IMG/VR virus record: IMGVR_UViG_3300025120_006500
Span: 2,685 to 66,684 of that record
From: a virus
Length of the DNA stretch: 64,000 bases
Reading direction: 5' to 3' (one strand)
Part shown: positions 1 to 64,000 of the stretch, piece by piece
Layout: each line of letters begins with the position of its first letter
How positions within the stretch are numbered: position 1 is the stretch's first letter
Program-made: the position numbers and the translations under genes
The notes under the pieces: model-generated
What the model was told of the DNA's origin: nothing
Databases searched by the model: none
The model's input: only the letters and a program-made list of their open reading frames with translations

Positions 1-1
1 A

Positions 2-805
2 GGATTGCACGATTGGATGCACTTCCTAGGCACAAGTAAATTAGAGTGGGCAGTATTGCTAACTGATGTTCAAAGAGCAGTACGCAAGTATGTAAATCCA
101 AACTTTACAATATCATTTGATTGTGCTTCACCTTTCTTAGCAAGTGCGAATGGACAAATATATATTCAAACAGAAATTGAAGAGAAATCAAAATGGGTAT
201 ATAGAATGGTGCCTAGTGTAGATGATAAGAAGTATGCTACAGATACTAGACGTTTTAGTGATGGTGTATTGCAGGATAAAGTGTTTGAAAACTTTACTGA
301 TAGTCCAATTAGTAAACGTTGCACTATGAACGATATTTGTGTGTATAAGCCAGGTGATCTAAATAAAATTAACAAAGAAGGAAAAACTTCGTGGGATTCA
401 TTTAGTTATGCTATACAGATGGGACATAATGTTTGGAGTCATTTAACATCGGTCCAAGAAGCTAATAGGCAGTATGATATCGGAGTGAAACCGGCAATGA
501 TGTCGGCTACAACTGCAGATAAGAAAACACCTAGAGATTATAATGGTATAAATGATTTCCGTGACATAGTAGATATGATCTTTAGTTTAGACAATAAAAG
601 TGATGCACTTGAATTAATTGAACACTATAACAAGTATTGGATGGCTATAATTGGTACACGTGGAGCAATAGGTAAAAAAACTACAAATAGTTCAACTATG
701 TTTAATAATCTATTTGATACGGGTGCAGATGAGGAAGAAATAGTTATCAATGATGATGTTATACTAGATGAGGACAAACTAGATAAACTAGAATTGGAGG
801 AATAA
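2..805 (+). CDS. 5'-truncated tRNA-guanine transglycosylase-like protein (TGT fold; candidate DpdA-type DNA base-exchange enzyme)
   Basis: Frame is open from the window edge. HFLG followed by SFDCASP resembles the TGT H-x-L-G and catalytic-Asp region; folE, queD and queE are nearby. Confidence 0.7.
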   Translation, partial: GLHDWMHFLGTSKLEWAVLLTDVQRAVRKYVNPNFTISFDCASPFLASANGQIYIQTEIEEKSKWVYRMVPSVDDKKYATDTRRFSDGVLQDKVFENFTDSPISKRCTMNDICVYKPGDLNKINKEGKTSWDSFSYAIQMGHNVWSHLTSVQEANRQYDIGVKPAMMSATTADKKTPRDYNGINDFRDIVDMIFSLDNKSDALELIEHYNKYWMAIIGTRGAIGKKTTNSSTMFNNLFDTGADEEEIVINDDVILDEDKLDKLELEE

Positions 806-808
806 GAT

Positions 809-1003
809 ATGAGTGGTAAAGACATATTAAGATTAGAAGCACTGCAACTAAAACACAAACGTCTTGATAAACAATGTAAAGAAGGACACAGTAACTATCT
901 GAACGATTCTGAGATAAAAAAGATGAAGACAGAAAAGGCATATATTAAAGCTGAGATTGCTGAACTTAATAAATTGGTAGAAGCAGATAAAGACGTTGAC
1001 TAA
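809..1003 (+). CDS. Small coiled-coil protein, DUF465/YdcH-like
   Basis: LxxKHKRLDKQ...EIKKMKTEKAYIKAEI pattern; GGAGG upstream. Confidence 0.6.
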   Translation: MSGKDILRLEALQLKHKRLDKQCKEGHSNYLNDSEIKKMKTEKAYIKAEIAELNKLVEADKDVD

Positions 1004-1024
1004 TTTGCAAAAAGGCTGTATACT
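996..1024 (+). promoter_or_regulatory. sigma70-type promoter, leaderless
   Basis: TTGACT-N17-TATACT, then ATG at 1031 six nt later with no SD. Confidence 0.75.
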
Positions 1025-1030
1025 AGCAAT

Positions 1031-1546
1031 ATGAAACGATTATATAACACAGGCGAAGCAGAACATATCGAAATGTTTATAGGTGTGGAAGTAGAAAAGA
1101 CACCTGCATACGGTCTTAAGACTTTGTTTGTTGTTGGTGCATTGGCTCCGGAGAACATAATCACGATCGCCACAGAAAATGACTGCGATCATTTATACTT
1201 TGGAGCCAACCAATCATATGATGGCGGTAGTAAACACAAGTGGGACCATATGATTTTCCATTGCCTAAGATTAGGTTTTAAGTGTACATTAGACTTTGAT
1301 GTTACACACTGTAAAACTGATCAGAAATGGTTAGCTGAATTAGGCAAGTATGAGAACTTTATTCCTCAGATATCAGTTAAGATTCCCAACTTGACACAGT
1401 TAGGGGAAAATGCTACAATAAAGATTGATGACATTGATTTTTCTGCTACCAATCCAGGAGTATGGTGTCATAACGTATCAACATTAACTAAAGCAGATTC
1501 ATACACGGATTGGAGTGAATATGCTAAGGACGAGGTAATATCATGA
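1031..1546 (+). CDS. Hypothetical protein in the deazaguanine locus
   Basis: 171-aa ORF directly behind a promoter; family not recognised. Confidence 0.75.
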   Translation: MKRLYNTGEAEHIEMFIGVEVEKTPAYGLKTLFVVGALAPENIITIATENDCDHLYFGANQSYDGGSKHKWDHMIFHCLRLGFKCTLDFDVTHCKTDQKWLAELGKYENFIPQISVKIPNLTQLGENATIKIDDIDFSATNPGVWCHNVSTLTKADSYTDWSEYAKDEVIS

Positions 1547-1737
1547 GTATATTAAATGTACTAGCAGTACAATATCAAGCAAATATAGATCTACACAAAG
1601 AAAACATCAAGATTTTTATGGCAAATCCTGTAGGTGTTGCTGAACATATTAACTATGCTGAAAGTATTGAAAAAGAACTTACAGCAATTGCTACAAATAT
1701 GGATTTACTTGAAGCATTAGAAGAAGTTAACAAATAA
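1543..1737 (+). CDS. Hypothetical small protein
   Basis: 64 aa; overlaps both neighbours; GAGG upstream. Confidence 0.7.
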   Translation: MSILNVLAVQYQANIDLHKENIKIFMANPVGVAEHINYAESIEKELTAIATNMDLLEALEEVNK

Positions 1738-2183
1738 TGATACAAAATGAAAGAGAGACTATAGAAAGAATCGTAGAGAAGTCGCAGAAGAAAATATGGA
1801 TAACTTTTCGTAAAGAAGGTATTCATCAGTACCCTGCGGCATTAACCGATCCTAAACTTGCAACTGGTGATGAGTATGATGTTTCATTCCTAGGACACCC
1901 ACATAGACACATCTTTCACTTTAAAGTGACTATTGATGTTGGGCACGACGATCGAGAAATTGAATTTATACAATTTAAACGCTGGTGTGAAAATCTTTAT
2001 CAAGATGATGGTATTCTTAATCTTAAAAATCAAAGTTGTGAAATGATAAGTGATGCATTATATATTGAAATTGCTAATAGATATCCAGGTAGAGATATTT
2101 GGATTGAAGTAAGTGAAGATGGAGAAAATGGATCTATTGTACAATATAATACTACACAGCCTGGACATTCGGTCGTTATTTAA
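1737..2183 (+). CDS. dpdL: QueD/PTPS-like T-fold paralogue; candidate 7-carboxy-7-deazaguanine decarboxylase
   Basis: LGHPHRHIF fits LxxxHRHxF in place of the QueD CxxxHGH motif; SCEM and VSEDGENG T-fold motifs; a canonical queD is present separately. Confidence 0.6.
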   Translation: MIQNERETIERIVEKSQKKIWITFRKEGIHQYPAALTDPKLATGDEYDVSFLGHPHRHIFHFKVTIDVGHDDREIEFIQFKRWCENLYQDDGILNLKNQSCEMISDALYIEIANRYPGRDIWIEVSEDGENGSIVQYNTTQPGHSVVI

Positions 2184-3256
2184 TGGCAAATATATTTTTA
2201 ATTGATCTTGAAGCAGTTGACACTAGATATACAGGTCAGTGGAAAACTCACGTACCTAAACTATTAGAGGAGGCTGGACACAATGTTACAGTTATTGAAG
2301 GACCTAGTGATATTCCCAATGCCACTACTCCTGGCGCTTTTCTTAACTTTGGTGGTACTAACATATACAAGGCTAGACAAGTTGAGGAACTCAGTCGCTT
2401 GTTCACTAGCGGTAAAATACACAGTGGGGATCACGTTATCTTTACTGACGCTTGGCATCCTGGTATCATTAATCTAAAGTATATGAGTGAGTTACTTGAT
2501 ATAAAAGTAACGATACACGCACTATGGCACGCTGGATCATATGACCCACAAGACTTCTTAGGTAGACTGATAGGTGATGCTAATTGGGTAAGACATACTG
2601 AATGTGCATTCTTTGAAGCTATTGATCATAACTACTTTGCTACAGACTTCCATATTGATATGTTCTGTGAAAACTTATTAGGTATGAGAGATGGCGAACT
2701 AGACATAATGAGGTATCGTAAGAAAATTGTACGCACAGGTTGGCCTATGGAGTATATGCCTAAACTATTTGAAGAATACAGTAGCTTACCTAAACGTAAC
2801 CTTATACTATTTCCACATAGACTAGCACCTGAGAAACAGGTAGATATATTCAATGACCTTGCTTCAGCAATGCCTCAATATGAATGGATAGTATGTCAGT
2901 ATGAAAAGTTAACTAAGGATCAGTACCACACTTTATTAGGTCAAGCAAAGTTAGTATTCTCAGCAAATCTACAAGAAACACTAGGTATTAGTATGTATGA
3001 AGGTGCTCTTTGTAATACTACACCATTAGTGCCAGATAGATTAAGTTATTCAGAAATGTACAGTTCAATATTTAAATATCCAACCGAATATACAGAATCG
3101 TGGGACAGTTATCTTGAGTATAGACAAGAACTAATGGATGCTATTGAATATCATATAGAGAATTATGAATCAGTATTACCTAAGGTTAAAGCACAGGCCA
3201 GAATACTAGATGAAAATTTCTTTTCAGCAAGTGCTATATTAGAAAACATTGAGTAA
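2183..3256 (+). CDS. GT-B fold (GT4-like) glycosyltransferase
   Basis: HRLAPEK and ETLGISMYE (E-x7-E) motifs; TAATG coupling to the upstream gene. Confidence 0.8.
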   Translation: MANIFLIDLEAVDTRYTGQWKTHVPKLLEEAGHNVTVIEGPSDIPNATTPGAFLNFGGTNIYKARQVEELSRLFTSGKIHSGDHVIFTDAWHPGIINLKYMSELLDIKVTIHALWHAGSYDPQDFLGRLIGDANWVRHTECAFFEAIDHNYFATDFHIDMFCENLLGMRDGELDIMRYRKKIVRTGWPMEYMPKLFEEYSSLPKRNLILFPHRLAPEKQVDIFNDLASAMPQYEWIVCQYEKLTKDQYHTLLGQAKLVFSANLQETLGISMYEGALCNTTPLVPDRLSYSEMYSSIFKYPTEYTESWDSYLEYRQELMDAIEYHIENYESVLPKVKAQARILDENFFSASAILENIE

Positions 3257-3836
3257 TCCATTTGATCATATAACAGAGTTTGAAGATGCACTAGCATCAT
3301 ACACTGGTGCCAAATATGCAGTAATGACTGATTGTTGTACACACGCTTTAGAGTTATCATTCTTAGCAACTGGCTATAAAAAAACGCAATTTACTCCATA
3401 CACATATATTAGTATACCAATGATGCTTAAAAAAATATCTGTAGAGTATGAATTTAATGATATAGAAAACTGGCTAGGCGAGTATCACTTCTTCGATACT
3501 AACATATGGGATTCAGCTCGTAAACTAACTCCAGAAATGTATAAGCCAGGGCAGATACAATGCCTAAGTTTTGGCTATGGTAAACCCTTAGTGCTAGGCA
3601 GAGGTGGTGCAATACTGTTAGATGATTATGATTTATATAAGAAACTAAAACTTATGTGCTATGATGGTCGTGACCTATCAATAACACCATGGGAAGACCA
3701 AAAAGAATTCGTGCTAGGATATCATTATAAACCTACACCAGAAGAAGCTCTAATAGGACTAGATCTATTAGGTAGTCATAACGAACTCCCCGAAATTAAA
3801 AAATACCCAAATCTCAATACTTTATCTATAACATAG
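3249..3836 (+). CDS. Short DegT/DnrJ/EryC1/StrS-family PLP aminotransferase-like protein
   Basis: FEDALASYTGAKYAV..CCTHAL, DSA and SFGYGKPL..GRGGAI (PLP lysine); only 195 aa; TTG start. Confidence 0.75.
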   Translation: MSNPFDHITEFEDALASYTGAKYAVMTDCCTHALELSFLATGYKKTQFTPYTYISIPMMLKKISVEYEFNDIENWLGEYHFFDTNIWDSARKLTPEMYKPGQIQCLSFGYGKPLVLGRGGAILLDDYDLYKKLKLMCYDGRDLSITPWEDQKEFVLGYHYKPTPEEALIGLDLLGSHNELPEIKKYPNLNTLSIT

Positions 3837-3850
3837 AAGCTGGTAAGTTC

Positions 3851-3857
3851 ATAAATA
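3851..3857 (+). promoter_or_regulatory. T4-late-like promoter element ATAAATA
   Basis: ATAAATA lies 7 nt before the ATG at 3865. Confidence 0.5.
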
Positions 3858-3864
3858 CTTTACT

Positions 3865-3999
3865 ATGAAGAAGATCGATTGGAAAGACGTTTGGAGACAA
3901 GCACGGAACGAATCTAAAAAGCACGGTAACATAGAAGGTCCTGAGAAATGGGCTTTGTATGTAGTCGTAGTATTCCTGCTGTTTTTTGTATTAATATAG
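3865..3999 (+). CDS. 44-aa small membrane protein (not in ORF track)
   Basis: Hand translation MKKIDWKDVWRQARNESKKHGNIEGPEKWALYVVVVFLLFFVLI; C-terminal hydrophobic helix; fills the gap. Confidence 0.6.
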   Translation: MKKIDWKDVWRQARNESKKHGNIEGPEKWALYVVVVFLLFFVLI

Positions 4000-4057
4000 A
4001 AAGTATCTTCTTTCTTAGATCAGCACGAACCTATTATTTTAGGGTAATTACTAACTA

Positions 4058-4064
4058 ATAAATA
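4058..4064 (+). promoter_or_regulatory. T4-late-like promoter element ATAAATA
   Basis: ATAAATA lies 6 nt before the ATG at 4071; no SD. Confidence 0.55.
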
Positions 4065-4070
4065 CTGTAT

Positions 4071-5945
4071 ATGAAGAATATATATCTACTTCAGGCCAGT
4101 AACCTTGGTGGTTACCGTGGCACTTTCCTTGCTTGGGCACCTTATGCTGTTGGCTGTCTATGGGCATACGTATCACAATTCAAAGAGATTACTGATCACA
4201 TCGATCTTAAAGAAATGATGGCACTTAAAGAGCCAATTGGTGATATAGTCGATAGGCTAGACAATCCAGATATGTTTGGATTCAGCTCGTATGTTTGGAA
4301 CTTTAATTATAATATAGAATTAAGTCGTCGTATCAAAGAACGTTATCCCAACTGTAAAATAGTATTTGGTGGACCGCATATTAACAGAAAAACTCTTGGT
4401 GACTATCCACATATTGACGCAATAATTATAGCAGAAGCTGAACTTAGTTTTAAGTCTTTACTCGAGGATCTTATTGTTGATGATGTACAGGCTGTATACG
4501 AAAGAGAAAGGATTGATAACCTTGATATACTACCTAGTCCGTATGCTACAGGAATGTTTAATAAACTAATCGAAAGTCATCCAGAGCTAGTTTGGGCGGC
4601 TACTTTAGAAACTAATAGGGGGTGTCCGTACTCTTGTACTTTTTGTGATTGGGGTAGCCTAACAGCTAGTAAGGTACAAAAGATGACTTTGGACCGATTA
4701 CAAGATGATATCGATTGGATCAAATCCAAACCCAACTTGGTTCAAATTAATATCGCTGATGCTAACTTTGGTATATTTAAACAGAGAGATCTCGATGCCG
4801 CTAAGATTATTAGGCAGGCTATCGACGATGGCAATGTAGATGAAATACAACTTAGTTACACTAAAAAATTTAACAAAGAATTGTACGATATAATCTTATT
4901 GTTAAATCAACCAACTGGATTCCAAATAAGTTTACAGACTGACAATAAAGACACACTCAAAGCTATCAAAAGAAAGAACTTACCCGAAGAAGATATTGCT
5001 AAGTTAATTGCGTTTGCTGATGAACACAGTATATCACACGAACAAGAATATATATTAGGTTTACCTTTAGAAACTAAAGACAGTTGGTATGACTCAATGA
5101 CTAATAGACTAGAAGAAGGACAGCACAAGGTATTTGATGTGTTTATATGCAGTATATTACCTAATACCGAGATGGCCAATGATTACTACAGAAAACAATA
5201 TGGAATTAAAAGTGTATTGACTCCAGATCTTAATTCGGTTGCACCTACATCAGAAGGTGACTTTCAAGTGTTAGAGTATAGTGAAATTATAACAGAAACA
5301 TCAACAATGCCTAGAGAAGAATTAATTGACTGTTTCTTGTTTAGCCATATCATACAACACGTACACGCAACAGGATATAGTTTTGTTGCTAGTCGTATAG
5401 CACACAAACATTTTGGTATACCAATGGTCGACTTCTATCGAGAATTAGAAAAGCGTATGTATGCAGATCGCGATATAGGCAATCAATTACGCTTTGTTAG
5501 ATCACTATTAAATGAAATGTTTGATACCGGTAGGATACAAAATCCTACTTATAAAGAAGAAGGACGTCTTGACCTATCAAGTTACAAACCGTTTTTCAAA
5601 ATGAAAAATAAATTGATGCAACTAGCAGTCGATAGTATACGCTCACTTGCTGACTGTGATCAAGAAACAATCGAAGACATATTAGCATTACAGAAAGCCT
5701 ATACATTTGATGTTACTCACGAACAAGAGAGTGAATTTACTAGTCAATATGATATTGATACCTTTGCCCATACTAAAACCTTATATAAAATTAATACTAG
5801 TATGAGCAAAGGAGAATTTATCAAACAATGGGCAGGAAATGGATCATTCCATATCCTACACCAAGAACACAAATTGGTAAACACCTTTACCAAAATACCA
5901 ACTGCTCGCACGATCCTTGAGCAGATAGCCGTCCAAGCAGTCTAA
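4071..5945 (+). CDS. Cobalamin-binding radical SAM enzyme (class B methyltransferase-like)
   Basis: N-terminal B12-binding signature FGFSSYVWN...IVFGGPH; RGCPYSCTFC (CxxxCxxC); DANFG; ILGLPLET. Confidence 0.85.
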   Translation: MKNIYLLQASNLGGYRGTFLAWAPYAVGCLWAYVSQFKEITDHIDLKEMMALKEPIGDIVDRLDNPDMFGFSSYVWNFNYNIELSRRIKERYPNCKIVFGGPHINRKTLGDYPHIDAIIIAEAELSFKSLLEDLIVDDVQAVYERERIDNLDILPSPYATGMFNKLIESHPELVWAATLETNRGCPYSCTFCDWGSLTASKVQKMTLDRLQDDIDWIKSKPNLVQINIADANFGIFKQRDLDAAKIIRQAIDDGNVDEIQLSYTKKFNKELYDIILLLNQPTGFQISLQTDNKDTLKAIKRKNLPEEDIAKLIAFADEHSISHEQEYILGLPLETKDSWYDSMTNRLEEGQHKVFDVFICSILPNTEMANDYYRKQYGIKSVLTPDLNSVAPTSEGDFQVLEYSEIITETSTMPREELIDCFLFSHIIQHVHATGYSFVASRIAHKHFGIPMVDFYRELEKRMYADRDIGNQLRFVRSLLNEMFDTGRIQNPTYKEEGRLDLSSYKPFFKMKNKLMQLAVDSIRSLADCDQETIEDILALQKAYTFDVTHEQESEFTSQYDIDTFAHTKTLYKINTSMSKGEFIKQWAGNGSFHILHQEHKLVNTFTKIPTARTILEQIAVQAV

Positions 5946-5979
5946 AAATTACCTTTGAGCATAAAAATTATCGTAACGG

Positions 5980-6008
5980 TTGACCACGACCTAAATACCA
6001 TATATAAT
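5980..6008 (+). promoter_or_regulatory. sigma70-type promoter of folE
   Basis: TTGACC-N17-TATAAT. Confidence 0.75.
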
Positions 6009-6041
6009 GTAAGTTATATTATGAATTATATTTTTTAAATT

Positions 6042-6067
6042 GGCAATCCACTGCCTTAACATCGGAG
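6042..6067 (+). ncRNA. Candidate cis-regulatory hairpin/pseudoknot in the folE leader
   Basis: GGCA-ATCCAC-TGCC hairpin followed by TTAACATC-GGAG; loop TCC can pair with GGA of the SD. Confidence 0.35.
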
Positions 6068-6073
6068 AATAAA

Positions 6074-6760
6074 TTGAGTAAAAGTAAGGAAATTAAGGAA
6101 CGTTTACAAAAAGCAGACAAACGCTTTTGGGCTGGCGACAATATTAGCGAAATATTAGAAGAAGGTGATAAAGACAAACTTATCACAGAAGCAACTACAG
6201 CATTTGAAAGTGTATTAGATGCACTTGTAATCGACAGACACACTGACCCGAATTCGAAAGGAACAGCGAAACGTCTAGCAAAGATGTATATTAATGAAAT
6301 AATGAGTGGTAGGTATGATCCTATGCCAGCGGCAACAGCATTTCCAAATGACGGTGAAAATCGTTATGAAGGTATGTTAGTTGTGCGTAGTGAACTTACA
6401 AGTATGTGTTCACATCATCATCAAACAGTAAAAGGAGTTGCGTACATTGGTATTATAGCCGCAGAAAAGTTAATTGGTTTATCAAAGTACACAAGAATAG
6501 CTCAGTGGTGCTCTCTCAGGGGTACTTTGCAAGAAGAGCTAGCGAATGACATTGCCAGGGAAATACAAAATGCCACTGGTAGTGAGAACGTAGCGGTTTA
6601 CATCCAAGCAACACACGGATGTGTTGAAAACCGTGGCATTTTGGCACATTCTTCATTGACTCAAACTACAGTACTCAAAGGAGCATTTAAAGATGATTCT
6701 GGTACTAAGAAAGAGTTTATGGACAATGTTAAACTTCAACAAGAGTTTGCACCTAGATAA
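6074..6760 (+). CDS. folE: GTP cyclohydrolase I
   Basis: SMCSHH, IGLSK, LQE and HGC Zn-binding/active-site motifs; TTG start with GGAG. Confidence 0.95.
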   Translation: MSKSKEIKERLQKADKRFWAGDNISEILEEGDKDKLITEATTAFESVLDALVIDRHTDPNSKGTAKRLAKMYINEIMSGRYDPMPAATAFPNDGENRYEGMLVVRSELTSMCSHHHQTVKGVAYIGIIAAEKLIGLSKYTRIAQWCSLRGTLQEELANDIAREIQNATGSENVAVYIQATHGCVENRGILAHSSLTQTTVLKGAFKDDSGTKKEFMDNVKLQQEFAPR

Positions 6761-6769
6761 GGGGGATGT

Positions 6770-8938
6770 ATGAATATCAAACTTAGAAATGCAGTAAAAG
6801 CGGCTACATTTGTAGCTGGAATTGCTGGTATGCTAGGTACTACAGTTGCACACGCTGATGCGTTAGTCGAACTTGACACCAGTATGTGGGATAACAGTGC
6901 CGAATATACCAGTGATGTATTTAGTAGAGGCAAGGTTGGCGACAATAATCTTGACACTATCAACGCAAGTTCAGCTTGGGCTAGAGGATTTACCGGTCAA
7001 GGTGCTAAGATTATGATCATTGACAGTGGTATAAATATCGGCCACAGCGAATTTGCTGGATCTATTACAGAAACGAAATGTTTTATTCGTAGATGTAGTG
7101 GACGAAGAGGTGGTGGAATAGCTGACAAAGTTGGCCATGGTACTTTAATGGCTTCCATTGCCGCAGGTAATTGGGACGGTACTGGTAACGGTACAAGTGG
7201 TGTAGCATATAATGCCGATCTAGCAATTGCTAAGATCACTAACAGAAATTCAGCTAGTGATGTCGGTATGAGAAAAGCTATTAAATGGGGAGCGTCAATT
7301 GATGCTACTGTTGCAAACATTTCATCTAATACACGATATCGAGGTAGATATGGTAATTGGAAAATGATGGACGACGGTAGTTTTTATAACGCTGATAAAA
7401 GATTTAAGAGAAACTACTACACAGGTAGACGTGCAACTGGTTTTTATCGAGGACTTAATCCTAAAAAATGGGCTAAAGCACTCGGTGACAGTGAAATGGT
7501 TATCGTGGTATCAAGTGGTAATAGTGGTTTAGCTTATCCTGAAAATCCAGCAACAATTGCAACAGCAACTAAAGACGACGGTACTTTGTGGTTAGGTGGT
7601 CAAATGTTGATTGCAGGTGCTTGGGACGTAGAGAATAATAGATCTGCAGGTTACAGTAATAAAGCTGGTCATTTATGTCAATACAAAAACCAAGTTGGCG
7701 GAACTTGTCTAGATACATATAGAATAAGTGATTACTACATTATGGCTCCAGGTCAAGCATTTGGTGCTGGTAAACGTGGTGATTCTTATGTATTAGGTAC
7801 AGGTACTTCAGAAGCGGCGGCAACAGTGTCCGGAGCAGTAGCTATTGTACATTCACAATGGCCACATATGAAGGGTTCAAACATTGTTAAGCTGTTAACT
7901 CAAACTGCTAATAGAGATATTCCAGGATACAACAAAGAAGAACACGGTATGGGTCTATTGGATCTAGAACGTGCTACTCGTCCAATTGGTGAGATTGGTA
8001 TACCTACAGAAGGTCGTAAGGGTACTGTACCACTAAGTGGATCAATTAGCGTAACTGGTGGAAGTGCTGAATTAGCATCTTCATTATCAAGTGTTATGAC
8101 AGTTGATGAATACGGTAGAGACTTTTATGTTGATATGAGTGCTGGCGTACAAGCTAAGAAAACTCCTAAGGTGGCGTTCAATCCACATACAAGAGCTAAC
8201 TTCTACAGTGGTTACAATCCATATGATAACATTAACACTTACCAATTCGACAACAAACTTGGATTTGGTGCTGATAATGAGTATGATATGAGAGTAGCAA
8301 TGAATGAAGAAATAGGCTCTGGTACACTTATGGAACTTGGACACACTCTTGCACTAAATGATAGTGCTAGTGTACGTGTTGGTATGGGTTTTATGAATGA
8401 GGAAGGCCAGTATATGGATCAATCATTAGGTGGTGCATTTGGTGAGATTGATGACAGTACAACGTCGTTTATTAATGTTAGTGGTAAGTATGATCTTAGC
8501 TCAATAACTAAAGGCTTTAGTGCTTTTGGTAGTGCTTGGGTAGGTGAAACTGAAGCTGATATGCAAACACAAGGTATTGTTACTAATGTTAGCGATACAC
8601 AATCATACAGCTGGAACGTTGGATTAGACTACACATTAAATGACAAGTATGATAATAGTCATAGTTTTGGTAGTACGTTTAGTCAGCCAGTTACAATTTC
8701 ACGTAGTGAAGTTGACATAGCAGTAGCATCTGGCTTTAATGCAGATGGGTCAACATACTATGAACGTTCAACTGTAGATATGGCACCAGATGCTAACCAA
8801 TATAACATCGGTACTTACTATAAGTTTGGTAATGAGTCACATTCGTTAACTGCATATGCAGAACACGAAATGAACTATCTTAACCAAGCTGACGTAACTA
8901 ACAATGTTGTTGGTGCATCATATGCTTGGACATTTTAA
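6770..8938 (+). CDS. Secreted S8 subtilisin-family protease with a C-terminal beta-barrel-like domain
   Basis: Signal peptide ending AHA; catalytic triad IIDSG / HGT / GTSEAA; oxyanion SGN; amphipathic beta strands ending YAWTF. Confidence 0.85.
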   Translation: MNIKLRNAVKAATFVAGIAGMLGTTVAHADALVELDTSMWDNSAEYTSDVFSRGKVGDNNLDTINASSAWARGFTGQGAKIMIIDSGINIGHSEFAGSITETKCFIRRCSGRRGGGIADKVGHGTLMASIAAGNWDGTGNGTSGVAYNADLAIAKITNRNSASDVGMRKAIKWGASIDATVANISSNTRYRGRYGNWKMMDDGSFYNADKRFKRNYYTGRRATGFYRGLNPKKWAKALGDSEMVIVVSSGNSGLAYPENPATIATATKDDGTLWLGGQMLIAGAWDVENNRSAGYSNKAGHLCQYKNQVGGTCLDTYRISDYYIMAPGQAFGAGKRGDSYVLGTGTSEAAATVSGAVAIVHSQWPHMKGSNIVKLLTQTANRDIPGYNKEEHGMGLLDLERATRPIGEIGIPTEGRKGTVPLSGSISVTGGSAELASSLSSVMTVDEYGRDFYVDMSAGVQAKKTPKVAFNPHTRANFYSGYNPYDNINTYQFDNKLGFGADNEYDMRVAMNEEIGSGTLMELGHTLALNDSASVRVGMGFMNEEGQYMDQSLGGAFGEIDDSTTSFINVSGKYDLSSITKGFSAFGSAWVGETEADMQTQGIVTNVSDTQSYSWNVGLDYTLNDKYDNSHSFGSTFSQPVTISRSEVDIAVASGFNADGSTYYERSTVDMAPDANQYNIGTYYKFGNESHSLTAYAEHEMNYLNQADVTNNVVGASYAWTF

Positions 8939-8939
8939 G

Positions 8940-9284
8940 ATGGATTTAAAAGCCAAAGCAGAGCAGTACTTTAAAACATTTTCTAGCAAGGATCTTAACG
9001 GCCTTGCTAGTATGTTTGCTGATAATATTATGTTACGTGATTGGACCGGTGATGCAACTGGTAAAGAAAAAGTACTCACCGCTAATCAAGATATATTTGA
9101 TGCAGTAGACACTATCCAAGTAAAACCATTGACTTTATATCAAGCAGAAGCTAGTTTAGAAGATAATACAGTTATTGCTGAGATTGAAATAGAGGTAAAT
9201 GGAGATGAAAAACTAATGGTTGTCGATGTTATAGACTATGATGATAATGGTCTTATCACCTCAATTAGGGCTTACAAAGGATAG
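8940..9284 (+). CDS. SnoaL/NTF2-like protein
   Basis: YFKTFSSKDLNGLASMFADNI...GLITSIRAY pattern; start moved to MDLKAK. Confidence 0.8.
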   Translation: MDLKAKAEQYFKTFSSKDLNGLASMFADNIMLRDWTGDATGKEKVLTANQDIFDAVDTIQVKPLTLYQAEASLEDNTVIAEIEIEVNGDEKLMVVDVIDYDDNGLITSIRAYKG

Positions 9285-9286
9285 TA

Positions 9287-9586
9287 ATGGGATGGATTAA
9301 AAATAAGGTGGGTGGTTGGTCTGGAAAAAAGTCAGTTATTGACGTCGATGTGTTTGAAAGCAACGACACTCCTAGGTACAATGATTCGCCTAATTTTTAT
9401 CAACGTAATCCACAACACACATTTCGTGTGTACAATGCTACAGGTGGAATGATCATAGAAACAAGTAGATGGAATCCAACTGCAGGCGAGTGGGAAACTG
9501 AAATGACTGTAATTCATAATGATAGCACAGAACAAGTAACTAATGATATTGCTAAAATTATAACTCTAGAGAGTCTAAAAAAATGA
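9287..9586 (+). CDS. Hypothetical protein
   Basis: 99-aa ORF in an operon; AAGGA upstream. Confidence 0.7.
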   Translation: MGWIKNKVGGWSGKKSVIDVDVFESNDTPRYNDSPNFYQRNPQHTFRVYNATGGMIIETSRWNPTAGEWETEMTVIHNDSTEQVTNDIAKIITLESLKK

Positions 9587-10050
9587 AAAAGAAATTCTAC
9601 ACACACAAACAAATAGATAAATTAACAGAGAAAATTGTTTACCAATTAGCTAGAGAGCAATGGAAGCCTGATTATGTAATTGGGTTAACCAGAGGTGGAC
9701 TAATACCGGCTGTTTATATCAGCCATATACTAGATGTTCCAATGTTAACACTTAAAATTAATCTACGTGATCACGTAGAACAAGATGATCTCTATGAAGC
9801 TCATCACGGTATATACGATTTGATAGGGCATAAGAAGATATTGATAGTAGATGACATCAATGATACTGGTGCTACATTAAATTATATATTAGATCAAGTT
9901 AATGTTGATCAACAGTCAGCTGATCTTAAATTTGCAGTACTAATAGATAATCTTAGTAGTGACTTTAAAGGCACAATTAACTATGCAGGAACAGAAATTA
10001 ATAAAGCTGAAGAGCCTGTTTGGATAGTATACCCATGGGAAGTTGATTGA
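9583..10050 (+). CDS. Type I phosphoribosyltransferase (Gpt/Hpt-like)
   Basis: GLTRGG, PRPP loop IVDDINDTGAT, C-terminal WIVYPWE. Confidence 0.9.
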   Translation: MKKKFYTHKQIDKLTEKIVYQLAREQWKPDYVIGLTRGGLIPAVYISHILDVPMLTLKINLRDHVEQDDLYEAHHGIYDLIGHKKILIVDDINDTGATLNYILDQVNVDQQSADLKFAVLIDNLSSDFKGTINYAGTEINKAEEPVWIVYPWEVD

Positions 10051-10277
10051 CTTTTATACTTAAATATAGTAAAATAATAGGATGGATAGCAAATATTTTT
10101 ACTGTTATAGGAGTTGCACTAACAAGTTGGAATATATTTCCGTTGAATGTATGGATACTATCTTTCGCAAGTCTAGTTTGGATACTATCAGGCATTGCTT
10201 GGAGAAAACCTGAGTTATGGACTTTGAATATATTATTGTTTACTTTATATTTTTATGGAGCTCTAAATGCTAGTTAA
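10047..10277 (+). CDS. Small three-helix membrane protein
   Basis: Three hydrophobic segments; GWIAN...NIFPLN pattern resembles ORF 16600-16887. Confidence 0.7.
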   Translation: MTFILKYSKIIGWIANIFTVIGVALTSWNIFPLNVWILSFASLVWILSGIAWRKPELWTLNILLFTLYFYGALNAS

Positions 10278-10623
10278 AGACACACCGTGGTTTCAATCAA
10301 AACCATTAATTGAACATCCTTTATATTATGTATTTGAAGACAAATATCCTGTAACTAAAGGACACTTATTATTTGTTCCTAGAGAAGACACGCCATTACA
10401 TATTCGAGAATGTTATATAGCCGCATATGAATGGGGATTAGACTTATTTCAAAAAGAAGTATGTGATGGCTATAACATAGGGCAAAACGTAGGAAAGTCA
10501 GCAGGACAAACTGTAATGTATCCACACATACATATGATACCACGAAGAGAAGGCGATATTGCTGATCCTCGAGGTGGTGTTAGACACGTTATTCCAGAGA
10601 AAGGTAATTATTTAAATGGCTAA
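10267..10623 (+). CDS. HIT-family nucleotide hydrolase
   Basis: YPVTKGHLLFVP and AGQTVMYPHIHMIPR. Confidence 0.9.
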   Translation: MLVKDTPWFQSKPLIEHPLYYVFEDKYPVTKGHLLFVPREDTPLHIRECYIAAYEWGLDLFQKEVCDGYNIGQNVGKSAGQTVMYPHIHMIPRREGDIADPRGGVRHVIPEKGNYLNG

Positions 10624-11482
10624 AGTAGCTAAGTTAAAGGTAAGTGAAATATTTTATTCGGCACAAGGTGAAGGCAGATTTATAGGTGTGCCTAGTATCT
10701 TTTTGCGTACATTTGGGTGTAACTTTACCTGCGATGGCTTTGGTATGGCACGAGGTGAAAAGTCAACTGAGCGTAATGCTGTTAAAGTAGAACTGTTTAA
10801 TCAATATGAAGGATTACCTTTAGTAGAAACAGGATGTGATAGTTATGCAAGTTGGGATCCAAGATTTAAACATCTATCACCAATGTTAGAAATACCAACA
10901 GTAATTGAACGTATGAGAGAACTATGCCCTGGTGGGGATTGGTTACAAGCAAATGGTAATGATGTACACATTGTTATTACAGGTGGCGAACCGTTATTAG
11001 GTTGGCAACGTGCATATCCGCAAATGATTGAACACGAAGATATGAAAACTCTGCGTAACATAACATTTGAAACAAACGGTACACAACTATTAACTGAAGA
11101 CTGTGCTGACACATTAGTATTATGGAAAGCGGAATGTCCTAAAAGAGAAATAACATTCTCAGTCAGTGCTAAACTATCAGCAAGCGGAGAAACTTGGGAA
11201 GATGCTGTTAAGCCAGAGGTAGTAGTTGGGTATGAACGTGTTGGTACAACATATCTTAAATTTGTAGTTGAAAAGCCAAACGATCTAGATGAAGTTGATC
11301 GTGCAGTAAAAGCATATAGAGAAGCAGGATTCCAAGGTGTTGTATACATAATGCCAGTTGGTGGCGTTGAAAGTGTATACGATGGTAATAAATTTAACAT
11401 AGCCGATGAAGCAATGCTTCGTGGGTATTATTATAGCCCAAGGTTACACGTTGATCTTTGGGGAAACAGTTGGGGAAAATAA
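10616..11482 (+). CDS. queE: 7-carboxy-7-deazaguanine synthase (radical SAM)
   Basis: SEIFYSAQGEG, FLRTFGCN, ITGGEP, FETNGT and SPRLH motifs. Confidence 0.9.
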   Translation: MAKVAKLKVSEIFYSAQGEGRFIGVPSIFLRTFGCNFTCDGFGMARGEKSTERNAVKVELFNQYEGLPLVETGCDSYASWDPRFKHLSPMLEIPTVIERMRELCPGGDWLQANGNDVHIVITGGEPLLGWQRAYPQMIEHEDMKTLRNITFETNGTQLLTEDCADTLVLWKAECPKREITFSVSAKLSASGETWEDAVKPEVVVGYERVGTTYLKFVVEKPNDLDEVDRAVKAYREAGFQGVVYIMPVGGVESVYDGNKFNIADEAMLRGYYYSPRLHVDLWGNSWGK

Positions 11483-12565
11483 TTGGACAAGTATATATTT
11501 ACAAGTGAATCAGTATCAGACGGACATCCAGATAAAGTAGCAGATCAAATATCCGATGCCTTAGTAGATGCTGGGTTAACAGAAGGTGATCGCACAACAA
11601 GAGTAGCAATTGAAACATTAGTAGCAACAAATCACGTAACACTAGCTGGTGAAGTTAAAAACTTTAATGTCGTTGATGTTAATCAAATAGTTAGAGATAC
11701 TGTTAAGAAGATTGGATACGAACAAGAAGGATTCCATTGGAATACATTAGAAATAGACAATCATATACATAGCCAATCAAGTGATATTGCACTAGGTACA
11801 GACGATTTTGGGGCAGGTGATCAAGGTATTATGTTTGGATATGCTAACAGAGACAACGAAGCATACTTGCCTGCACCTATCTATTACAGTCACCAAATAC
11901 TTAAACAATTAAAGCAAGCAAGACAAAACAATGATATCTTATTGCCAGATGCTAAAAGTCAAGTAAGTGTCGAATATAGAGGTGATCAAATACAGCGTAT
12001 TGACCAAGTGGTAATAAGCACCCAACACACTGAAGGCGATTGTGAAGAGGCTAGAAAAGAAACAAAACTGATTGCAGAGTCAGTATTAGGACATCTAGTA
12101 GATGATGATACTGTATGGCATCTTAATCCTACTGGTAACTTTGTGGTAGGCGGTCCAGATGGTGATTCGGGACTAACAGGACGTAAAATTATTGTAGATA
12201 CATATGGTGGATGGGCACCGCACGGTGGTGGTGCATTTAGTGGCAAGGATCCAACTAAAGTAGATCGTTCAGCGGCCTATATGGCCCGTTGGTTAGCAAA
12301 GAATGTGGTAGCTGATGAAATGGCTGATTGGTGTCAAATACAGTTAAGTTATGCCATTGGCGTTAAGGAACCTACATCAGTGTACATAGAGTCAAATGGT
12401 CATAATCGTTCTATAGAAAAATTTATTAGAGATAATATTGATCTAACACCGTTAGGAATCATTGACAGATTTGATTTATTCAAGTATAATAACTATAGTG
12501 AGAACTGTGTATATGGTCACTTTGGTAATAAAAATGTTCCATGGGAACAGATAGGATGGAAATAA
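11483..12565 (+). CDS. metK: S-adenosylmethionine synthetase
   Basis: FTSESVSDGHPDK, GAGDQG and GGGAFSGKDPTKVDRS. Confidence 0.97.
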   Translation: MDKYIFTSESVSDGHPDKVADQISDALVDAGLTEGDRTTRVAIETLVATNHVTLAGEVKNFNVVDVNQIVRDTVKKIGYEQEGFHWNTLEIDNHIHSQSSDIALGTDDFGAGDQGIMFGYANRDNEAYLPAPIYYSHQILKQLKQARQNNDILLPDAKSQVSVEYRGDQIQRIDQVVISTQHTEGDCEEARKETKLIAESVLGHLVDDDTVWHLNPTGNFVVGGPDGDSGLTGRKIIVDTYGGWAPHGGGAFSGKDPTKVDRSAAYMARWLAKNVVADEMADWCQIQLSYAIGVKEPTSVYIESNGHNRSIEKFIRDNIDLTPLGIIDRFDLFKYNNYSENCVYGHFGNKNVPWEQIGWK

Positions 12566-12566
12566 T

Positions 12567-12947
12567 ATGTTAGATAAACTTAAAAAACTAATAGGTAAGA
12601 CTACTAGTAAAAAGAAAACAACAAAAAAACTTACAGCTAAAGAAGTTGCTGATAAGAAAAAAGAGCCTTATGTAGAAGTATTAAGTATGGACATTGATCC
12701 AGACAATCCAAGTGATGGGGCTTTTGAACTAGATTGGAATGATATCTTTGTAGCTCGATTAATAAAAAGTGGATATCAAGGTAAAACTGATGCAGACATT
12801 GTTGACAACTGGTTTCAAGCAGTATGTCGGAATGTAGTAATGGAAAACTATGAGCAAGAACAAGCTGATCCAGAACGCAGAAGTTGGGAAGAGAAAAAGG
12901 TTATAAACAAGCGAGATCTAGGAGATGGAAGGTCTGAGATTAGTTGA
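12567..12947 (+). CDS. Hypothetical phage protein
   Basis: 126-aa ORF with a basic N-terminus and FELDWN motif. Confidence 0.7.
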   Translation: MLDKLKKLIGKTTSKKKTTKKLTAKEVADKKKEPYVEVLSMDIDPDNPSDGAFELDWNDIFVARLIKSGYQGKTDADIVDNWFQAVCRNVVMENYEQEQADPERRSWEEKKVINKRDLGDGRSEIS

Positions 12948-12976
12948 TTGACTTTCTTAACAATTGATAGTATAAT
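12948..12976 (+). promoter_or_regulatory. sigma70-type promoter, leaderless
   Basis: TTGACT-N17-TATAAT; ATG at 12983 six nt later. Confidence 0.8.
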
Positions 12977-12982
12977 ACTATT

Positions 12983-13978
12983 ATGAGATACTTACTAGTA
13001 GACACAGCAAACACATTCTTTCGTGCTAGACATTCAGCACATCGGCAGGCAGATACTTGGGATAAACTAGGTTTTGCTATGCACGTAACCCTAGCGTCAA
13101 TAAACAAGAGTTGGAGAGATCAAAAAGCTGATCACGTTATATTTTGTTTAGAAGGACGTTCATGGCGTAAAGACTTTTACGAACCTTACAAGAAAAATAG
13201 AACAGTTGCTAGACAGGCATTAACTGAAAAGCAAGCAGAAGAAGATACCCTGTTTTGGGAAGCCTTTGATAACTTAAATAATTTTGTTAAGAATGATACT
13301 AACTGTACTGTATTACAACATAAAGAGCTTGAAGCAGATGATTTAATTGCTGGCTGGATACAAAGTCATCCAGATGATCATCATACTATAGTTTCCAGTG
13401 ATAGTGACTTTTATCAGCTATTAGCTGGTAATGTTAATCAATACAATGGTATCAGTGATGAGTTACATACTCTAGAAGGTATCTTTGATAAGAAGGGTAA
13501 ACGTGTAATTGACAAGAAAACTAGCGAACCTAAAGTAGTTCCAGATCCACAGTATCTATTGTTTAAGAAATGTATCCGCGGTGATACATCAGATAATGTG
13601 TTTAGTGCCTTTCCAGGCGTAAGAGAAAAAGGCTCAAAGAATAAAGTTGGACTGCTAGAAGCGTACGAAGATAAAAACAAAAAAGGTTACAATTGGAATA
13701 ACTTAATGCTACAGCGTTGGGTTGACCATAATGAAGTTGAGCATAGAGTACTAGATGATTATGAACGTAACAGAATTTTAGTAGATCTTACAATGCAACC
13801 AGATGATATTAAAACTAAAATTGCAGGAACTATTGCAGAGGGTATGGTAGTTAAACAGAACCCTATGGTAGGTGCAAAGTTCTTAAAATTCTGTGGTAGA
13901 TATGATTTAACTAAACTCAGTGATAATGCTAGTACAATTGCTGACTTTTTATCGGCACCGTATCCAACTAAAGTATGA
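12983..13978 (+). CDS. 5'-3' exonuclease / T4 RNase H-like flap nuclease
   Basis: LLVD, EADD, SSDSD and GDTSDN acidic FEN-family motifs. Confidence 0.9.
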   Translation: MRYLLVDTANTFFRARHSAHRQADTWDKLGFAMHVTLASINKSWRDQKADHVIFCLEGRSWRKDFYEPYKKNRTVARQALTEKQAEEDTLFWEAFDNLNNFVKNDTNCTVLQHKELEADDLIAGWIQSHPDDHHTIVSSDSDFYQLLAGNVNQYNGISDELHTLEGIFDKKGKRVIDKKTSEPKVVPDPQYLLFKKCIRGDTSDNVFSAFPGVREKGSKNKVGLLEAYEDKNKKGYNWNNLMLQRWVDHNEVEHRVLDDYERNRILVDLTMQPDDIKTKIAGTIAEGMVVKQNPMVGAKFLKFCGRYDLTKLSDNASTIADFLSAPYPTKV

Positions 13979-14556
13979 TAACCGACGGAAGTTTCCTAGC
14001 CCTTGATCTAGAAATGAACCAACCAAGTGGCAAGATTATACAGGTCGGAATAGCCATTGGTGACGTAGATATGCGGTATGATGACTACTTTGTTAAAAGC
14101 TGGTACATAGATCCTAAAGAAGAAATTAGCTCATTCATAACCGAATTAACCGGAATAAGTAGTAGTACGATCCGTGGTGAGGCTTTTTCACACGAATATG
14201 TAGCTCGAGAGCTTAGTGCAGTAATTAATCAATATAAACCTTTTATTAACCCTGTGGTATGGGGGCATAACGATAGTGACGATTTAAGCAAGGAATTCAG
14301 TCAAAACAACGTTGATTTTGGCCATTTTGGCCAGCGTTGGATAGATGTTAAGACCTGGCATACATACTTGATGCTTAGTCGTGCAAAAAGCGTCGGAGGA
14401 AGTCTTAAGGATGCCTGTGCAAGTCACAATATAAACTTTATCGGTCTTGAACATAGAGCTGATGTTGACGCTAAGAATACACTAGCATTATTTTTTAAAT
14501 TATTAAGAAGGCAAAGTAGTATGGAAAGTATGGCCCTAATTGGAAAAGAGGTATAA
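13975..14556 (+). CDS. DEDDh 3'-5' exonuclease
   Basis: ALDLE (ExoI), LTGI, and HRADVDA (ExoIII). Confidence 0.85.
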   Translation: MITDGSFLALDLEMNQPSGKIIQVGIAIGDVDMRYDDYFVKSWYIDPKEEISSFITELTGISSSTIRGEAFSHEYVARELSAVINQYKPFINPVVWGHNDSDDLSKEFSQNNVDFGHFGQRWIDVKTWHTYLMLSRAKSVGGSLKDACASHNINFIGLEHRADVDAKNTLALFFKLLRRQSSMESMALIGKEV

Positions 14557-14560
14557 TAGG

Positions 14561-14589
14561 TTGACTTTGATCGCTACAGAAACTATAAT
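14561..14589 (+). promoter_or_regulatory. sigma70-type promoter of queD
   Basis: TTGACT-N17-TATAAT. Confidence 0.8.
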
Positions 14590-14597
14590 ACTATTAC

Positions 14598-14654
14598 AGA
14601 GGACTTTTATGCGTCGCCCCTCTTTAAATACTCCGCCGTTCATTGCACTAGGAG
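14598..14654 (+). ncRNA. Candidate preQ1-I-like structured leader of queD
   Basis: AGAGG/CCTCT stem near the predicted +1, then TTAAATA and CTCC (anti-SD) ahead of GGAG. Confidence 0.4.
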
Positions 14655-14660
14655 AAACGA

Positions 14661-15131
14661 ATGAGTAAGTTTTATAGCACAAAACATTATGGACACAACA
14701 TTGGCTTGAGTGCCGTCTTTAGGCAACCAAATGCAGATCACTCACACTGTCATTTACTTCACGGTTATAGTTTAGCATTTAAATTTACATTCGGGTGTAA
14801 TAAACTAGATAACAAAAACTGGGCAGTAGACTTCGGTGGACTTAAAGGAATTAAGGCTTGGTTAGAAGATAGCTTTGATCATAAAACCTGTGTAGATACT
14901 GATGATCCACATAAAGATGAGTTTTATCGATTACAAGAAAAAGGATTATGTGAAGTACGTGAGTTCTCAGGTGTTGGTGCAGAGAAGTTTGCAGAACACG
15001 CATTTAATATGGCTGACCAATTGATTAGATCTAATACAGATAATCGTTGTTGGGTGCATTCAGTAGAATGTGCAGAGCACGGTGCTAACTCTGCGATATA
15101 CGAGGGAGATCATAATGAGCTTAATAGCTAA
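14661..15131 (+). CDS. queD: 6-carboxy-5,6,7,8-tetrahydropterin synthase
   Basis: CHLLHGY, VDFG, FDH and terminal E..ANSA motifs; AGGAG SD. Confidence 0.9.
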   Translation: MSKFYSTKHYGHNIGLSAVFRQPNADHSHCHLLHGYSLAFKFTFGCNKLDNKNWAVDFGGLKGIKAWLEDSFDHKTCVDTDDPHKDEFYRLQEKGLCEVREFSGVGAEKFAEHAFNMADQLIRSNTDNRCWVHSVECAEHGANSAIYEGDHNELNS

Positions 15132-15621
15132 AGCAATAGTAAAAAATAAATGTTGGATTGTCGAAGACGATGGTAACAAAGTAGGTAATATATTCCAATC
15201 ACCACGTGGAGTAATATATCACCATGAAGGTAAAAGAGAACCATTTGCCAGCTTAGGAAAACTTACTGCTCGATATAATATCAAAGTTGATAAAAATACA
15301 CCAGTAAAAGTAGAAATTGAAACGAATTCAGTTTATGGATATCCTTGTGAGCATCGAGCAAATAATATTTTGTGGGACGTGCCTAAAGGGTTACCGGTAT
15401 TTACTAAAGGTAAAAAGTCTAAGAGTTTCTTTTGTGCTGGTTATTACATACTTAAATTTAATAACGGTTGGGTCAAGAGTTATTGTCCTAAGTTAATAAC
15501 ATTGAATAGGTATGCCTATGCTGGACCATACAACACATTAGAAGAAATGCAAGAAAACTTAAGAATAGCAAACGGAGCACTTTATGGAACATCAGTTAAG
15601 CCTGCATCTGAAGAAATTTAA
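15115..15621 (+). CDS. Hypothetical phage protein
   Basis: Start moved to MSLIAK, which has GGGAG upstream. Confidence 0.7.
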   Translation: MSLIAKAIVKNKCWIVEDDGNKVGNIFQSPRGVIYHHEGKREPFASLGKLTARYNIKVDKNTPVKVEIETNSVYGYPCEHRANNILWDVPKGLPVFTKGKKSKSFFCAGYYILKFNNGWVKSYCPKLITLNRYAYAGPYNTLEEMQENLRIANGALYGTSVKPASEEI

Positions 15622-15808
15622 CGACCGAGTTAAGGTAATGAATCAAACAAACGGCAAAGAACTCCTATTGCCTAAGCTAGAAGCATTGAATCTTCATAGC
15701 GAAATATTTGAATTACTAGCCAGGATTGAAGATCTTACAAAGAATGTAGAGACAGATAAAACGGATAATGCAAATATAGAAGCAGACTTCGATGGTGGTA
15801 ATTTTTGA
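15584..15808 (+). CDS. Hypothetical protein
   Basis: 74 aa; GGAG upstream; ends DGGNF. Confidence 0.7.
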   Translation: MEHQLSLHLKKFNDRVKVMNQTNGKELLLPKLEALNLHSEIFELLARIEDLTKNVETDKTDNANIEADFDGGNF

Positions 15809-15868
15809 GTTAATATATAGTTATAATAGCAGTTTACTTGATAAATAATGTATACGGAGAACATTATT

Positions 15869-16156
15869 TTGAGTAGACCTAAACCAGAAGTGCTGTTAGA
15901 GCACGTTAACAAAGCAACATATAAGAGCGATCAAGTGCTGAATAGCGAAGGCATTTGGGCAGTTTTCTTTAAAGAAAAGCCAATCAATCTTAAGACACAG
16001 AATGTCCTTATTGCCTACCCAGGCCCTAAGTATAAGAAAGTATCCTTTAGTAATCCAGGACACGCAATTAATCTTGCTAAAAAACTTAACTCGCTATTTA
16101 AATGCGATGATTTTACAGTCGTATTACTTAAACAAGGCGAAAAGATTTATCCATAG
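15869..16156 (+). CDS. Hypothetical phage protein
   Basis: Probable TTG start (MSRPKP) after GGAGA; ATAAATA at 15841-15847. Confidence 0.7.
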   Translation: MSRPKPEVLLEHVNKATYKSDQVLNSEGIWAVFFKEKPINLKTQNVLIAYPGPKYKKVSFSNPGHAINLAKKLNSLFKCDDFTVVLLKQGEKIYP

Positions 16157-16158
16157 GT

Positions 16159-16557
16159 ATGCCACGCACTAACGAATCACTTCAGACCATATGGCAAGCT
16201 AAATTCCAAGAATATCAGTTAAATCCATTTGCACCTAGTCGCATACATAATATAACAGCTACATATTATCCTTTGAATAAGCCATCCAGCTGGTGGTACA
16301 ATCCAATTAATCCAGACAGTTTAAGACTAACTAGATTTTCGTTTCAAATGATATCTAAGCAAAAAAAGATTAAGAATTGGAAATTTAAAACTAACGTTAT
16401 ACTGCCCAAGACTTTGTTAAAAATGGAAAAATACTTTACTAGTCCATATTTTATCGGTCCTAACAGTAAGTCAATCTATGTATATGACGAGCGTGATGCA
16501 ATGATGTTGGGATTACACGCAAACAATCTCGAACAGTATATAGATAACCAATTTTAA
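16159..16557 (+). CDS. Hypothetical protein
   Basis: 132-aa ORF in series. Confidence 0.65.
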   Translation: MPRTNESLQTIWQAKFQEYQLNPFAPSRIHNITATYYPLNKPSSWWYNPINPDSLRLTRFSFQMISKQKKIKNWKFKTNVILPKTLLKMEKYFTSPYFIGPNSKSIYVYDERDAMMLGLHANNLEQYIDNQF

Positions 16558-16564
16558 CAAAGCA

Positions 16565-16600
16565 TTGACTTTAGCACCAAATGAGTATATACTATAAATA
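16565..16600 (+). promoter_or_regulatory. sigma70-type promoter overlapping a TATAAATA element
   Basis: TTGACT-N17-TATACT (16565-16593); TATAAATA at 16593-16600. Confidence 0.7.
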
Positions 16601-16887
16601 TGAATATGAAATCAGCATTCAAAAAACCTGCAACCTATGTAGATTACGATGAACAATTAACCTGGTGGGTTAAGTGGATCGCAACGGCTATGGCTATCGG
16701 GTGTGCAACACTAAGTTCATTGGACGTCTATCCATATAATGTATGGTTAGGTTTCCTAGCTGGTGTAGGGTGGACTTGGGTAGGTTGGAGATGGGGCGAG
16801 CCAGCTCTAGTAGTTATTAATGTAGCAATGACTGTCGTATACGGCACCGGAGTTGTTTTATCACTATTAAGAATATTAGGAGCATAA
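16600..16887 (+). CDS. Small three-helix membrane protein
   Basis: KWIAT...DVYPYN...W.E.AL..IN; resembles ORF 10047-10277. Confidence 0.7.
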   Translation: MNMKSAFKKPATYVDYDEQLTWWVKWIATAMAIGCATLSSLDVYPYNVWLGFLAGVGWTWVGWRWGEPALVVINVAMTVVYGTGVVLSLLRILGA

Positions 16888-16891
16888 TACT

Positions 16892-17146
16892 ATGGAAACT
16901 GTAATTATAATTAGTGCATTTGTAGCAGTTGTAGCAGGGTCTCCTTGGTTGGTAGAAAAATTTAACGATTTTGAGAACTGGCAAGAGCAACGTGAGCAAG
17001 TGGCACTTATGGAAGAAATGGACCAGATGATTAAGGATCGAGGTAATACTATAATAGTACCTCCGAATCCTAATAGACAAAGACTAGTTATAACTCTAGA
17101 TCCAATAATTATAAAACCAACCAAAGGAGTAGCGTCAATTGACTGA
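16892..17146 (+). CDS. Hypothetical protein with an N-terminal membrane anchor
   Basis: AGGAG upstream; hydrophobic N-terminus. Confidence 0.65.
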   Translation: METVIIISAFVAVVAGSPWLVEKFNDFENWQEQREQVALMEEMDQMIKDRGNTIIVPPNPNRQRLVITLDPIIIKPTKGVASID

Positions 17147-17303
17147 AACAGATCAACAAATAGTAGATGCAATATGGGGTGACGATCAATATGAAGTAGA
17201 TCGTAAAGTATTTGATGAAATTTTTGCATTTGCTGATGCAATTAAGAACTGTGAAGCTCAAGGAAAATTAGTAGTAGTTACCGGCATAGAAACCCTACAT
17301 TAA
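17139..17303 (+). CDS. 54-aa acidic hypothetical protein (not in ORF track)
   Basis: TTG start after AAGGAG; MTETDQQIVDAIWGDD...GIETLH; fills the gap. Confidence 0.6.
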   Translation: MTETDQQIVDAIWGDDQYEVDRKVFDEIFAFADAIKNCEAQGKLVVVTGIETLH

Positions 17304-17310
17304 ATAGGCA

Positions 17311-17339
17311 TTGACAGATAGTTATTTTGGTGTTATAAT
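17311..17339 (+). promoter_or_regulatory. Consensus sigma70 promoter with extended -10
   Basis: TTGACA-N17-TATAAT, preceded by TGn. Confidence 0.85.
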
Positions 17340-17370
17340 ACTTGTATTAACATTAAAAAAGGACTAGACA

Positions 17371-18462
17371 ATGTCAGCAGAAAATAGAACAGTTACAAGT
17401 ATAGAAGCAGAGACTAGTATCAGACGCTGTTTTGAAAAGAAACGCCCAGTCTTCCTTTGGGGACCTCCGGGCATTGGTAAGTCAGAATTAATTCAAAGTA
17501 TTACAGACGAAATGAAAGGTCATATGATTGATCTACGTCTAGGTCAAATGGATCCTACAGACATCAGAGGCATTCCTTTTTACAATAAGGACAATGGTAC
17601 AATGGATTGGGCACCTCCAATTGATCTTCCAACTAAAGAAATGGCAGAGAAATATCCTGTTATTGTTTTATTCTTTGATGAAATGAATTCAGCGGCTCCT
17701 AGTGTACAGGCCGCGGCTTATCAGCTAGTGTTAAACAGACGTATTGGCAAGTACGAACTCCCAGATAATGTTGTTATTGTAGCGGCTGGTAACAGAGAAG
17801 GTGATAAAGGTGTTACATATAGAATGCCATCACCATTAAGTAACAGATTTGTACATATAGAAATGAGAGTAGATTTTGAATCGTGGCAGAAGTGGGCAGT
17901 AACTAATAATGTTCATCAAGACGTTGTAGGATATGTGTCGTTTGCCAAACAAGACTTGTTTGACTTTGATCCTAAATCTAGTTCACGTGCATTTGCAACT
18001 CCTCGTTCATGGACATTTGTTAGTGATTTATTAGGGGACGAACTAGACACTAATACAGAGACTGATCTAGTATCAGGTACTGTTGGTGACGGTACTGCTG
18101 TTAAGTTTATGGCACATAGAAAAATAGCTAGTCAAATGCCTAATCCAACAGACATACTTAACGGTAAGGTTAAAGATCTTGCTATTAAAGAAATATCAGC
18201 AATGTATTCATTAACTGTTTCTATGTGTTATGAGCTTAAGGCAATGCACGAAAGTAAAGATAAAGATGATAAAAAATGGCACGAAATGGTAGATAACTTT
18301 TTTAGTTATATGATGGCTAATTTTACTACAGAGTTAACAGTAATGGGTGCTAGAGTAGCTCTTACAGTTTATAACTTACCATTTGTTCCTAACAAACTAA
18401 AAACATTTGATGAGTTTCATAAACGCTTTGGCAAATATATTGTCCAGGCTGTAGGTAACTAG
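17371..18462 (+). CDS. MoxR-like AAA+ ATPase
   Basis: Walker A GPPGIGKS, Walker B LFFDE, AAGN, NRF and TPRSW. Confidence 0.9.
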   Translation: MSAENRTVTSIEAETSIRRCFEKKRPVFLWGPPGIGKSELIQSITDEMKGHMIDLRLGQMDPTDIRGIPFYNKDNGTMDWAPPIDLPTKEMAEKYPVIVLFFDEMNSAAPSVQAAAYQLVLNRRIGKYELPDNVVIVAAGNREGDKGVTYRMPSPLSNRFVHIEMRVDFESWQKWAVTNNVHQDVVGYVSFAKQDLFDFDPKSSSRAFATPRSWTFVSDLLGDELDTNTETDLVSGTVGDGTAVKFMAHRKIASQMPNPTDILNGKVKDLAIKEISAMYSLTVSMCYELKAMHESKDKDDKKWHEMVDNFFSYMMANFTTELTVMGARVALTVYNLPFVPNKLKTFDEFHKRFGKYIVQAVGN

Positions 18463-18473
18463 GGGGATAAAAG

Positions 18474-18659
18474 ATGTTAACTAAAACTTATGATGTAGTG
18501 TATTGGGGAGAAGATGGTAAGAAAGAACTTATCAGTAGTTTCCCTACAAAGGAAGAAGCACAACAAGTATATTTTAAATGTATGGAAGGTGATAAAGAAG
18601 CACAAATCAATAACAGTTATGACATCGAAGAAGGTTACGTAGGAGTTCCTGGATTTTAG
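18474..18659 (+). CDS. Hypothetical small protein
   Basis: 61 aa; AGGGGG upstream. Confidence 0.6.
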   Translation: MLTKTYDVVYWGEDGKKELISSFPTKEEAQQVYFKCMEGDKEAQINNSYDIEEGYVGVPGF

Positions 18660-19672
18660 TTAGGATGTAGCTGGAATACTTTTTTAGTTTTTAGTAGATG
18701 TTCGATACCTCCAGATACTTCTATTTGGGGGTCTTTTTTAATTTCTTGCAATAGACTATCAAGATACTCAGTATCTTGTGTACTCATTTCTACACTGTTA
18801 TCTTGCCACCACTCATATGTCATATGTGGCAATTTAAGCATTAGCTGTAAACAAATTTTATCTACTCCAAGGTCTTTACATAACTTAATATACTGTTCTA
18901 TATCATGACAGTTCTTTTGTTGTACAACAAACTGTGTCCATACCTCAATTCCTTGCTGTTTTAATAATCGTATACCGTCTGTAACTATTGATAACTTTCC
19001 TCCACGTACCTCTTGATATACATCTGCACTTCCAGCATCTAAACTAACTTCAACCATTTCAAGTTGATCTTTTAACTTTATAACAAGATCCATATGTTTA
19101 GTCAATTGATTGCCATTGGTCTGCAGATTAAACATAAAGCATTTAGGTAAATTGTCATCATAAAAGAATTCAAGATAACTTGCTGATGTAAATATGTCAC
19201 CACTTCCATCACAATGCACATTTACCCTATGCTCAAATTCTTTGTATTCTTGTGATAGTTTACGTAGTATTGCTGAAGCTTCTTTATTTTTCTTAGGGCT
19301 ATAAATTATGTCTTTACGACATATTTTGCATTTTAGATTACAATTATGATCTATCTGTAACTGTATGGTAGTTGGTAAAGTTGGACCAATTGGTACGTGA
19401 TCAAAGTTGTCAACTTCTTCCATTCGGTGAAAGTCTACACAAACATCTTCTCTACAATGCTTAAAAGATTGATCGATAATTGTAGACCTAAACTCTTTTT
19501 GCCAATCATTGTTAAACACTTCCGATAGACTTTTATTACCAAGTCGTGTATTCTCACCCTTACTTTGCCAAGCATCACAGAAACAGCTAGATACTACACC
19601 TGCCTGACTGTCAGGAAATAATCCACTGCGGGTAATATGTATGGTATTCCAAGGGGCTGAACAGTATTTCAT
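18656..19672 (-). CDS. Radical SAM protein with an N-terminal twitch/SPASM-like Cys domain
   Basis: CSAPW..CFC..C....C at the N-terminus; CNLKCKIC; TNG; SLDAG. Confidence 0.85.
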   Translation of the reverse strand: MKYCSAPWNTIHITRSGLFPDSQAGVVSSCFCDAWQSKGENTRLGNKSLSEVFNNDWQKEFRSTIIDQSFKHCREDVCVDFHRMEEVDNFDHVPIGPTLPTTIQLQIDHNCNLKCKICRKDIIYSPKKNKEASAILRKLSQEYKEFEHRVNVHCDGSGDIFTSASYLEFFYDDNLPKCFMFNLQTNGNQLTKHMDLVIKLKDQLEMVEVSLDAGSADVYQEVRGGKLSIVTDGIRLLKQQGIEVWTQFVVQQKNCHDIEQYIKLCKDLGVDKICLQLMLKLPHMTYEWWQDNSVEMSTQDTEYLDSLLQEIKKDPQIEVSGGIEHLLKTKKVFQLHPN

Positions 19673-19677
19673 ATAAG

Positions 19678-19684
19678 TATTTAT
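19678..19684 (-). promoter_or_regulatory. T4-late-like promoter element ATAAATA
   Basis: The - strand reads CATAAATA-CTTAT-ATG. Confidence 0.55.
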
Positions 19685-19710
19685 GAATCCATACTATGGC
19701 CATTTTGGTA

Positions 19711-19739
19711 TTGACTTACTGCCAAAAAGACTGTATAAT
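19711..19739 (+). promoter_or_regulatory. sigma70-type promoter
   Basis: TTGACT-N17-TATAAT. Confidence 0.8.
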
Positions 19740-19773
19740 ATACATATTAAAGCAAAAAAGGTGACTAGACAAA

Positions 19774-21066
19774 ATGGCAACTTCAACAGCAAACGATAAA
19801 GAATACAAAAGTTTAGTAGGATGTGTAACAGATCCAAAAACTGATGCAGAAGTACGTGAAAAAATTATCAGTGCTCGTATTGCACTATTACTAAAAGCAC
19901 CTTTCTTTGGTAACCTAGCTACACGTCTAGAAGTAATTAATGCTGATAAATGGTGTGGTACAGCCGCAACTGACGGACGTAAGCTGTATTACAATTCTGA
20001 ATTTCTTAAAACTATGCCTGCTAAACAATTAGAATTTTTAATTGGACACGAAGTACTACATTGTGTTTATGATCATATGGGGCGTTGTGGAGACCGTGAT
20101 AGACGCTTATGGAACATAGCAGACGACTATTGTGTAAATCAAGATCTTGTAGATCAAAACATAGGTGAAAAGATTCCAGTAGGATTATATGATACAAAAT
20201 ATAAAGGTATGAGTGCAGAAGAAGTATATGATGATCTTTATGAACAAGCAGACAAGATCGATGTTGACAATCTATTAGATCAATTGATCGATGAACATCT
20301 AGATGGAGAAGAAAATGGCGAAGGCGCTGAAGAAGGTAAAGACGGGAATGGAGATGGCAAAGGTAAAAGCGGTGCTAAGCCGAAAATATCAGCGGCTGAG
20401 AGAAAAGAGATCAGAGACGAAATGAAAGAAGCTATGTTATCCGCGGCACAAAGTTCAGGTGTAGGTAACTTACCAAAAGGTGTACAAAGATTAATTGGCG
20501 AATTTACTGCACCACAACTTAACTGGAACGAACTAATACAACAAGAAATAAAAAGTGTTCTTAAATCAGACTATACGTTTGCTCGTGCAAGTCGTAAAGG
20601 ATGGCATATGGATGCTATTCTTCCAGGCAGTAACTTTGATGATGATATTGATATTGCTATATGTACTGATGCATCAGGGTCAATGACCGACGAAATGAAT
20701 CAACAAATTTATAGTGAAATAAAAGGTATAATGGAGAGCTTTGGTAACTTTAGATTACACCTTTGGACATTTGATACCGAGTGCTATAATGCACAAGTGT
20801 TTACTCCAGAAAACATCGACGAAATAATGGACTATAAAGTTGCTGGTGGCGGTGGTACTGACTTTATGTGCAACTGGGAGTTCATGAAGGCAAATGATAT
20901 ATTACCTAAAAAACTTATAATGTTCACAGATGGATATGCTTGGGATAGTTGGGGTGATCCTAACTACTGCGATACACTATTTGTTATACACGGGTCAAAA
21001 GATATTGAGGCTCCATTTGGTATGACAACGTACTATGAATTTGAAAAAGATAAAGTTCGTGCTTAG
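19774..21066 (+). CDS. Metallopeptidase-like + vWA domain protein (DUF2201-like), probable MoxR partner
   Basis: TAATDG, HEVLH (HExxH), MIDAS DASGS, GGGGTDF and FTDG. Confidence 0.88.
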   Translation: MATSTANDKEYKSLVGCVTDPKTDAEVREKIISARIALLLKAPFFGNLATRLEVINADKWCGTAATDGRKLYYNSEFLKTMPAKQLEFLIGHEVLHCVYDHMGRCGDRDRRLWNIADDYCVNQDLVDQNIGEKIPVGLYDTKYKGMSAEEVYDDLYEQADKIDVDNLLDQLIDEHLDGEENGEGAEEGKDGNGDGKGKSGAKPKISAAERKEIRDEMKEAMLSAAQSSGVGNLPKGVQRLIGEFTAPQLNWNELIQQEIKSVLKSDYTFARASRKGWHMDAILPGSNFDDDIDIAICTDASGSMTDEMNQQIYSEIKGIMESFGNFRLHLWTFDTECYNAQVFTPENIDEIMDYKVAGGGGTDFMCNWEFMKANDILPKKLIMFTDGYAWDSWGDPNYCDTLFVIHGSKDIEAPFGMTTYYEFEKDKVRA

Positions 21067-21352
21067 TCGAGGCGAACCAAATCCACTTAACGTAACTGAC
21101 CTAAGAAGAATTGATCATTGCCCACCTCACTTTACCAAAGTGACATTTGAACCTTTTGCCAAAGAAAAAGTGTTTAGTGATTGGCTTTGGGAAAATCTAG
21201 AAGGTAGGTTTTATATCGGCGATCACGTTGTAGACCGCAAAGATACTGGCAAACCTATCGATCGACATCTACTAGTAGGATTCGAATTACCAACAGAAGC
21301 TAGCTATTTTAGCTTGTTAATGCCAACTCTAAATCACCCAGATTTTACCTAA
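21035..21352 (+). CDS. Hypothetical phage protein
   Basis: 105-aa ORF overlapping the vWA stop. Confidence 0.65.
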   Translation: MNLKKIKFVLSRGEPNPLNVTDLRRIDHCPPHFTKVTFEPFAKEKVFSDWLWENLEGRFYIGDHVVDRKDTGKPIDRHLLVGFELPTEASYFSLLMPTLNHPDFT

Positions 21353-21445
21353 TAACGCTCTAAGAAATTTTACCATCCTTGTCTCTCCGGTTAAATATTA
21401 ATGTTATGATGAAGAATGAACGCAAACAAACGACCGGAGAACTTA

Positions 21446-21772
21446 ATGGCAACTCGACTACCTAAGACAAAAGCTAAGGCTAAAGCTAAAGCAACAGTTA
21501 AAGCAACAGCAACACCTGCGTCAGCTGACGCAATGAGAAACGAATCTAGTACTCCACCTGAAGGATTATCTGACACTTCAATACAACTACAAGATTTAGT
21601 ATTGGTTACACAAATTATACAGATATGTTCATCACGTGGAGCATTTAATGCAGACGAACTAAAACAGGTTGGTGATCTTTATACTAAACTTGTTACGTTC
21701 TTACAAGCAACTGGTGCAATAATGGATGCAAAAACTCCACCAGCACCAGAAGTATCATCAACGGAGAAATAA
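21446..21772 (+). CDS. Hypothetical protein with a Lys/Ala-rich N-terminus
   Basis: Start moved to MATRLPK after GGAGA; SRGAF.A.EL..VG.LY.KL motif. Confidence 0.7.
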   Translation: MATRLPKTKAKAKAKATVKATATPASADAMRNESSTPPEGLSDTSIQLQDLVLVTQIIQICSSRGAFNADELKQVGDLYTKLVTFLQATGAIMDAKTPPAPEVSSTEK

Positions 21773-21773
21773 A

Positions 21774-22583
21774 ATGGCAATAATGAAACACGTCGGAAGA
21801 CACGGCGACAAAAAAGTAGTAGTAGCTTACAATACAGTACCAGATGAAGATCATATGTGTCTAGTAATTTACAATGAATCTTTACCAAGAAACGTAGCGA
21901 CTGACCTTGATAACTGTGTAAAATCAGCTGTTGGACAAGAGTCTGTATCTTTAGCTGATGCACTATATAGATTCACAACAGGTGACGGTGTTAATTTGCT
22001 AGGAGTATTACATAAAGGTAATTGGATTAAGAAAGTACAAACTAAACAGGTAATACTTACTCCAAATGCCGCAACAAATGTTCGTCTAGACGAGTTAAAT
22101 TCTATTATGGCTAAAATGGCAACAGGCCAAGACGCTATTGATGAATTAGCCGCTATCGATGAAGGGTTAGGCTATGCTAGTACTAATAAAGAAAAAGCAA
22201 TGGACAAGAAAAAGCAAAAGCTGAAAAAAGATCAACTAGATCAAGAAACTCAATGGGGCCGTGATGTTGGAATGGGACCTAATGATGCTGAAATGTCTAG
22301 AGGGCAAGGAGAAGCTAAAACAAGTTCGGGCGATATGACAGGATTTGCTAAAGCAATGTCTGAAGGAACAACACCTAACTTGCGTGAAGCATTAACTGAT
22401 GCAGATCTTGCGGCAAGTAGTTTGTCACAGGCTAAAGGATTAGAAGCACAGGCTAAGAGTTTACTAGCTGAAGCAACACGTTTAAAAGCTGAAGCAAAAT
22501 CATTTGCTCCTGCGAAAGCAAAAGCAACTAAAACTAAAGCAAAGGCAAAAAATGGCAGAACAACCAAAAAAGCTACCGCGTAA
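21774..22583 (+). CDS. Hypothetical protein with a coiled-coil, basic tail
   Basis: Start moved to MAIMKHVG after GGAG. Confidence 0.75.
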   Translation: MAIMKHVGRHGDKKVVVAYNTVPDEDHMCLVIYNESLPRNVATDLDNCVKSAVGQESVSLADALYRFTTGDGVNLLGVLHKGNWIKKVQTKQVILTPNAATNVRLDELNSIMAKMATGQDAIDELAAIDEGLGYASTNKEKAMDKKKQKLKKDQLDQETQWGRDVGMGPNDAEMSRGQGEAKTSSGDMTGFAKAMSEGTTPNLREALTDADLAASSLSQAKGLEAQAKSLLAEATRLKAEAKSFAPAKAKATKTKAKAKNGRTTKKATA

Positions 22584-22896
22584 GAAAAAAGCGACGAAGC
22601 TCAATACCAACAAGAAAAAGAGTTGGCAGGACATAGTTAATCAGGTTGATAAAAAAGAAGTTCCGATTGATGTACTACAATCAATATCAGTATCATTGAT
22701 CGATGGAACTAATATTACTATCAACGTTAAAGATTTAATAGCTAAAGGTCAAAATCCTCAAGATATCGAGGATATGTTAGATGAAAAATTTAATGAGTTA
22801 GATGACTATATTAAAGGAGTTGATTTCTTTGTTGATGTCAAGAAAGTTGAAACAGCAGTACAACCAGCAACAGACAAGGCATTGAAAGGTCTGTGA
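22552..22896 (+). CDS. Hypothetical protein
   Basis: Probable start MAEQPK; overlaps both neighbours. Confidence 0.7.
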   Translation: MAEQPKKLPRKKKATKLNTNKKKSWQDIVNQVDKKEVPIDVLQSISVSLIDGTNITINVKDLIAKGQNPQDIEDMLDEKFNELDDYIKGVDFFVDVKKVETAVQPATDKALKGL

Positions 22897-23381
22897 TCTG
22901 TAGCATATTAGCCTCAAGTAGTCTAGGAGGCATAGGTAATAAAGGAACGTTACCATGGGATAAACATTACGGCGATTTAGCTTGGTTTCGTGAATGGACC
23001 ATGAATCAAATTGTTGTAATGGGACGTAAAACCTGGGACGATCCTTTAATGCCAAAACCACTACCCGACAGAGTTAATTTCGTAGTTACTAGTAAAAGTC
23101 TTAATACAATAGATGCACGAGTACTGTCAGGTGATCCACAAGAAAAAATAAAGCAGGTCTCTGAACAATTTCCAGATAAAAATGTATTCATTATTGGTGG
23201 TAAACAATTATATGAAGCTACTGAATCTATTGTTGACCGCATATACCTAACTAGAATGAAAGGTCAGTATTTTGCAGATACTCGGATTGATCTAGAACAG
23301 TATCTATCCAACTTCCGTATCATGACTGCTAGACCAGGACGAGGTTGCACACACGAAATATGGATTCGAACAAGCTCGTAA
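22893..23381 (+). CDS. folA: Dihydrofolate reductase
   Basis: GIGNKGTLPW, VMGRKTW, PLPDR and IIGG. Confidence 0.95.
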   Translation: MICSILASSSLGGIGNKGTLPWDKHYGDLAWFREWTMNQIVVMGRKTWDDPLMPKPLPDRVNFVVTSKSLNTIDARVLSGDPQEKIKQVSEQFPDKNVFIIGGKQLYEATESIVDRIYLTRMKGQYFADTRIDLEQYLSNFRIMTARPGRGCTHEIWIRTSS

Positions 23382-23390
23382 CAATACTAG

Positions 23391-23419
23391 TTGACTCATA
23401 GTAATCAAATTGCTATAAT
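23391..23419 (+). promoter_or_regulatory. sigma70-type promoter, leaderless
   Basis: TTGACT-N17-TATAAT with TG extension; ATG at 23426 six nt later. Confidence 0.8.
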
Positions 23420-23425
23420 ATAACA

Positions 23426-24412
23426 ATGAAAACATATTTAGATTCCTTACAGTATATTTTAGACAACGGTGAACAACGCACAGATAGAACTGGTGTTGGT
23501 ACACTTAGTATATTCGGTATGCAACAACGATATAATCTACGAGATTCATTTCCAGCTGTTACTACTAAGAAACTAGCATTTAAAAGTTGTTTAAGTGAAC
23601 TACTTTGGTTTATAGAAGGGTCAAGTGATGAACGTAGACTAGCAGAAATCCTACACGGTACTCGAGATATAGAAAAGAAAACTATATGGACAGCTAATGC
23701 ACTAAGTCCTGACTGGCAAGAACGTAAAAGCGTATTTCCTAAGACTGTAGGGTTAGATGTAGTAGTCAAAGGAGAAGGACCAGATCAAAACAATGAACTA
23801 TCTGCTCCGGATTATGACCTAGGACGTGTGTATGGCGTACAATGGAGATCGTGGCGTAAAAGTATACAGTTTGCTTCGTATAGTCAATATGAAAATACTG
23901 CAGATGGTTTTATAAAAAATCCAAATCCAGACTATCACGTAGATCAACTTCTAGAATTAATAAAAGGAATCAAACAAGATCCAACAGGGCGTAGGCACAT
24001 ACTATCTGCTTGGAATCCTGGAGAACTAGACCAAATGGCTTTACCCCCCTGTCACTGCTTTGCACAGTTTTATGTGTCGAGTAGTGGCGAGTTGTCGTGT
24101 CAGATGTATCAGCGATCCTGTGATATGTTTTTGGGCGTGCCCTTTAATATATCATCCTATGCCTTGCTCACACATATGATTGCTCAAGTGTGTGAACTAA
24201 AAGTAGGTGACTTAGTTCACGTGTTAGGAGACGCACATATATATCTGAACCATTTAGAGCAGGTAAAAGAACAATTGCTACGTGAACCATTACCTGCTCC
24301 GCAACTCTATATCAACCCTGACGTTAAAGATATTGAAAAATTTACAATGGACGATTTTAAATTAGAAAACTATAATTCATTAGGTACTCTTACAGCACCT
24401 ATGGCAGTATAA
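23426..24412 (+). CDS. thyA: Thymidylate synthase
   Basis: DRTGVGT, ELLWF, LPPCH, YQRSCD.FLGVPFN and HIY.NH. Confidence 0.97.
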   Translation: MKTYLDSLQYILDNGEQRTDRTGVGTLSIFGMQQRYNLRDSFPAVTTKKLAFKSCLSELLWFIEGSSDERRLAEILHGTRDIEKKTIWTANALSPDWQERKSVFPKTVGLDVVVKGEGPDQNNELSAPDYDLGRVYGVQWRSWRKSIQFASYSQYENTADGFIKNPNPDYHVDQLLELIKGIKQDPTGRRHILSAWNPGELDQMALPPCHCFAQFYVSSSGELSCQMYQRSCDMFLGVPFNISSYALLTHMIAQVCELKVGDLVHVLGDAHIYLNHLEQVKEQLLREPLPAPQLYINPDVKDIEKFTMDDFKLENYNSLGTLTAPMAV

Positions 24413-24414
24413 TT

Positions 24415-24714
24415 ATGGAGATCTCAAAAAAACATAGAGTTAGATTCCTTGTTGAACTTCTTGATCCTAAAGAATGTAACAGACTAACTAGTAGTGAAAT
24501 ATTTTGGAAAATAGCTGATAAGTTTAAAGAGACTGAAGAAGCTCGTTGGGTAGATGACAACAACATTACCCTTAAAATGCTACAAGAAGAAACTGATCAA
24601 ATTTGGGTAAAACATCCAATCTCTAACGTAGCTGTTATATACGGGGATCTAACTGCACAGGAATATATGGCATATAGTTTAAAATTCTTCAAACATAAAC
24701 AAGAATGGAAATAA
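24415..24714 (+). CDS. Hypothetical protein
   Basis: 99-aa ORF in series. Confidence 0.65.
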   Translation: MEISKKHRVRFLVELLDPKECNRLTSSEIFWKIADKFKETEEARWVDDNNITLKMLQEETDQIWVKHPISNVAVIYGDLTAQEYMAYSLKFFKHKQEWK

Positions 24715-24724
24715 GGAGAACACA

Positions 24725-24886
24725 ATGAGTAACCTATGGTTAAAACAAGCATTGGACAAAAAGAAAAAGCTAGGACAGGAAAAAACAGGTGGAAAGAATA
24801 GTAATAGTAGTAAAGGAAACTCTAAAGGTAAAAATCAAGTAACTAGTAATAGGCCTAGTAAAAAAGCGGCAGGAAGAGGGAGATAG
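24725..24886 (+). CDS. 53-aa very basic low-complexity protein (not in ORF track)
   Basis: TAAGGAG SD; MSNLWLKQALDKKKK...PSKKAAGRGR; stop abuts the next ATG. Confidence 0.7.
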   Translation: MSNLWLKQALDKKKKLGQEKTGGKNSNSSKGNSKGKNQVTSNRPSKKAAGRGR

Positions 24887-25852
24887 ATGAAAGTATTAGT
24901 TACAGGTGGTGCTGGATTCATTGGTCATAATGTTGTTAGACAACTAGAACAACTAGATCATGAATGTTTAATTTTAGATACCCATACAGACTATGGCTTT
25001 GTTCCTAGTGAAGAAAATAAGTATCTCATTGACCATCGATTACGTCGTGTAAAAGCAACCTGTAAATTAATTGATATTAGGCACCCTGCTTATATAGAAA
25101 CTATTATTGAATCATTCCGTCCAGACATATTGATACATATGGCTAGTTTTCCTAGACAAAAAATAGTAGGCAGAACTCCAATATTGGCCAGTGATGTAAT
25201 GAGTAATGGCTTATTGAATCTATTAGAAGCAAGTAAAGATAGAATTGAAAAATTTGTGTACATATCAAGTTCGATGGTATACGGTGACTTTGAAAATGAT
25301 GTTACAGAAGATAGCGACTGTAATCCAATTGGACAATATGGTATACAAAAGCTAGCAGGAGAAAAGTTAGTAAAAGATTATACACGCCAAGAATATTTCG
25401 ATAATATTATTATTAGGCCAAGTGCTGTTTACGGAGAGTGGGACGTCAATGATCGTGTAGTAAGTAAGTTTATGACCATGGCTATGCGTAACGAAATTCT
25501 TAAGGTCCATGGGCAGGATGAAATTTTAGACTTTACATATGTAGAAGATACTGCTAATGGTATTGTGTTGGCCGCAACTAAAGATGTTAAAAATACTACA
25601 TACAATATAACAAGATCAAATGATCGTACATATACTTTACACGATGCCGCAAAACTTGCTAATAAAATTGCAAATCCTTTAGGTAAAATTGATCTAGGAC
25701 CTAGAGATTTAGATTTTCCTAAACGTGGTAGATTAGATATAACAAAAGCAATCAGAGAACTAGGATATAATCCTAAAGTTAATGTTGAAGAAGGGTTTAA
25801 AAAATACCATGAATGGTATCTAGATAATCCTAAGTTATGGCGTGACTTTTAA
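24887..25852 (+). CDS. NAD-dependent nucleotide-sugar epimerase/dehydratase
   Basis: TGGAGFIG, ISSSMVYG, YGIQK (YxxxK) and DFTYVED. Confidence 0.93.
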   Translation: MKVLVTGGAGFIGHNVVRQLEQLDHECLILDTHTDYGFVPSEENKYLIDHRLRRVKATCKLIDIRHPAYIETIIESFRPDILIHMASFPRQKIVGRTPILASDVMSNGLLNLLEASKDRIEKFVYISSSMVYGDFENDVTEDSDCNPIGQYGIQKLAGEKLVKDYTRQEYFDNIIIRPSAVYGEWDVNDRVVSKFMTMAMRNEILKVHGQDEILDFTYVEDTANGIVLAATKDVKNTTYNITRSNDRTYTLHDAAKLANKIANPLGKIDLGPRDLDFPKRGRLDITKAIRELGYNPKVNVEEGFKKYHEWYLDNPKLWRDF

Positions 25853-27157
25853 TTTAGTCACGAAATTAAAGTGTTTCTCTAACCAATCCCAATCAAACGA
25901 TTTCATTAAAGCATCATGGACGGGATATCTTTCTCCGTTCTGAACGCATTCATTGTAGTAACGGATACCATCCTCTGCACCTTTAATACTATATTCTGCA
26001 TTTAGTCCTTGTGCTCTTGTTAACCAGGTTTGTAATCTATGTATGCTTTCTATATTCTCTGTGTCAATTTTTAATTTAATTACTTCACGGAATGCTGTAC
26101 GCCAGGTCATTAATTGATCACTGTTATAATGTGCTGTTCCGCTTACTAGAGGTACTACAGTGTGCAACTGGCTCATGGTAAAGTCTAACCCATACTGATC
26201 AGTATCAAGTACTAGCTGTTTGTTATATGCAACTACTGCCATATGTCCATATACTAGATCATTTATTGGGTTTCGTGCGTGAAATATATAATGCTTTGGT
26301 TGTTGTAGGTAGTCTGGTTGCCACTCCCAATCAAAATCTTTATTAACTTCTAGTTTTCCCCATACTGCAAAAAACCATGGTGTTGTACTTAACTTGGCCG
26401 CCTGTTTGATAGCAAGTTCTCTACCTGTGACATTCTTAACACGTTTAACATTATGATCTGTAGTTGTTAATAGATGATCAAACCACTTCTCACTATCTAT
26501 TTCTCCGTTACTGATATAGATTATATCCAGCATTTGAGACGTCATAATCGCTGGTTTTTGCTTAATTACATAGGGGTAATCATAGATTTGAGACTCTAAA
26601 TGTGACTGTATTTCACGTGGGGCTACTGCGATACTACCGCTTTTATTAAAAGTGTAATATGCACGTTTATTCCATAATGGAGGATCAAAGTCTACAGTTT
26701 GGTTAATCGATAGATAGGGAGCATTAAAGTGTGCATCCTTAAGATGTTCTGTTATGTTTTCTGTTGTACATTCTACTACAGGCCATGGCAGTCTAGGTAC
26801 TCCGTCTTCGTGCCAATTAATGTCTTTATACCATTCTAACAGTTCTATATCTTGTTGCTTTAAAAACTGATCTTTTGGTACTAAAAAAGTATCACCAAAT
26901 TCTTGTTTTCCACTTGCCCAGCAGTGTATTTGATAGTTTTCCCATGGTACTGACTTGTAGTTAAAATTAAAATCATCATAGGAGCAACAACTTGAAATTA
27001 CCCAAGCATATGGGGTTCTACAACGTGAAATACAGCGTTTTAACGTGTCTAAGTGATTATCGTAGTATCTTACCACCTTTGCGTGTGGAAAACGCTCTAC
27101 GAGACCCTGTACATTGTCATTGTGTCCGCCCAGATCCATGATAAAAATGTCGTACAT
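25835..27157 (-). CDS. Two-domain glycosyltransferase-like protein (GT-A-like, degenerate DxD)
   Basis: Internal duplication; the C-terminal domain shares ARN.IN.L.YG and WR..FRE..K with ORF 40772-41665. Confidence 0.6.
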   Translation of the reverse strand: MYDIFIMDLGGHNDNVQGLVERFPHAKVVRYYDNHLDTLKRCISRCRTPYAWVISSCCSYDDFNFNYKSVPWENYQIHCWASGKQEFGDTFLVPKDQFLKQQDIELLEWYKDINWHEDGVPRLPWPVVECTTENITEHLKDAHFNAPYLSINQTVDFDPPLWNKRAYYTFNKSGSIAVAPREIQSHLESQIYDYPYVIKQKPAIMTSQMLDIIYISNGEIDSEKWFDHLLTTTDHNVKRVKNVTGRELAIKQAAKLSTTPWFFAVWGKLEVNKDFDWEWQPDYLQQPKHYIFHARNPINDLVYGHMAVVAYNKQLVLDTDQYGLDFTMSQLHTVVPLVSGTAHYNSDQLMTWRTAFREVIKLKIDTENIESIHRLQTWLTRAQGLNAEYSIKGAEDGIRYYNECVQNGERYPVHDALMKSFDWDWLEKHFNFVTKLKVTP

Positions 27158-27579
27158 TACTTCTGTTTTTCCATATAATTACTTACTACCTTTAACAATT
27201 CATTATGCGTATTGTCAAACCATTCTCGAACGTGATAGTTGTAATTTTTAGGATTTTCAAATATTAAATTAGTATCATTGAATCGTCCTTCTTTAATCGT
27301 ATCCATCCATATGGTATAATCAGCGTTGAATATATCTCTTGTTTCGTTAGTAGGACATACAAAGTCTGCTACAGCAATCTTTCCAGCTAGTTGTACTCCG
27401 TCTGCTAAATGTCGCATACGGTATGCCTGCTTGACACGACCGTCTACCGTAAAGTCTTGATCATCGTATCTAGTTCTAACCTTATCAGCATTAATCCAAA
27501 TTCCATTAATTAACTCAGCGAATGGTTCTGCTAGTGTTGTTTTACCACTTCCGGGCAGTCCGCATATTAATATCCGCAT
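27157..27579 (-). CDS. Adenylylsulfate kinase-like P-loop kinase (short)
   Basis: GLPGSGKTT, NAD.VR, DF...GR, FVCP and FE.P, as in CysC. Confidence 0.75.
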   Translation of the reverse strand: MRILICGLPGSGKTTLAEPFAELINGIWINADKVRTRYDDQDFTVDGRVKQAYRMRHLADGVQLAGKIAVADFVCPTNETRDIFNADYTIWMDTIKEGRFNDTNLIFENPKNYNYHVREWFDNTHNELLKVVSNYMEKQK

Positions 27580-29054
27580 AATACTTTTACCTTATATGTT
27601 TCTTCAAATCTGTTAGCATCACTGATATCATTGACCATTGGTTCACCTCGAATATTTAGACTAGTGTTTAATAACATCGGGCATCCAGTCCACTGATACC
27701 AAGCTTCTAGTAATTTTCTTATACCACTAGGACAATCTTTACCGACTGTTTGTACACGACTAGTTCCGTCTTTATGTACAATCGCTGGAAATTTTCCTGG
27801 ATGTATACAACGACCTACGGCCTGCATATAAGGACTTGATTTAAATCCAATTGGCATATCAAAATAATCACTAACAAGTTCTTCTAGTATGACCGGAGCA
27901 AATGGACGGAATTTTTGTCTATGTTTAATTTGATTTACTTGGTCTTTAATATCTTTACCGCGAGGGTCTGCTAGTAATGATCTATTACCTAAAGCACGAG
28001 GACCGAACTCTGCACGACCATTTGCTACTCCTACTATTTTGTTTGTTACTAATTCATTTAGTAATTCTTTAACAGGATATTCCCCAAATATATCTGTACC
28101 TAAATAAGGACCTTGCCAATTTAATTTCTTACCATAACTTAATGCGGCCGCACCTAAACTTGATCCAGCATCACCTGGATTAGGCATAATCCAAATATTG
28201 TTAAAGTATGCACCTAGATGTTCATTGGCTAGACAATTAAGTGCAACTCCTCCCATATACACTAAATTTTTACTTTTACCTAGTTCGTCTGCACGTAACA
28301 TTATTTGATGCAAACAGGTTTCTAATGTCCATTGTGCAGAAGCGGCTACATCAAAGTTGATCATTTCGGGCATCCAGTCCTGACATCCAATGTGTAAGTT
28401 TTCTTTGAATCTTATGTCCTTGGCACTCTCTAAGAAATGTCCCCAGGTGTTTGCATCGTATTTCCCATATGCCGCCATACCCATTAAGATATATTCTTCA
28501 TCCATTGGTAAAAGTCCTGCACGTTGAGTCATTGCTGAATAAAACATACCTAGGCTGTGCGGATATTTTTGACTCCACAACTTTTTGTATTTGGCATAAC
28601 CATTGCTATCATAGGTGGCGTCCCATATGGATATAGTATCCCATTCTCCTATTGCATCAATAACAACTACTGTTGCATCATCATATGGTGATGTTTGAAA
28701 TCCGCTAGCGGCGTGTGATAAATGATGGCTATGATGTTTTACTGGAATATTTTTTAGATTTGCCCATGGTGCTATTCTATCTAGCATTGAACTTACTGAT
28801 TCAAAGTTAAAGGCATCTCGATATTGTCCAGCATATAGTTGCCTAGTCTTTTTTAACCATGGACGTTCGTAGTAAGCAATCTGATCAGGACGACCGGTTT
28901 GAGTAATGCAATCGCTGAGTAACTTAGTATTCAGCTGACTATCGTGTTTGTTTTTACTGTATCGTTCCGAATGAGCGGCAAATAAAATTTTATCATTACT
29001 AATAAAACTTATCCCTGCATCATGAAACCCAGCCGATATTCCTAATATGTTCAT
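27567..29054 (-). CDS. O-carbamoyltransferase, NodU/CmcH family
   Basis: HDAG, ERYS, HHLSHA, EFGPRALGNRS, RPFAP and LNTSLN. Confidence 0.95.
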   Translation of the reverse strand: MNILGISAGFHDAGISFISNDKILFAAHSERYSKNKHDSQLNTKLLSDCITQTGRPDQIAYYERPWLKKTRQLYAGQYRDAFNFESVSSMLDRIAPWANLKNIPVKHHSHHLSHAASGFQTSPYDDATVVVIDAIGEWDTISIWDATYDSNGYAKYKKLWSQKYPHSLGMFYSAMTQRAGLLPMDEEYILMGMAAYGKYDANTWGHFLESAKDIRFKENLHIGCQDWMPEMINFDVAASAQWTLETCLHQIMLRADELGKSKNLVYMGGVALNCLANEHLGAYFNNIWIMPNPGDAGSSLGAAALSYGKKLNWQGPYLGTDIFGEYPVKELLNELVTNKIVGVANGRAEFGPRALGNRSLLADPRGKDIKDQVNQIKHRQKFRPFAPVILEELVSDYFDMPIGFKSSPYMQAVGRCIHPGKFPAIVHKDGTSRVQTVGKDCPSGIRKLLEAWYQWTGCPMLLNTSLNIRGEPMVNDISDANRFEETYKVKVLCGY

Positions 29055-29691
29055 TGATTGTCTCTGCTATCCGTTGATGTCCTAGCTCAAGTGGATGACC
29101 ACCTGGACCTTTTGGGCAATCACCTTGCCACGTTAATATACCTTCTGTTGGCCAACCTAAGAAATAATCTTGATCAATTTGGTCGACTAAATGACTGTTA
29201 CGTGCTATTCTTGCTTGTGCATTAGGATATAAATCTGTCCACATATCAAATGTGTTTACAAATAGATATTTTTGATTACGTGACTTAAGAAATTCTTGTA
29301 TTAGTACTACGTTCTGCAGATATTTCTGATAATCAAAATCTAAATCTTGTGCATACTTAAAATAATTTACTGCCCAAGAAAAGTTAGGTTCATTATTCCA
29401 CTTTGGCCCTGCACTTGTTGTTATCCCCTCGCCGTTCCAGCCTTGACCTATATCGCCATCTTTAATCATAAATCTTTCGATGTATGTCCAAGCTATAATT
29501 ACTATGTCATACTCTTTATCAATCTCTTCTAGTAGAGTTCTAATAATTCTATCGTTACTACCACCACTCTTAGCTAGGTTTACAAGATCCCAACCATTTT
29601 CTTTACATAGTTGACTTGGCCAACTTTGAGTCATTCGATCATCTAGTTCATCACCGTAAGTAAAACTACATCCTAATGTTAGTAGTTTCAT
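29020..29691 (-). CDS. SGNH/GDSL-like protein
   Basis: GCSFTYG, NLAKSGGSN and C-terminal GGHP...GH. Confidence 0.7.
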   Translation of the reverse strand: MKLLTLGCSFTYGDELDDRMTQSWPSQLCKENGWDLVNLAKSGGSNDRIIRTLLEEIDKEYDIVIIAWTYIERFMIKDGDIGQGWNGEGITTSAGPKWNNEPNFSWAVNYFKYAQDLDFDYQKYLQNVVLIQEFLKSRNQKYLFVNTFDMWTDLYPNAQARIARNSHLVDQIDQDYFLGWPTEGILTWQGDCPKGPGGHPLELGHQRIAETINEHIRNIGWVS

Positions 29692-29789
29692 TTGTAAATA
29701 AAAGGGTCTCTTTTTTTAAGAGCCTTTAACTTTTTTCGATAAGATATTTCTAACTTGATACGTTTGTAAATTCTTTTTAACCATTGCAT
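29688..29789 (-). CDS. 33-aa basic peptide ending DPFIYK (not in ORF track)
   Basis: TAAGGAG SD; MQWLKRIYKRIKLEISYRKKLKALKKRDPFIYK; ATGA overlap with the next gene. Confidence 0.7.
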   Translation of the reverse strand: MQWLKRIYKRIKLEISYRKKLKALKKRDPFIYK

Positions 29790-30366
29790 CGAATCTCTCC
29801 TTAATTAAATCTGCGGCATCTTGATGTGCTTGTTCTAACGGATGACTATCTGGACCTATACTGTACTTATTTTCTACTGCCCATTGGTAAAAGCCTCTTG
29901 GTGTTGTTGTTTGACTACTTACAGGCCGATCGGGCATAACAGTTCCTGATGGAAACATAAACCAACTATCGTAATCTATTGCAGGATTGTTTGTAATTAT
30001 GCAATTATCAACGCAGGTAAACACGTATGGAATAGCAAGATCTACTAAGTGTTTCTGGAGACTAAGTATCCAATGATCACTATCTATGTCATTGTCTCTA
30101 GCTTGCCAAGTCCAACATACCATTACTGCACTAGTATCTTGTGTTACTGCTTTTATAACCCTGTCGTGTATCTCATTATTTCCAATTCCTGGATATGCTG
30201 TACAGACATATCTATCAGTAGATACTAGTGCCTGTAGTGATACAGCTGAGCTAGTAGATAACAATGCAGGAAATGTCTGCATACTGTATCCATTAGGTCC
30301 ACCGTGTGGGCAATCAGCTAGCTCACTACCCCAAATAAAACTGTCACCACCGGATACTAAAATCAT
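29716..30366 (-). CDS. SGNH/GDSL-like protein
   Basis: GDSFIWG, PGIGN and DSHP...AH. Confidence 0.7.
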   Translation of the reverse strand: MILVSGGDSFIWGSELADCPHGGPNGYSMQTFPALLSTSSAVSLQALVSTDRYVCTAYPGIGNNEIHDRVIKAVTQDTSAVMVCWTWQARDNDIDSDHWILSLQKHLVDLAIPYVFTCVDNCIITNNPAIDYDSWFMFPSGTVMPDRPVSSQTTTPRGFYQWAVENKYSIGPDSHPLEQAHQDAADLIKERFDAMVKKNLQTYQVRNILSKKVKGS

Positions 30367-31574
30367 TGTGTCGATGACACCGTACTGCTATAGTTGTATC
30401 CATCTTGCATTTTAGCAATTTGTTGTTCTTTATAATCAAGATCAGTCCAGCAATAATTATATTCGTTAGTAATTGTATCTTTCCATTCTGGAACCAGTAT
30501 AGAAATACTATAGATATCTAAATATCTACCTAATATTTTTCTAACTTCAATTGGATCCATATTATTCATATCTTGACCATTATATAGATCGTCGAATCGA
30601 ACCTGCCCTATAGGAGCATAACCTAAACTTAGCATTTTGTTATCTGGATCGTAATTATTTTTTATTAGCCACTCACGAAATTCCTTTTGTTCTTGGTCGT
30701 GCCATGGTGTAGATGGATTGCCTGCAACTACGTTATTTCCCCATTCTATATTAAATTCCCCACTAAAGTATTCTTGATGTGTTATTGCTTCACACATTGC
30801 TTGATCTAGATCAGGAGCATTTTCGTCTCTGAATACTTCAAACAGAGTTTTTCCTAGTTGTGGCCAATGTAAGTACACTATGCCAAATTCTCTATCGTAT
30901 CCATTTTCTAGAAACACTTCTCTCATTTCGTCTGTTAGCGTAATTCTAGGTGCTTGAAGGAATGTAGTTATTTGACTACTACGCACCCATTCGGGACTAG
31001 TTTCTTGCTTACGTAAACTTAACATTAAACTTTCTAGTTCATGACAGATTATGTTTAACTGCCTTATAGCATATTTGGTATCATGGTCTGCTACTCGATA
31101 GTATTCACTAAGATTACCTACTGTTCCTTGTAGTATTTCAAAATGGTTGTGTAATTGATTCATTAAATAGTCGCTAGGATCTAACCCGTTACGTATAGTA
31201 TCTTCGGCATATACTTCTTGTATAGTATATTTTAGTTCGTGTTCGTGGAAGAAAGAATTTATTTGATCTACTGCTTTGTTTAGTTCTTGAAGTAGATAAG
31301 GAATATTACGTGCAGTATTTGGAAATCCCATAAAACAAAAGTTCTTTTCTAGATGGTATTTGTTCTGTACTAAATTTACTAGTGCATCACTCCACTCTTG
31401 TACTAGTTCACTGCCTGAGAATGCTTCAATTACATATGTTAATGTATCACTATGATCCAATGGGTTACGTAAAACAATTTTTATTTCTCTTCTTTGCCAA
31501 TGCCCAATCCCAGTATCTCCGCTATACTCATATGTTGTTCCATCTTTCCTAGTTATTGTTTGTGTACCACTCAT
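30363..31574 (-). CDS. Hypothetical protein in the modification operon
   Basis: 403-aa ORF with His-bearing helices (NQLHNHFE, CHELE); family not recognised. Confidence 0.75.
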   Translation of the reverse strand: MSGTQTITRKDGTTYEYSGDTGIGHWQRREIKIVLRNPLDHSDTLTYVIEAFSGSELVQEWSDALVNLVQNKYHLEKNFCFMGFPNTARNIPYLLQELNKAVDQINSFFHEHELKYTIQEVYAEDTIRNGLDPSDYLMNQLHNHFEILQGTVGNLSEYYRVADHDTKYAIRQLNIICHELESLMLSLRKQETSPEWVRSSQITTFLQAPRITLTDEMREVFLENGYDREFGIVYLHWPQLGKTLFEVFRDENAPDLDQAMCEAITHQEYFSGEFNIEWGNNVVAGNPSTPWHDQEQKEFREWLIKNNYDPDNKMLSLGYAPIGQVRFDDLYNGQDMNNMDPIEVRKILGRYLDIYSISILVPEWKDTITNEYNYCWTDLDYKEQQIAKMQDGYNYSSTVSSTQ

Positions 31575-32850
31575 GAACCTCTTTCCTCCCCTGCAGGATA
31601 TTTTCTAGTGTTAATTTATCTTTACGTATATCTTCTAATTGTAACACACGAGCCTTACCTTTTGCAATACCTTTGGTATATTCATCAGGCCATTGCTCTT
31701 GGAAAGTTGGACGTGTTTTTAACTGTTTAAGGGTATCCTGCAATGCACCGGTAGTTTTTGGTACTAGTTCATCGACCCATGGATGTAATATTGATTTTGG
31801 TAATGCTAAAGGACTTAATATGATATCAGGGCTAAAACTAAACACTATCTTAGATAAGATATCCACACCTAGTTCTTGCCCTAGTTCTTGTATTTTGATA
31901 ACTTCAAACATACCCGGAAGAGTAAGAGTGAAGTCTATTCTCATTTGTCGTCTGGACGTAACTCCTCGAAGGCCTTCTTCAAAGTTTTCACGCCACTTCT
32001 TATAGCTAAGACCTGTTCTGATATATTCTCCAATTTCTTCCGTGCCATCGAGGCTTGCACAAATCTGCCAGTCCCGTAGCCTAGATAGAATATCAGTATA
32101 GAGGTTGATACCGCGATAATTGATGCGACTAAGATTTGTGTTGTATCTAGCATAAACATTTTTGCCATCTCCTAATTCAACTATACGTTTCATATACCGC
32201 CAATGTTGTTCATACATTAACGGTTCACCACCTACCCAATACACTTCCTCGATTTGATGGTTCTCCACCGCGGTAGAAAACTCCTGTTCTATCTCAGTGT
32301 CTTGAAACTTTTCGATTTGTTTTTTTATTGTAGGACGCATCCAATTATTTTTTGGATTATCCCAATTGATAGTGTTATGTTTCTTTTGCTCTGTTTCCCA
32401 ACTACTAGATAACATATCACCGCACATACGACACTTAAAATTACAAAGATTACTAAATCGATAATCCCAGCTTACGGGTTTCATGGTTGTATAACCATCT
32501 GCGTCCGTAGTATCCCATATACTATCATACTTATTACTAAACATATTGTTGAAATACGATCTGTATACGTCTGTGTTCAATAGCTTGTGGTTACAAACTT
32601 CACATTCGTCTAAAGTTTCTCCTGCCATCATACGCTTACGCACTGATTTCATATGGTCTGAATTCCAATGTTTTTCTAGTGTTATTGGTTGATATTCACC
32701 ACTGCCGGCTTTGGTATCTATATACTGTTCAAAGCTCTGTGCAGGCTCGCGACTAGCACAACACATTCTACGTTCAGTCTGTGGCGATAGGTAAGTATGA
32801 GTCCACGGAGCCATACATAAATTATTCGGTGTGCTATCTGGTTTACTCAT
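31549..32850 (-). CDS. Twitch/SPASM-like + radical SAM protein (7th in array)
   Basis: CMAPW..CC..CEVC; CNFKCRMC; GGEP; YNTN. Confidence 0.9.
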   Translation of the reverse strand: MSKPDSTPNNLCMAPWTHTYLSPQTERRMCCASREPAQSFEQYIDTKAGSGEYQPITLEKHWNSDHMKSVRKRMMAGETLDECEVCNHKLLNTDVYRSYFNNMFSNKYDSIWDTTDADGYTTMKPVSWDYRFSNLCNFKCRMCGDMLSSSWETEQKKHNTINWDNPKNNWMRPTIKKQIEKFQDTEIEQEFSTAVENHQIEEVYWVGGEPLMYEQHWRYMKRIVELGDGKNVYARYNTNLSRINYRGINLYTDILSRLRDWQICASLDGTEEIGEYIRTGLSYKKWRENFEEGLRGVTSRRQMRIDFTLTLPGMFEVIKIQELGQELGVDILSKIVFSFSPDIILSPLALPKSILHPWVDELVPKTTGALQDTLKQLKTRPTFQEQWPDEYTKGIAKGKARVLQLEDIRKDKLTLENILQGRKEVHEWYTNNN

Positions 32851-34066
32851 ATCCCATTGCCTTAGCTATTTCTTTGTGCGTTATATGCAAACTTTGATCT
32901 CGGTATTGATCAGTTTGTTGCATTTTTTGCAAAAATTCCGTACCATCGGAGCCTTCTCCATTCCGAATAACTTGTACAATACGCAAAATCTCAGCTTTAA
33001 ATCTTGGAGTAAACTGATATTGAGTTAATCTATCTATTACTAGATCCTGTGCTGTTTCGGTCATCCTGCTAATCGACATATGCCATGGATCGTGTAACAT
33101 ATTAAAATGCGTTTGATTAAAATTTTGCGTGCTTATCCAATCACATATTTCTGGTAGATAATAGACATTTTGTACATTAGCTGTCCAACATAATTGTAAT
33201 TGTATCTTTTTATTGTTATTTGCTAACTCAGCAAACTTTGTAATATTTTCCTGTACCTCTTGCCACTTAGCACCATATCGTTCATATTCAAATCGGTCAC
33301 CAGTATTGTCTATGCTTAATGCTATTTCTACAGTTCTAAATCTATTCCATAACTCTACTTTCTCGGGAAACACAGTACCGTTAGTATTGTAATGTATCTC
33401 AATGTTTTCGCTATAGCCTTGTTCAACAGCATATTCTAATAGATCAAAGTGCTGTTTAATAAGGAACGGTTCCCCGCCTGTGAATTCAAAGTATTTGATA
33501 TTAGGTAGTAGTGTTTTTAAGTTATCCCAAAAATCATTGTTCTCGCGAGGCCAAGCACCGTCTTTGAGATATGTAAATGCTAGGTGTTCTTTCCTGTTAT
33601 AGTTTGGATCATCTTTCCATATCTTGTCAACATACGCAACTTCTTCTTTTGCCCATTTCGAGCTTGACCATGATCCACATATACGGCATTTTAAATTACA
33701 TATATTTCCTAATTTTAGATCTAAAAACCATGGGTGTTTTGGATCAGTGTCATGGAAATTAATCTTGTTGTAGTGTTCCTTAAGACGCACTCGACTGTTC
33801 ATACGCTTACTAGTACGTCCCGCGGCTTCCTCTTTCCAACAACTTTTACAGGTTTCAGGTTTATTGCCTGCTAGGAAGTCTTTCCTAAGATCTTGCATAT
33901 AGCCACTCTGGAATGCCTCTTCTAGAGTATTTTGTTTAAGACTATACTTGTTACCATCTGATTTACTTATTTCTTCTTGTGCCAGACAGCAGGGGCGTAC
34001 AGTGCCTGTCGGTGAAGCTTCAACAGACGTCCATGGTAACATACATATTTTATCCGGTAGTGACAT
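32843..34066 (-). CDS. Twitch/SPASM-like + radical SAM protein (6th in array)
   Basis: CMLPW..PCC..CKSC; CNLKCRIC; GGEP. Confidence 0.9.
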   Translation of the reverse strand: MSLPDKICMLPWTSVEASPTGTVRPCCLAQEEISKSDGNKYSLKQNTLEEAFQSGYMQDLRKDFLAGNKPETCKSCWKEEAAGRTSKRMNSRVRLKEHYNKINFHDTDPKHPWFLDLKLGNICNLKCRICGSWSSSKWAKEEVAYVDKIWKDDPNYNRKEHLAFTYLKDGAWPRENNDFWDNLKTLLPNIKYFEFTGGEPFLIKQHFDLLEYAVEQGYSENIEIHYNTNGTVFPEKVELWNRFRTVEIALSIDNTGDRFEYERYGAKWQEVQENITKFAELANNNKKIQLQLCWTANVQNVYYLPEICDWISTQNFNQTHFNMLHDPWHMSISRMTETAQDLVIDRLTQYQFTPRFKAEILRIVQVIRNGEGSDGTEFLQKMQQTDQYRDQSLHITHKEIAKAMGYE

Positions 34067-35372
34067 ACGACCTTAAGTCCTTGTATTCAGGGAATGTATC
34101 TTCAAACAGTTCTTTTCTATAGTCATCGTGCTTGTCGTTTACTTCTATAAAATTGTGTAGCAGAGTTTGTTTATCTTGATTTTCCATAAATGTTAATATG
34201 CTTTCATACCCAACAACAGCACGATTTAAATGATCCAATGGTCTTAACCATTCGATATGTTCTAGTATCTTTTCTTTTACTTGTTCTTTATAAATCTTTG
34301 GTAGCACGTCAATTCTATCTCTATCTGGACCTTGCAAGATATTAATATTCCAATCTTGTGCTTTAATTAGCCCACGATTGACCCAGTCACGATGAAAGTC
34401 CATTACGTGTAGGGCATTGTAAATACTAACAGTACTGCTAACATAAAAGTCTGTGTCAGGACATTCTCGTAACATACGTTCTCTGTTGCTAACAGTTTTA
34501 CTCCACTCAGTACCTTTACGTATATATTCTGCTCTAGCACCCATAGCGTCTAGACTAGCACCCACTGATACTGAATTAAATTTTTGCCAGTATTCAAAAA
34601 CGTGTTTGTCTTTTAGTCTAAGTTTACTAAAATTAGTATTATAAATTAATCTTACATCAAATAGTTTTTGTCTTTCTAATTCATCTAATAGGCGATAGTG
34701 TTCTTCCATTATCAAAGGTTCACCACCAGCAAAGTATACTTGTTCTAGATAAGGAATGTGTTCTTGTAATTGATTCCACATATCTTCTTTATCTTTTCCA
34801 GCAAACATAAACTTAGGATACTCACGCTTACCATACAGATCTGTTTCTTCATCGTGCCAACTACTTGAAAACCAACCACCGCAAGTCCTACAGCTCATAT
34901 TACATAAGTTACTAAATCTAATATCATAGTAACGTAGTTTGAAATCATCAAAGGTCCCATCTGGCTTAGTATCATCAACTAATGCTATATGCTGTCCAAA
35001 GTTTTTGTTAGTTGAATTACGCATACTAACAAAACCCATATCTTCTTGTTCATAACACTTGGTACACTCTTTACAGCTCTTTTCTTCAAGCATATTTTTA
35101 CGCATAGTTTTATATGCGTCATCATTCCATACTTCTCGAATAGTATTTTTATGTAAGTCACCGATAGGATGACTACTATCAGCAAGACAGCAAGGAAATG
35201 CTTTTCCGTTAGGAAATGCGTGTACGTGTATCCAGGGTATCATACAGAATGTTTTACTTTTAACCAGACGTTCCAATTGGTCAGGTCGTAGTTTATCTTC
35301 TGCTATATAAACAGGTTTACGATCATGATACTCATGATTTTTATAGTAGTCTTCTGCTTCTTTGTCGCTCAT
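34050..35372 (-). CDS. Twitch/SPASM-like + radical SAM protein (5th in array)
   Basis: CMIPW..PCC..IGDL..CTKC; CNMSCRTC; GGEP. Confidence 0.9.
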   Translation of the reverse strand: MSDKEAEDYYKNHEYHDRKPVYIAEDKLRPDQLERLVKSKTFCMIPWIHVHAFPNGKAFPCCLADSSHPIGDLHKNTIREVWNDDAYKTMRKNMLEEKSCKECTKCYEQEDMGFVSMRNSTNKNFGQHIALVDDTKPDGTFDDFKLRYYDIRFSNLCNMSCRTCGGWFSSSWHDEETDLYGKREYPKFMFAGKDKEDMWNQLQEHIPYLEQVYFAGGEPLIMEEHYRLLDELERQKLFDVRLIYNTNFSKLRLKDKHVFEYWQKFNSVSVGASLDAMGARAEYIRKGTEWSKTVSNRERMLRECPDTDFYVSSTVSIYNALHVMDFHRDWVNRGLIKAQDWNINILQGPDRDRIDVLPKIYKEQVKEKILEHIEWLRPLDHLNRAVVGYESILTFMENQDKQTLLHNFIEVNDKHDDYRKELFEDTFPEYKDLRSYVTTG

Positions 35373-35536
35373 TTAAACTTCCTGTCTATCCATTTCTTAC
35401 CTACATATAACACAGCCACAACAATAACAATAGTACCAAGTAAGACTGCTTCTGACAATAAGTCTCCTTGACTGCTATCTATTTCAACACCATCTGTGCT
35501 TATTGCAATACGTTGTGTACTTAGTTCTCCGCTCAT
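35369..35536 (-). CDS. 55-aa single-TM peptide inside the radical SAM array (not in ORF track)
   Basis: MSGELSTQRIAISTDGVEIDSSQGDLLSEAVLLGTIVIVVAVLYVGKKWIDRKFK; ATGA overlaps at both ends. Confidence 0.75.
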   Translation of the reverse strand: MSGELSTQRIAISTDGVEIDSSQGDLLSEAVLLGTIVIVVAVLYVGKKWIDRKFK

Positions 35537-36930
35537 AATGTATTATACCATTCTGTTAATTTAGGAAATATTTCTGTAAAATTTTTATCTCGACGTAGAT
35601 CATATTGTTGAAAGAAACTTTTAAAATCTTTTCTTAATCCACTTATATTAATATCTTCAGCTAGGTCGCTAAACTCTAGATTATGCTCCCCTCTATGAGG
35701 CTCTTTAATGTCTTTAAGATAGTTTGCAAATCTTGTTATTATTGCAATCTCATTCTTATTGAATACCGAACTGTTATTAACAAAATTACTTATATCTAGA
35801 CTCAGCTGATTCCTTACAGTTTGAGGTAACACTACTACATTCTGGAACGTTGGAAATCTAACTATGTTTATATACAAACTATAAAAATCTGCACCATACT
35901 TTTTCTTTTGCACTTCTAGCCATTCTAGAAACTTAACAAAGCCAGTAGCACCTAATGCTCCCATTGTTGTTAATACTTCAACCTGAGTAAATAAATTACT
36001 TTTAGCAACAGACTCCATATTAGTTTCCCATTGTGACCAATTAAATCCATCTCTAATATAATCTCCTGTTGCTCCGATACTTTCCCCACTTACTGCTAAT
36101 ATTACCCGAGGCTTAATTTGTTTTACTTTATCGAATAACTTTTCTAACACACTGTTGTCGTATGCAAGATTTGTTGTAATATGTATCTGTTGTAAACTAC
36201 AGTCAGGGTTATCAATTAACCAATCTAAAAACTTCCAGGTATATCCTGACATCATCGGCTCACCACCTGTTAGTCGAAGTATCCTTAAATTATCTTTAAG
36301 ACTCTTTTCCCACCAGTCAAAAAACGCATCGGCATAAGGATTACTCTCATTAATTTTAAATTTTATCCTATCGTCGGCAGTTGATTTATAAAGGTCTCTA
36401 TCATCTGTAGTTATATTTTCATATGCTCCATGATTCCTTATGTCTCTTGCCCAACTACTACTTACTTCTGGACAACAATAGCTACAGGCCAATTGGCAGG
36501 TTCTGTCAAATGATACTTCAAGTACCCTGGGATCAATTATATCAGTTTTAGATTCCCATACATCATCTAGAGTTTTCCAGTTTTGAGCTTCATCCTCAGG
36601 ATCACTGTTGCTACTATACACAACTCTGTCTGGTATTCCTCCACTATCTTCTATAACCCAACAATATTGACACCCTTCAGGTCTTTTATCTTCTCGCATT
36701 AACTGTCTTTCTTTAATTTTCTGGTCAGTTGAATTTAATCTACCAGGGTCTTGCTTTGCTTGGTCAAGGTCTATAGGGTGTGGTGGATTATGGTGACAGC
36801 TAGCTGTTGTGCCATTATACAACCATATGGAAGATGTTAACCATTTAGCACCACAGAAAGTTTTACTCTTGGTATCGAGATGTTCTTTTTTCCAGAGTAT
36901 AATCTCTTGTTCGGTTACCTGCTGTTTCAT
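35533..36930 (-). CDS. Twitch/SPASM-like + radical SAM protein (4th in array)
   Basis: CGAKW..SCHH..CQYCW; CQLACSYC; GGEP; start at MKQQVT via ATGA overlap. Confidence 0.9.
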   Translation of the reverse strand: MKQQVTEQEIILWKKEHLDTKSKTFCGAKWLTSSIWLYNGTTASCHHNPPHPIDLDQAKQDPGRLNSTDQKIKERQLMREDKRPEGCQYCWVIEDSGGIPDRVVYSSNSDPEDEAQNWKTLDDVWESKTDIIDPRVLEVSFDRTCQLACSYCCPEVSSSWARDIRNHGAYENITTDDRDLYKSTADDRIKFKINESNPYADAFFDWWEKSLKDNLRILRLTGGEPMMSGYTWKFLDWLIDNPDCSLQQIHITTNLAYDNSVLEKLFDKVKQIKPRVILAVSGESIGATGDYIRDGFNWSQWETNMESVAKSNLFTQVEVLTTMGALGATGFVKFLEWLEVQKKKYGADFYSLYINIVRFPTFQNVVVLPQTVRNQLSLDISNFVNNSSVFNKNEIAIITRFANYLKDIKEPHRGEHNLEFSDLAEDINISGLRKDFKSFFQQYDLRRDKNFTEIFPKLTEWYNTL

Positions 36931-38282
36931 ATACTTTGATACCATTCTTCAAGTTGAGGAAATGTTTCTGTAAAGTTCTTACCCCTACGTTGATCATATT
37001 GTTGATAGAATTCTTTAAAGTCCTTACGTAAAGTGTTAACTTCCATTGCTTCACTATGCGGAGTCTTAACTATGTCTAAGTAATCTATTAATCGCTGTAC
37101 GTGATTTACTTCGTATTCGTGTAAGGTTACATCAAGTTCATTTGTGTTAAGCCACTCTTGAAGTCTTTGTTTATATTCTATCCTAATATTATCTGGTAAT
37201 ACCAATGCACTTTGGAAACTTGGAAAACGCATTATATTAAGACTAAAGCTCAATGAGAACTTACCGTGTCGATGTTTTAGTGTCATTAGATACTCTAACA
37301 GATCTGTAATAGAATCTAAACATAAAGCATTTATAGTAAACATCACGTGCATTATCTTAATTGAATTACTAGCCATTAATGTTTCAAGATTACGTTGCCA
37401 TTGAGTGTATTCTATGCCGTCTCGAATATATTCACTTTGAGCGTGTACACTTTCGTTACTGGTATATATTTCTAGATTAGGTATCCCTTCAACTGCTTCT
37501 AGTAACTTTTGTAACTTATTATCATCAAATGCTAAATTTGAGTTTATAGCTAGCTTTGTGTCGCTCTTGCCTTTATTATGTTTAAACCAATCTATAAGTT
37601 TCCAGGTATGTCCACTCATAAAAGGTTCACCTCCGGTAATACGTAACTCGTTTAGTGTTTTGTGTAAGTCTGTTTCCCACCATTTAAAGAAAGCCTCGAT
37701 GTAAGGATTCGTTTCACTAAAAGTATACAACTGGCTACTGTCATGACTGTGAGTAAAATGATCCCTGCCGTCGGACACCAAGCCGGCATAGGGACCATTA
37801 CGTTTAATATCTTTAACCCAAGTACTGCTAAATGCAGGGTTACAATAGCTACAAGCAAGCTGGCAAGTCCTATCGAAAGCAATTTCCAGGGTTTTAAGAT
37901 TGACATCTTCTGTATGTGGTTTGTTAAAAGCTTCTTCATTTTCTTTATCCTTATATATAATTGTTTTATAAACACGATCACTAATTGCATCTGTTCCCAT
38001 ATCCTCGACTTTCCAGCAGTATTCACACCCACTAGGACGGTCGCCCTCTTGCATCTGCTTACGTTCTTGTTTTTTCTTAGCAGTATTATGTATAGCACTT
38101 GGATTAGTTTTAATTGCTTCACGATCTATAGGGTGCGGTAACGGATGATGGCAACTAGTAGTCATACCTGATCCTAACCATATGGTAGCATTATACCATT
38201 TAGCCGCACAGAAGCTATCACTTTTAATATCAATGACTCTACGTTTGTATTCTAGGTCTGTTTCGTTAAACTGTTTTGCCAT
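36927..38282 (-). CDS. Twitch/SPASM-like + radical SAM protein (3rd in array)
   Basis: CAAKW..SCHH..CEYCW; CQLACSYC; GGEP. Confidence 0.9.
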   Translation of the reverse strand: MAKQFNETDLEYKRRVIDIKSDSFCAAKWYNATIWLGSGMTTSCHHPLPHPIDREAIKTNPSAIHNTAKKKQERKQMQEGDRPSGCEYCWKVEDMGTDAISDRVYKTIIYKDKENEEAFNKPHTEDVNLKTLEIAFDRTCQLACSYCNPAFSSTWVKDIKRNGPYAGLVSDGRDHFTHSHDSSQLYTFSETNPYIEAFFKWWETDLHKTLNELRITGGEPFMSGHTWKLIDWFKHNKGKSDTKLAINSNLAFDDNKLQKLLEAVEGIPNLEIYTSNESVHAQSEYIRDGIEYTQWQRNLETLMASNSIKIMHVMFTINALCLDSITDLLEYLMTLKHRHGKFSLSFSLNIMRFPSFQSALVLPDNIRIEYKQRLQEWLNTNELDVTLHEYEVNHVQRLIDYLDIVKTPHSEAMEVNTLRKDFKEFYQQYDQRRGKNFTETFPQLEEWYQSI

Positions 38283-39404
38283 CTATAGAAACTCGTATGG
38301 TATTTTAATATTCTTACGCTGGCTAAATTCTTGCAAGAACTCTTGTAATTCATCGTATAATTTTTTATCAAATCTATGCACTATCAGAGATTCAATTATT
38401 GAATCAACGTTTTTGATAAAAGGTTGACTTCTCAGTGTGTTAAGGGTTATAAGATATGGTATCTTTTCTTCCTCAGGCACTGTAGCAAATCCCTGTATTT
38501 TAGGACTAACACAATAGCTTAATCTCCAGGTTGCACTATCAGTACGACCGCAGTATCCTGTAATCAATTGGATCGTGTTTGCTATATCTTTTATAGTTAA
38601 GCTAGTAAACAGAGTTAAGAATATGATTTCTACATTGTCTGCCATATTATCTAATATGTAATCGACATTGTCCTTCCATTGTGTAAAATCTAGTCCTAGT
38701 CTAGTAAACTCTCCTATCTTATCGGTACTGTCGATACTAATACCTAACCTTAATTTTTTATATTTCTTGCTTAACTGTAATATCTTGTCTAGTTTCTTTT
38801 GACTACAGCTAAGATTAGTTGTTATACTTAAAGTGTCAACATTATCTACAGAATCTAATAATTTAAAAAGATTCTTGTTCTGCAGAGGTTCACCACCTAT
38901 TACATTTAGCAATTCAATTTGATCATATTGCTTTAAGAAATCTAGATTATTTTCTTTATTTTCTTTCGACTTTGGTTCAATTTTATAGTGATGTAGATCT
39001 GTTTTAAATTTATAATGCTTTTTAGAGATATCACCTTCCCACTTGCTACTAAAAGTAGGGCCACAATAAGTACATTGAAAATTACATTCATTACCTAAAT
39101 TAACTTCTATATTCTTTGGCTGTCGATTATTAACATATTCGTCGTATGTTGTGGTATCAAACGTGCTCATGAATGCGTTTCTATCACTAACGCCTCCTTG
39201 ATTTTCTATATCCCAACAGTAATTACAACTTGGATCTTGTGTGTCTGATAATAAATTTTCTTTTTGTCGATCTAGTTCTTTACTCCAATCACTAACAAAG
39301 TTGATAGGGCTAGCCTTACAACAAGCGTATGCACGATTATAATTAAAGTTAAGATGTAGATCATCCCACTTCGATGGACAAAATGTCTTAGAGATTTTCG
39401 GCAT
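38283..39404 (-). CDS. Twitch/SPASM-like + radical SAM protein (2nd in array)
   Basis: CPSKW..ACC..CNYCW; CNFQCTYC; GGEP. Confidence 0.9.
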   Translation of the reverse strand: MPKISKTFCPSKWDDLHLNFNYNRAYACCKASPINFVSDWSKELDRQKENLLSDTQDPSCNYCWDIENQGGVSDRNAFMSTFDTTTYDEYVNNRQPKNIEVNLGNECNFQCTYCGPTFSSKWEGDISKKHYKFKTDLHHYKIEPKSKENKENNLDFLKQYDQIELLNVIGGEPLQNKNLFKLLDSVDNVDTLSITTNLSCSQKKLDKILQLSKKYKKLRLGISIDSTDKIGEFTRLGLDFTQWKDNVDYILDNMADNVEIIFLTLFTSLTIKDIANTIQLITGYCGRTDSATWRLSYCVSPKIQGFATVPEEEKIPYLITLNTLRSQPFIKNVDSIIESLIVHRFDKKLYDELQEFLQEFSQRKNIKIPYEFL

Positions 39405-40779
39405 ACCACTTGCACTCCTGCCAAAATTCTTTCATCTGAGGGAACGTGGCTACAAAGTCTAGTTGCCTACGTTTATCATACTCACTAAAAAACTTATAAA
39501 AGTCACTACGTTGCTCTTGCAAATATTTTTCTGATAATTTTTTACCTTTTTTCATCCAATCGATATCACGTCTTAATCGTTGTATCTCATAATCTTTAAA
39601 CCCAGCAAATTGATCGCTATCTTCATCTAGTTTATGTAGTTCCATCCACTTATAAACATTTTCTAAAATATTTACATAGCTCTCAGGTAAAATTTGCAGA
39701 CTTTGCCAACTTGGTGTACGTAATACAGGAGTATCAAACCATATCTTTTGATAGTCTTTTGAATATAATCTACGTAATTCTAATATCCATTCGAACTGTC
39801 TCTGTAACCCAAGTATACTGAGATTATTCATAGTTATAATAAAAGTTAAGCTATTCCTATTAGGAACTGATGTTAGATATTTGTGTACATAGCTATGCAG
39901 ACGTTGTGGATCTAATCCGTCTCTAATATATTTTGCGTGATCATGATCACCGGTATCTAAACTAACATACTGCATAAAGTGTTCTATTCGTTCACCCTTA
40001 CATAACTGTTTTACCTTGTCAATGTATTTGTCAAACAGTTGAGGCACTACTGAAAAATTTGATGTAACATCAACGTGTAAATCTGGTTTAGGCATAGATA
40101 AAATATAGTCAAACACTTTATGAGTATTATTATCCATTAATGGTTCACCACCTGTCATACGGAAGTGTTTTAAGTTAGGATATAATTCAGGCCACCACTT
40201 CCAAAATGCTTCTACATAAGGATTATTTTCACGTACTGGAATTGGTTGTCTCCTGCCTTTAAAGTGCATTGGATCATTGTGTGGTGACTTTGTAGGATAT
40301 GCTCCCCATCGATTAATATCTTTAGTCCATTCTGTTGAAAACTGTGGGCTACAATAACTACAGGCAAGATTACAAGCATTGCTAAAGTTTACTTCTACAT
40401 AACTTGGAACAACATCAGCGTCCCATGGTTGATTAACTATCTTATCATGATGTTCTGCGGCCCATGGCTCACCACTACGATAATGTCTATCACTTAAATG
40501 ACCAGCGTCCTCCATATTCCAACAGTATGAACATTCGCTAGGCTTTTCACCTTGTAGCATTTTTTTACGTTGGAGTTTTTTGTGTGCAGTGTTATGCAAT
40601 GCGCCTGGATTAAATTCTATAACTGCACTGTCAATTTCGTGTAATGGTGGGTGATAGCAACTATTATTAAGTCCTGTAGGTAAATGTAAACTAACCTGTT
40701 GCCATTTAGCAAGACACAGACTAGGACCTAATTTATCCTTCATTTCTTCAGCTGATGACAAAAATTTACTTTTACTCAC
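39388..40779 (-). CDS. Twitch/SPASM-like + radical SAM protein (1st in array)
   Basis: CLAKW..SCYH..CSYCW; CNLACSYC; GGEP. Confidence 0.9.
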   Translation of the reverse strand: MSKSKFLSSAEEMKDKLGPSLCLAKWQQVSLHLPTGLNNSCYHPPLHEIDSAVIEFNPGALHNTAHKKLQRKKMLQGEKPSECSYCWNMEDAGHLSDRHYRSGEPWAAEHHDKIVNQPWDADVVPSYVEVNFSNACNLACSYCSPQFSTEWTKDINRWGAYPTKSPHNDPMHFKGRRQPIPVRENNPYVEAFWKWWPELYPNLKHFRMTGGEPLMDNNTHKVFDYILSMPKPDLHVDVTSNFSVVPQLFDKYIDKVKQLCKGERIEHFMQYVSLDTGDHDHAKYIRDGLDPQRLHSYVHKYLTSVPNRNSLTFIITMNNLSILGLQRQFEWILELRRLYSKDYQKIWFDTPVLRTPSWQSLQILPESYVNILENVYKWMELHKLDEDSDQFAGFKDYEIQRLRRDIDWMKKGKKLSEKYLQEQRSDFYKFFSEYDKRRQLDFVATFPQMKEFWQECKWYAENL

Positions 40780-41665
40780 GTACCATTACCCCTTGGTTTT
40801 TAAATCCTGATTTATAATGTTTCTTAAAGAAAGTACTTTGTTCTAGATCTAGTTCTACTATGTCTAGATCTAGTCTACGTAGACTATTAGCATATTGAGC
40901 AAGTAGAGGTTCTGGATTTTGATCTTTGATTGTATTCCATTTCTTTTCTAAATTATCAAACCACTGCACTTCTGTATAATCCCAATCGCCTAACATAGTC
41001 ATTTTAGTTCCTAATCTGGCACCTAGCATACTCCATTGTCCATTCTCAACATCGCGACCTACGTTATGCCATATAGCAAGATGATCTAGATTGCGATTAT
41101 GTGCTTTTTGTTTAAAGTCACTTATGCTAGGTTTTGTTCCTCTATCTAAACACATCTTAACACCTTCACGGAATCCTGCTCGCCAGGCCTGGAAAGGAGT
41201 TGCATTAGGATATGTAGTTGAATAGCAATCGTGCATTGCCCAGTAATTAGGATCAAAACAAAACTCTACTGCTGTGTCGTCACTACCATCACTGTTTTCA
41301 TGAGTTTTCATATTGTATATAAATTGTTTAGTCCAACAACTTAGTCCACCATTACCGTACATAAGTCCATTTATTTCGTTACGGGCTTTCCAACGGAATA
41401 CACAATCTTGATTATCGTCATCTAACACTAACTGTTGATTAAAGAACTCTGATTTCGGAATGTTATCACCGTCTATTAGAATAAATCTATCTGTAGTGCT
41501 AGCATCAGCCGCGGCTTTGTGTGCGGCATCACTGCCTTTAACTCCATCTATTCTAGTTGCCCAAGGTACCATATTGGAAATTTTAATCCAATACTCTTCT
41601 TTTTTAGGCTCGTCGTAACTGAGATAAACACAATCTAAATCAGCTATATCAACTATTTTCTTCAT
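40772..41665 (-). CDS. GT-A-like glycosyltransferase
   Basis: YLSYDEP, GSDAAHKAAA and LIDGD (DxD); probable start MKKIVD. Confidence 0.65.
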   Translation of the reverse strand: MKKIVDIADLDCVYLSYDEPKKEEYWIKISNMVPWATRIDGVKGSDAAHKAAADASTTDRFILIDGDNIPKSEFFNQQLVLDDDNQDCVFRWKARNEINGLMYGNGGLSCWTKQFIYNMKTHENSDGSDDTAVEFCFDPNYWAMHDCYSTTYPNATPFQAWRAGFREGVKMCLDRGTKPSISDFKQKAHNRNLDHLAIWHNVGRDVENGQWSMLGARLGTKMTMLGDWDYTEVQWFDNLEKKWNTIKDQNPEPLLAQYANSLRRLDLDIVELDLEQSTFFKKHYKSGFKNQGVMVRE

Positions 41666-41996
41666 AGTATTCCACGTTAGTGTATGTTTCTTTTTCCAGC
41701 AAGACACCTGCGTGATTCATGACCACTTGATATCCTTGATTGCTACTCTTTAATTGTACACGATATCCGGTCGGGAAGTCAATAATTTTCGGCTTACCGT
41801 CAACTATTTTATAGTCTCGAGTATCAAAATAAACAGTTTCGTCTACTACAATATACTGAGTATTCTCTGGATGGTTTTGTAGCGTCTGCATATAGATAAA
41901 ACCAGTATGGTCATAGTGTAATCTATATTCAACGGCCTCTTCAATGATCTCTGGCCATTTTTCCATAGCTTGATCTAGTTCTTGTTGTGTAAACAT
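41649..41996 (-). CDS. Hypothetical protein
   Basis: 115-aa ORF overlapping both neighbours. Confidence 0.65.
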   Translation of the reverse strand: MFTQQELDQAMEKWPEIIEEAVEYRLHYDHTGFIYMQTLQNHPENTQYIVVDETVYFDTRDYKIVDGKPKIIDFPTGYRVQLKSSNQGYQVVMNHAGVLLEKETYTNVEYYEENS

Positions 41997-42826
41997 TCTT
42001 TATACCTTTCGATTATCTCATCGGTGAGCCAATTCTTATCTTGGTAGTGTATAGGATGATATTGATTAACATTGTTAATACGTATCATTGGAAGATCTAT
42101 TTCTGTCATTATCATTTCAGTCCAAGATTTATCATCAGGCCAATCATTGATTGCATTTTTCATATGAGTAAAGTTGATAAAATCACAATCAGGCAATGTA
42201 CATAGTTCAACTCCTAATGTTTTTGCCGTAATAGCATAAACTACGTCAGTTGATGCTTCTTCATAATTAAATCCTTTTAGTATATTTTCTTTTACTGTTT
42301 CCCATTGTTTAAATACTTGTTCTGCTATTTCAAAAAATTCACTAGCAGTTTTGCTATAACGAAAGTACATTAGTCCGTTGTAAACATCCGGCAATTGGTT
42401 AGCATCAAATATTTTTCTATACACTCTTGACTTGGCTTGTTTACCTTTAAAATCTCGTGTGCCTAGACTTAACACTATGTCGCGTAGCCTAAATGCGTGC
42501 CACCAATGTTCTATACTGCGTGTAAACAAGATATCGCTTTCTACTTTTATTGTTTCTTTGTAAGGACTTAGATTAAACACTTGCCATTCGTTGGCTAACT
42601 TCCACTCATCTTGTTTGGCATAGTCCTCATCTAGAACTCGAATATGATCAAACACTAGTCGTTGCTCGTCTGTGATTTGTTCGTTAGTAGATTTATCAAC
42701 AATAACACAATATTGACTGTCAGGCATAGTTAACTTAATACTCATAGCCTGTGCATATGCTAGTCGTAGATAGTCTACTCCGTCTGTGTTCTGTGCTATA
42801 GTTAAAAATCCTCTATCTATAGACAT
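41975..42826 (-). CDS. GT-A (GT8-like) glycosyltransferase-like protein
   Basis: RG.L..A.NTD.VDY, LSPYKETIKVESD (ExD), YNGLMYF and FTHMK; paralogue of the adjacent gene. Confidence 0.65.
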   Translation of the reverse strand: MSIDRGFLTIAQNTDGVDYLRLAYAQAMSIKLTMPDSQYCVIVDKSTNEQITDEQRLVFDHIRVLDEDYAKQDEWKLANEWQVFNLSPYKETIKVESDILFTRSIEHWWHAFRLRDIVLSLGTRDFKGKQAKSRVYRKIFDANQLPDVYNGLMYFRYSKTASEFFEIAEQVFKQWETVKENILKGFNYEEASTDVVYAITAKTLGVELCTLPDCDFINFTHMKNAINDWPDDKSWTEMIMTEIDLPMIRINNVNQYHPIHYQDKNWLTDEIIERYKECLHNKN

Positions 42827-43584
42827 ATTTCATCCAACAGTTTTTGGTGGCTGTCACCTAATAGGTAATCTTTATCCATGATGTGTAAATTCTGTCTTGT
42901 TATTATGTATGCCTTGCTGTCTTCTCTCACTATTAGTTTGTTGTTTTGTGTTTCAATCTTTTTAACTCTATGGTCAATTGTTAACATACGCCAAGGTATG
43001 CCCGGGCTGGCTTGATATCCTGAAAGAATGTTATCAGCTATAGCAAAAGCATAATCATTACGGAAGTTATCTTCTCTTAAGTGATATAATTTTACGTAGT
43101 ATTCGTAGTTCCTTTGTATCCTACCAACTAAATCAAATAACTGTTTGGCTTTTTGAGTTTTTTTAAATACTACCGCAGTCGCCCAGACAAATGCTAAACT
43201 TAATATACCCATATCTCCGTCTTGGCTATGTGTTGGTGATTGGTTGTTTGACATTATTTTATAATCGTCAACCGTATCTAAGATCTTAATCAGGCTGTTG
43301 TCAAATATCAAATAGTCACTGTCTAACAATAAAGTTTCATCATACGGGCTAAGTTCATAAGCACGATATCTATCACCATTAAACCATTGGCTACCGTTTT
43401 TATATCCTATCCTCACATTAGTTTGAGGACTCTGCATATCAGTTATAATGGTAACAGGTAATTTTAAATTGTGTTCAATCAATCGTGCGGCACGTTCTGC
43501 GATTTTAACGTAGTCGACACTGTCAGTGTTGTAGGCAAATAATAAAACGCCTCTAGACTTTGCGTTGTCGTTTAAGTTCTGCAT
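42817..43584 (-). CDS. GT-A (GT8-like) glycosyltransferase-like protein
   Basis: RGVLLFAYNTDSVDY, LSPYDETLLLDSD (DxD), RNDYAF and HIMDK; probable start MQNLND. Confidence 0.65.
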   Translation of the reverse strand: MQNLNDNAKSRGVLLFAYNTDSVDYVKIAERAARLIEHNLKLPVTIITDMQSPQTNVRIGYKNGSQWFNGDRYRAYELSPYDETLLLDSDYLIFDNSLIKILDTVDDYKIMSNNQSPTHSQDGDMGILSLAFVWATAVVFKKTQKAKQLFDLVGRIQRNYEYYVKLYHLREDNFRNDYAFAIADNILSGYQASPGIPWRMLTIDHRVKKIETQNNKLIVREDSKAYIITRQNLHIMDKDYLLGDSHQKLLDEICL

Positions 43585-43867
43585 ACTCAATATGCCACGC
43601 ATTCATCACTGAGTGATAATGTTCTTGGCATTTAGTTAGAAACTCTTGTCTATTGACGGGGATTGGATTGTTGTATGTATCTTCTACAAATAATTCTTCG
43701 TCATTCCACGTTGAAAGGAATGCTATCAGTTCAACAGAAACTAAAAATAAACCACCGTTGTGTGCTACGTGTAAGTCTGTCTTAATCTTTTCACGTAATA
43801 TCTGTTTATTAGTCTGAAAATCTGTTGCCTGCTTGATGTGTTCTACTAGTTTATTGATTTCGCTCAT
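43553..43867 (-). CDS. Hypothetical protein, first gene of the late modification operon
   Basis: Start moved to MSEINK; the longer ORF would cross a terminator and overlap the upstream gene. Confidence 0.7.
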   Translation of the reverse strand: MSEINKLVEHIKQATDFQTNKQILREKIKTDLHVAHNGGLFLVSVELIAFLSTWNDEELFVEDTYNNPIPVNRQEFLTKCQEHYHSVMNAWHIEYAELKRQRKV

Positions 43868-43872
43868 ACTAC

Positions 43873-43879
43873 TATTTAT
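43873..43879 (-). promoter_or_regulatory. T4-late-like promoter element ATAAATA heading the modification operon
   Basis: The - strand reads GATAAATA-GTAGT-ATG. Confidence 0.6.
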
Positions 43880-43897
43880 CGGCCATTGGTAGGAGGT

Positions 43898-43925
43898 AAA
43901 AAAAAGCACCCCTCGAGGTGCTTTT
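43898..43925 (-). terminator. Rho-independent terminator
   Basis: The - strand reads AAAAGCACC-TCGAGG-GGTGC-TTTTTTTT just after the 43939 stop. Confidence 0.85.
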
Positions 43926-43938
43926 AGTATACGTTTTA

Positions 43939-44889
43939 TTATGCTAACGCAACCACCGGAGTGCCTGAGACAGCGGCCAAATAAGTTGTTGAAGGATACT
44001 GTATGTCCACTCTGTGACGTAAGGTCATTGAGATAGTATCGTCCCAAGTTTTGTTAGCAACTGCTAGATTTATTCTAAATCTAACTACATTTCCTTTAGC
44101 ACCTCTGTCTGTGGCTCCTGCGTAATATACATTAATATTAGCATTGCTGGCAGTGTATGCCGAAGTAGTATCAGTTACTTTAATTAACGTTTGTTCACTG
44201 GTAGTAAGATCGTAATAACCAATCGATGTAGTATTGGTGTTTAGTGTAATACCTGAACCAGTACGTCCACCGTTGTCTATAGTTCTAAAGTTAACACCAC
44301 CAATACCGGTTATTAGACGATCCACTGACTGTTCACTACCACTACCGCCACCACTAACGCTACTCATTCTATATTGTAGTTCACCACCTGCGTTAAAGAA
44401 GTATCTAGCCTGATCAGCTGATGCAAATGTTACTGTTACGTCATAGTTTGTTGCGATACTCAGTCCACTAGTTGAACTTAGTGAATCGTCTAAGTTACTG
44501 CCTGTTGTTTTTGTACCCACAGCGTGATGTGTCAAATTAGTAGTATTAATTTGAGTAATTCCTGTTACTACATTTGCAAATGATGTAACAGTTTCTCCAG
44601 TAACGATACCGATGTTTGATCCATTAGCTAATTGTGTCTGCGACTGGTGTGCTAGTGCTTTATTTACGTGATATACCAGTCCACTCCAGCTGGCCGCTGT
44701 AACTAAACTGCCAGTAGTAACTACTGGAAACGCACTAACATCTTGACCGTAGCCCTTTTGTCCAGTACCAACACCCCAGACTAGAGCGAGATTATTAGTG
44801 TTTTCATCGTAAGTGCCACTGGTGTTGCCTGCCCACGCTAATATATTATAGTCCCATTCTCTTATTTCTCCGCCGCTTGTATATGCCAT
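43939..44889 (-). CDS. Putative virion structural (tail/fibre-associated) protein
   Basis: G/T/S-rich; MAYT start; GYGQ and ARYFFNAGG motifs; strong terminator behind it. Confidence 0.65.
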   Translation of the reverse strand: MAYTSGGEIREWDYNILAWAGNTSGTYDENTNNLALVWGVGTGQKGYGQDVSAFPVVTTGSLVTAASWSGLVYHVNKALAHQSQTQLANGSNIGIVTGETVTSFANVVTGITQINTTNLTHHAVGTKTTGSNLDDSLSSTSGLSIATNYDVTVTFASADQARYFFNAGGELQYRMSSVSGGGSGSEQSVDRLITGIGGVNFRTIDNGGRTGSGITLNTNTTSIGYYDLTTSEQTLIKVTDTTSAYTASNANINVYYAGATDRGAKGNVVRFRINLAVANKTWDDTISMTLRHRVDIQYPSTTYLAAVSGTPVVALA

Positions 44890-44917
44890 TACATTCTTTT
44901 CCTAAAAATAGTTCTAA

Positions 44918-46366
44918 TTAATTGTTTAGTTTTACTACTGCTTCTACTGTTCCTGAACCGCTTGTTGTTTTTGTTTGTAATGATCTACCTATAACATTAA
45001 ATGCCGACATCTCTGTCCTTAATGCTGATCTAGCGAACCCGTTACCTGCTGATACTAATCTATCGCCTTTCTCTACTGTACCTAGTACTCTAACAGGAAC
45101 TCTTCCTTGTACTGCAATTGCTGGGTGAGTAATATCATTCCCTGCATCACCATTCATCAAGAATGCCGCATTAGTACTTACTACACCAAATACATCTTCT
45201 GATAAATCTTCACCTACTGCTGTAACTTCTTTAACACCGCCTAATGACACAACAGTGCCAGCTGGTAGTGATTTATCTGATTCAAAGCGTTCTGCCAAAT
45301 CCGCATATTGTGCAGTAACAGCTCTTCCATTAAATGTTGTTGCGTATATTGTACTAAATTTAGTACCACTCGCACCTATATCAATGGTATTGTCTGCGTT
45401 TGGTAAAATCTTATTTTGTACTGTTGTAATTCCAACTAAACTTGTTGTGCTTGAATGTGTAACTGCTCCTGTGGCTGTTACTGTTCCTGTAACTGCAACC
45501 GCATTTGAGAATGTAGCAGTATCATTTGACCCTTTAAGTTCAAGTATCTTAGTACTAACTCCACCTTTATTAACAAAGAACTGTATATCTTTGTTAGCTG
45601 TAGCATTAGTCATTGTAATATCACTTGATGATGATGCAATAGTTAAGTCTGATCCTACTAGTAAACTACCAACAGTTAGTGCATATGATGTACTAGCCGC
45701 TTGGTCGCTACGTAAAAATTGTCCTGATGTAATGCCTGACAGTGATGACGCATTAGTAACAGTTCCTGTAACTACTGCCCCTGTAATCGCTGTTGATAAT
45801 TGGAATCCTGGAACAATTGTAGTAAATCCACTTATGCCTGTCCCTGGAGTATATGTAGTATCTTTACTTAAAGTTGCAACAACTGTGTTACTGATATAAA
45901 ATTTAACAATAACGTGGCTTGCGGCAGAATCGTCTAGGATTGTTTCTACTACTGCTCCACTAGTTCCACTTGCTGTTGTGTATGTTGGTCCTACAGTTAT
46001 AAATGCTGAACCACTCCATACTTTTAATTGTGCGTTAGCTGAATCATACCATAAGTCACCAGTTACCGGACTTGCTGGTTGTGTTGCTCCACTTGCTGAA
46101 CTTGAAATTGGTTTCCAAATTGTTCCGTTATAAACTTTTAAAAGTTGATTTGTACTATCAAACCAAAGTTGTCCTTTTAGTGGAGCACTTGGTTCTGTAC
46201 TGCTATTGAAATTTTCTAATAACTTAACATAATTTTCATTGAGGAATATACCATAGCCTGCATAGTTTTTTCCTATTAGAGTTAAACTGGTAGCGGTGCT
46301 GTTGACCGTCCCATCTGCTATGGATGCTAGTGTTGTTCCAGCTGTTGTTGTAATTGTATATGCCAT
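44918..46366 (-). CDS. Tail fibre-like protein with a C-terminal peptidase G2-type intramolecular chaperone domain
   Basis: N-terminal domain shared with ORF 46414-47784; C-terminal YADLAE...GVVS...GRVPV.V.G.V.KGD.LV. Confidence 0.75.
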   Translation of the reverse strand: MAYTITTTAGTTLASIADGTVNSTATSLTLIGKNYAGYGIFLNENYVKLLENFNSSTEPSAPLKGQLWFDSTNQLLKVYNGTIWKPISSSASGATQPASPVTGDLWYDSANAQLKVWSGSAFITVGPTYTTASGTSGAVVETILDDSAASHVIVKFYISNTVVATLSKDTTYTPGTGISGFTTIVPGFQLSTAITGAVVTGTVTNASSLSGITSGQFLRSDQAASTSYALTVGSLLVGSDLTIASSSSDITMTNATANKDIQFFVNKGGVSTKILELKGSNDTATFSNAVAVTGTVTATGAVTHSSTTSLVGITTVQNKILPNADNTIDIGASGTKFSTIYATTFNGRAVTAQYADLAERFESDKSLPAGTVVSLGGVKEVTAVGEDLSEDVFGVVSTNAAFLMNGDAGNDITHPAIAVQGRVPVRVLGTVEKGDRLVSAGNGFARSALRTEMSAFNVIGRSLQTKTTSGSGTVEAVVKLNN

Positions 46367-46392
46367 CTATCTATGTACCTATATTATAGTTA

Positions 46393-46399
46393 TATTTAT
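46393..46399 (-). promoter_or_regulatory. T4-late-like promoter element ATAAATA
   Basis: GATAAATA on the - strand in the intergenic gap, 26 nt before the ATG. Confidence 0.55.
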
Positions 46400-46413
46400 C
46401 GTTGTTTAAAACC

Positions 46414-47784
46414 CTATGCTTCTCTTTGGAACCAAAAATCTCCATCTTTACCAGCACTTGCATCTGGTTCTGCTGTACTTACCCACTTTGCACTACCACT
46501 CCAATACTGTGTTGCTTTACTAACATAATTACCTGTTGCAATAGTAGTATTACCTAATGCACTAGTGTTAGCAAAATATTGATGGAATGCTGTTGGAGTA
46601 ATAATACCTTGTGTTACTGCTGTTGCTCCACTAGTTAATGCTACTCCGCTAGTTGTTGCACTTAGAACCTGTGTATTTGCAACCACAAGATTAGCAGTTG
46701 TAGTATCCATCCAAGCATACGTCCAACTTGCTTTATTAACCTTATAAGGATATAATCCTGAATTATTTGTTACCCACTGTGTAGTAGCTACTGTAGTATC
46801 TGCTGTACCTGTACCTTGTGTTACTGCTGATAAGTTGCCACTAAATGTACCTGTTGTTCCACTTAATAGACCAACTACTGTTGCTGTTGTTCTAACTGTT
46901 AAATTAGTTGTTATATCTGCCGCAACCATTCTAGTCATACTAGAATTACTATCTATGGTTAGTGTTTCTAGACTACCATTTTTAAATACAATATCGCCAG
47001 CTTTGTTGTTAGTTATCGTAACATTACCTGTTGAATCTGAAATAATACTAGCATTAGTATCTAGTCCTATTACAACATTTGCTAATGTAATTTTATTTGT
47101 AGCAGTGTCTTCAGCATTCGAACGTAGATAACTTGCGGCCAATTGACCACCTAGGTATGACGCATTATTTGCAGTAGCCCAAATTGTAGCTGAGTTAAGA
47201 CTAGTATTACCATTAATACCTTGCTTGATTGTTGCGTATCCAATAATTGGAGTTTGTGGAGTAAAGTCAGCATCTTTTGAAATTATTTGTGTACGTGCAT
47301 TATCTAAATATAAACTAAGAACATTATGACTTGATGCACCACTGTCAGTGATAGTTTCCCAAATTGCACCACTACCATTACGTTGAGGTCCTACTAATTT
47401 CCAGCCTGCTACATTAAATGGCGTTGTTCCATCATAAACATATAACTGTCCGTAACTGGTATCCCACCAAATATCGCCTGATACTGTTGTTGTGGGTGCT
47501 GTTCCTTGTGATGTTGCTGAACTAACTGTTTTAAATTCTGCTCCTGTGTACACACTTAACCTATTAGTTGATGTACTCCACCATAATTGGCCGGCGAGCG
47601 GATTAGCTGGACTTGATGAACGAGCAAAGTTCTCAATCATATGTACTAAATCATTAGCAATTAATTGACCATAGTCACTATAATTTTTACCAATTAATGT
47701 AACACTGGTAAAGCTAGTATTAATCGTTCCGTCGACGATTGTACCTAGTGTGGTTCCGTCTGTTTTAGTTATGGTATATGCCAT
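46414..47784 (-). CDS. Tail fibre-like structural protein
   Basis: TLIGKNY..YG...ENF...P..PL.GQLW and repeated P.....GD.W units; Thr/Gly-rich body. Confidence 0.75.
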   Translation of the reverse strand: MAYTITKTDGTTLGTIVDGTINTSFTSVTLIGKNYSDYGQLIANDLVHMIENFARSSSPANPLAGQLWWSTSTNRLSVYTGAEFKTVSSATSQGTAPTTTVSGDIWWDTSYGQLYVYDGTTPFNVAGWKLVGPQRNGSGAIWETITDSGASSHNVLSLYLDNARTQIISKDADFTPQTPIIGYATIKQGINGNTSLNSATIWATANNASYLGGQLAASYLRSNAEDTATNKITLANVVIGLDTNASIISDSTGNVTITNNKAGDIVFKNGSLETLTIDSNSSMTRMVAADITTNLTVRTTATVVGLLSGTTGTFSGNLSAVTQGTGTADTTVATTQWVTNNSGLYPYKVNKASWTYAWMDTTTANLVVANTQVLSATTSGVALTSGATAVTQGIITPTAFHQYFANTSALGNTTIATGNYVSKATQYWSGSAKWVSTAEPDASAGKDGDFWFQREA

Positions 47785-47802
47785 TGTTTTTCCCTAGTCC
47801 TT

Positions 47803-48471
47803 TTATCCCTGACTACTTAAATTCGTCAATGTCTGTATTCTTACTGTATAATCAATTTGTATTAACCTATTCAATGATTTTTGTATTGGGCTAAAAATCA
47901 CGTGTGTTAATAACTTACCTGTTCCTGCACCATTAGTACTATACCCTTTGAGTCCTAACTCATCGAAAACAAATTGTCCATTTAAATCTTGACTATTATC
48001 AAATACACTTTGCCCACTAGGCTCACCGTAGTCTAATAGACAACTAACTATTATATCAGTATAAACAAATCCTGGTGTATGTGTAACAACTATTTTATTT
48101 CTTGTAGGATCAGTATTCGTTGCATTTGTATCGTCAACTATTTTATAATACTGCGGACTATATAAGTCAGCGTTTTGTACATTGGTATTAGTAGGCAAGT
48201 ATGTAATTACACCAGTTGTGTCAACCGTTGTCCCACCGTTACCAAACCACATTTCTGATATGTATCCAGTGCCTTTATTACTAACGCTAAGTGCAAGTGC
48301 TTCACTCATATTTTCATAGTGAATAGCATTACGCTTATCTACGTAAACTTCTTCACTTTCAGGGTCAAATATTTTGATATGACCTTGTACGTGAACACCA
48401 CCTATATCATCAGGTTTCTTTTCTTGTTGAGTCACTTCCGTTTCCTGTTTGTTATCTTTATTATCGTCCAT
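47803..48471 (-). CDS. Putative baseplate/tail structural protein
   Basis: Beta-rich 222-aa ORF among structural genes, with its own late element. Confidence 0.6.
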   Translation of the reverse strand: MDDNKDNKQETEVTQQEKKPDDIGGVHVQGHIKIFDPESEEVYVDKRNAIHYENMSEALALSVSNKGTGYISEMWFGNGGTTVDTTGVITYLPTNTNVQNADLYSPQYYKIVDDTNATNTDPTRNKIVVTHTPGFVYTDIIVSCLLDYGEPSGQSVFDNSQDLNGQFVFDELGLKGYSTNGAGTGKLLTHVIFSPIQKSLNRLIQIDYTVRIQTLTNLSSQG

Positions 48472-48476
48472 ATGCT

Positions 48477-48483
48477 TATTTAT
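48477..48483 (-). promoter_or_regulatory. T4-late-like promoter element ATAAATA
   Basis: The - strand reads GATAAATA-AGCAT-ATG. Confidence 0.6.
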
Positions 48484-48505
48484 CGCTTATTAACCATGGG
48501 GTATT

Positions 48506-49768
48506 TTAACCTACTCTGTACCATATTCCACCAGTACCACCACCAACAAACATCAATTTAACTTCAGTGTTGGCCCCAAGAGCAACGTTTCCTAATCTTG
48601 TTACTGTGCTTACCCATGGACTTATTGTTCTTAAGAACTGAATTTGTACATTTGAGCTAATTGTTAACATTCTTCCATCTTGCACTGTGTTAGGTAATGT
48701 TACATCTGTAAAGAAACTAACTGGTGCAGGGTCTGATGTTGGTGCAACTAGCAATCTTGTGTTAGTTGCCGCTATTGTAAGTGCTACATTAGCTGATGGG
48801 TTTGTAATTTGATATGCACTTGTTATATCAGCATCATCAATATATCCTTTAATGCCAATATTTGCTACTGATACTTTGTTGTCAGTGTAACCTATTTGCC
48901 CAATATTGGCTGTTGTAACTTTGTTGTCAGTGTAACCTATTTGCCCAATATTTGCTACTGATACTTTGTTATCTGTATAACCTATTTGCCCAATATTTGC
49001 TGTTACTATGCCAGCAGTAACAATAGTATTTGCTACTGATACTTTGTTGTCTGTATAACCTATCTGTCCGATGTTTGCTACTGATACTTTGTTGTCTGTA
49101 TAACCTATCTGTCCGATGTTTGCTGTTACTATGCCAGCCGTAACAATAGTATTTGCTACTGATACTTTGTTATCTGTATAACCTATTTGCCCAATGTTTG
49201 CTGTTACTATTCCAGCAGTAACAATAGTATTTGCTACAGTAACTAAATTAAGTGTGTACCCTATTTGTCCTATATTAGCTGTGTTTACTCTTGATGTTAT
49301 AACACTATCTTGGACTGTGTTAGCAAAATCAGTATACCCTTTTAGTGCAAGATTTGATCTAGTTATACCAGTTGCTGTTATAGTATTTGCTAGTCCAACA
49401 AATCCAATCATACCTGTATTAGCTGTTACTATGCCAGCAGTAACTATGGTATTACTTAATGTTGTTGCGGCATTAACAGCACTAATTTGTCCATTAACAT
49501 AACTAATTGTGCCAGTACCAACGTTGGCCGCGGCAACTTGGCCATCAACATAGCCTTTCATTATAGTGTTAGCGAATGCTGTTGCTGAATTACTAGCCGC
49601 TACATTTGCATCTGTTTGTGCTACCACAAATGTTTTTAATTCGTCTACTGTGCTTTTGAGAGTGGTCGGCAAGCCAATGAGATTACCTACCATAGGTAAG
49701 TACACATTTCCTGTAAGTCCCTGCACTGTGGCTGTTATATTAGCCAGTTCACTTATTTTAATTGCCAT
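48506..49768 (-). CDS. Fibre protein with an 11/15-residue repeat stalk
   Basis: N-terminal IKISEL motif; central repeats; small C-terminal head (TLP....DG...W.RV). Confidence 0.75.
   Translation of the reverse strand: MAIKISELANITATVQGLTGNVYLPMVGNLIGLPTTLKSTVDELKTFVVAQTDANVAASNSATAFANTIMKGYVDGQVAAANVGTGTISYVNGQISAVNAATTLSNTIVTAGIVTANTGMIGFVGLANTITATGITRSNLALKGYTDFANTVQDSVITSRVNTANIGQIGYTLNLVTVANTIVTAGIVTANIGQIGYTDNKVSVANTIVTAGIVTANIGQIGYTDNKVSVANIGQIGYTDNKVSVANTIVTAGIVTANIGQIGYTDNKVSVANIGQIGYTDNKVTTANIGQIGYTDNKVSVANIGIKGYIDDADITSAYQITNPSANVALTIAATNTRLLVAPTSDPAPVSFFTDVTLPNTVQDGRMLTISSNVQIQFLRTISPWVSTVTRLGNVALGANTEVKLMFVGGGTGGIWYRVG
48833..49456 (-). repeat. In-frame mosaic tandem repeat of 45-nt and 33-nt units
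   Basis: Units encode ANIGQIGYTDNKVSV (15 aa) and ANTIVTAGIVT (11 aa), with synonymous variation between copies. Confidence 0.9.
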
Positions 49769-52700
49769 TTAACCGCGTTCCCCTTCGAGTAAGTCTGTTC
49801 CATCTTCTGTAGATATTGTATTTATCGCGTCTTCAGTTATTATTAAATCCGGTAGTGAATCAAATAATCCATCAGCATACGCCGCTTTTAAGAATAATAT
49901 TTGACTTGTAGTATCTCCGTCAAATCCTCTACCATCTGTAGCAGTATTTGCTCCAGCTGAGTACCAACTATTTGTTTGAGTTAATATTGATCCTTTTCCA
50001 ATAGTAACATTACCGCCACCTACCCAAGGTGTTACGTTGCCTTGTAGCGTTCTTGCAATCGGATACACATTAGTAAAGCTACCTTTAACTGTTAGGTTTG
50101 ATGATAACACTGGAACAGCATTTGAATTTGTAGGGAATATTGTAACATTACTACCATTAATAGCAATAATATTTCCTGTACCTAATGATAAAGGTGTAAT
50201 ACCATTATAGCGTATCTGTACACTTGTTTTACCAGCATTTGATATTGATACTTGTGCATTTGCATCACTACTTGGTTGTGTAATTACATCACCAACATTA
50301 GCTGATACGTTTCCACTTAGAGTTACAACTACATTTGAATATGTAAAGTTATCAGTACCATTAAAGTTAACCCATATTGATTTAGCAATTGAATTACCAC
50401 CTATCACTGTAACGTTTCCGCCTGACGCTTGTGTAATTATATCTCCTACATTAGCTTGCAAGTTTGCACTTAATTCAAGTATGTATGGGACAAACGTTGT
50501 TGCAACATATGTTGTATTTGCACTTAGCGTAACATTGCCAAGTGCCGAGCTCGGAACTATTTGATCTTTACTTCCATCAACTACTCTAGTGCCAACAGTT
50601 TGTAATCCTTGTGCTGTACCTTGTGTTCCACGTCTAACCTGACCTAATGTATTTCCAATCACACTCCAATACGTTATTCTTTCTGCACCAAGCCATATAA
50701 CTCCTGGTGTATTTTTACCTGCATTTGGTATTGTTAATCTACTTGCGTCATCAACTGTAAGTGTGTCTTCTTTACCACCTTCAGTAAGTTCTGTTGTTAA
50801 CCAAGTACTGAACGAATCACTAACACGTGTATACACTGTGTCATCGACCATATTATCCCAAAGTCTATAAGCAATTACATTACCTACATTAGCAATATTT
50901 CCGCCCTGGTTAATTTTAGTATAAGTTACAATTTCTAAACTATCAAATGTTCTACCTGGAATTAGTTCTTGTGGTGCGTGACTTCCGTAAGTATCAACAT
51001 ATTCTCCGCCATCAACATCAATTTCTTCAACTGACTCTGCACCTGCGTATGTACTTCGTATAATAGTATCTAGATCATATGAACTAGAAGTAGCAATACC
51101 ATCTTCGTCATATTCAACATTATCAAATACACTAGTATCATATCGTGTTCCGGCTGTTGAGCTAAGAATATCTACTGATAGTGGATATGCAGATTTCCAT
51201 ATGCCATCTACCTGAACATTACCACCCCTGTAAGATACATTAGCCTGTGTATTCGCTGTGTATCCACTTATGAAATCAGCTGTAGTTTGTATAGTACCTT
51301 GTACTTTGACTGATGACCAAACTTTAGTAACTGATATTGACGCATCTACTACATCAAACGCTATCTGAGTATTACCGCCAATTGTACTTGATATTGGTCT
51401 AATGATTGAGTTACTCCAAGTATACGCTCCACCAAAGTCTAGATTAGCAACGAATACATTTGCGGCAAGTGGTGCACCGTCTAAGAATAAATTACCTGTA
51501 GTATTAAAGTTATTATTATTATTTTTAAGGAAGTAGCCACTTAGTGAGTTAACAATATTGCCATGGAAAGTTCCATTTTGTACAGTATTACCATATACTG
51601 TTACATTTGCAAGACTGCCATCTTGTGTAATAAACTGTCCAACATTTGCTGTAATAGCATTAGCAAAATTTATTAAAACATCAGCTTCTGGTTGTATTAT
51701 TAGATTACCTGTATGTCCAGATACCAGACCATGGGCGGCATTAAAGGTTACGTTAGCCGTTATTGATCCTGCAAATCCATCACCTTGATTAAATGGTATG
51801 CCTGTAACTTTTACACCTGGATAATCAATTCCGTGTATTAATTGTTTTAGATCTTTAGCTGGCATATCATCTTGTGGATCGTAGTATGCCATTATGCGAT
51901 CATTTGCATTATTAAATAACTCAGCTGAGTAAACTGTATAATCACCAGGATTAAATATTATTCCTGTTGTTAGATTTGCAGTTACTTTATACCCTTCCCC
52001 AAGATAACTTACAATAGTATTTGCTTCAAAGAATGTATTAGACTGCCAGTTTTGTACACTGCTGTCATATGTAATACGATCAAATTTTAATGTACTATCA
52101 AATGTTCTTACATCATTATTTTCTAATACTGCATATCCTTCTGCAGGAATGCTTGATGAGCCATTAATAGTTACTGTTGGAGTTAAGTAATATCCACTAC
52201 CTTCGGTTACTACTGTGATACTAGTTACTGTTCCTGTGTCGCCATCAATTGTTGCAGTTGCAGTTGCCTGCATATTAGCATTTCCTTGTCCGCCACCTGA
52301 TACTGTAACTGTAGGAATGTTTGCATATCCTTGTCCTGGATTAGTTATTATTATTGTTGAAACGTGGAAGTTTCTATTTTGATACCATTGAGGATACATC
52401 TCATTAATGAGTGTACTTACTCCACCTTCATTGAGATATCCTGTACTCCATAGCTGTGTATCTTTTGTAGGATACGTTCCATCTGGACTACGATATCTTT
52501 TAAGCTCAGGATCATAGTAGCTTGGTAAATCAAAGTCAGTTGTTGACCCTTGATAGGTATCATCGCCTTTGTATTCAGTTATATACTCTCTAATCTTAGT
52601 TCTGTATGGTTTGATTTCTTCAATATAACTTTGATAATAGCTAGTATTATCTCTAATATAATCAGGTGGTTGAGTTAGTTCTCTCAAGAAGTGTGTCACT

Positions 52701-55700
52701 GATAAGAAACTTGATTTAAATATCCAATCTACATTTTTCTGTTCACTGAATAGATAATTAATCATTACAAAGAATAAATTATTAAATTCACCTTGTAACT
52801 CATTAATGAATATATCATTTTGAAGTGCTTCGATAATATATCTAATTTCTATGTTCGGGCTTTGATCAAATCTGTTAGCTGAATATCCTTGGTTACCAAA
52901 TCCAATACCGTTGTCGTTAAAGTCACCTAATGTTTCATTTAATTTTATAGTTCCGTTTTCTATTCCTACTACAACGTAAGTACCATCTTCCGCAACAGTT
53001 AATAAATTCCATCCGCCACCTTGACCGTTAGCTACTTTAACTAAAACTTCATCACCAGGTCTTACTCCAACACCGGCTACATCTGGAAGTGTCTCAACTA
53101 CAAATTCAATAAACTCATCTGGACCAAATCCTGTTGCATACCAATCAATGTAACTCCAATACAACGAACTCTTATAACTTTGTACCTGTATTATTTCCCA
53201 AGTCTTGTCTGCGTTTAATGAATGTAAAGTCCAAAGATTATCTTGTTCTGTATTTTGATTAACTAATACTTTATATCCTGTAGCTAAAGGAGTTGTGTTA
53301 ATGTATTCTAGATCTATTTCTGTATCTACCTCTAGATCATACTCACCTAACTTCAAGCTAGGTTTAGCTTCTTGAGCTAACATACCTGTTAAATCATATT
53401 GTCTTGCTATTGGCTTCTTAATTAGCACACTGTTTACGTATAAAATAAGATCAGTCATTGCTCTTAATCTGTCAATAAACATACCTTGTCTAGGACGTAT
53501 GAATATTCCGTATCTATCTGCTACACTAAGTTTTGGATCTGGAACTACATCTCCTATAGAATCTATACCAGATAAACTATCAATCATCTTATCTGAAATT
53601 CTAGATGGTATAAGACTGTCTGGATTTTTCTTCTGTACTAGATCATATTCACTGTGTATGATGTTGGTGTTTATAACATAATCATAATCTATATGTAATA
53701 TAGTATTCGAAGCTGACAGATATTGACTAACGTTATAGACTGTTACTGCATTCTGTTGAATTATGGCCGCATAACTAATTCCTTGTTCTTTAGGATTTTC
53801 AATAAGATTTGCTATTGACACAATTGGTAAATTACGTGTATCGTTATTCGGATCAACACTAGTCTTATCAGTTACCCAATAATAGTATTTGCTAATAATA
53901 ATATTTGTTGTTTCATCTACCTGTGTAATCTCAACGTAGTGACTGTCATCTGCAAACTTAGGTACACCCTCGCCACCATTTTCAACGTATTGGCTAGGCA
54001 ATACTGTGCTTTCTACCCATTCGCATATTTCTACTACACTGCCTGGGAATAATCTTCCCCAGTTAATACTACGATATGTTAATGAGCCTTGTTCATAGTC
54101 AATGTATCTTAGTGCTTCGAGGTTCCACCAAACTTGTCCTACTTGTACTGTACCCCAATAATAATTAGTGTTAGCATTTTTGCCTTTATTATATACAGCT
54201 GGATCATATTCTGTTTTGAAACTAATGTCTTGATCTGCTTGCCCTACTATCTTACCTTTAGCTGGATCAATAAACTGTAAGTTTGTATGTATTTCGTTTT
54301 CTAAACTATTGTATAGATAAAGTCTGTTAACAGAATTTACATCAACTTGTGGCTGTTGATATCTTATAAGATCCCATCCACGTTGCATTGTTGGATTATT
54401 AAATATGTAAACACTGCCTGCATCATTTAATGTAGTATCATCACCAGGTGCTGACACCAGTATGTATCCATTAATGGTATCAACGGCTGTACCAAATTGA
54501 TCACCTGGATTAAGTTGTCCTGAATTTAATTGTTGTGCAAAAGCATAGCGACCTGGCTGTTCAACTTCGTTACGAGGATCATCATAAAGTTCATAAACAT
54601 ATACGCTACCACTACCGGAAATACTATCAAAGAATCTTGTTGACGTTTGATCTAACACCATTGTTTTAGTATCGAATGTTGTATAGCCTTTTGTTGTTCC
54701 TTTTTCACTACCGATCACAAGCATATAGGCATTCTGTGCTAACACTACTTTACTACCAAAGTTTTCACCTACGGTATTGTAAGGGTTAAGAATGATTTGC
54801 ATAAATGCAAACACTCGCATATCAGCATCGGCTAACACACCATCACTTCCCGAAGGTTGGCCAGCATTTATACGCATTAAGTTTTTACTAGTTGTAGTTG
54901 TTGAATTTAACTGCCACTGATAATTAACACTCTCTGAACTAATACCTAGTATGTTAGCGTCATTAACATCTTTTACCAGACTGTCAATACTAGCAACAGG
55001 GAATGCTGTAGTTGAAACTCCTTTAACTCTTATAGTGCCACTGTTGAACGTAAATAGATTACCAGTTTGGCTACCACCAAGTTTAATATTACCACCTGTT
55101 GACAAGTGCCTTGATCCACTACCGGCAGTATTAGCCATAACTGTAACATTTGCATAATATGCACTACCTAAATCTTGACTAATAAGATCGCCTACATTAG
55201 CTCTTACATTACTGCTTAAGGTTAACACATTACTAGTTGCATATATTAATGGTATGCTAGTAACTTCAGTAACTGTACTAGCTAGCACATTACCTGGCAT
55301 CATTCTACCACTAACTGTTACTTCAAAATTGTTTAATCTAAGGGTGTCGCCAGCAGTAAATGTTGGATCAAATGTAAAGCCAGTGTTAGTTCCATATAGT
55401 GTTCCTCTGTTATGGAACTTCCAAACAGCACCAACACCATACGCTGTACCATTATTATAATATGGTGCACCAATATATATTGCACAGTTGTTTGAACAAA
55501 TTGTTAGGCTAGTACCAAACGCCGCATTGGCCTGTACTGTTGAAGTATTACCTTCTAGTGTAGTAACTCCTGACAGTGTTTCTAATAAGAACAATTTATT
55601 TGTTTCTATTTTTACTATTTGCCCTGAAGCCGGTGGATTAATAAATCTTAGTGTGTTAGTACCAATACCACTCGGTAAGAAATAATTATCAACTTCAACA

Positions 55701-58700
55701 TCTTCTACTGTAACTCGATGTACTAGATCAATATCTTCTGTTGTTATATAATCTGCAAGACCAGTTGTGTTAAATGCTTCAATAGTCCTATCATACATAA
55801 ACACTGATCCAGCATTAGCCTGCCATCCGCCACGAGCAAACACATTACCACTAGGTGCACCAACACCAAGCTGTGCTCCATCGAGGCTACAATCTACCGC
55901 TGATCCAAATTTACTGTTGGCTTCACCTTGTATTGTATTTGCTAGACTATAATAAGGAGCCTGTTCAATTACATATGTATCTTGAACTAGGTTATTTTTA
56001 AATGTAATTGTTGTACCGTTTAAAGTATAATCTAAATTAGCAATAAAGACTCTATTTGAGTTTGATACTTTAAGTGACTCAGCTGACAGTGAACAATTTG
56101 GAGTAAAGCTAGTTGTAATAATATTAATATTTGATATAGTATATGTTCTTCCATTTGGTGCGGCAATATTAGTAGAAGAGTCAATGCTATTAATAAAGAT
56201 ATTACCAGTACCAGTAAATCCTGATAGGTTGTCAACAATTATATTTGAATTATTTGTCCAGCGTCCTTCGAGAACAATAGCTTCACCACCGGTCGATGGC
56301 ATTGTAATATGGTCCCCTGGACTTGCAGTAAATGTATTACCTGAAAGACTTAGTGTATTTCTATTGTTAATAGATATTGTATCTTTTTCTAGAGTAACGT
56401 GATCATTCCTACCATACACATAAACTTTATCGCTACCTGGTGCACCTACATATAACCAAGTACCATTTTGATCAACACTTACTGCCTCACCAAATCTGTC
56501 CATGGTAGGTCTTGTTGCTGACAAGTTTCCACTCCACACAATCTGCGGAACATCATAATTACTAGTACCTTCTGCTCTGTTGTAAACATAAACAAAACCT
56601 ATGTTACCGTAACTTCCTGGTGATCCAACTACAACCTGTCCTGGGTTAGCTTGGTCGATACTATATCCAAATTCTCTATTTGTTATTGCCGCATTACCTG
56701 CATAAGGTATTAACTGTGTGCCAATTTCAAAATTACCTTGGAAGTTTTGTGCAAAAACATTAACTACGCCAGTTATTTCTTCACTTCCACCACTGTATGG
56801 TGTAGAGTTTGCAAATGGACTACCTATTGTAGCAGTTAACCCATCATAACTTAATTTAACACTCTTACCAAACCCGTCATCTTTTTTGTATGAGGTGCTA
56901 GCTTTTAATAGTGTTTGATCATAATCCCATGGTTCTGTTTTTTCGTATACTTTCCAGGTACCTGATTCAGTGTCATATGATTGACCTGTAGCTGTTGTTG
57001 TTTCTGCATCTGTGTCAATCCAAATCTTGTCTCCTACTTTCCATCCATTGATCGGCTCACTAAGTCCGTATATTCTAGCGTCTTCCATATATTCAAATCT
57101 TGAACTTGCTAGTTTGTAGAATGGAGCAACCGCAGTTAATGTAGTCAAACTAGTTAAATTATCTGCGTCGCCAAAATAGTTAACTGTAATTGTTTCTAGA
57201 TCAGGCGTACTGTAAACCTGATAAAATCCGTCAAACTCTGTGCTAAATCCTTGTATAACGAATACATCATTTTCACTAAGTCCGTGTGGTGTGTTTGTAG
57301 TCCAACTAATGTATCCGTCGAGTTCATTAACTAGACCAACTACCTGATTATCTGTTTCTGTAACTCTAAACACATTCCATTTATCATCGAAGTCTTTAGC
57401 ACACCATATGGTATAACCAGACCCAATTTGACTAAGATTAGCATCTAGATCTGTATATGTTTTTATATCAAATATAGTAGTGCTGATGTCATCGATATTA
57501 ACATAACCTGCTGTTAGTATATCATCTTCATAGTCACTGCTTGATGTTCTATTAAGAGCAATGTTAGCATTGAATGAATCAGATTTTCTATAGGTTTGAT
57601 CAATTGAAAATATTGTTACATCATTTGCTAGTCCGGCATCTCCGGTATCAACAAATTGTGCTATAGCAGGATTTACTGAAAACGCACTCTCTTCCAAAGG
57701 AATTTCAACATATGGGTTAGAACCTAATGCTCCGTACTCACCAGTACGCATTGCCCACTCTTCATAGAAGCTAATATTTCCACTTATGTTGTTAAATGTT
57801 GCATCTTTTAATCCGTTAATTGCATTTGCTGTACCTTTTTGTTTGATATAACCTTTATAAAACTCAACCTGTGTTGTATCAGACATACCAAGATCTTCAA
57901 ACCACTGACGTTTTTTAAATCCAATAAGGCCATTACTTTGGTCCTGCTCTGTTTCATTTTTAATTTTACCATAGTCATCGTAATAACTCTGTGACTGTAC
58001 TGCCAATGTTTGGAAGTTGGTTAATAATCCTGTTTGTATTTCATCCTGACTTATTTGTTTCCAAAGAACAAAACTAAATTCTGTAGTGCCTGCAACATCT
58101 TGTAGTGCTACATAGTATTGACTCTTAAAGTCTACCAGATCACCTTTAAGGTAATCTTGTCCAGGTGCCCAACTTGGAACTATGTTATTATTATATATAA
58201 ATCCTGGTGCGAATAAACTACCATCCCACTCCGCAGTTTTTTGCCCAACTAGTTTTAATCTATACTGTCTGTTACCAAGTTGTGGTTGGTATATAACATC
58301 ATTGAATACTGTTACATTATCGAATGTTAATACGTGTTCGTATTGTACTAGATTTAATACTACTAGTGCTAACACATTGTCAGTTGTCAGTGATACATTA
58401 AAGTTAGTAGCTGACCGCTGAACAGTGTAACCTGTATTTTTTATTACGTTAAAGTTTTGATCTATTACTCTACTACCTTGTGATTCATCGGTAATTGCAT
58501 CTACTATGACTCCATCTGTAACTACAGATATTGAATTTGTTACAGGACTTAGTATTAGTAAACTACCATTGTTCCATCCTTGTTGTGCCCAGAATAAAAA
58601 CTCTTTTACTGACAATTTAAAGCTACGTAGTTCTGCTAGATCATCGTCAATTTGATCGAATCTAAATCCTTGTGCTTCAAGGAATCTTTCATAACTGATC

Positions 58701-61700
58701 AAGAAGTCAACAACCTGTTGTGGAGTTGTAAACTCATAACCATATGGAGTGTTTATTTTAAGATCTTGATAGTTGTTATATATTGTACCTTTAAGATTTT
58801 GCACAGTAACACTAGTAGCATTGTTGTTAACTACACTAGGTATTATAGTAAAGAAAGGACTTTTTGTATCGTACCCCCTGACAGAATATCCAAGATTTGT
58901 TTTTTCTATAATAACAGCTGAGTATGTTATAGTACTAGTTGGAGTTGATTTATATAACACAACATCATAATTTTCATCTGGCAATAATACTGAGTTTGCT
59001 GTAGAGTTCGGTGAACTTTGTTCAGCTAATACTTTAAGATATTTCTTATCACTAAATCCTGCCATCTTGTATGCTAATTTTACATTATAATCTCTTAGCA
59101 TAGGTTTAATTTTTGTTGTTGGGTTTATTCCTAAATTACGTAGATTGTCAGCTATGTAGTTAATATACCCAGCACCACGATATATCTCAGTAGTAACAAC
59201 ATCCATTGATGTTACACCAGCTGATGTTTTAGTATAAACATTACCACCATTGAAATTAATATCGCTTTGTCTAATATGATGATTATCTGTTGTTACTAGA
59301 TATTGATTTAGTTCATGATTCTTTTGTACTTTGTAAGTGTCAACAAATTGTCCAAAGTAAACAGCCGGTGTCAGTACTGACGCGGCCTGTTGCATTGCAA
59401 AAGGAAAATCAACACTAGACATCCAAGCCCATTCTGTTGGTCCTAGCTGTCCAGGTGCCCACGCACCACTGGCATACTTGGCATTAGTTCCTTGTGCTAT
59501 TACTTTTTCAGGACTTATTAAATATCCATTTTCATCTACTGGTATTACCTGTGTTAGTTTTGGTCGTACATATCTTGGATCAATACCTACACCTTCACCT
59601 AGATCCAATAGTGATCGAGGTCCTTGACGAATTCTCCCGGCTTCAAGGTCAGTCCATAATAAATCGTTAGCACCAGTATAAGGAGCAGGACCATAATAAT
59701 CAGTCCACCAACTTGGTGCAATACTAAAACCTAACATTTCCCATGGACGTTGATGTGGGTATATGGTATCATAATAGAATTGATACACTGCACGCCAACT
59801 GCCTTTCATATATTCTTGATCTAGTCTATCAACAAATCTAGAAAAGTTCCAAGTAAACGGACCATTGTTTTCAAATGTACTATTTGTTGAGAAGTCAACT
59901 CTATTAGCACCTACCCAAGTTAAAAAGCTGTTGCTTAATACTTGCCATACTTCATCGTAGCTGTATGGATTTTCTTCTACTGTTCTAAATTTGCCCGGTA
60001 ACAGATTAGTTATAGACATACTCTGATCAGTATCTGGTAATTTAATATTATTAAATATTCTTTTTTCTAGTTCAAGTAAAAAGCTATCTCTAAAGTCATT
60101 AAATGCCGGAGTAATACTACCATCGTGCCCACGTACAACATTTATAGTACTTTGGTATGTGTCATCTGCAACTAGTTCAGGCACAAACTTAGGATACAAG
60201 CCTAGCTTGGTTGGTGTTTCAGGAACATAAGTCCCATCGGTATTTGTTATTTCAACAATAGTTATAACATCGTCGACAGCAAAAGTTATGTTAGTTAAAT
60301 CAAATGTTACTGCTGGCCTTGTAGTATCAAATACGTAGTCTATTCCTAATACTAATTGCACATTATTTTTATATACCAACACTGCTTTATTACTCAGTGT
60401 AGTGCTTGAGAATACATTTGATAATTCATAGCTTGTGGTTAAGGTATCAAATACGATATAGTTTATGGTATTCCTTAATGTACTGTAAGGAACCATATCA
60501 CTATAGAACCATGGATCACTTGATGTCTTATGGATGTTAATCTGTTGCATTATTGTGTCAACACTCTTGCTAGGATTAGTATGATCAAGTCCACTTATTG
60601 TTGAGCAAAGTTCAAGGAATTTATTTCTAAATTTAGTGTATTCTCTTTGTGCTAGCTGTATACCGTTTGTAAAGTTTGCCTGGCTGTCCATTAAGAATAG
60701 TTCAGCATAAGGTATTGGTGCTGAATGCTGTAATATAGTTCCGCCCTGTGCTCGTACTTCTATATCTCTTAAATTACAACTTCCTAAAATATCGCCAACA
60801 ACTGTTGTGCTATTTCTATTCAACCCAACAACGTGATTTCTAATAGTACCTAAAGTAATATCAGTAAGGTCAGTATTTTGTGCATTGTTGTCTAGATTAA
60901 GTGGGACACCATAAAAGCCTGTATCACTAACTTGACTACTGTAAACTAATATATCAATAACATCATTAGTGTTCGGAGTAGTGTTTAAGCTCACACTACT
61001 TCTACCATCAATACCTGCAGTAACAGTCCAGTCTGTAGTTTTTAGATAAAACTCATTCTTAAATACTTTCAGATATGGAATACTGTTTGATGTGCCCTGA
61101 TAGGTTTGTTCGTTTGCTGTTATATCTAGTGCAAATGAGTTTGTACCTTGATATGTAAACTTAAACTGTTGATACTGTCTGCTAGGTTCGATTACAGTTA
61201 CCCAAGTATTCTTCTTAGTAACAGTATGGCTATCAGTAATACTTTGTAAAAATCCTTGATTTACATATCTTGTAGTTTCTACATTATCAGTAACATAATT
61301 AAATGTATCTGTATTAAAGTAATTTAAAAACAGTATATCGCCTTGGCTAGTAAAACTTCTATAGCTTAAAGGAAATCCTAACACTGCATCATCTGTTCCT
61401 GTTGTAGCTCTAACATAACCAAATAATTTTGTTCCGTCGAATGTACTACGAGGATATGCAGTTACATCACTGAGTGATGTTCCACTGTCATTAACAATAT
61501 CATATAGTGGATCTTGTTGAAGTAAGGTTTTCTGTTGTGATAAAATCCATACTGTGCCGTCATACCAATACTGTTGGCCTTTGCTTTGTCCTTCAGTAGC
61601 TACAACTGTATCATTTAAGTTAAGATCACCATCTGAAGCTTTTACTAATTTAATATGGAAGTCACCACTAGGTCGACCAAAACTATCAACTTCGTATTGT

Positions 61701-63787
61701 ACTAAGGTTAAGTCATATATTTTATCTTTAACTAAGGGATCTTGATCGGCCGCAAAAATTACACGCATACCACTATATAAGGTAACACCAAATTCTTCTG
61801 CACTTACTTTGCCTTCTAGGTCTTCGAACGCATTTGTAATTTGTGTATCAATAATCTGTACAGGTGTTTTACCAATTCGACCATTATTGAATAACTGTAT
61901 ATCATCTTTAAATTGTATAATAGGACGTTTAGCTCTTAGGTCTTGATCAAGTATAGTAACATCGCTATTATATTTTGCTGTATCAATGATTACCTGTTGA
62001 TGACACCAACAGTTATTTCTTGCCCAAGCATTTAGATCTAGACTACTTCTATCACTGGTAATATATTCTGGGAATACCGCGGCCGCAAAAGCATCATATA
62101 CCTGCGTACCTGATGGAATTCCTGTACCTGTTACTGTTAGTCCTTTAGTAATTGCGGCAACCGAATCATAAGTTTCTATTTTTGTTGCACTTACAGAAAC
62201 ATCGTTAGCAACTTCGATTGTGAGTGTACCTATTGTAAGATTTGTACCAGCAGTAATTATTGCATTAGTTGCTTTGTTAAGTATTATCTGTTGTAATGGA
62301 TAGTTTGTAGCTATCTCAGTGTTATATGCCTCTGGTTTAACCAGTAGAGTTTCATCTACTAATCTAATTGCTACACCTACATTTTCAACATAATATGTTT
62401 TCTGTTGATACGTAATCGGAGTAACGTCATTGTCAAACTTAATTTTTAATCCACTAGTAAATGCTACACCATTTGGTGATGTATAATTAAGTTGCCCTAG
62501 TATGTCTGTGTCAACATCAATTTCAAAGTCATTAAATTCTACGATCTTAAGAGTGGTGTAGATATCACTACGTAGTGAATCCTGTACAAAAAGATAATCT
62601 GCTGTTGCAGTAATCAATGGCATTGGCTCTAAGAAGCCGGTGAACTCTTTATAAAATTCAAAGTTTGCATAAAAGATACCATACTTGATATATACCTTTT
62701 GTTCTTGTGGTATTACTGTGGTATCGTATAGATTAATTAGGAAAGTATCTTCATATGGTAACAGTTGTATTTTCCAAACATTGTAACGAACGTCTGTTGG
62801 AACAGTACTACCTTTAGGATATGTTAGAGAATATGTTCCTGAAGAGTCTTCACCACTGACAGTCCAGTTAGTTTCAGAATTTACTAGTAAGTCCTGTTTA
62901 ACAAACACGCCTGTCTTACCATCCAACGTGCCAGCGAGGCCTGCATACTCTGGGTAAAGGGCTACGAAGTCTGTAAGTTTTGTATTTTGTATAGTATCAA
63001 ATGCTACAGGGAGTGCAAAGTCGACATTTTGTACAGTAGTCATTGCAATGAATCTATCTTGTGCATTTTTCTGTGGAACATTAAATGTTACTGTTCCTTC
63101 TTCTTCGCCATTATTAGTTACTCCAAGTACATCTCTAGAACTTTGTGTTGGAGTTGCATTAACTAATCCGTCTGTTCCTAGTTCGCTTTGTATCCAAAAA
63201 CCAGCTGGTGCTTGATTAACTTTGAATGTATACGTTCCACCACGAGCTAGTACTAAGGTATTATTTTTTGTACCATCATCAGTATAGTCATAAGTGTTTG
63301 TATTATCATTTCTTGTAACTGTATAATCTGTTTCTAATTGAACTCCGCTAGTGTTTACCTCTACCTTTGACGGACCGTTTGGTAACCAATAGTATTGACT
63401 AAAGTTTACAAACGTATCAAATTCTATATGTGGATCATAGCTGTAATATTCACTGGCAAACAATCTACTGTCGTCATTGATAAGTCCACCGTAGTATTGT
63501 ACCTCATTAAGAGTATCAATATAGGTTGCAAGGAACGTAGTATTGTTTAATGTATCTTTGATAATGGTAGTAGGTTCTAACTGATAGTCTTGTCTTTCTT
63601 TAGTATCTTCAATTACATAACTATCACCTAACTGGTAAGTTGGAGCAAACTGTCTACCTATGTAACCAAATAGATTTTTTAAATTTGGTTCACTAATCAG
63701 CTGATCTAGTGTAGCTGATAAGAACTTCTCGTTTGTAGGTGTACGGAAGGTTCCTGGTAGTAAAGTTAGACTTTTTCTAGTTGCCAT
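49769..63787 (-). CDS. Giant 4672-aa virion structural protein (baseplate/tail hub-like) with an FG-GAP propeller
   Basis: Uninterrupted 14-kb ORF in the structural module; FG...GAP repeats; NPG.GY...PTV repeats; W....Y..GD.V modules. Confidence 0.8.
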   Translation of the reverse strand: MATRKSLTLLPGTFRTPTNEKFLSATLDQLISEPNLKNLFGYIGRQFAPTYQLGDSYVIEDTKERQDYQLEPTTIIKDTLNNTTFLATYIDTLNEVQYYGGLINDDSRLFASEYYSYDPHIEFDTFVNFSQYYWLPNGPSKVEVNTSGVQLETDYTVTRNDNTNTYDYTDDGTKNNTLVLARGGTYTFKVNQAPAGFWIQSELGTDGLVNATPTQSSRDVLGVTNNGEEEGTVTFNVPQKNAQDRFIAMTTVQNVDFALPVAFDTIQNTKLTDFVALYPEYAGLAGTLDGKTGVFVKQDLLVNSETNWTVSGEDSSGTYSLTYPKGSTVPTDVRYNVWKIQLLPYEDTFLINLYDTTVIPQEQKVYIKYGIFYANFEFYKEFTGFLEPMPLITATADYLFVQDSLRSDIYTTLKIVEFNDFEIDVDTDILGQLNYTSPNGVAFTSGLKIKFDNDVTPITYQQKTYYVENVGVAIRLVDETLLVKPEAYNTEIATNYPLQQIILNKATNAIITAGTNLTIGTLTIEVANDVSVSATKIETYDSVAAITKGLTVTGTGIPSGTQVYDAFAAAVFPEYITSDRSSLDLNAWARNNCWCHQQVIIDTAKYNSDVTILDQDLRAKRPIIQFKDDIQLFNNGRIGKTPVQIIDTQITNAFEDLEGKVSAEEFGVTLYSGMRVIFAADQDPLVKDKIYDLTLVQYEVDSFGRPSGDFHIKLVKASDGDLNLNDTVVATEGQSKGQQYWYDGTVWILSQQKTLLQQDPLYDIVNDSGTSLSDVTAYPRSTFDGTKLFGYVRATTGTDDAVLGFPLSYRSFTSQGDILFLNYFNTDTFNYVTDNVETTRYVNQGFLQSITDSHTVTKKNTWVTVIEPSRQYQQFKFTYQGTNSFALDITANEQTYQGTSNSIPYLKVFKNEFYLKTTDWTVTAGIDGRSSVSLNTTPNTNDVIDILVYSSQVSDTGFYGVPLNLDNNAQNTDLTDITLGTIRNHVVGLNRNSTTVVGDILGSCNLRDIEVRAQGGTILQHSAPIPYAELFLMDSQANFTNGIQLAQREYTKFRNKFLELCSTISGLDHTNPSKSVDTIMQQINIHKTSSDPWFYSDMVPYSTLRNTINYIVFDTLTTSYELSNVFSSTTLSNKAVLVYKNNVQLVLGIDYVFDTTRPAVTFDLTNITFAVDDVITIVEITNTDGTYVPETPTKLGLYPKFVPELVADDTYQSTINVVRGHDGSITPAFNDFRDSFLLELEKRIFNNIKLPDTDQSMSITNLLPGKFRTVEENPYSYDEVWQVLSNSFLTWVGANRVDFSTNSTFENNGPFTWNFSRFVDRLDQEYMKGSWRAVYQFYYDTIYPHQRPWEMLGFSIAPSWWTDYYGPAPYTGANDLLWTDLEAGRIRQGPRSLLDLGEGVGIDPRYVRPKLTQVIPVDENGYLISPEKVIAQGTNAKYASGAWAPGQLGPTEWAWMSSVDFPFAMQQAASVLTPAVYFGQFVDTYKVQKNHELNQYLVTTDNHHIRQSDINFNGGNVYTKTSAGVTSMDVVTTEIYRGAGYINYIADNLRNLGINPTTKIKPMLRDYNVKLAYKMAGFSDKKYLKVLAEQSSPNSTANSVLLPDENYDVVLYKSTPTSTITYSAVIIEKTNLGYSVRGYDTKSPFFTIIPSVVNNNATSVTVQNLKGTIYNNYQDLKINTPYGYEFTTPQQVVDFLISYERFLEAQGFRFDQIDDDLAELRSFKLSVKEFLFWAQQGWNNGSLLILSPVTNSISVVTDGVIVDAITDESQGSRVIDQNFNVIKNTGYTVQRSATNFNVSLTTDNVLALVVLNLVQYEHVLTFDNVTVFNDVIYQPQLGNRQYRLKLVGQKTAEWDGSLFAPGFIYNNNIVPSWAPGQDYLKGDLVDFKSQYYVALQDVAGTTEFSFVLWKQISQDEIQTGLLTNFQTLAVQSQSYYDDYGKIKNETEQDQSNGLIGFKKRQWFEDLGMSDTTQVEFYKGYIKQKGTANAINGLKDATFNNISGNISFYEEWAMRTGEYGALGSNPYVEIPLEESAFSVNPAIAQFVDTGDAGLANDVTIFSIDQTYRKSDSFNANIALNRTSSSDYEDDILTAGYVNIDDISTTIFDIKTYTDLDANLSQIGSGYTIWCAKDFDDKWNVFRVTETDNQVVGLVNELDGYISWTTNTPHGLSENDVFVIQGFSTEFDGFYQVYSTPDLETITVNYFGDADNLTSLTTLTAVAPFYKLASSRFEYMEDARIYGLSEPINGWKVGDKIWIDTDAETTTATGQSYDTESGTWKVYEKTEPWDYDQTLLKASTSYKKDDGFGKSVKLSYDGLTATIGSPFANSTPYSGGSEEITGVVNVFAQNFQGNFEIGTQLIPYAGNAAITNREFGYSIDQANPGQVVVGSPGSYGNIGFVYVYNRAEGTSNYDVPQIVWSGNLSATRPTMDRFGEAVSVDQNGTWLYVGAPGSDKVYVYGRNDHVTLEKDTISINNRNTLSLSGNTFTASPGDHITMPSTGGEAIVLEGRWTNNSNIIVDNLSGFTGTGNIFINSIDSSTNIAAPNGRTYTISNINIITTSFTPNCSLSAESLKVSNSNRVFIANLDYTLNGTTITFKNNLVQDTYVIEQAPYYSLANTIQGEANSKFGSAVDCSLDGAQLGVGAPSGNVFARGGWQANAGSVFMYDRTIEAFNTTGLADYITTEDIDLVHRVTVEDVEVDNYFLPSGIGTNTLRFINPPASGQIVKIETNKLFLLETLSGVTTLEGNTSTVQANAAFGTSLTICSNNCAIYIGAPYYNNGTAYGVGAVWKFHNRGTLYGTNTGFTFDPTFTAGDTLRLNNFEVTVSGRMMPGNVLASTVTEVTSIPLIYATSNVLTLSSNVRANVGDLISQDLGSAYYANVTVMANTAGSGSRHLSTGGNIKLGGSQTGNLFTFNSGTIRVKGVSTTAFPVASIDSLVKDVNDANILGISSESVNYQWQLNSTTTTSKNLMRINAGQPSGSDGVLADADMRVFAFMQIILNPYNTVGENFGSKVVLAQNAYMLVIGSEKGTTKGYTTFDTKTMVLDQTSTRFFDSISGSGSVYVYELYDDPRNEVEQPGRYAFAQQLNSGQLNPGDQFGTAVDTINGYILVSAPGDDTTLNDAGSVYIFNNPTMQRGWDLIRYQQPQVDVNSVNRLYLYNSLENEIHTNLQFIDPAKGKIVGQADQDISFKTEYDPAVYNKGKNANTNYYWGTVQVGQVWWNLEALRYIDYEQGSLTYRSINWGRLFPGSVVEICEWVESTVLPSQYVENGGEGVPKFADDSHYVEITQVDETTNIIISKYYYWVTDKTSVDPNNDTRNLPIVSIANLIENPKEQGISYAAIIQQNAVTVYNVSQYLSASNTILHIDYDYVINTNIIHSEYDLVQKKNPDSLIPSRISDKMIDSLSGIDSIGDVVPDPKLSVADRYGIFIRPRQGMFIDRLRAMTDLILYVNSVLIKKPIARQYDLTGMLAQEAKPSLKLGEYDLEVDTEIDLEYINTTPLATGYKVLVNQNTEQDNLWTLHSLNADKTWEIIQVQSYKSSLYWSYIDWYATGFGPDEFIEFVVETLPDVAGVGVRPGDEVLVKVANGQGGGWNLLTVAEDGTYVVVGIENGTIKLNETLGDFNDNGIGFGNQGYSANRFDQSPNIEIRYIIEALQNDIFINELQGEFNNLFFVMINYLFSEQKNVDWIFKSSFLSVTHFLRELTQPPDYIRDNTSYYQSYIEEIKPYRTKIREYITEYKGDDTYQGSTTDFDLPSYYDPELKRYRSPDGTYPTKDTQLWSTGYLNEGGVSTLINEMYPQWYQNRNFHVSTIIITNPGQGYANIPTVTVSGGGQGNANMQATATATIDGDTGTVTSITVVTEGSGYYLTPTVTINGSSSIPAEGYAVLENNDVRTFDSTLKFDRITYDSSVQNWQSNTFFEANTIVSYLGEGYKVTANLTTGIIFNPGDYTVYSAELFNNANDRIMAYYDPQDDMPAKDLKQLIHGIDYPGVKVTGIPFNQGDGFAGSITANVTFNAAHGLVSGHTGNLIIQPEADVLINFANAITANVGQFITQDGSLANVTVYGNTVQNGTFHGNIVNSLSGYFLKNNNNNFNTTGNLFLDGAPLAANVFVANLDFGGAYTWSNSIIRPISSTIGGNTQIAFDVVDASISVTKVWSSVKVQGTIQTTADFISGYTANTQANVSYRGGNVQVDGIWKSAYPLSVDILSSTAGTRYDTSVFDNVEYDEDGIATSSSYDLDTIIRSTYAGAESVEEIDVDGGEYVDTYGSHAPQELIPGRTFDSLEIVTYTKINQGGNIANVGNVIAYRLWDNMVDDTVYTRVSDSFSTWLTTELTEGGKEDTLTVDDASRLTIPNAGKNTPGVIWLGAERITYWSVIGNTLGQVRRGTQGTAQGLQTVGTRVVDGSKDQIVPSSALGNVTLSANTTYVATTFVPYILELSANLQANVGDIITQASGGNVTVIGGNSIAKSIWVNFNGTDNFTYSNVVVTLSGNVSANVGDVITQPSSDANAQVSISNAGKTSVQIRYNGITPLSLGTGNIIAINGSNVTIFPTNSNAVPVLSSNLTVKGSFTNVYPIARTLQGNVTPWVGGGNVTIGKGSILTQTNSWYSAGANTATDGRGFDGDTTSQILFLKAAYADGLFDSLPDLIITEDAINTISTEDGTDLLEGERG

Positions 63788-63825
63788 TATGCTCTTGTTC
63801 TCGATTGTTTTTATTCATTTTTAAA

Positions 63826-63999
63826 TTAGTAACCATAACCACCGCCGCTACTGCCACCACTACTGCTACTGCCACTACTGCCACTACTGCTACTACTACC
63901 ACTGCTACTACTACCACTGCTACTAGTACTGCTACCTGACATTTCACTGTCTGCCATTAGAGTGCCGTCTGGCATATAATGGAAACCTTCAGGTGCTAC
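63826..63999 (-). CDS. 3' end of an upstream gene with a Ser/Gly-rich tail
   Basis: Hand translation VAPEGFHYMPDGTLMADSEMSGSSTSSSGSSSS...GGSSGGGYGY-stop; runs off the window. Confidence 0.7.
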   Translation of the reverse strand, partial: VAPEGFHYMPDGTLMADSEMSGSSTSSSGSSSSGSSSSSGSSGSSSSGGSSGGGYGY

Positions 64000-64000
64000 T

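What the first reader, a model, noticed from the sequence alone, without database searches (positions are those of the whole stretch)
25835..43879. An 18-kb late operon of seven radical SAM enzymes, glycosyltransferases, a carbamoyltransferase, SGNH proteins and a kinase: candidate virion-decoration system
Seen: just after the fibre-gene terminator, ATAAATA (43873-43879) opens about 20 ORFs whose starts and stops overlap or abut down to 25835. Order: hypothetical, 2 GT8-like, hypothetical, GT-A, 7 radical SAM (with one small peptide inside), hypothetical, SGNH, peptide, SGNH, NodU/CmcH carbamoyltransferase, APS-kinase-like, GT-like; it converges on an NDP-sugar epimerase. Established: NodU/CmcH enzymes O-carbamoylate sugars, SGNH proteins move O-acyl groups, SPASM/twitch radical SAMs include both sugar dehydrogenases/epimerases (BtrN, NeoN) and peptide maturases, and TATAAATA is the T4 late promoter. 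Inference: late timing and position beside tail genes suggest a pathway that builds and tailors a glycan or other modification on virion proteins. I know no characterised phage pathway of this make-up, though similar gene arrays may already sit in databases unannotated.
Basis: partly seen in the sequence, partly recalled or inferred. Interest (0 to 1): 0.88.

Follow-up and report, generated by a model that had tools for sequence, protein, structure and literature searches.

The report
Phage sugar-tailoring operon, seven radical enzymes
An uncultivated marine jumbo phage carries, next to its tail-fibre genes, a real 19-gene operon that most likely builds and chemically edits sugars using seven related radical SAM enzymes of unknown reaction, but what the sugars are attached to is still open.

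Summary
19 co-directional ORFs (25835-43867, minus strand) follow a strong terminator and an ATAAATA motif. All seven radical SAM genes belong to one NCBIfam subfamily, N_Twi_rSAM, and keep every cluster cysteine. Also confirmed: a NodU/CmcH-type carbamoyltransferase, a P-loop kinase and two DUF6071/SGNH-like proteins. The glycosyltransferase calls get moderate support (GT8-like profile hit; GT-A fold, Z 10.5).

The operon is syntenic in 9 other phage-like contigs, always beside fibre genes where the flank is held. A mini-module (rSAM, three SGNH-like genes, carbamoyltransferase) sits in the cultured jumbo phage RsoM2USA.

The cellular home of the rSAM family is Bdellovibrionota, where it forms tandem arrays. 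In three genomes the array lies in an operon with GT1, a DegT aminotransferase, a carbamoyltransferase and an ABC-2 exporter. That favours sugar chemistry over peptide maturation.

A DNA route (5hmC carbamoylation, Yang 2021) is weakened: the neighbouring thymidylate synthase is the canonical His147/Asn177 type.

Late timing rests on a motif only, and the virion as target is untested. Published work has already noted glycosyltransferases and rSAM cassettes in fibre regions of marine myophages. I rate it a new variant of a known kind, interest 0.62.

The parts
43902..43925 (-). Intrinsic terminator ending the upstream fibre-region gene
   Evidence: 10-pair stem plus T run. Conserved in L003; hairpins also seen in L002, L006 and L007.
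43873..43879 (-). ATAAATA promoter-like motif, 5 nt before the g01 ATG
   Evidence: The motif occurs 10 times against 31-38 expected. 6 of 10 sites lie within 30 nt upstream of an ORF start (P 5e-9).
43553..43867 (-). g01, 104 aa, unknown
   Evidence: No family hit. Orthologues in 7 phage-like loci.
42817..43602 (-). g02, GT8-like (weak)
   Evidence: Paralogue of g03. The joint profile A4 hits only glycogenin GT8 chains, E 1e-3, over the N-terminal ~100 residues including the DxD.
41975..42826 (-). g03, GT8-like (weak)
   Evidence: Invariant D98, H260 and K264 in A4. phrog_1903, unknown function.
41649..41996 (-). g04, 115 aa, unknown
   Evidence: No family hit. Found only in L002 and L003.
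40772..41707 (-). g05, GT-A-fold protein with invariant DGD
   Evidence: AF2 model pLDDT 81. Residues 17-173 match GT-A enzymes, Z 10.5-8.4, and IspD-type nucleotidyltransferases, Z about 9. D79-G80-D81 invariant.
39388..40779 (-). g06, N_Twi_rSAM
   Evidence: 306 bits against cut-off 170. Own clade with 9 bacterial and 6 phage members, support 0.999.
38283..39404 (-). g07, N_Twi_rSAM, orphan paralogue
   Evidence: 190 bits. No orthologue in L001-L003. Deep-branching in the tree.
36927..38282 (-). g08, N_Twi_rSAM
   Evidence: 304 bits. 51% identical to RsoM2USA_202.
35533..36945 (-). g09, N_Twi_rSAM, sister of the g08 clade
   Evidence: 275 bits.
35369..35536 (-). g10, 55-aa tail-anchored membrane protein
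   Evidence: The only hydrophobic segment in the operon (KD19 2.44). Present in L003, absent from L001 and L002.
34050..35372 (-). g11, N_Twi_rSAM
   Evidence: 403 bits. More than 7800 relatives among 8000 scored candidates.
32843..34066 (-). g12, N_Twi_rSAM
   Evidence: 342 bits.
31549..32850 (-). g13, N_Twi_rSAM
   Evidence: 296 bits. Clade with 4 bacterial members, support 1.0.
30363..31574 (-). g14, conserved unknown that follows the rSAM run
   Evidence: Orthologues in 6 loci. 677 cluster representatives at E<=1e-3, one of them (P0265) fused to an N_Twi_rSAM. Model poor, pLDDT 58.6.
29716..30366 (-). g15, SGNH-like (GDS...DSH)
   Evidence: Homologous to g16, BLASTP 2e-5. No Pfam hit.
29020..29691 (-). 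g16, DUF6071 / SGNH-like
   Evidence: PF19547 at 43.9 bits against cut-off 27; GDSL_2 below cut-off. Three homologues flank the RsoM2USA rSAM.
27567..29054 (-). g17, NodU/CmcH-type carbamoyltransferase
   Evidence: PF16861 at 170 bits and PF02543 at 131 bits. Nearest solved chains are NovN, GdmN and TobZ. 46% identical to RsoM2USA_199.
27157..27579 (-). g18, small P-loop kinase
   Evidence: AAA_33 at 31.3 bits (cut-off 27) and APS_kinase at 27.4 bits (cut-off 21.1). apsK equivalog 20.9 against 138.7.
25835..27157 (-). g19, two-domain protein; C-terminal half is g05-like but lacks the DGD
   Evidence: hhalign probability 98%, E 6.6e-14; DGD aligned to WGK. Atlas shows viral-only clusters.
24887..25852 (+). 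Convergent NDP-sugar epimerase/dehydratase, probable supplier
   Evidence: PF01370 at 138 bits. Conserved in the same place in L003.
11483..12565 (+). Phage SAM synthetase (MetK), probable cofactor supply
   Evidence: All three S-AdoMet_synt domains match.

Best explanation
The locus is one transcription unit of an uncultivated marine jumbo myovirus. It encodes a cytoplasmic pathway that assembles and heavily tailors carbohydrate.

Proposed roles (inferred from family membership unless marked shown):
- Two GT8-like proteins and one GT-A-fold protein transfer sugars from nucleotide sugars. The convergent epimerase/dehydratase supplies an unusual one.
- Seven N-terminal-twitch radical SAM enzymes fall into at least five old orthologous subfamilies (shown). 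Each uses SAM and two Fe-S clusters to abstract a hydrogen from a defined sugar position, giving oxidation, dehydration, epimerisation or C-branching.
- The carbamoyltransferase O-carbamoylates a hydroxyl.
- The two SGNH-like proteins add or remove O-acyl groups.
- The small kinase phosphorylates an intermediate.
- The phage's own SAM synthetase feeds the radical enzymes.

No operon protein except a 55-aa peptide has a membrane segment, and no exporter or lipid-carrier enzyme is present (shown). The acceptor is therefore most likely inside the cell. Given the conserved place beside fibre genes and the shared upstream motif, I favour virion (fibre) proteins as the acceptor.

Shown: operon anatomy, family memberships, synteny, bacterial contexts. 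Inferred: every reaction, the timing and the acceptor. My odds: carbohydrate pathway about 0.7; virion as acceptor about 0.35.
For: Anatomy.

Radical SAMs: 7 of 7 are over the NF033640 cut-off. All keep the four N-terminal cysteines plus CxxxCxxC and GGEP. The N-terminal part of their profile matches the BtrN twitch domain (E 0.016). The core matches viperin, MoaA and BlsE. These are all enzymes of sugars or nucleotides.

Bacterial context: three Bacteriovoracaceae loci (L062, L065, L077) share a co-directional operon of GT1, unknown, unknown, carbamoyltransferase, GT1, (DegT aminotransferase), rSAM, rSAM, next to divergent ABC-2 permease and ATPase genes. A carbamoyltransferase lies near the rSAM in 5 of the 70 non-phage loci.

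Cultured phage RsoM2USA keeps an SGNH-like, rSAM, SGNH-like, SGNH-like, carbamoyltransferase order.

Glycosyltransferase support.

Synteny with fibre genes: 7 of 7 loci with enough upstream flank. The upstream gene 44918-46366 matches a tail-fibre PHROG and Peptidase_G2. 47803-48471 is annotated as a baseplate or structural protein in Rak2-type phages.

No transmembrane segment except g10.

The ATAAATA motif is shared with fibre-region genes.

MetK in the window.

RNA-library contigs from 3 studies lie on the operon, some without a single difference. This is weak evidence, because DNA carry-over is not excluded.
Against: No reaction of any N_Twi_rSAM is known. Three literature searches for the family found nothing, and no close solved structure exists.

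Some bacterial arrays have no sugar gene within 9 kb: L064 is flanked by housekeeping genes, and L011 is seven rSAMs plus one unknown. GT1, GT2 and ABC ATPases are common families, so their presence near the arrays is only mildly above chance by my estimate. An ABC-2 exporter also fits a small glycoside.

The GT8 hit is marginal (E 1e-3) and Pfam GT8 did not match. The g05 fold is shared with nucleotidyltransferases. g19 lacks the DxD.

The commonest bacterial partner (cluster 1, 16 loci) has no phage counterpart.

Timing is by analogy only. Nothing links the products to virions. Composition varies among relatives: 1 to 7 rSAMs, and no carbamoyltransferase in L048 or in the held part of L058.
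Confidence: 0.4

Rival explanations
1. Host-surface remodelling. The enzymes alter the host's O-antigen, capsule or their nucleotide-sugar precursors during infection, for example to block adsorption of competing phages or of released progeny.
For: This is the reading given in print for glycosyltransferases in the fibre-region 'host recognition cluster' of pelagimyophages, where GT8 is the commonest family and radical SAM cassettes are noted (PMC7029224, passages). The bacterial homologues sit with an ABC-2 exporter, as in exported glycans.
Against: The operon has no membrane protein, flippase, polymerase, ligase or lipid-carrier transferase. A promoter-like motif shared with fibre genes fits late rather than early action. 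Known seroconverting phage enzymes are membrane proteins (recalled).
Confidence: 0.15
2. A soluble product. The operon makes a tailored small glycoside, aminocyclitol-like compound or modified nucleotide (sugar) that acts on the host or on competitors, much as an antibiotic gene cluster would.
For: The enzyme set mirrors aminoglycoside and aminocoumarin clusters. The twitch domain matches BtrN. The nearest solved carbamoyltransferases are NovN, GdmN and TobZ. A kinase, an epimerase and glycosyltransferases are present. ABC-2 exporters also pump small molecules. The rSAM cores are nearest to viperin and MoaA, which act on free nucleotides. Bacterial arrays can stand without any glycosyltransferase.
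Against: No scaffold-forming enzyme (cyclitol synthase, PKS, NRPS) was found in the operon. The conserved link to fibre genes is then unexplained.
Confidence: 0.15
3. DNA hypermodification. The carbamoyltransferase, glycosyltransferases, kinase and radical enzymes decorate a hydroxymethylated base in phage DNA to escape restriction.
For: A phage TobZ-like carbamoyltransferase converts 5hmC to 5-carbamoyloxymethylcytosine in DNA, RNA and dNTPs. Carbamoyltransferase and thymidylate-synthase homologues co-occurred only on modified contigs (PMC8670742, sections 10-12). Here a thymidylate synthase homologue lies 3.2 kb from g17, and the same holds in relatives.
Against: That synthase has the canonical PPCH and PFNI motifs (His147/Asn177 type), which the same paper ties to unmodified contigs. 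This holds in the window and in L083, L085 and L048. It passes thymidylate synthase equivalog cut-offs. Only one TS homologue was found in each of the two related viral records searched. In that paper, carbamoyltransferases beside glycosyltransferases were on unmodified contigs. The bacterial homologues are in exporter-linked sugar operons. Caveats: only about 19% of the genome is held, and a 5hmU route would keep Asn177.
Confidence: 0.1
4. Peptide or protein maturation. The seven rSAMs cross-link or epimerise a peptide (RiPP-like) or the fibre proteins directly, and the sugar enzymes are accessory.
For: SPASM/twitch enzymes are often peptide maturases. Weak secondary hits to sactipeptide and ranthipeptide maturases appear. 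The window also holds a B12-rSAM and an S8 subtilase.
Against: The only small ORF inside the array is a membrane anchor that is missing from L001 and L002. No PqqD/RRE Pfam hit appears in any operon protein at E<=0.01. Small ORFs in the bacterial array L064 have no family hit and, by my reading of their sequences, do not look like precursor peptides. Recurrent neighbours are sugar enzymes.
Confidence: 0.07

Closest known systems
'Host recognition cluster' of marine T4-like pelagimyophages and cyanomyophages (Zaragoza-Solas et al. 2020, PMC7029224; passages read)
   Same: [quoted passage not shown] It is marine and uncultivated, and its function is untested.
   Different: That paper gives no family assignment for the radical SAMs and mentions no carbamoyltransferase (0 occurrences). 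It proposes host O-chain modification. The present phage is nearer to Rak2/Atu_ph07-type jumbo phages.
Phage 5-hydroxymethylcytosine carbamoyltransferase system (Yang et al. 2021, PMC8670742; abstract and sections 10-12 read)
   Same: A phage-encoded TobZ-family carbamoyltransferase with a thymidylate synthase homologue on the same contig.
   Different: The synthase here is the Asn177/His147 type. The neighbours are glycosyltransferase-like, SGNH-like and radical SAM genes, not deaminase or MazG-like genes. The three discriminating carbamoyltransferase residues could not be compared.
Mycobacteriophage virion glycosylation (Freeman et al. 2023; seen only as a reference and one sentence in PMC12619734)
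   Same: Phage-encoded glycosyltransferases put glycans on capsid and tail proteins. This is the precedent for the favoured acceptor.
   Different: Only a few glycosyltransferases are involved there. No radical SAM, carbamoyltransferase or SGNH genes are known to take part (recalled).
Aminoglycoside/aminocoumarin tailoring enzymes BtrN, TobZ and NovN (names from PDB hits; reactions recalled)
   Same: A twitch-domain radical SAM acting on a sugar-like ring, and ATP/carbamoyl-phosphate-dependent O-carbamoylation of a sugar hydroxyl.
   Different: The twitch domain here is N-terminal, not C-terminal. Sequence similarity is marginal for the rSAM (E 0.016). No scaffold genes are present.
'Nol-like' carbamoyltransferases of cyanophages and pelagiphage HTVC008M (annotations seen)
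   Same: Same enzyme family in marine myophages: 141 phage records match g17, 98 of them Synechococcus phages.
   Different: They are 27-34% identical to g17. Linkage to N_Twi_rSAM was not examined in those records.

Membership tests
N_Twi_rSAM (NCBIfam NF033640, twitch domain-containing radical SAM protein) | Full-length score over the curated cut-off (170 bits) | tested here: met
   7 of 7: 403, 342, 306, 304, 296, 275 and 190 bits. An eighth protein (18656-19672) scores 50 bits, so it is not a member.
N_Twi_rSAM (NCBIfam NF033640) | CxxxCxxC radical SAM motif plus a cysteine-rich auxiliary-cluster domain placed N-terminal to it | tested here: met
   Invariant C157/C161/C164 and C43/C62/C103/C106 in all seven. 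Pfam SPASM matches residues 8-106 in three of them.
NodU/CmcH O-carbamoyltransferases | Both Carbam_trans_N and Carbam_trans_C domains over their cut-offs | tested here: met
   131 and 170 bits. Solved relatives are NovN, GdmN and TobZ.
NodU proper (NF041651 equivalog) | Score over 1000 bits | tested here: not met
   145.9 bits. It is a family member, not NodU itself.
5hmC DNA carbamoyltransferase system (Yang 2021) | Partner thymidylate-synthase homologue with Asp at position 177 (dCMP type) | tested here: not met
   PFNI (Asn) and PPCH (His147) in the window and in three relatives. Only part of the genome is held.
5hmC DNA carbamoyltransferase system (Yang 2021) | Discriminating residues at TobZ positions 408, 421 and 423 | not tested
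   The residue identities of the DNA-acting clade are in a figure supplement I could not see.
GT8 glycosyltransferases | Match to the family model or to solved members, including the DxD and the C-terminal His...Lys motif | tested here: inconclusive
   No Pfam GT8 hit. Profile A4 hits 19 glycogenin sequences only, best E 1.1e-3, residues 3-101. Invariant D98, H260 and K264. Motif roles are recalled.
GT-A fold glycosyltransferases | GT-A Rossmann-like domain with a DxD after the fourth strand | tested here: met
   g05 model Z 10.5, rmsd 3.0, 140 residues aligned to B4GALNT1. Also STIV A197, WrtF and SunS/ThuS. Invariant DGD. IspD-type nucleotidyltransferases score Z about 9, so activity is not settled. 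g19 lacks the DxD.
SGNH/GDSL hydrolases | Family model match; block I Ser and block V His | tested here: inconclusive
   g16: DUF6071 over its cut-off, Lipase_GDSL_2 19.5 against 32.9. N-terminal GCS/GDS and C-terminal GGH/DSH are visible in the alignment. The relation of DUF6071 to SGNH rests on that weak hit and on the motifs.
Adenylyl-sulfate kinase | Equivalog score (TIGR00455, 138.7 bits) | tested here: not met
   20.9 bits. It is a generic P-loop kinase of 140 aa.
T4-type late transcription unit | TATAAATA at -10 and dependence on late sigma factors | tested here: inconclusive
   Only 7 of 8 bases match (GATAAATA). The octamer occurs twice in the window against 12.3 expected. The 7-mer is strongly enriched before start codons. 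Late factors were not searched for, and no expression timing exists.
RiPP (peptide) maturation cluster | Conserved precursor peptide gene and a recognition (RRE/PqqD) domain | tested here: not met
   g10 is not conserved and is a membrane anchor. No PqqD hit.

The most novel reading that the evidence does not exclude
The tandem N-terminal-twitch radical SAM paralogues form a so-far undescribed multi-enzyme 'radical glycan editing' system, exchanged as whole arrays between Bdellovibrionota and jumbo phages. In the phage it works with glycosyltransferases, a carbamoyltransferase and acyl-handling enzymes. The result is an unusually modified glycan coat on tail fibres that tunes adsorption or shields the virion.
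Probability: 0.25. Interest if true: 0.85.

Novelty: new variant of a known kind. Interest (0 to 1): 0.62.

Why it matters
Radical SAM genes are among the most numerous unexplained genes of large marine phages. This window alone has ten, plus a SAM synthetase. This report adds four things.

- It places seven of them in one named but uncharacterised family.
- It shows that family's cellular reservoir: Bdellovibrionota, with up to about 17 copies in a 1.9-Mb chromosome.
- It ties the family to sugar operons and to a carbamoyltransferase.
- It identifies cultured phages with reduced versions of the module.

Together these turn a vague 'auxiliary gene' class into a set of testable enzyme reactions. 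If the products sit on virions, this would be the most elaborate phage glycosylation pathway known.

The phage is common. Near-identical DNA occurs in marine and brine metagenomes of at least ten studies beyond the possible source samples.

Tried and rejected
- Megablast of the operon against cultured phages: no match.
- Single-sequence PDB searches of g02, g05 and g11: nothing useful. Profile searches of g05, g14 and bacterial cluster 1 against PDB: nothing.
- The g14 model was too poor to search (pLDDT 58.6). The Atlas gave no usable hit for g14 and only viral unnamed clusters for g19.
- hhalign of bacterial cluster 1 against g14: no relation. The cluster 1 profile finds nothing in the phage loci.
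- Pfam on seven 712-775-aa proteins that carry a C-terminal g14-like domain, and on three of 458-479 aa: no family.
- The RiPP precursor idea was rejected.
- Sigma-70-like promoters are not enriched in the operon (78 against 81.9 expected).
- No tRNA genes.
- The RsoM2USA paper says nothing on these genes: 0 occurrences of 'radical SAM' and of 'carbamoyl'. The 'moraphage' paper has no radical SAM mention.
- RNA-library contigs cannot give transcript starts, strand or timing. Bins without cover mean nothing.
Whole-genome gene content of this lineage is therefore unseen.
- Supplementary tables of PMC5332604, PMC7029224 and PMC8670742 were not available. They may list these genes or the discriminating residues.

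Full report
**Where the window lies.** The window is 64 kb of a 66.7-kb IMG/VR viral record that CheckV rates 19% complete, so the genome is roughly 350 kb. A baseplate-region protein (47803-48471) is 44-56% identical to proteins of the jumbo myophages Phosso, Atu_ph07 and the Rak2/GAP32/CBB group. Some of those records annotate it as a structural or baseplate protein. The phage is therefore a distant relative of T4, not a T4-like phage in the narrow sense. Near-identical DNA is held by 16 runs at half or more of the sampled words. Leaving out four possible source samples, these runs come from at least ten further studies of marine, seawater and brine metagenomes.

**The observation.**
- *Layout.* From 43867 down to 25835 there are 19 minus-strand ORFs. 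From the coordinates, 17 of 18 junctions overlap or abut and one has a 24-nt gap.
- *Start of the unit.* The upstream 316-aa gene ends in a 10-pair hairpin with a T run (43902-43925). This is the strongest terminator-like site in the 20 kb scanned. Then comes GATAAATA, with ATAAATA at 43873-43879, five bases before the ATG.
- *End of the unit.* The last gene overlaps by 18 nt the end of a convergent NAD-dependent sugar epimerase/dehydratase.
- *Promoters and terminators inside.* Sigma-70-like sites are not enriched (78 against 81.9), and there is no strong internal terminator.

**What the genes are.**
- *Radical SAMs.* All seven are full-length members of NCBIfam NF033640, 'twitch domain-containing radical SAM protein' (190-403 bits, cut-off 170). 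They are 21-26% identical to the first sequence of their alignment (g11). All keep four N-terminal cysteines, CxxxCxxC and GGEP, so none looks decayed.
- *g17* has both carbamoyltransferase domains. Its nearest solved relatives are NovN, GdmN and TobZ.
- *g18* is a 140-aa P-loop kinase. It is not an APS kinase by the equivalog test.
- *g16* matches DUF6071 with a sub-threshold GDSL hit. g15 is its homologue.
- *g02 and g03* are paralogues. Their joint profile hits only glycogenin (GT8) chains, marginally.
- *g05* gave a usable model (pLDDT 81). Residues 17-173 have a GT-A fold (Z up to 10.5) with an invariant DGD. Nucleotidyltransferases of the same fold score nearly as well.
- *g19*, in its C-terminal half, is homologous to g05 but has WGK in place of DGD.
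- *g01, g04 and g14* remain unknown.
- *g10* is a 55-aa tail-anchored membrane peptide. It is the only hydrophobic protein in the operon.

**Conservation in phages.**
- *IMG/VR contigs.* Three IMG/VR contigs share the gene order at 50-97% protein identity.
- *Contigs in MAG bins.* Six contigs filed in MAG bins of unrelated phyla also share the order, at 28-72% identity for the best segment of each gene.
- *Fibre genes.* Fibre-region genes lie directly upstream in 7 of the 7 loci that hold enough flank.
- *Variable composition.* The number of rSAM genes ranges from 1 to 7. The window's g07 and g09 are extras. A carbamoyltransferase is seen in 6 of the 9 other loci.
- *Promoter position.* A terminator and a -10-like element just before the first gene recur in most of these loci.
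- *Abundance.* g11 alone has more than 7800 relatives among 8000 scored candidates. The top 120 are at least 69% identical, on contigs up to 340 kb.
- *Cultured phages.* Only seven records match g11. Ralstonia phage RsoM2USA keeps a compact module: SGNH-like, rSAM (51% identical to g08), SGNH-like, SGNH-like, carbamoyltransferase (46%). Vibrio phage K566 has four rSAM paralogues.

**Where the rSAM family lives in cells.**
- *Which genomes.* A scan of 185,579 species genomes with a g06/g08-type alignment returned 76 loci. Apart from the six phage-like ones, most are titled Bdellovibrionota, and some lie in complete chromosomes.
- *Tandem arrays.* Arrays are the rule: 113 rSAM ORFs in 48 of the 49 loci of at least 9 kb.
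- *Copy number.* One 1.9-Mb chromosome has about 17 copies over the cut-off.
- *Prevalence.* In an even sample of that phylum, 26 of 121 genomes have a match over the cut-off. None of 14 control genomes does.
- *Subfamilies.* A tree of 151 sequences puts g06, g08 with g09, g11, g12 and g13 each in its own clade with both bacterial and phage members (support 0.93-1.0). g07 stands alone. The paralogues are therefore old, distinct subfamilies that travel together, which suggests successive or parallel steps with different specificities.

**What sits beside the bacterial arrays.**
- *Sugar operon.* In three Bacteriovoracaceae genomes one operon reads GT1, unknown, unknown, carbamoyltransferase, GT1, (DegT sugar aminotransferase), rSAM, rSAM. 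Divergent ABC-2 permease and ATPase genes lie next to it.
- *Other sugar-related neighbours.* A g05-like GT-A gene lies directly upstream of an rSAM in L063. Sugar dehydratase/epimerase genes abut rSAMs in two loci.
- *Commonest partner.* This is an unknown ~312-aa protein found in 16 loci, and adjacent in 11 of 17 cases. It has no phage counterpart.
- *Arrays without sugar genes.* L064 and L011 have none within 9 kb.
- *How I weigh it.* The carbamoyltransferase link is strong evidence, because the family is rare and recurs in phages and bacteria. The GT1, GT2 and ABC links are supportive only.

**Rivals.**
- *Peptide maturation* is unlikely. There is no conserved precursor and no RRE domain.
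- *DNA modification* deserved a real test. Yang et al. 2021 showed a phage TobZ-like enzyme that carbamoylates 5hmC. They found carbamoyltransferase and thymidylate-synthase homologues together only on modified contigs. Here a synthase lies 3.2 kb away. It has the PPCH and PFNI motifs of canonical dUMP enzymes, as do its counterparts in three relatives. It also passes thymidylate synthase equivalog cut-offs. Two related viral records show one TS homologue each. The rival is weakened but not excluded, because most of the genome is unseen.
- *Host-surface remodelling* is the published guess for similar regions of pelagimyophages. It fits poorly with the lack of any membrane or export protein.
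- *A soluble glycoside or nucleotide product* cannot be told apart from a macromolecular glycan with these data.

**Timing and expression.**
- *The octamer.* TATAAATA occurs only twice in the window, against 12.3 expected.
- *The 7-mer.* ATAAATA occurs 10 times against 31-38 expected. Six sites lie within 30 nt upstream of an ORF start as called mechanically (P 5e-9). The count is seven with the g01 ATG.
- *Spacing.* The motif usually sits 5-7 nt before the ATG.
- *Which genes carry it.* They include two fibre-region genes, the operon, the B12-rSAM and another rSAM.
- *What it does not show.* It is a real start signal shared with structural genes, but calling it 'late' is analogy.
- *RNA libraries.* Short contigs from four metatranscriptome libraries of three studies lie across the operon, some without any difference. 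DNA carry-over is not excluded, and contigs give no start or timing.

**Verdict.** The feature is real, conserved and abundant. The best reading is a cytoplasmic carbohydrate-building and carbohydrate-editing pathway centred on a radical SAM family of unknown reaction (about 0.7). Virion fibres are the favoured but untested acceptor (about 0.35). Published work had already noted the general pattern. New here are the family assignment, the Bdellovibrionota reservoir and sugar-operon context, the conserved rSAM, SGNH-like and carbamoyltransferase core, and the test of the DNA rival.

Noticed in passing
window 4071-5945, 6770-8938, 10616-11482, 11483-12565, 18656-19672: A second radical-SAM-rich stretch. 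It holds a B12-binding rSAM (weak KedN5-type C-methyltransferase hit), an S8 subtilase, a QueE-like rSAM, a SAM synthetase and an rSAM with a weak N-terminal-twitch match. That makes ten rSAM genes in 64 kb.
   Followed up: partly
window 3851, 4058, 15841, 16594 (+); 19678, 43873, 48477 (-): ATAAATA usually sits 0-7 nt before an ATG, too close for a leader with a ribosome-binding site. This suggests leaderless or near-leaderless transcripts. The 7-mer is three- to four-fold depleted overall.
   Followed up: partly
G005 (chromosome holding L064) and 120 further genomes of its phylum: Large expansion of N_Twi_rSAM in some Bdellovibrionota. One 1.9-Mb chromosome has about 17 copies over the cut-off, in three or four arrays. 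26 of 121 sampled genomes are positive, against 0 of 14 control genomes.
   Followed up: partly
P0265 (754 aa): A single protein joins a g14-like domain (residues 18-299) to a full N_Twi_rSAM (336-745; E 3.7e-77). It is a possible fusion linking the unknown g14 to the radical enzymes. It is one representative only, and a gene-calling artefact is not excluded.
   Followed up: partly
L006, L007, L008, L009, L048, L058: Contigs with this phage's fibre-plus-operon synteny are filed in MAG bins titled Haliscomenobacter, Verrucomicrobia, Legionellales, Fischerella and Neomarinimicrobiota. They are probably phage contigs mis-binned into bacterial genomes.
   Followed up: no
window 49769-63787 (-): A 4672-aa ORF heads the fibre region. 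Its only Pfam matches are one FG-GAP repeat and a sub-threshold CBM_5_12.
   Followed up: no
window 44918-46366 (-): A fibre-like protein with a C-terminal Peptidase_G2 intramolecular-chaperone cleavage domain. Its N-terminus is shared with the next gene, 46414-47784.
   Followed up: no
L062 1072-11870; L065; L077: A Bacteriovoracaceae operon: GT1, two unknowns, carbamoyltransferase, GT1, DegT aminotransferase and two N_Twi_rSAMs, beside ABC-2 exporter genes. One unknown (cluster 1) carries a conserved SDID-type motif that recalls nucleotidyltransferases (recalled resemblance, not tested).
   Followed up: partly
window 19774-21066 (+): A 430-aa HNH endonuclease (phrog_1314, E 1e-109) lies between the rSAM gene 18656-19672 and the nucleotide-metabolism genes.
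   Followed up: no
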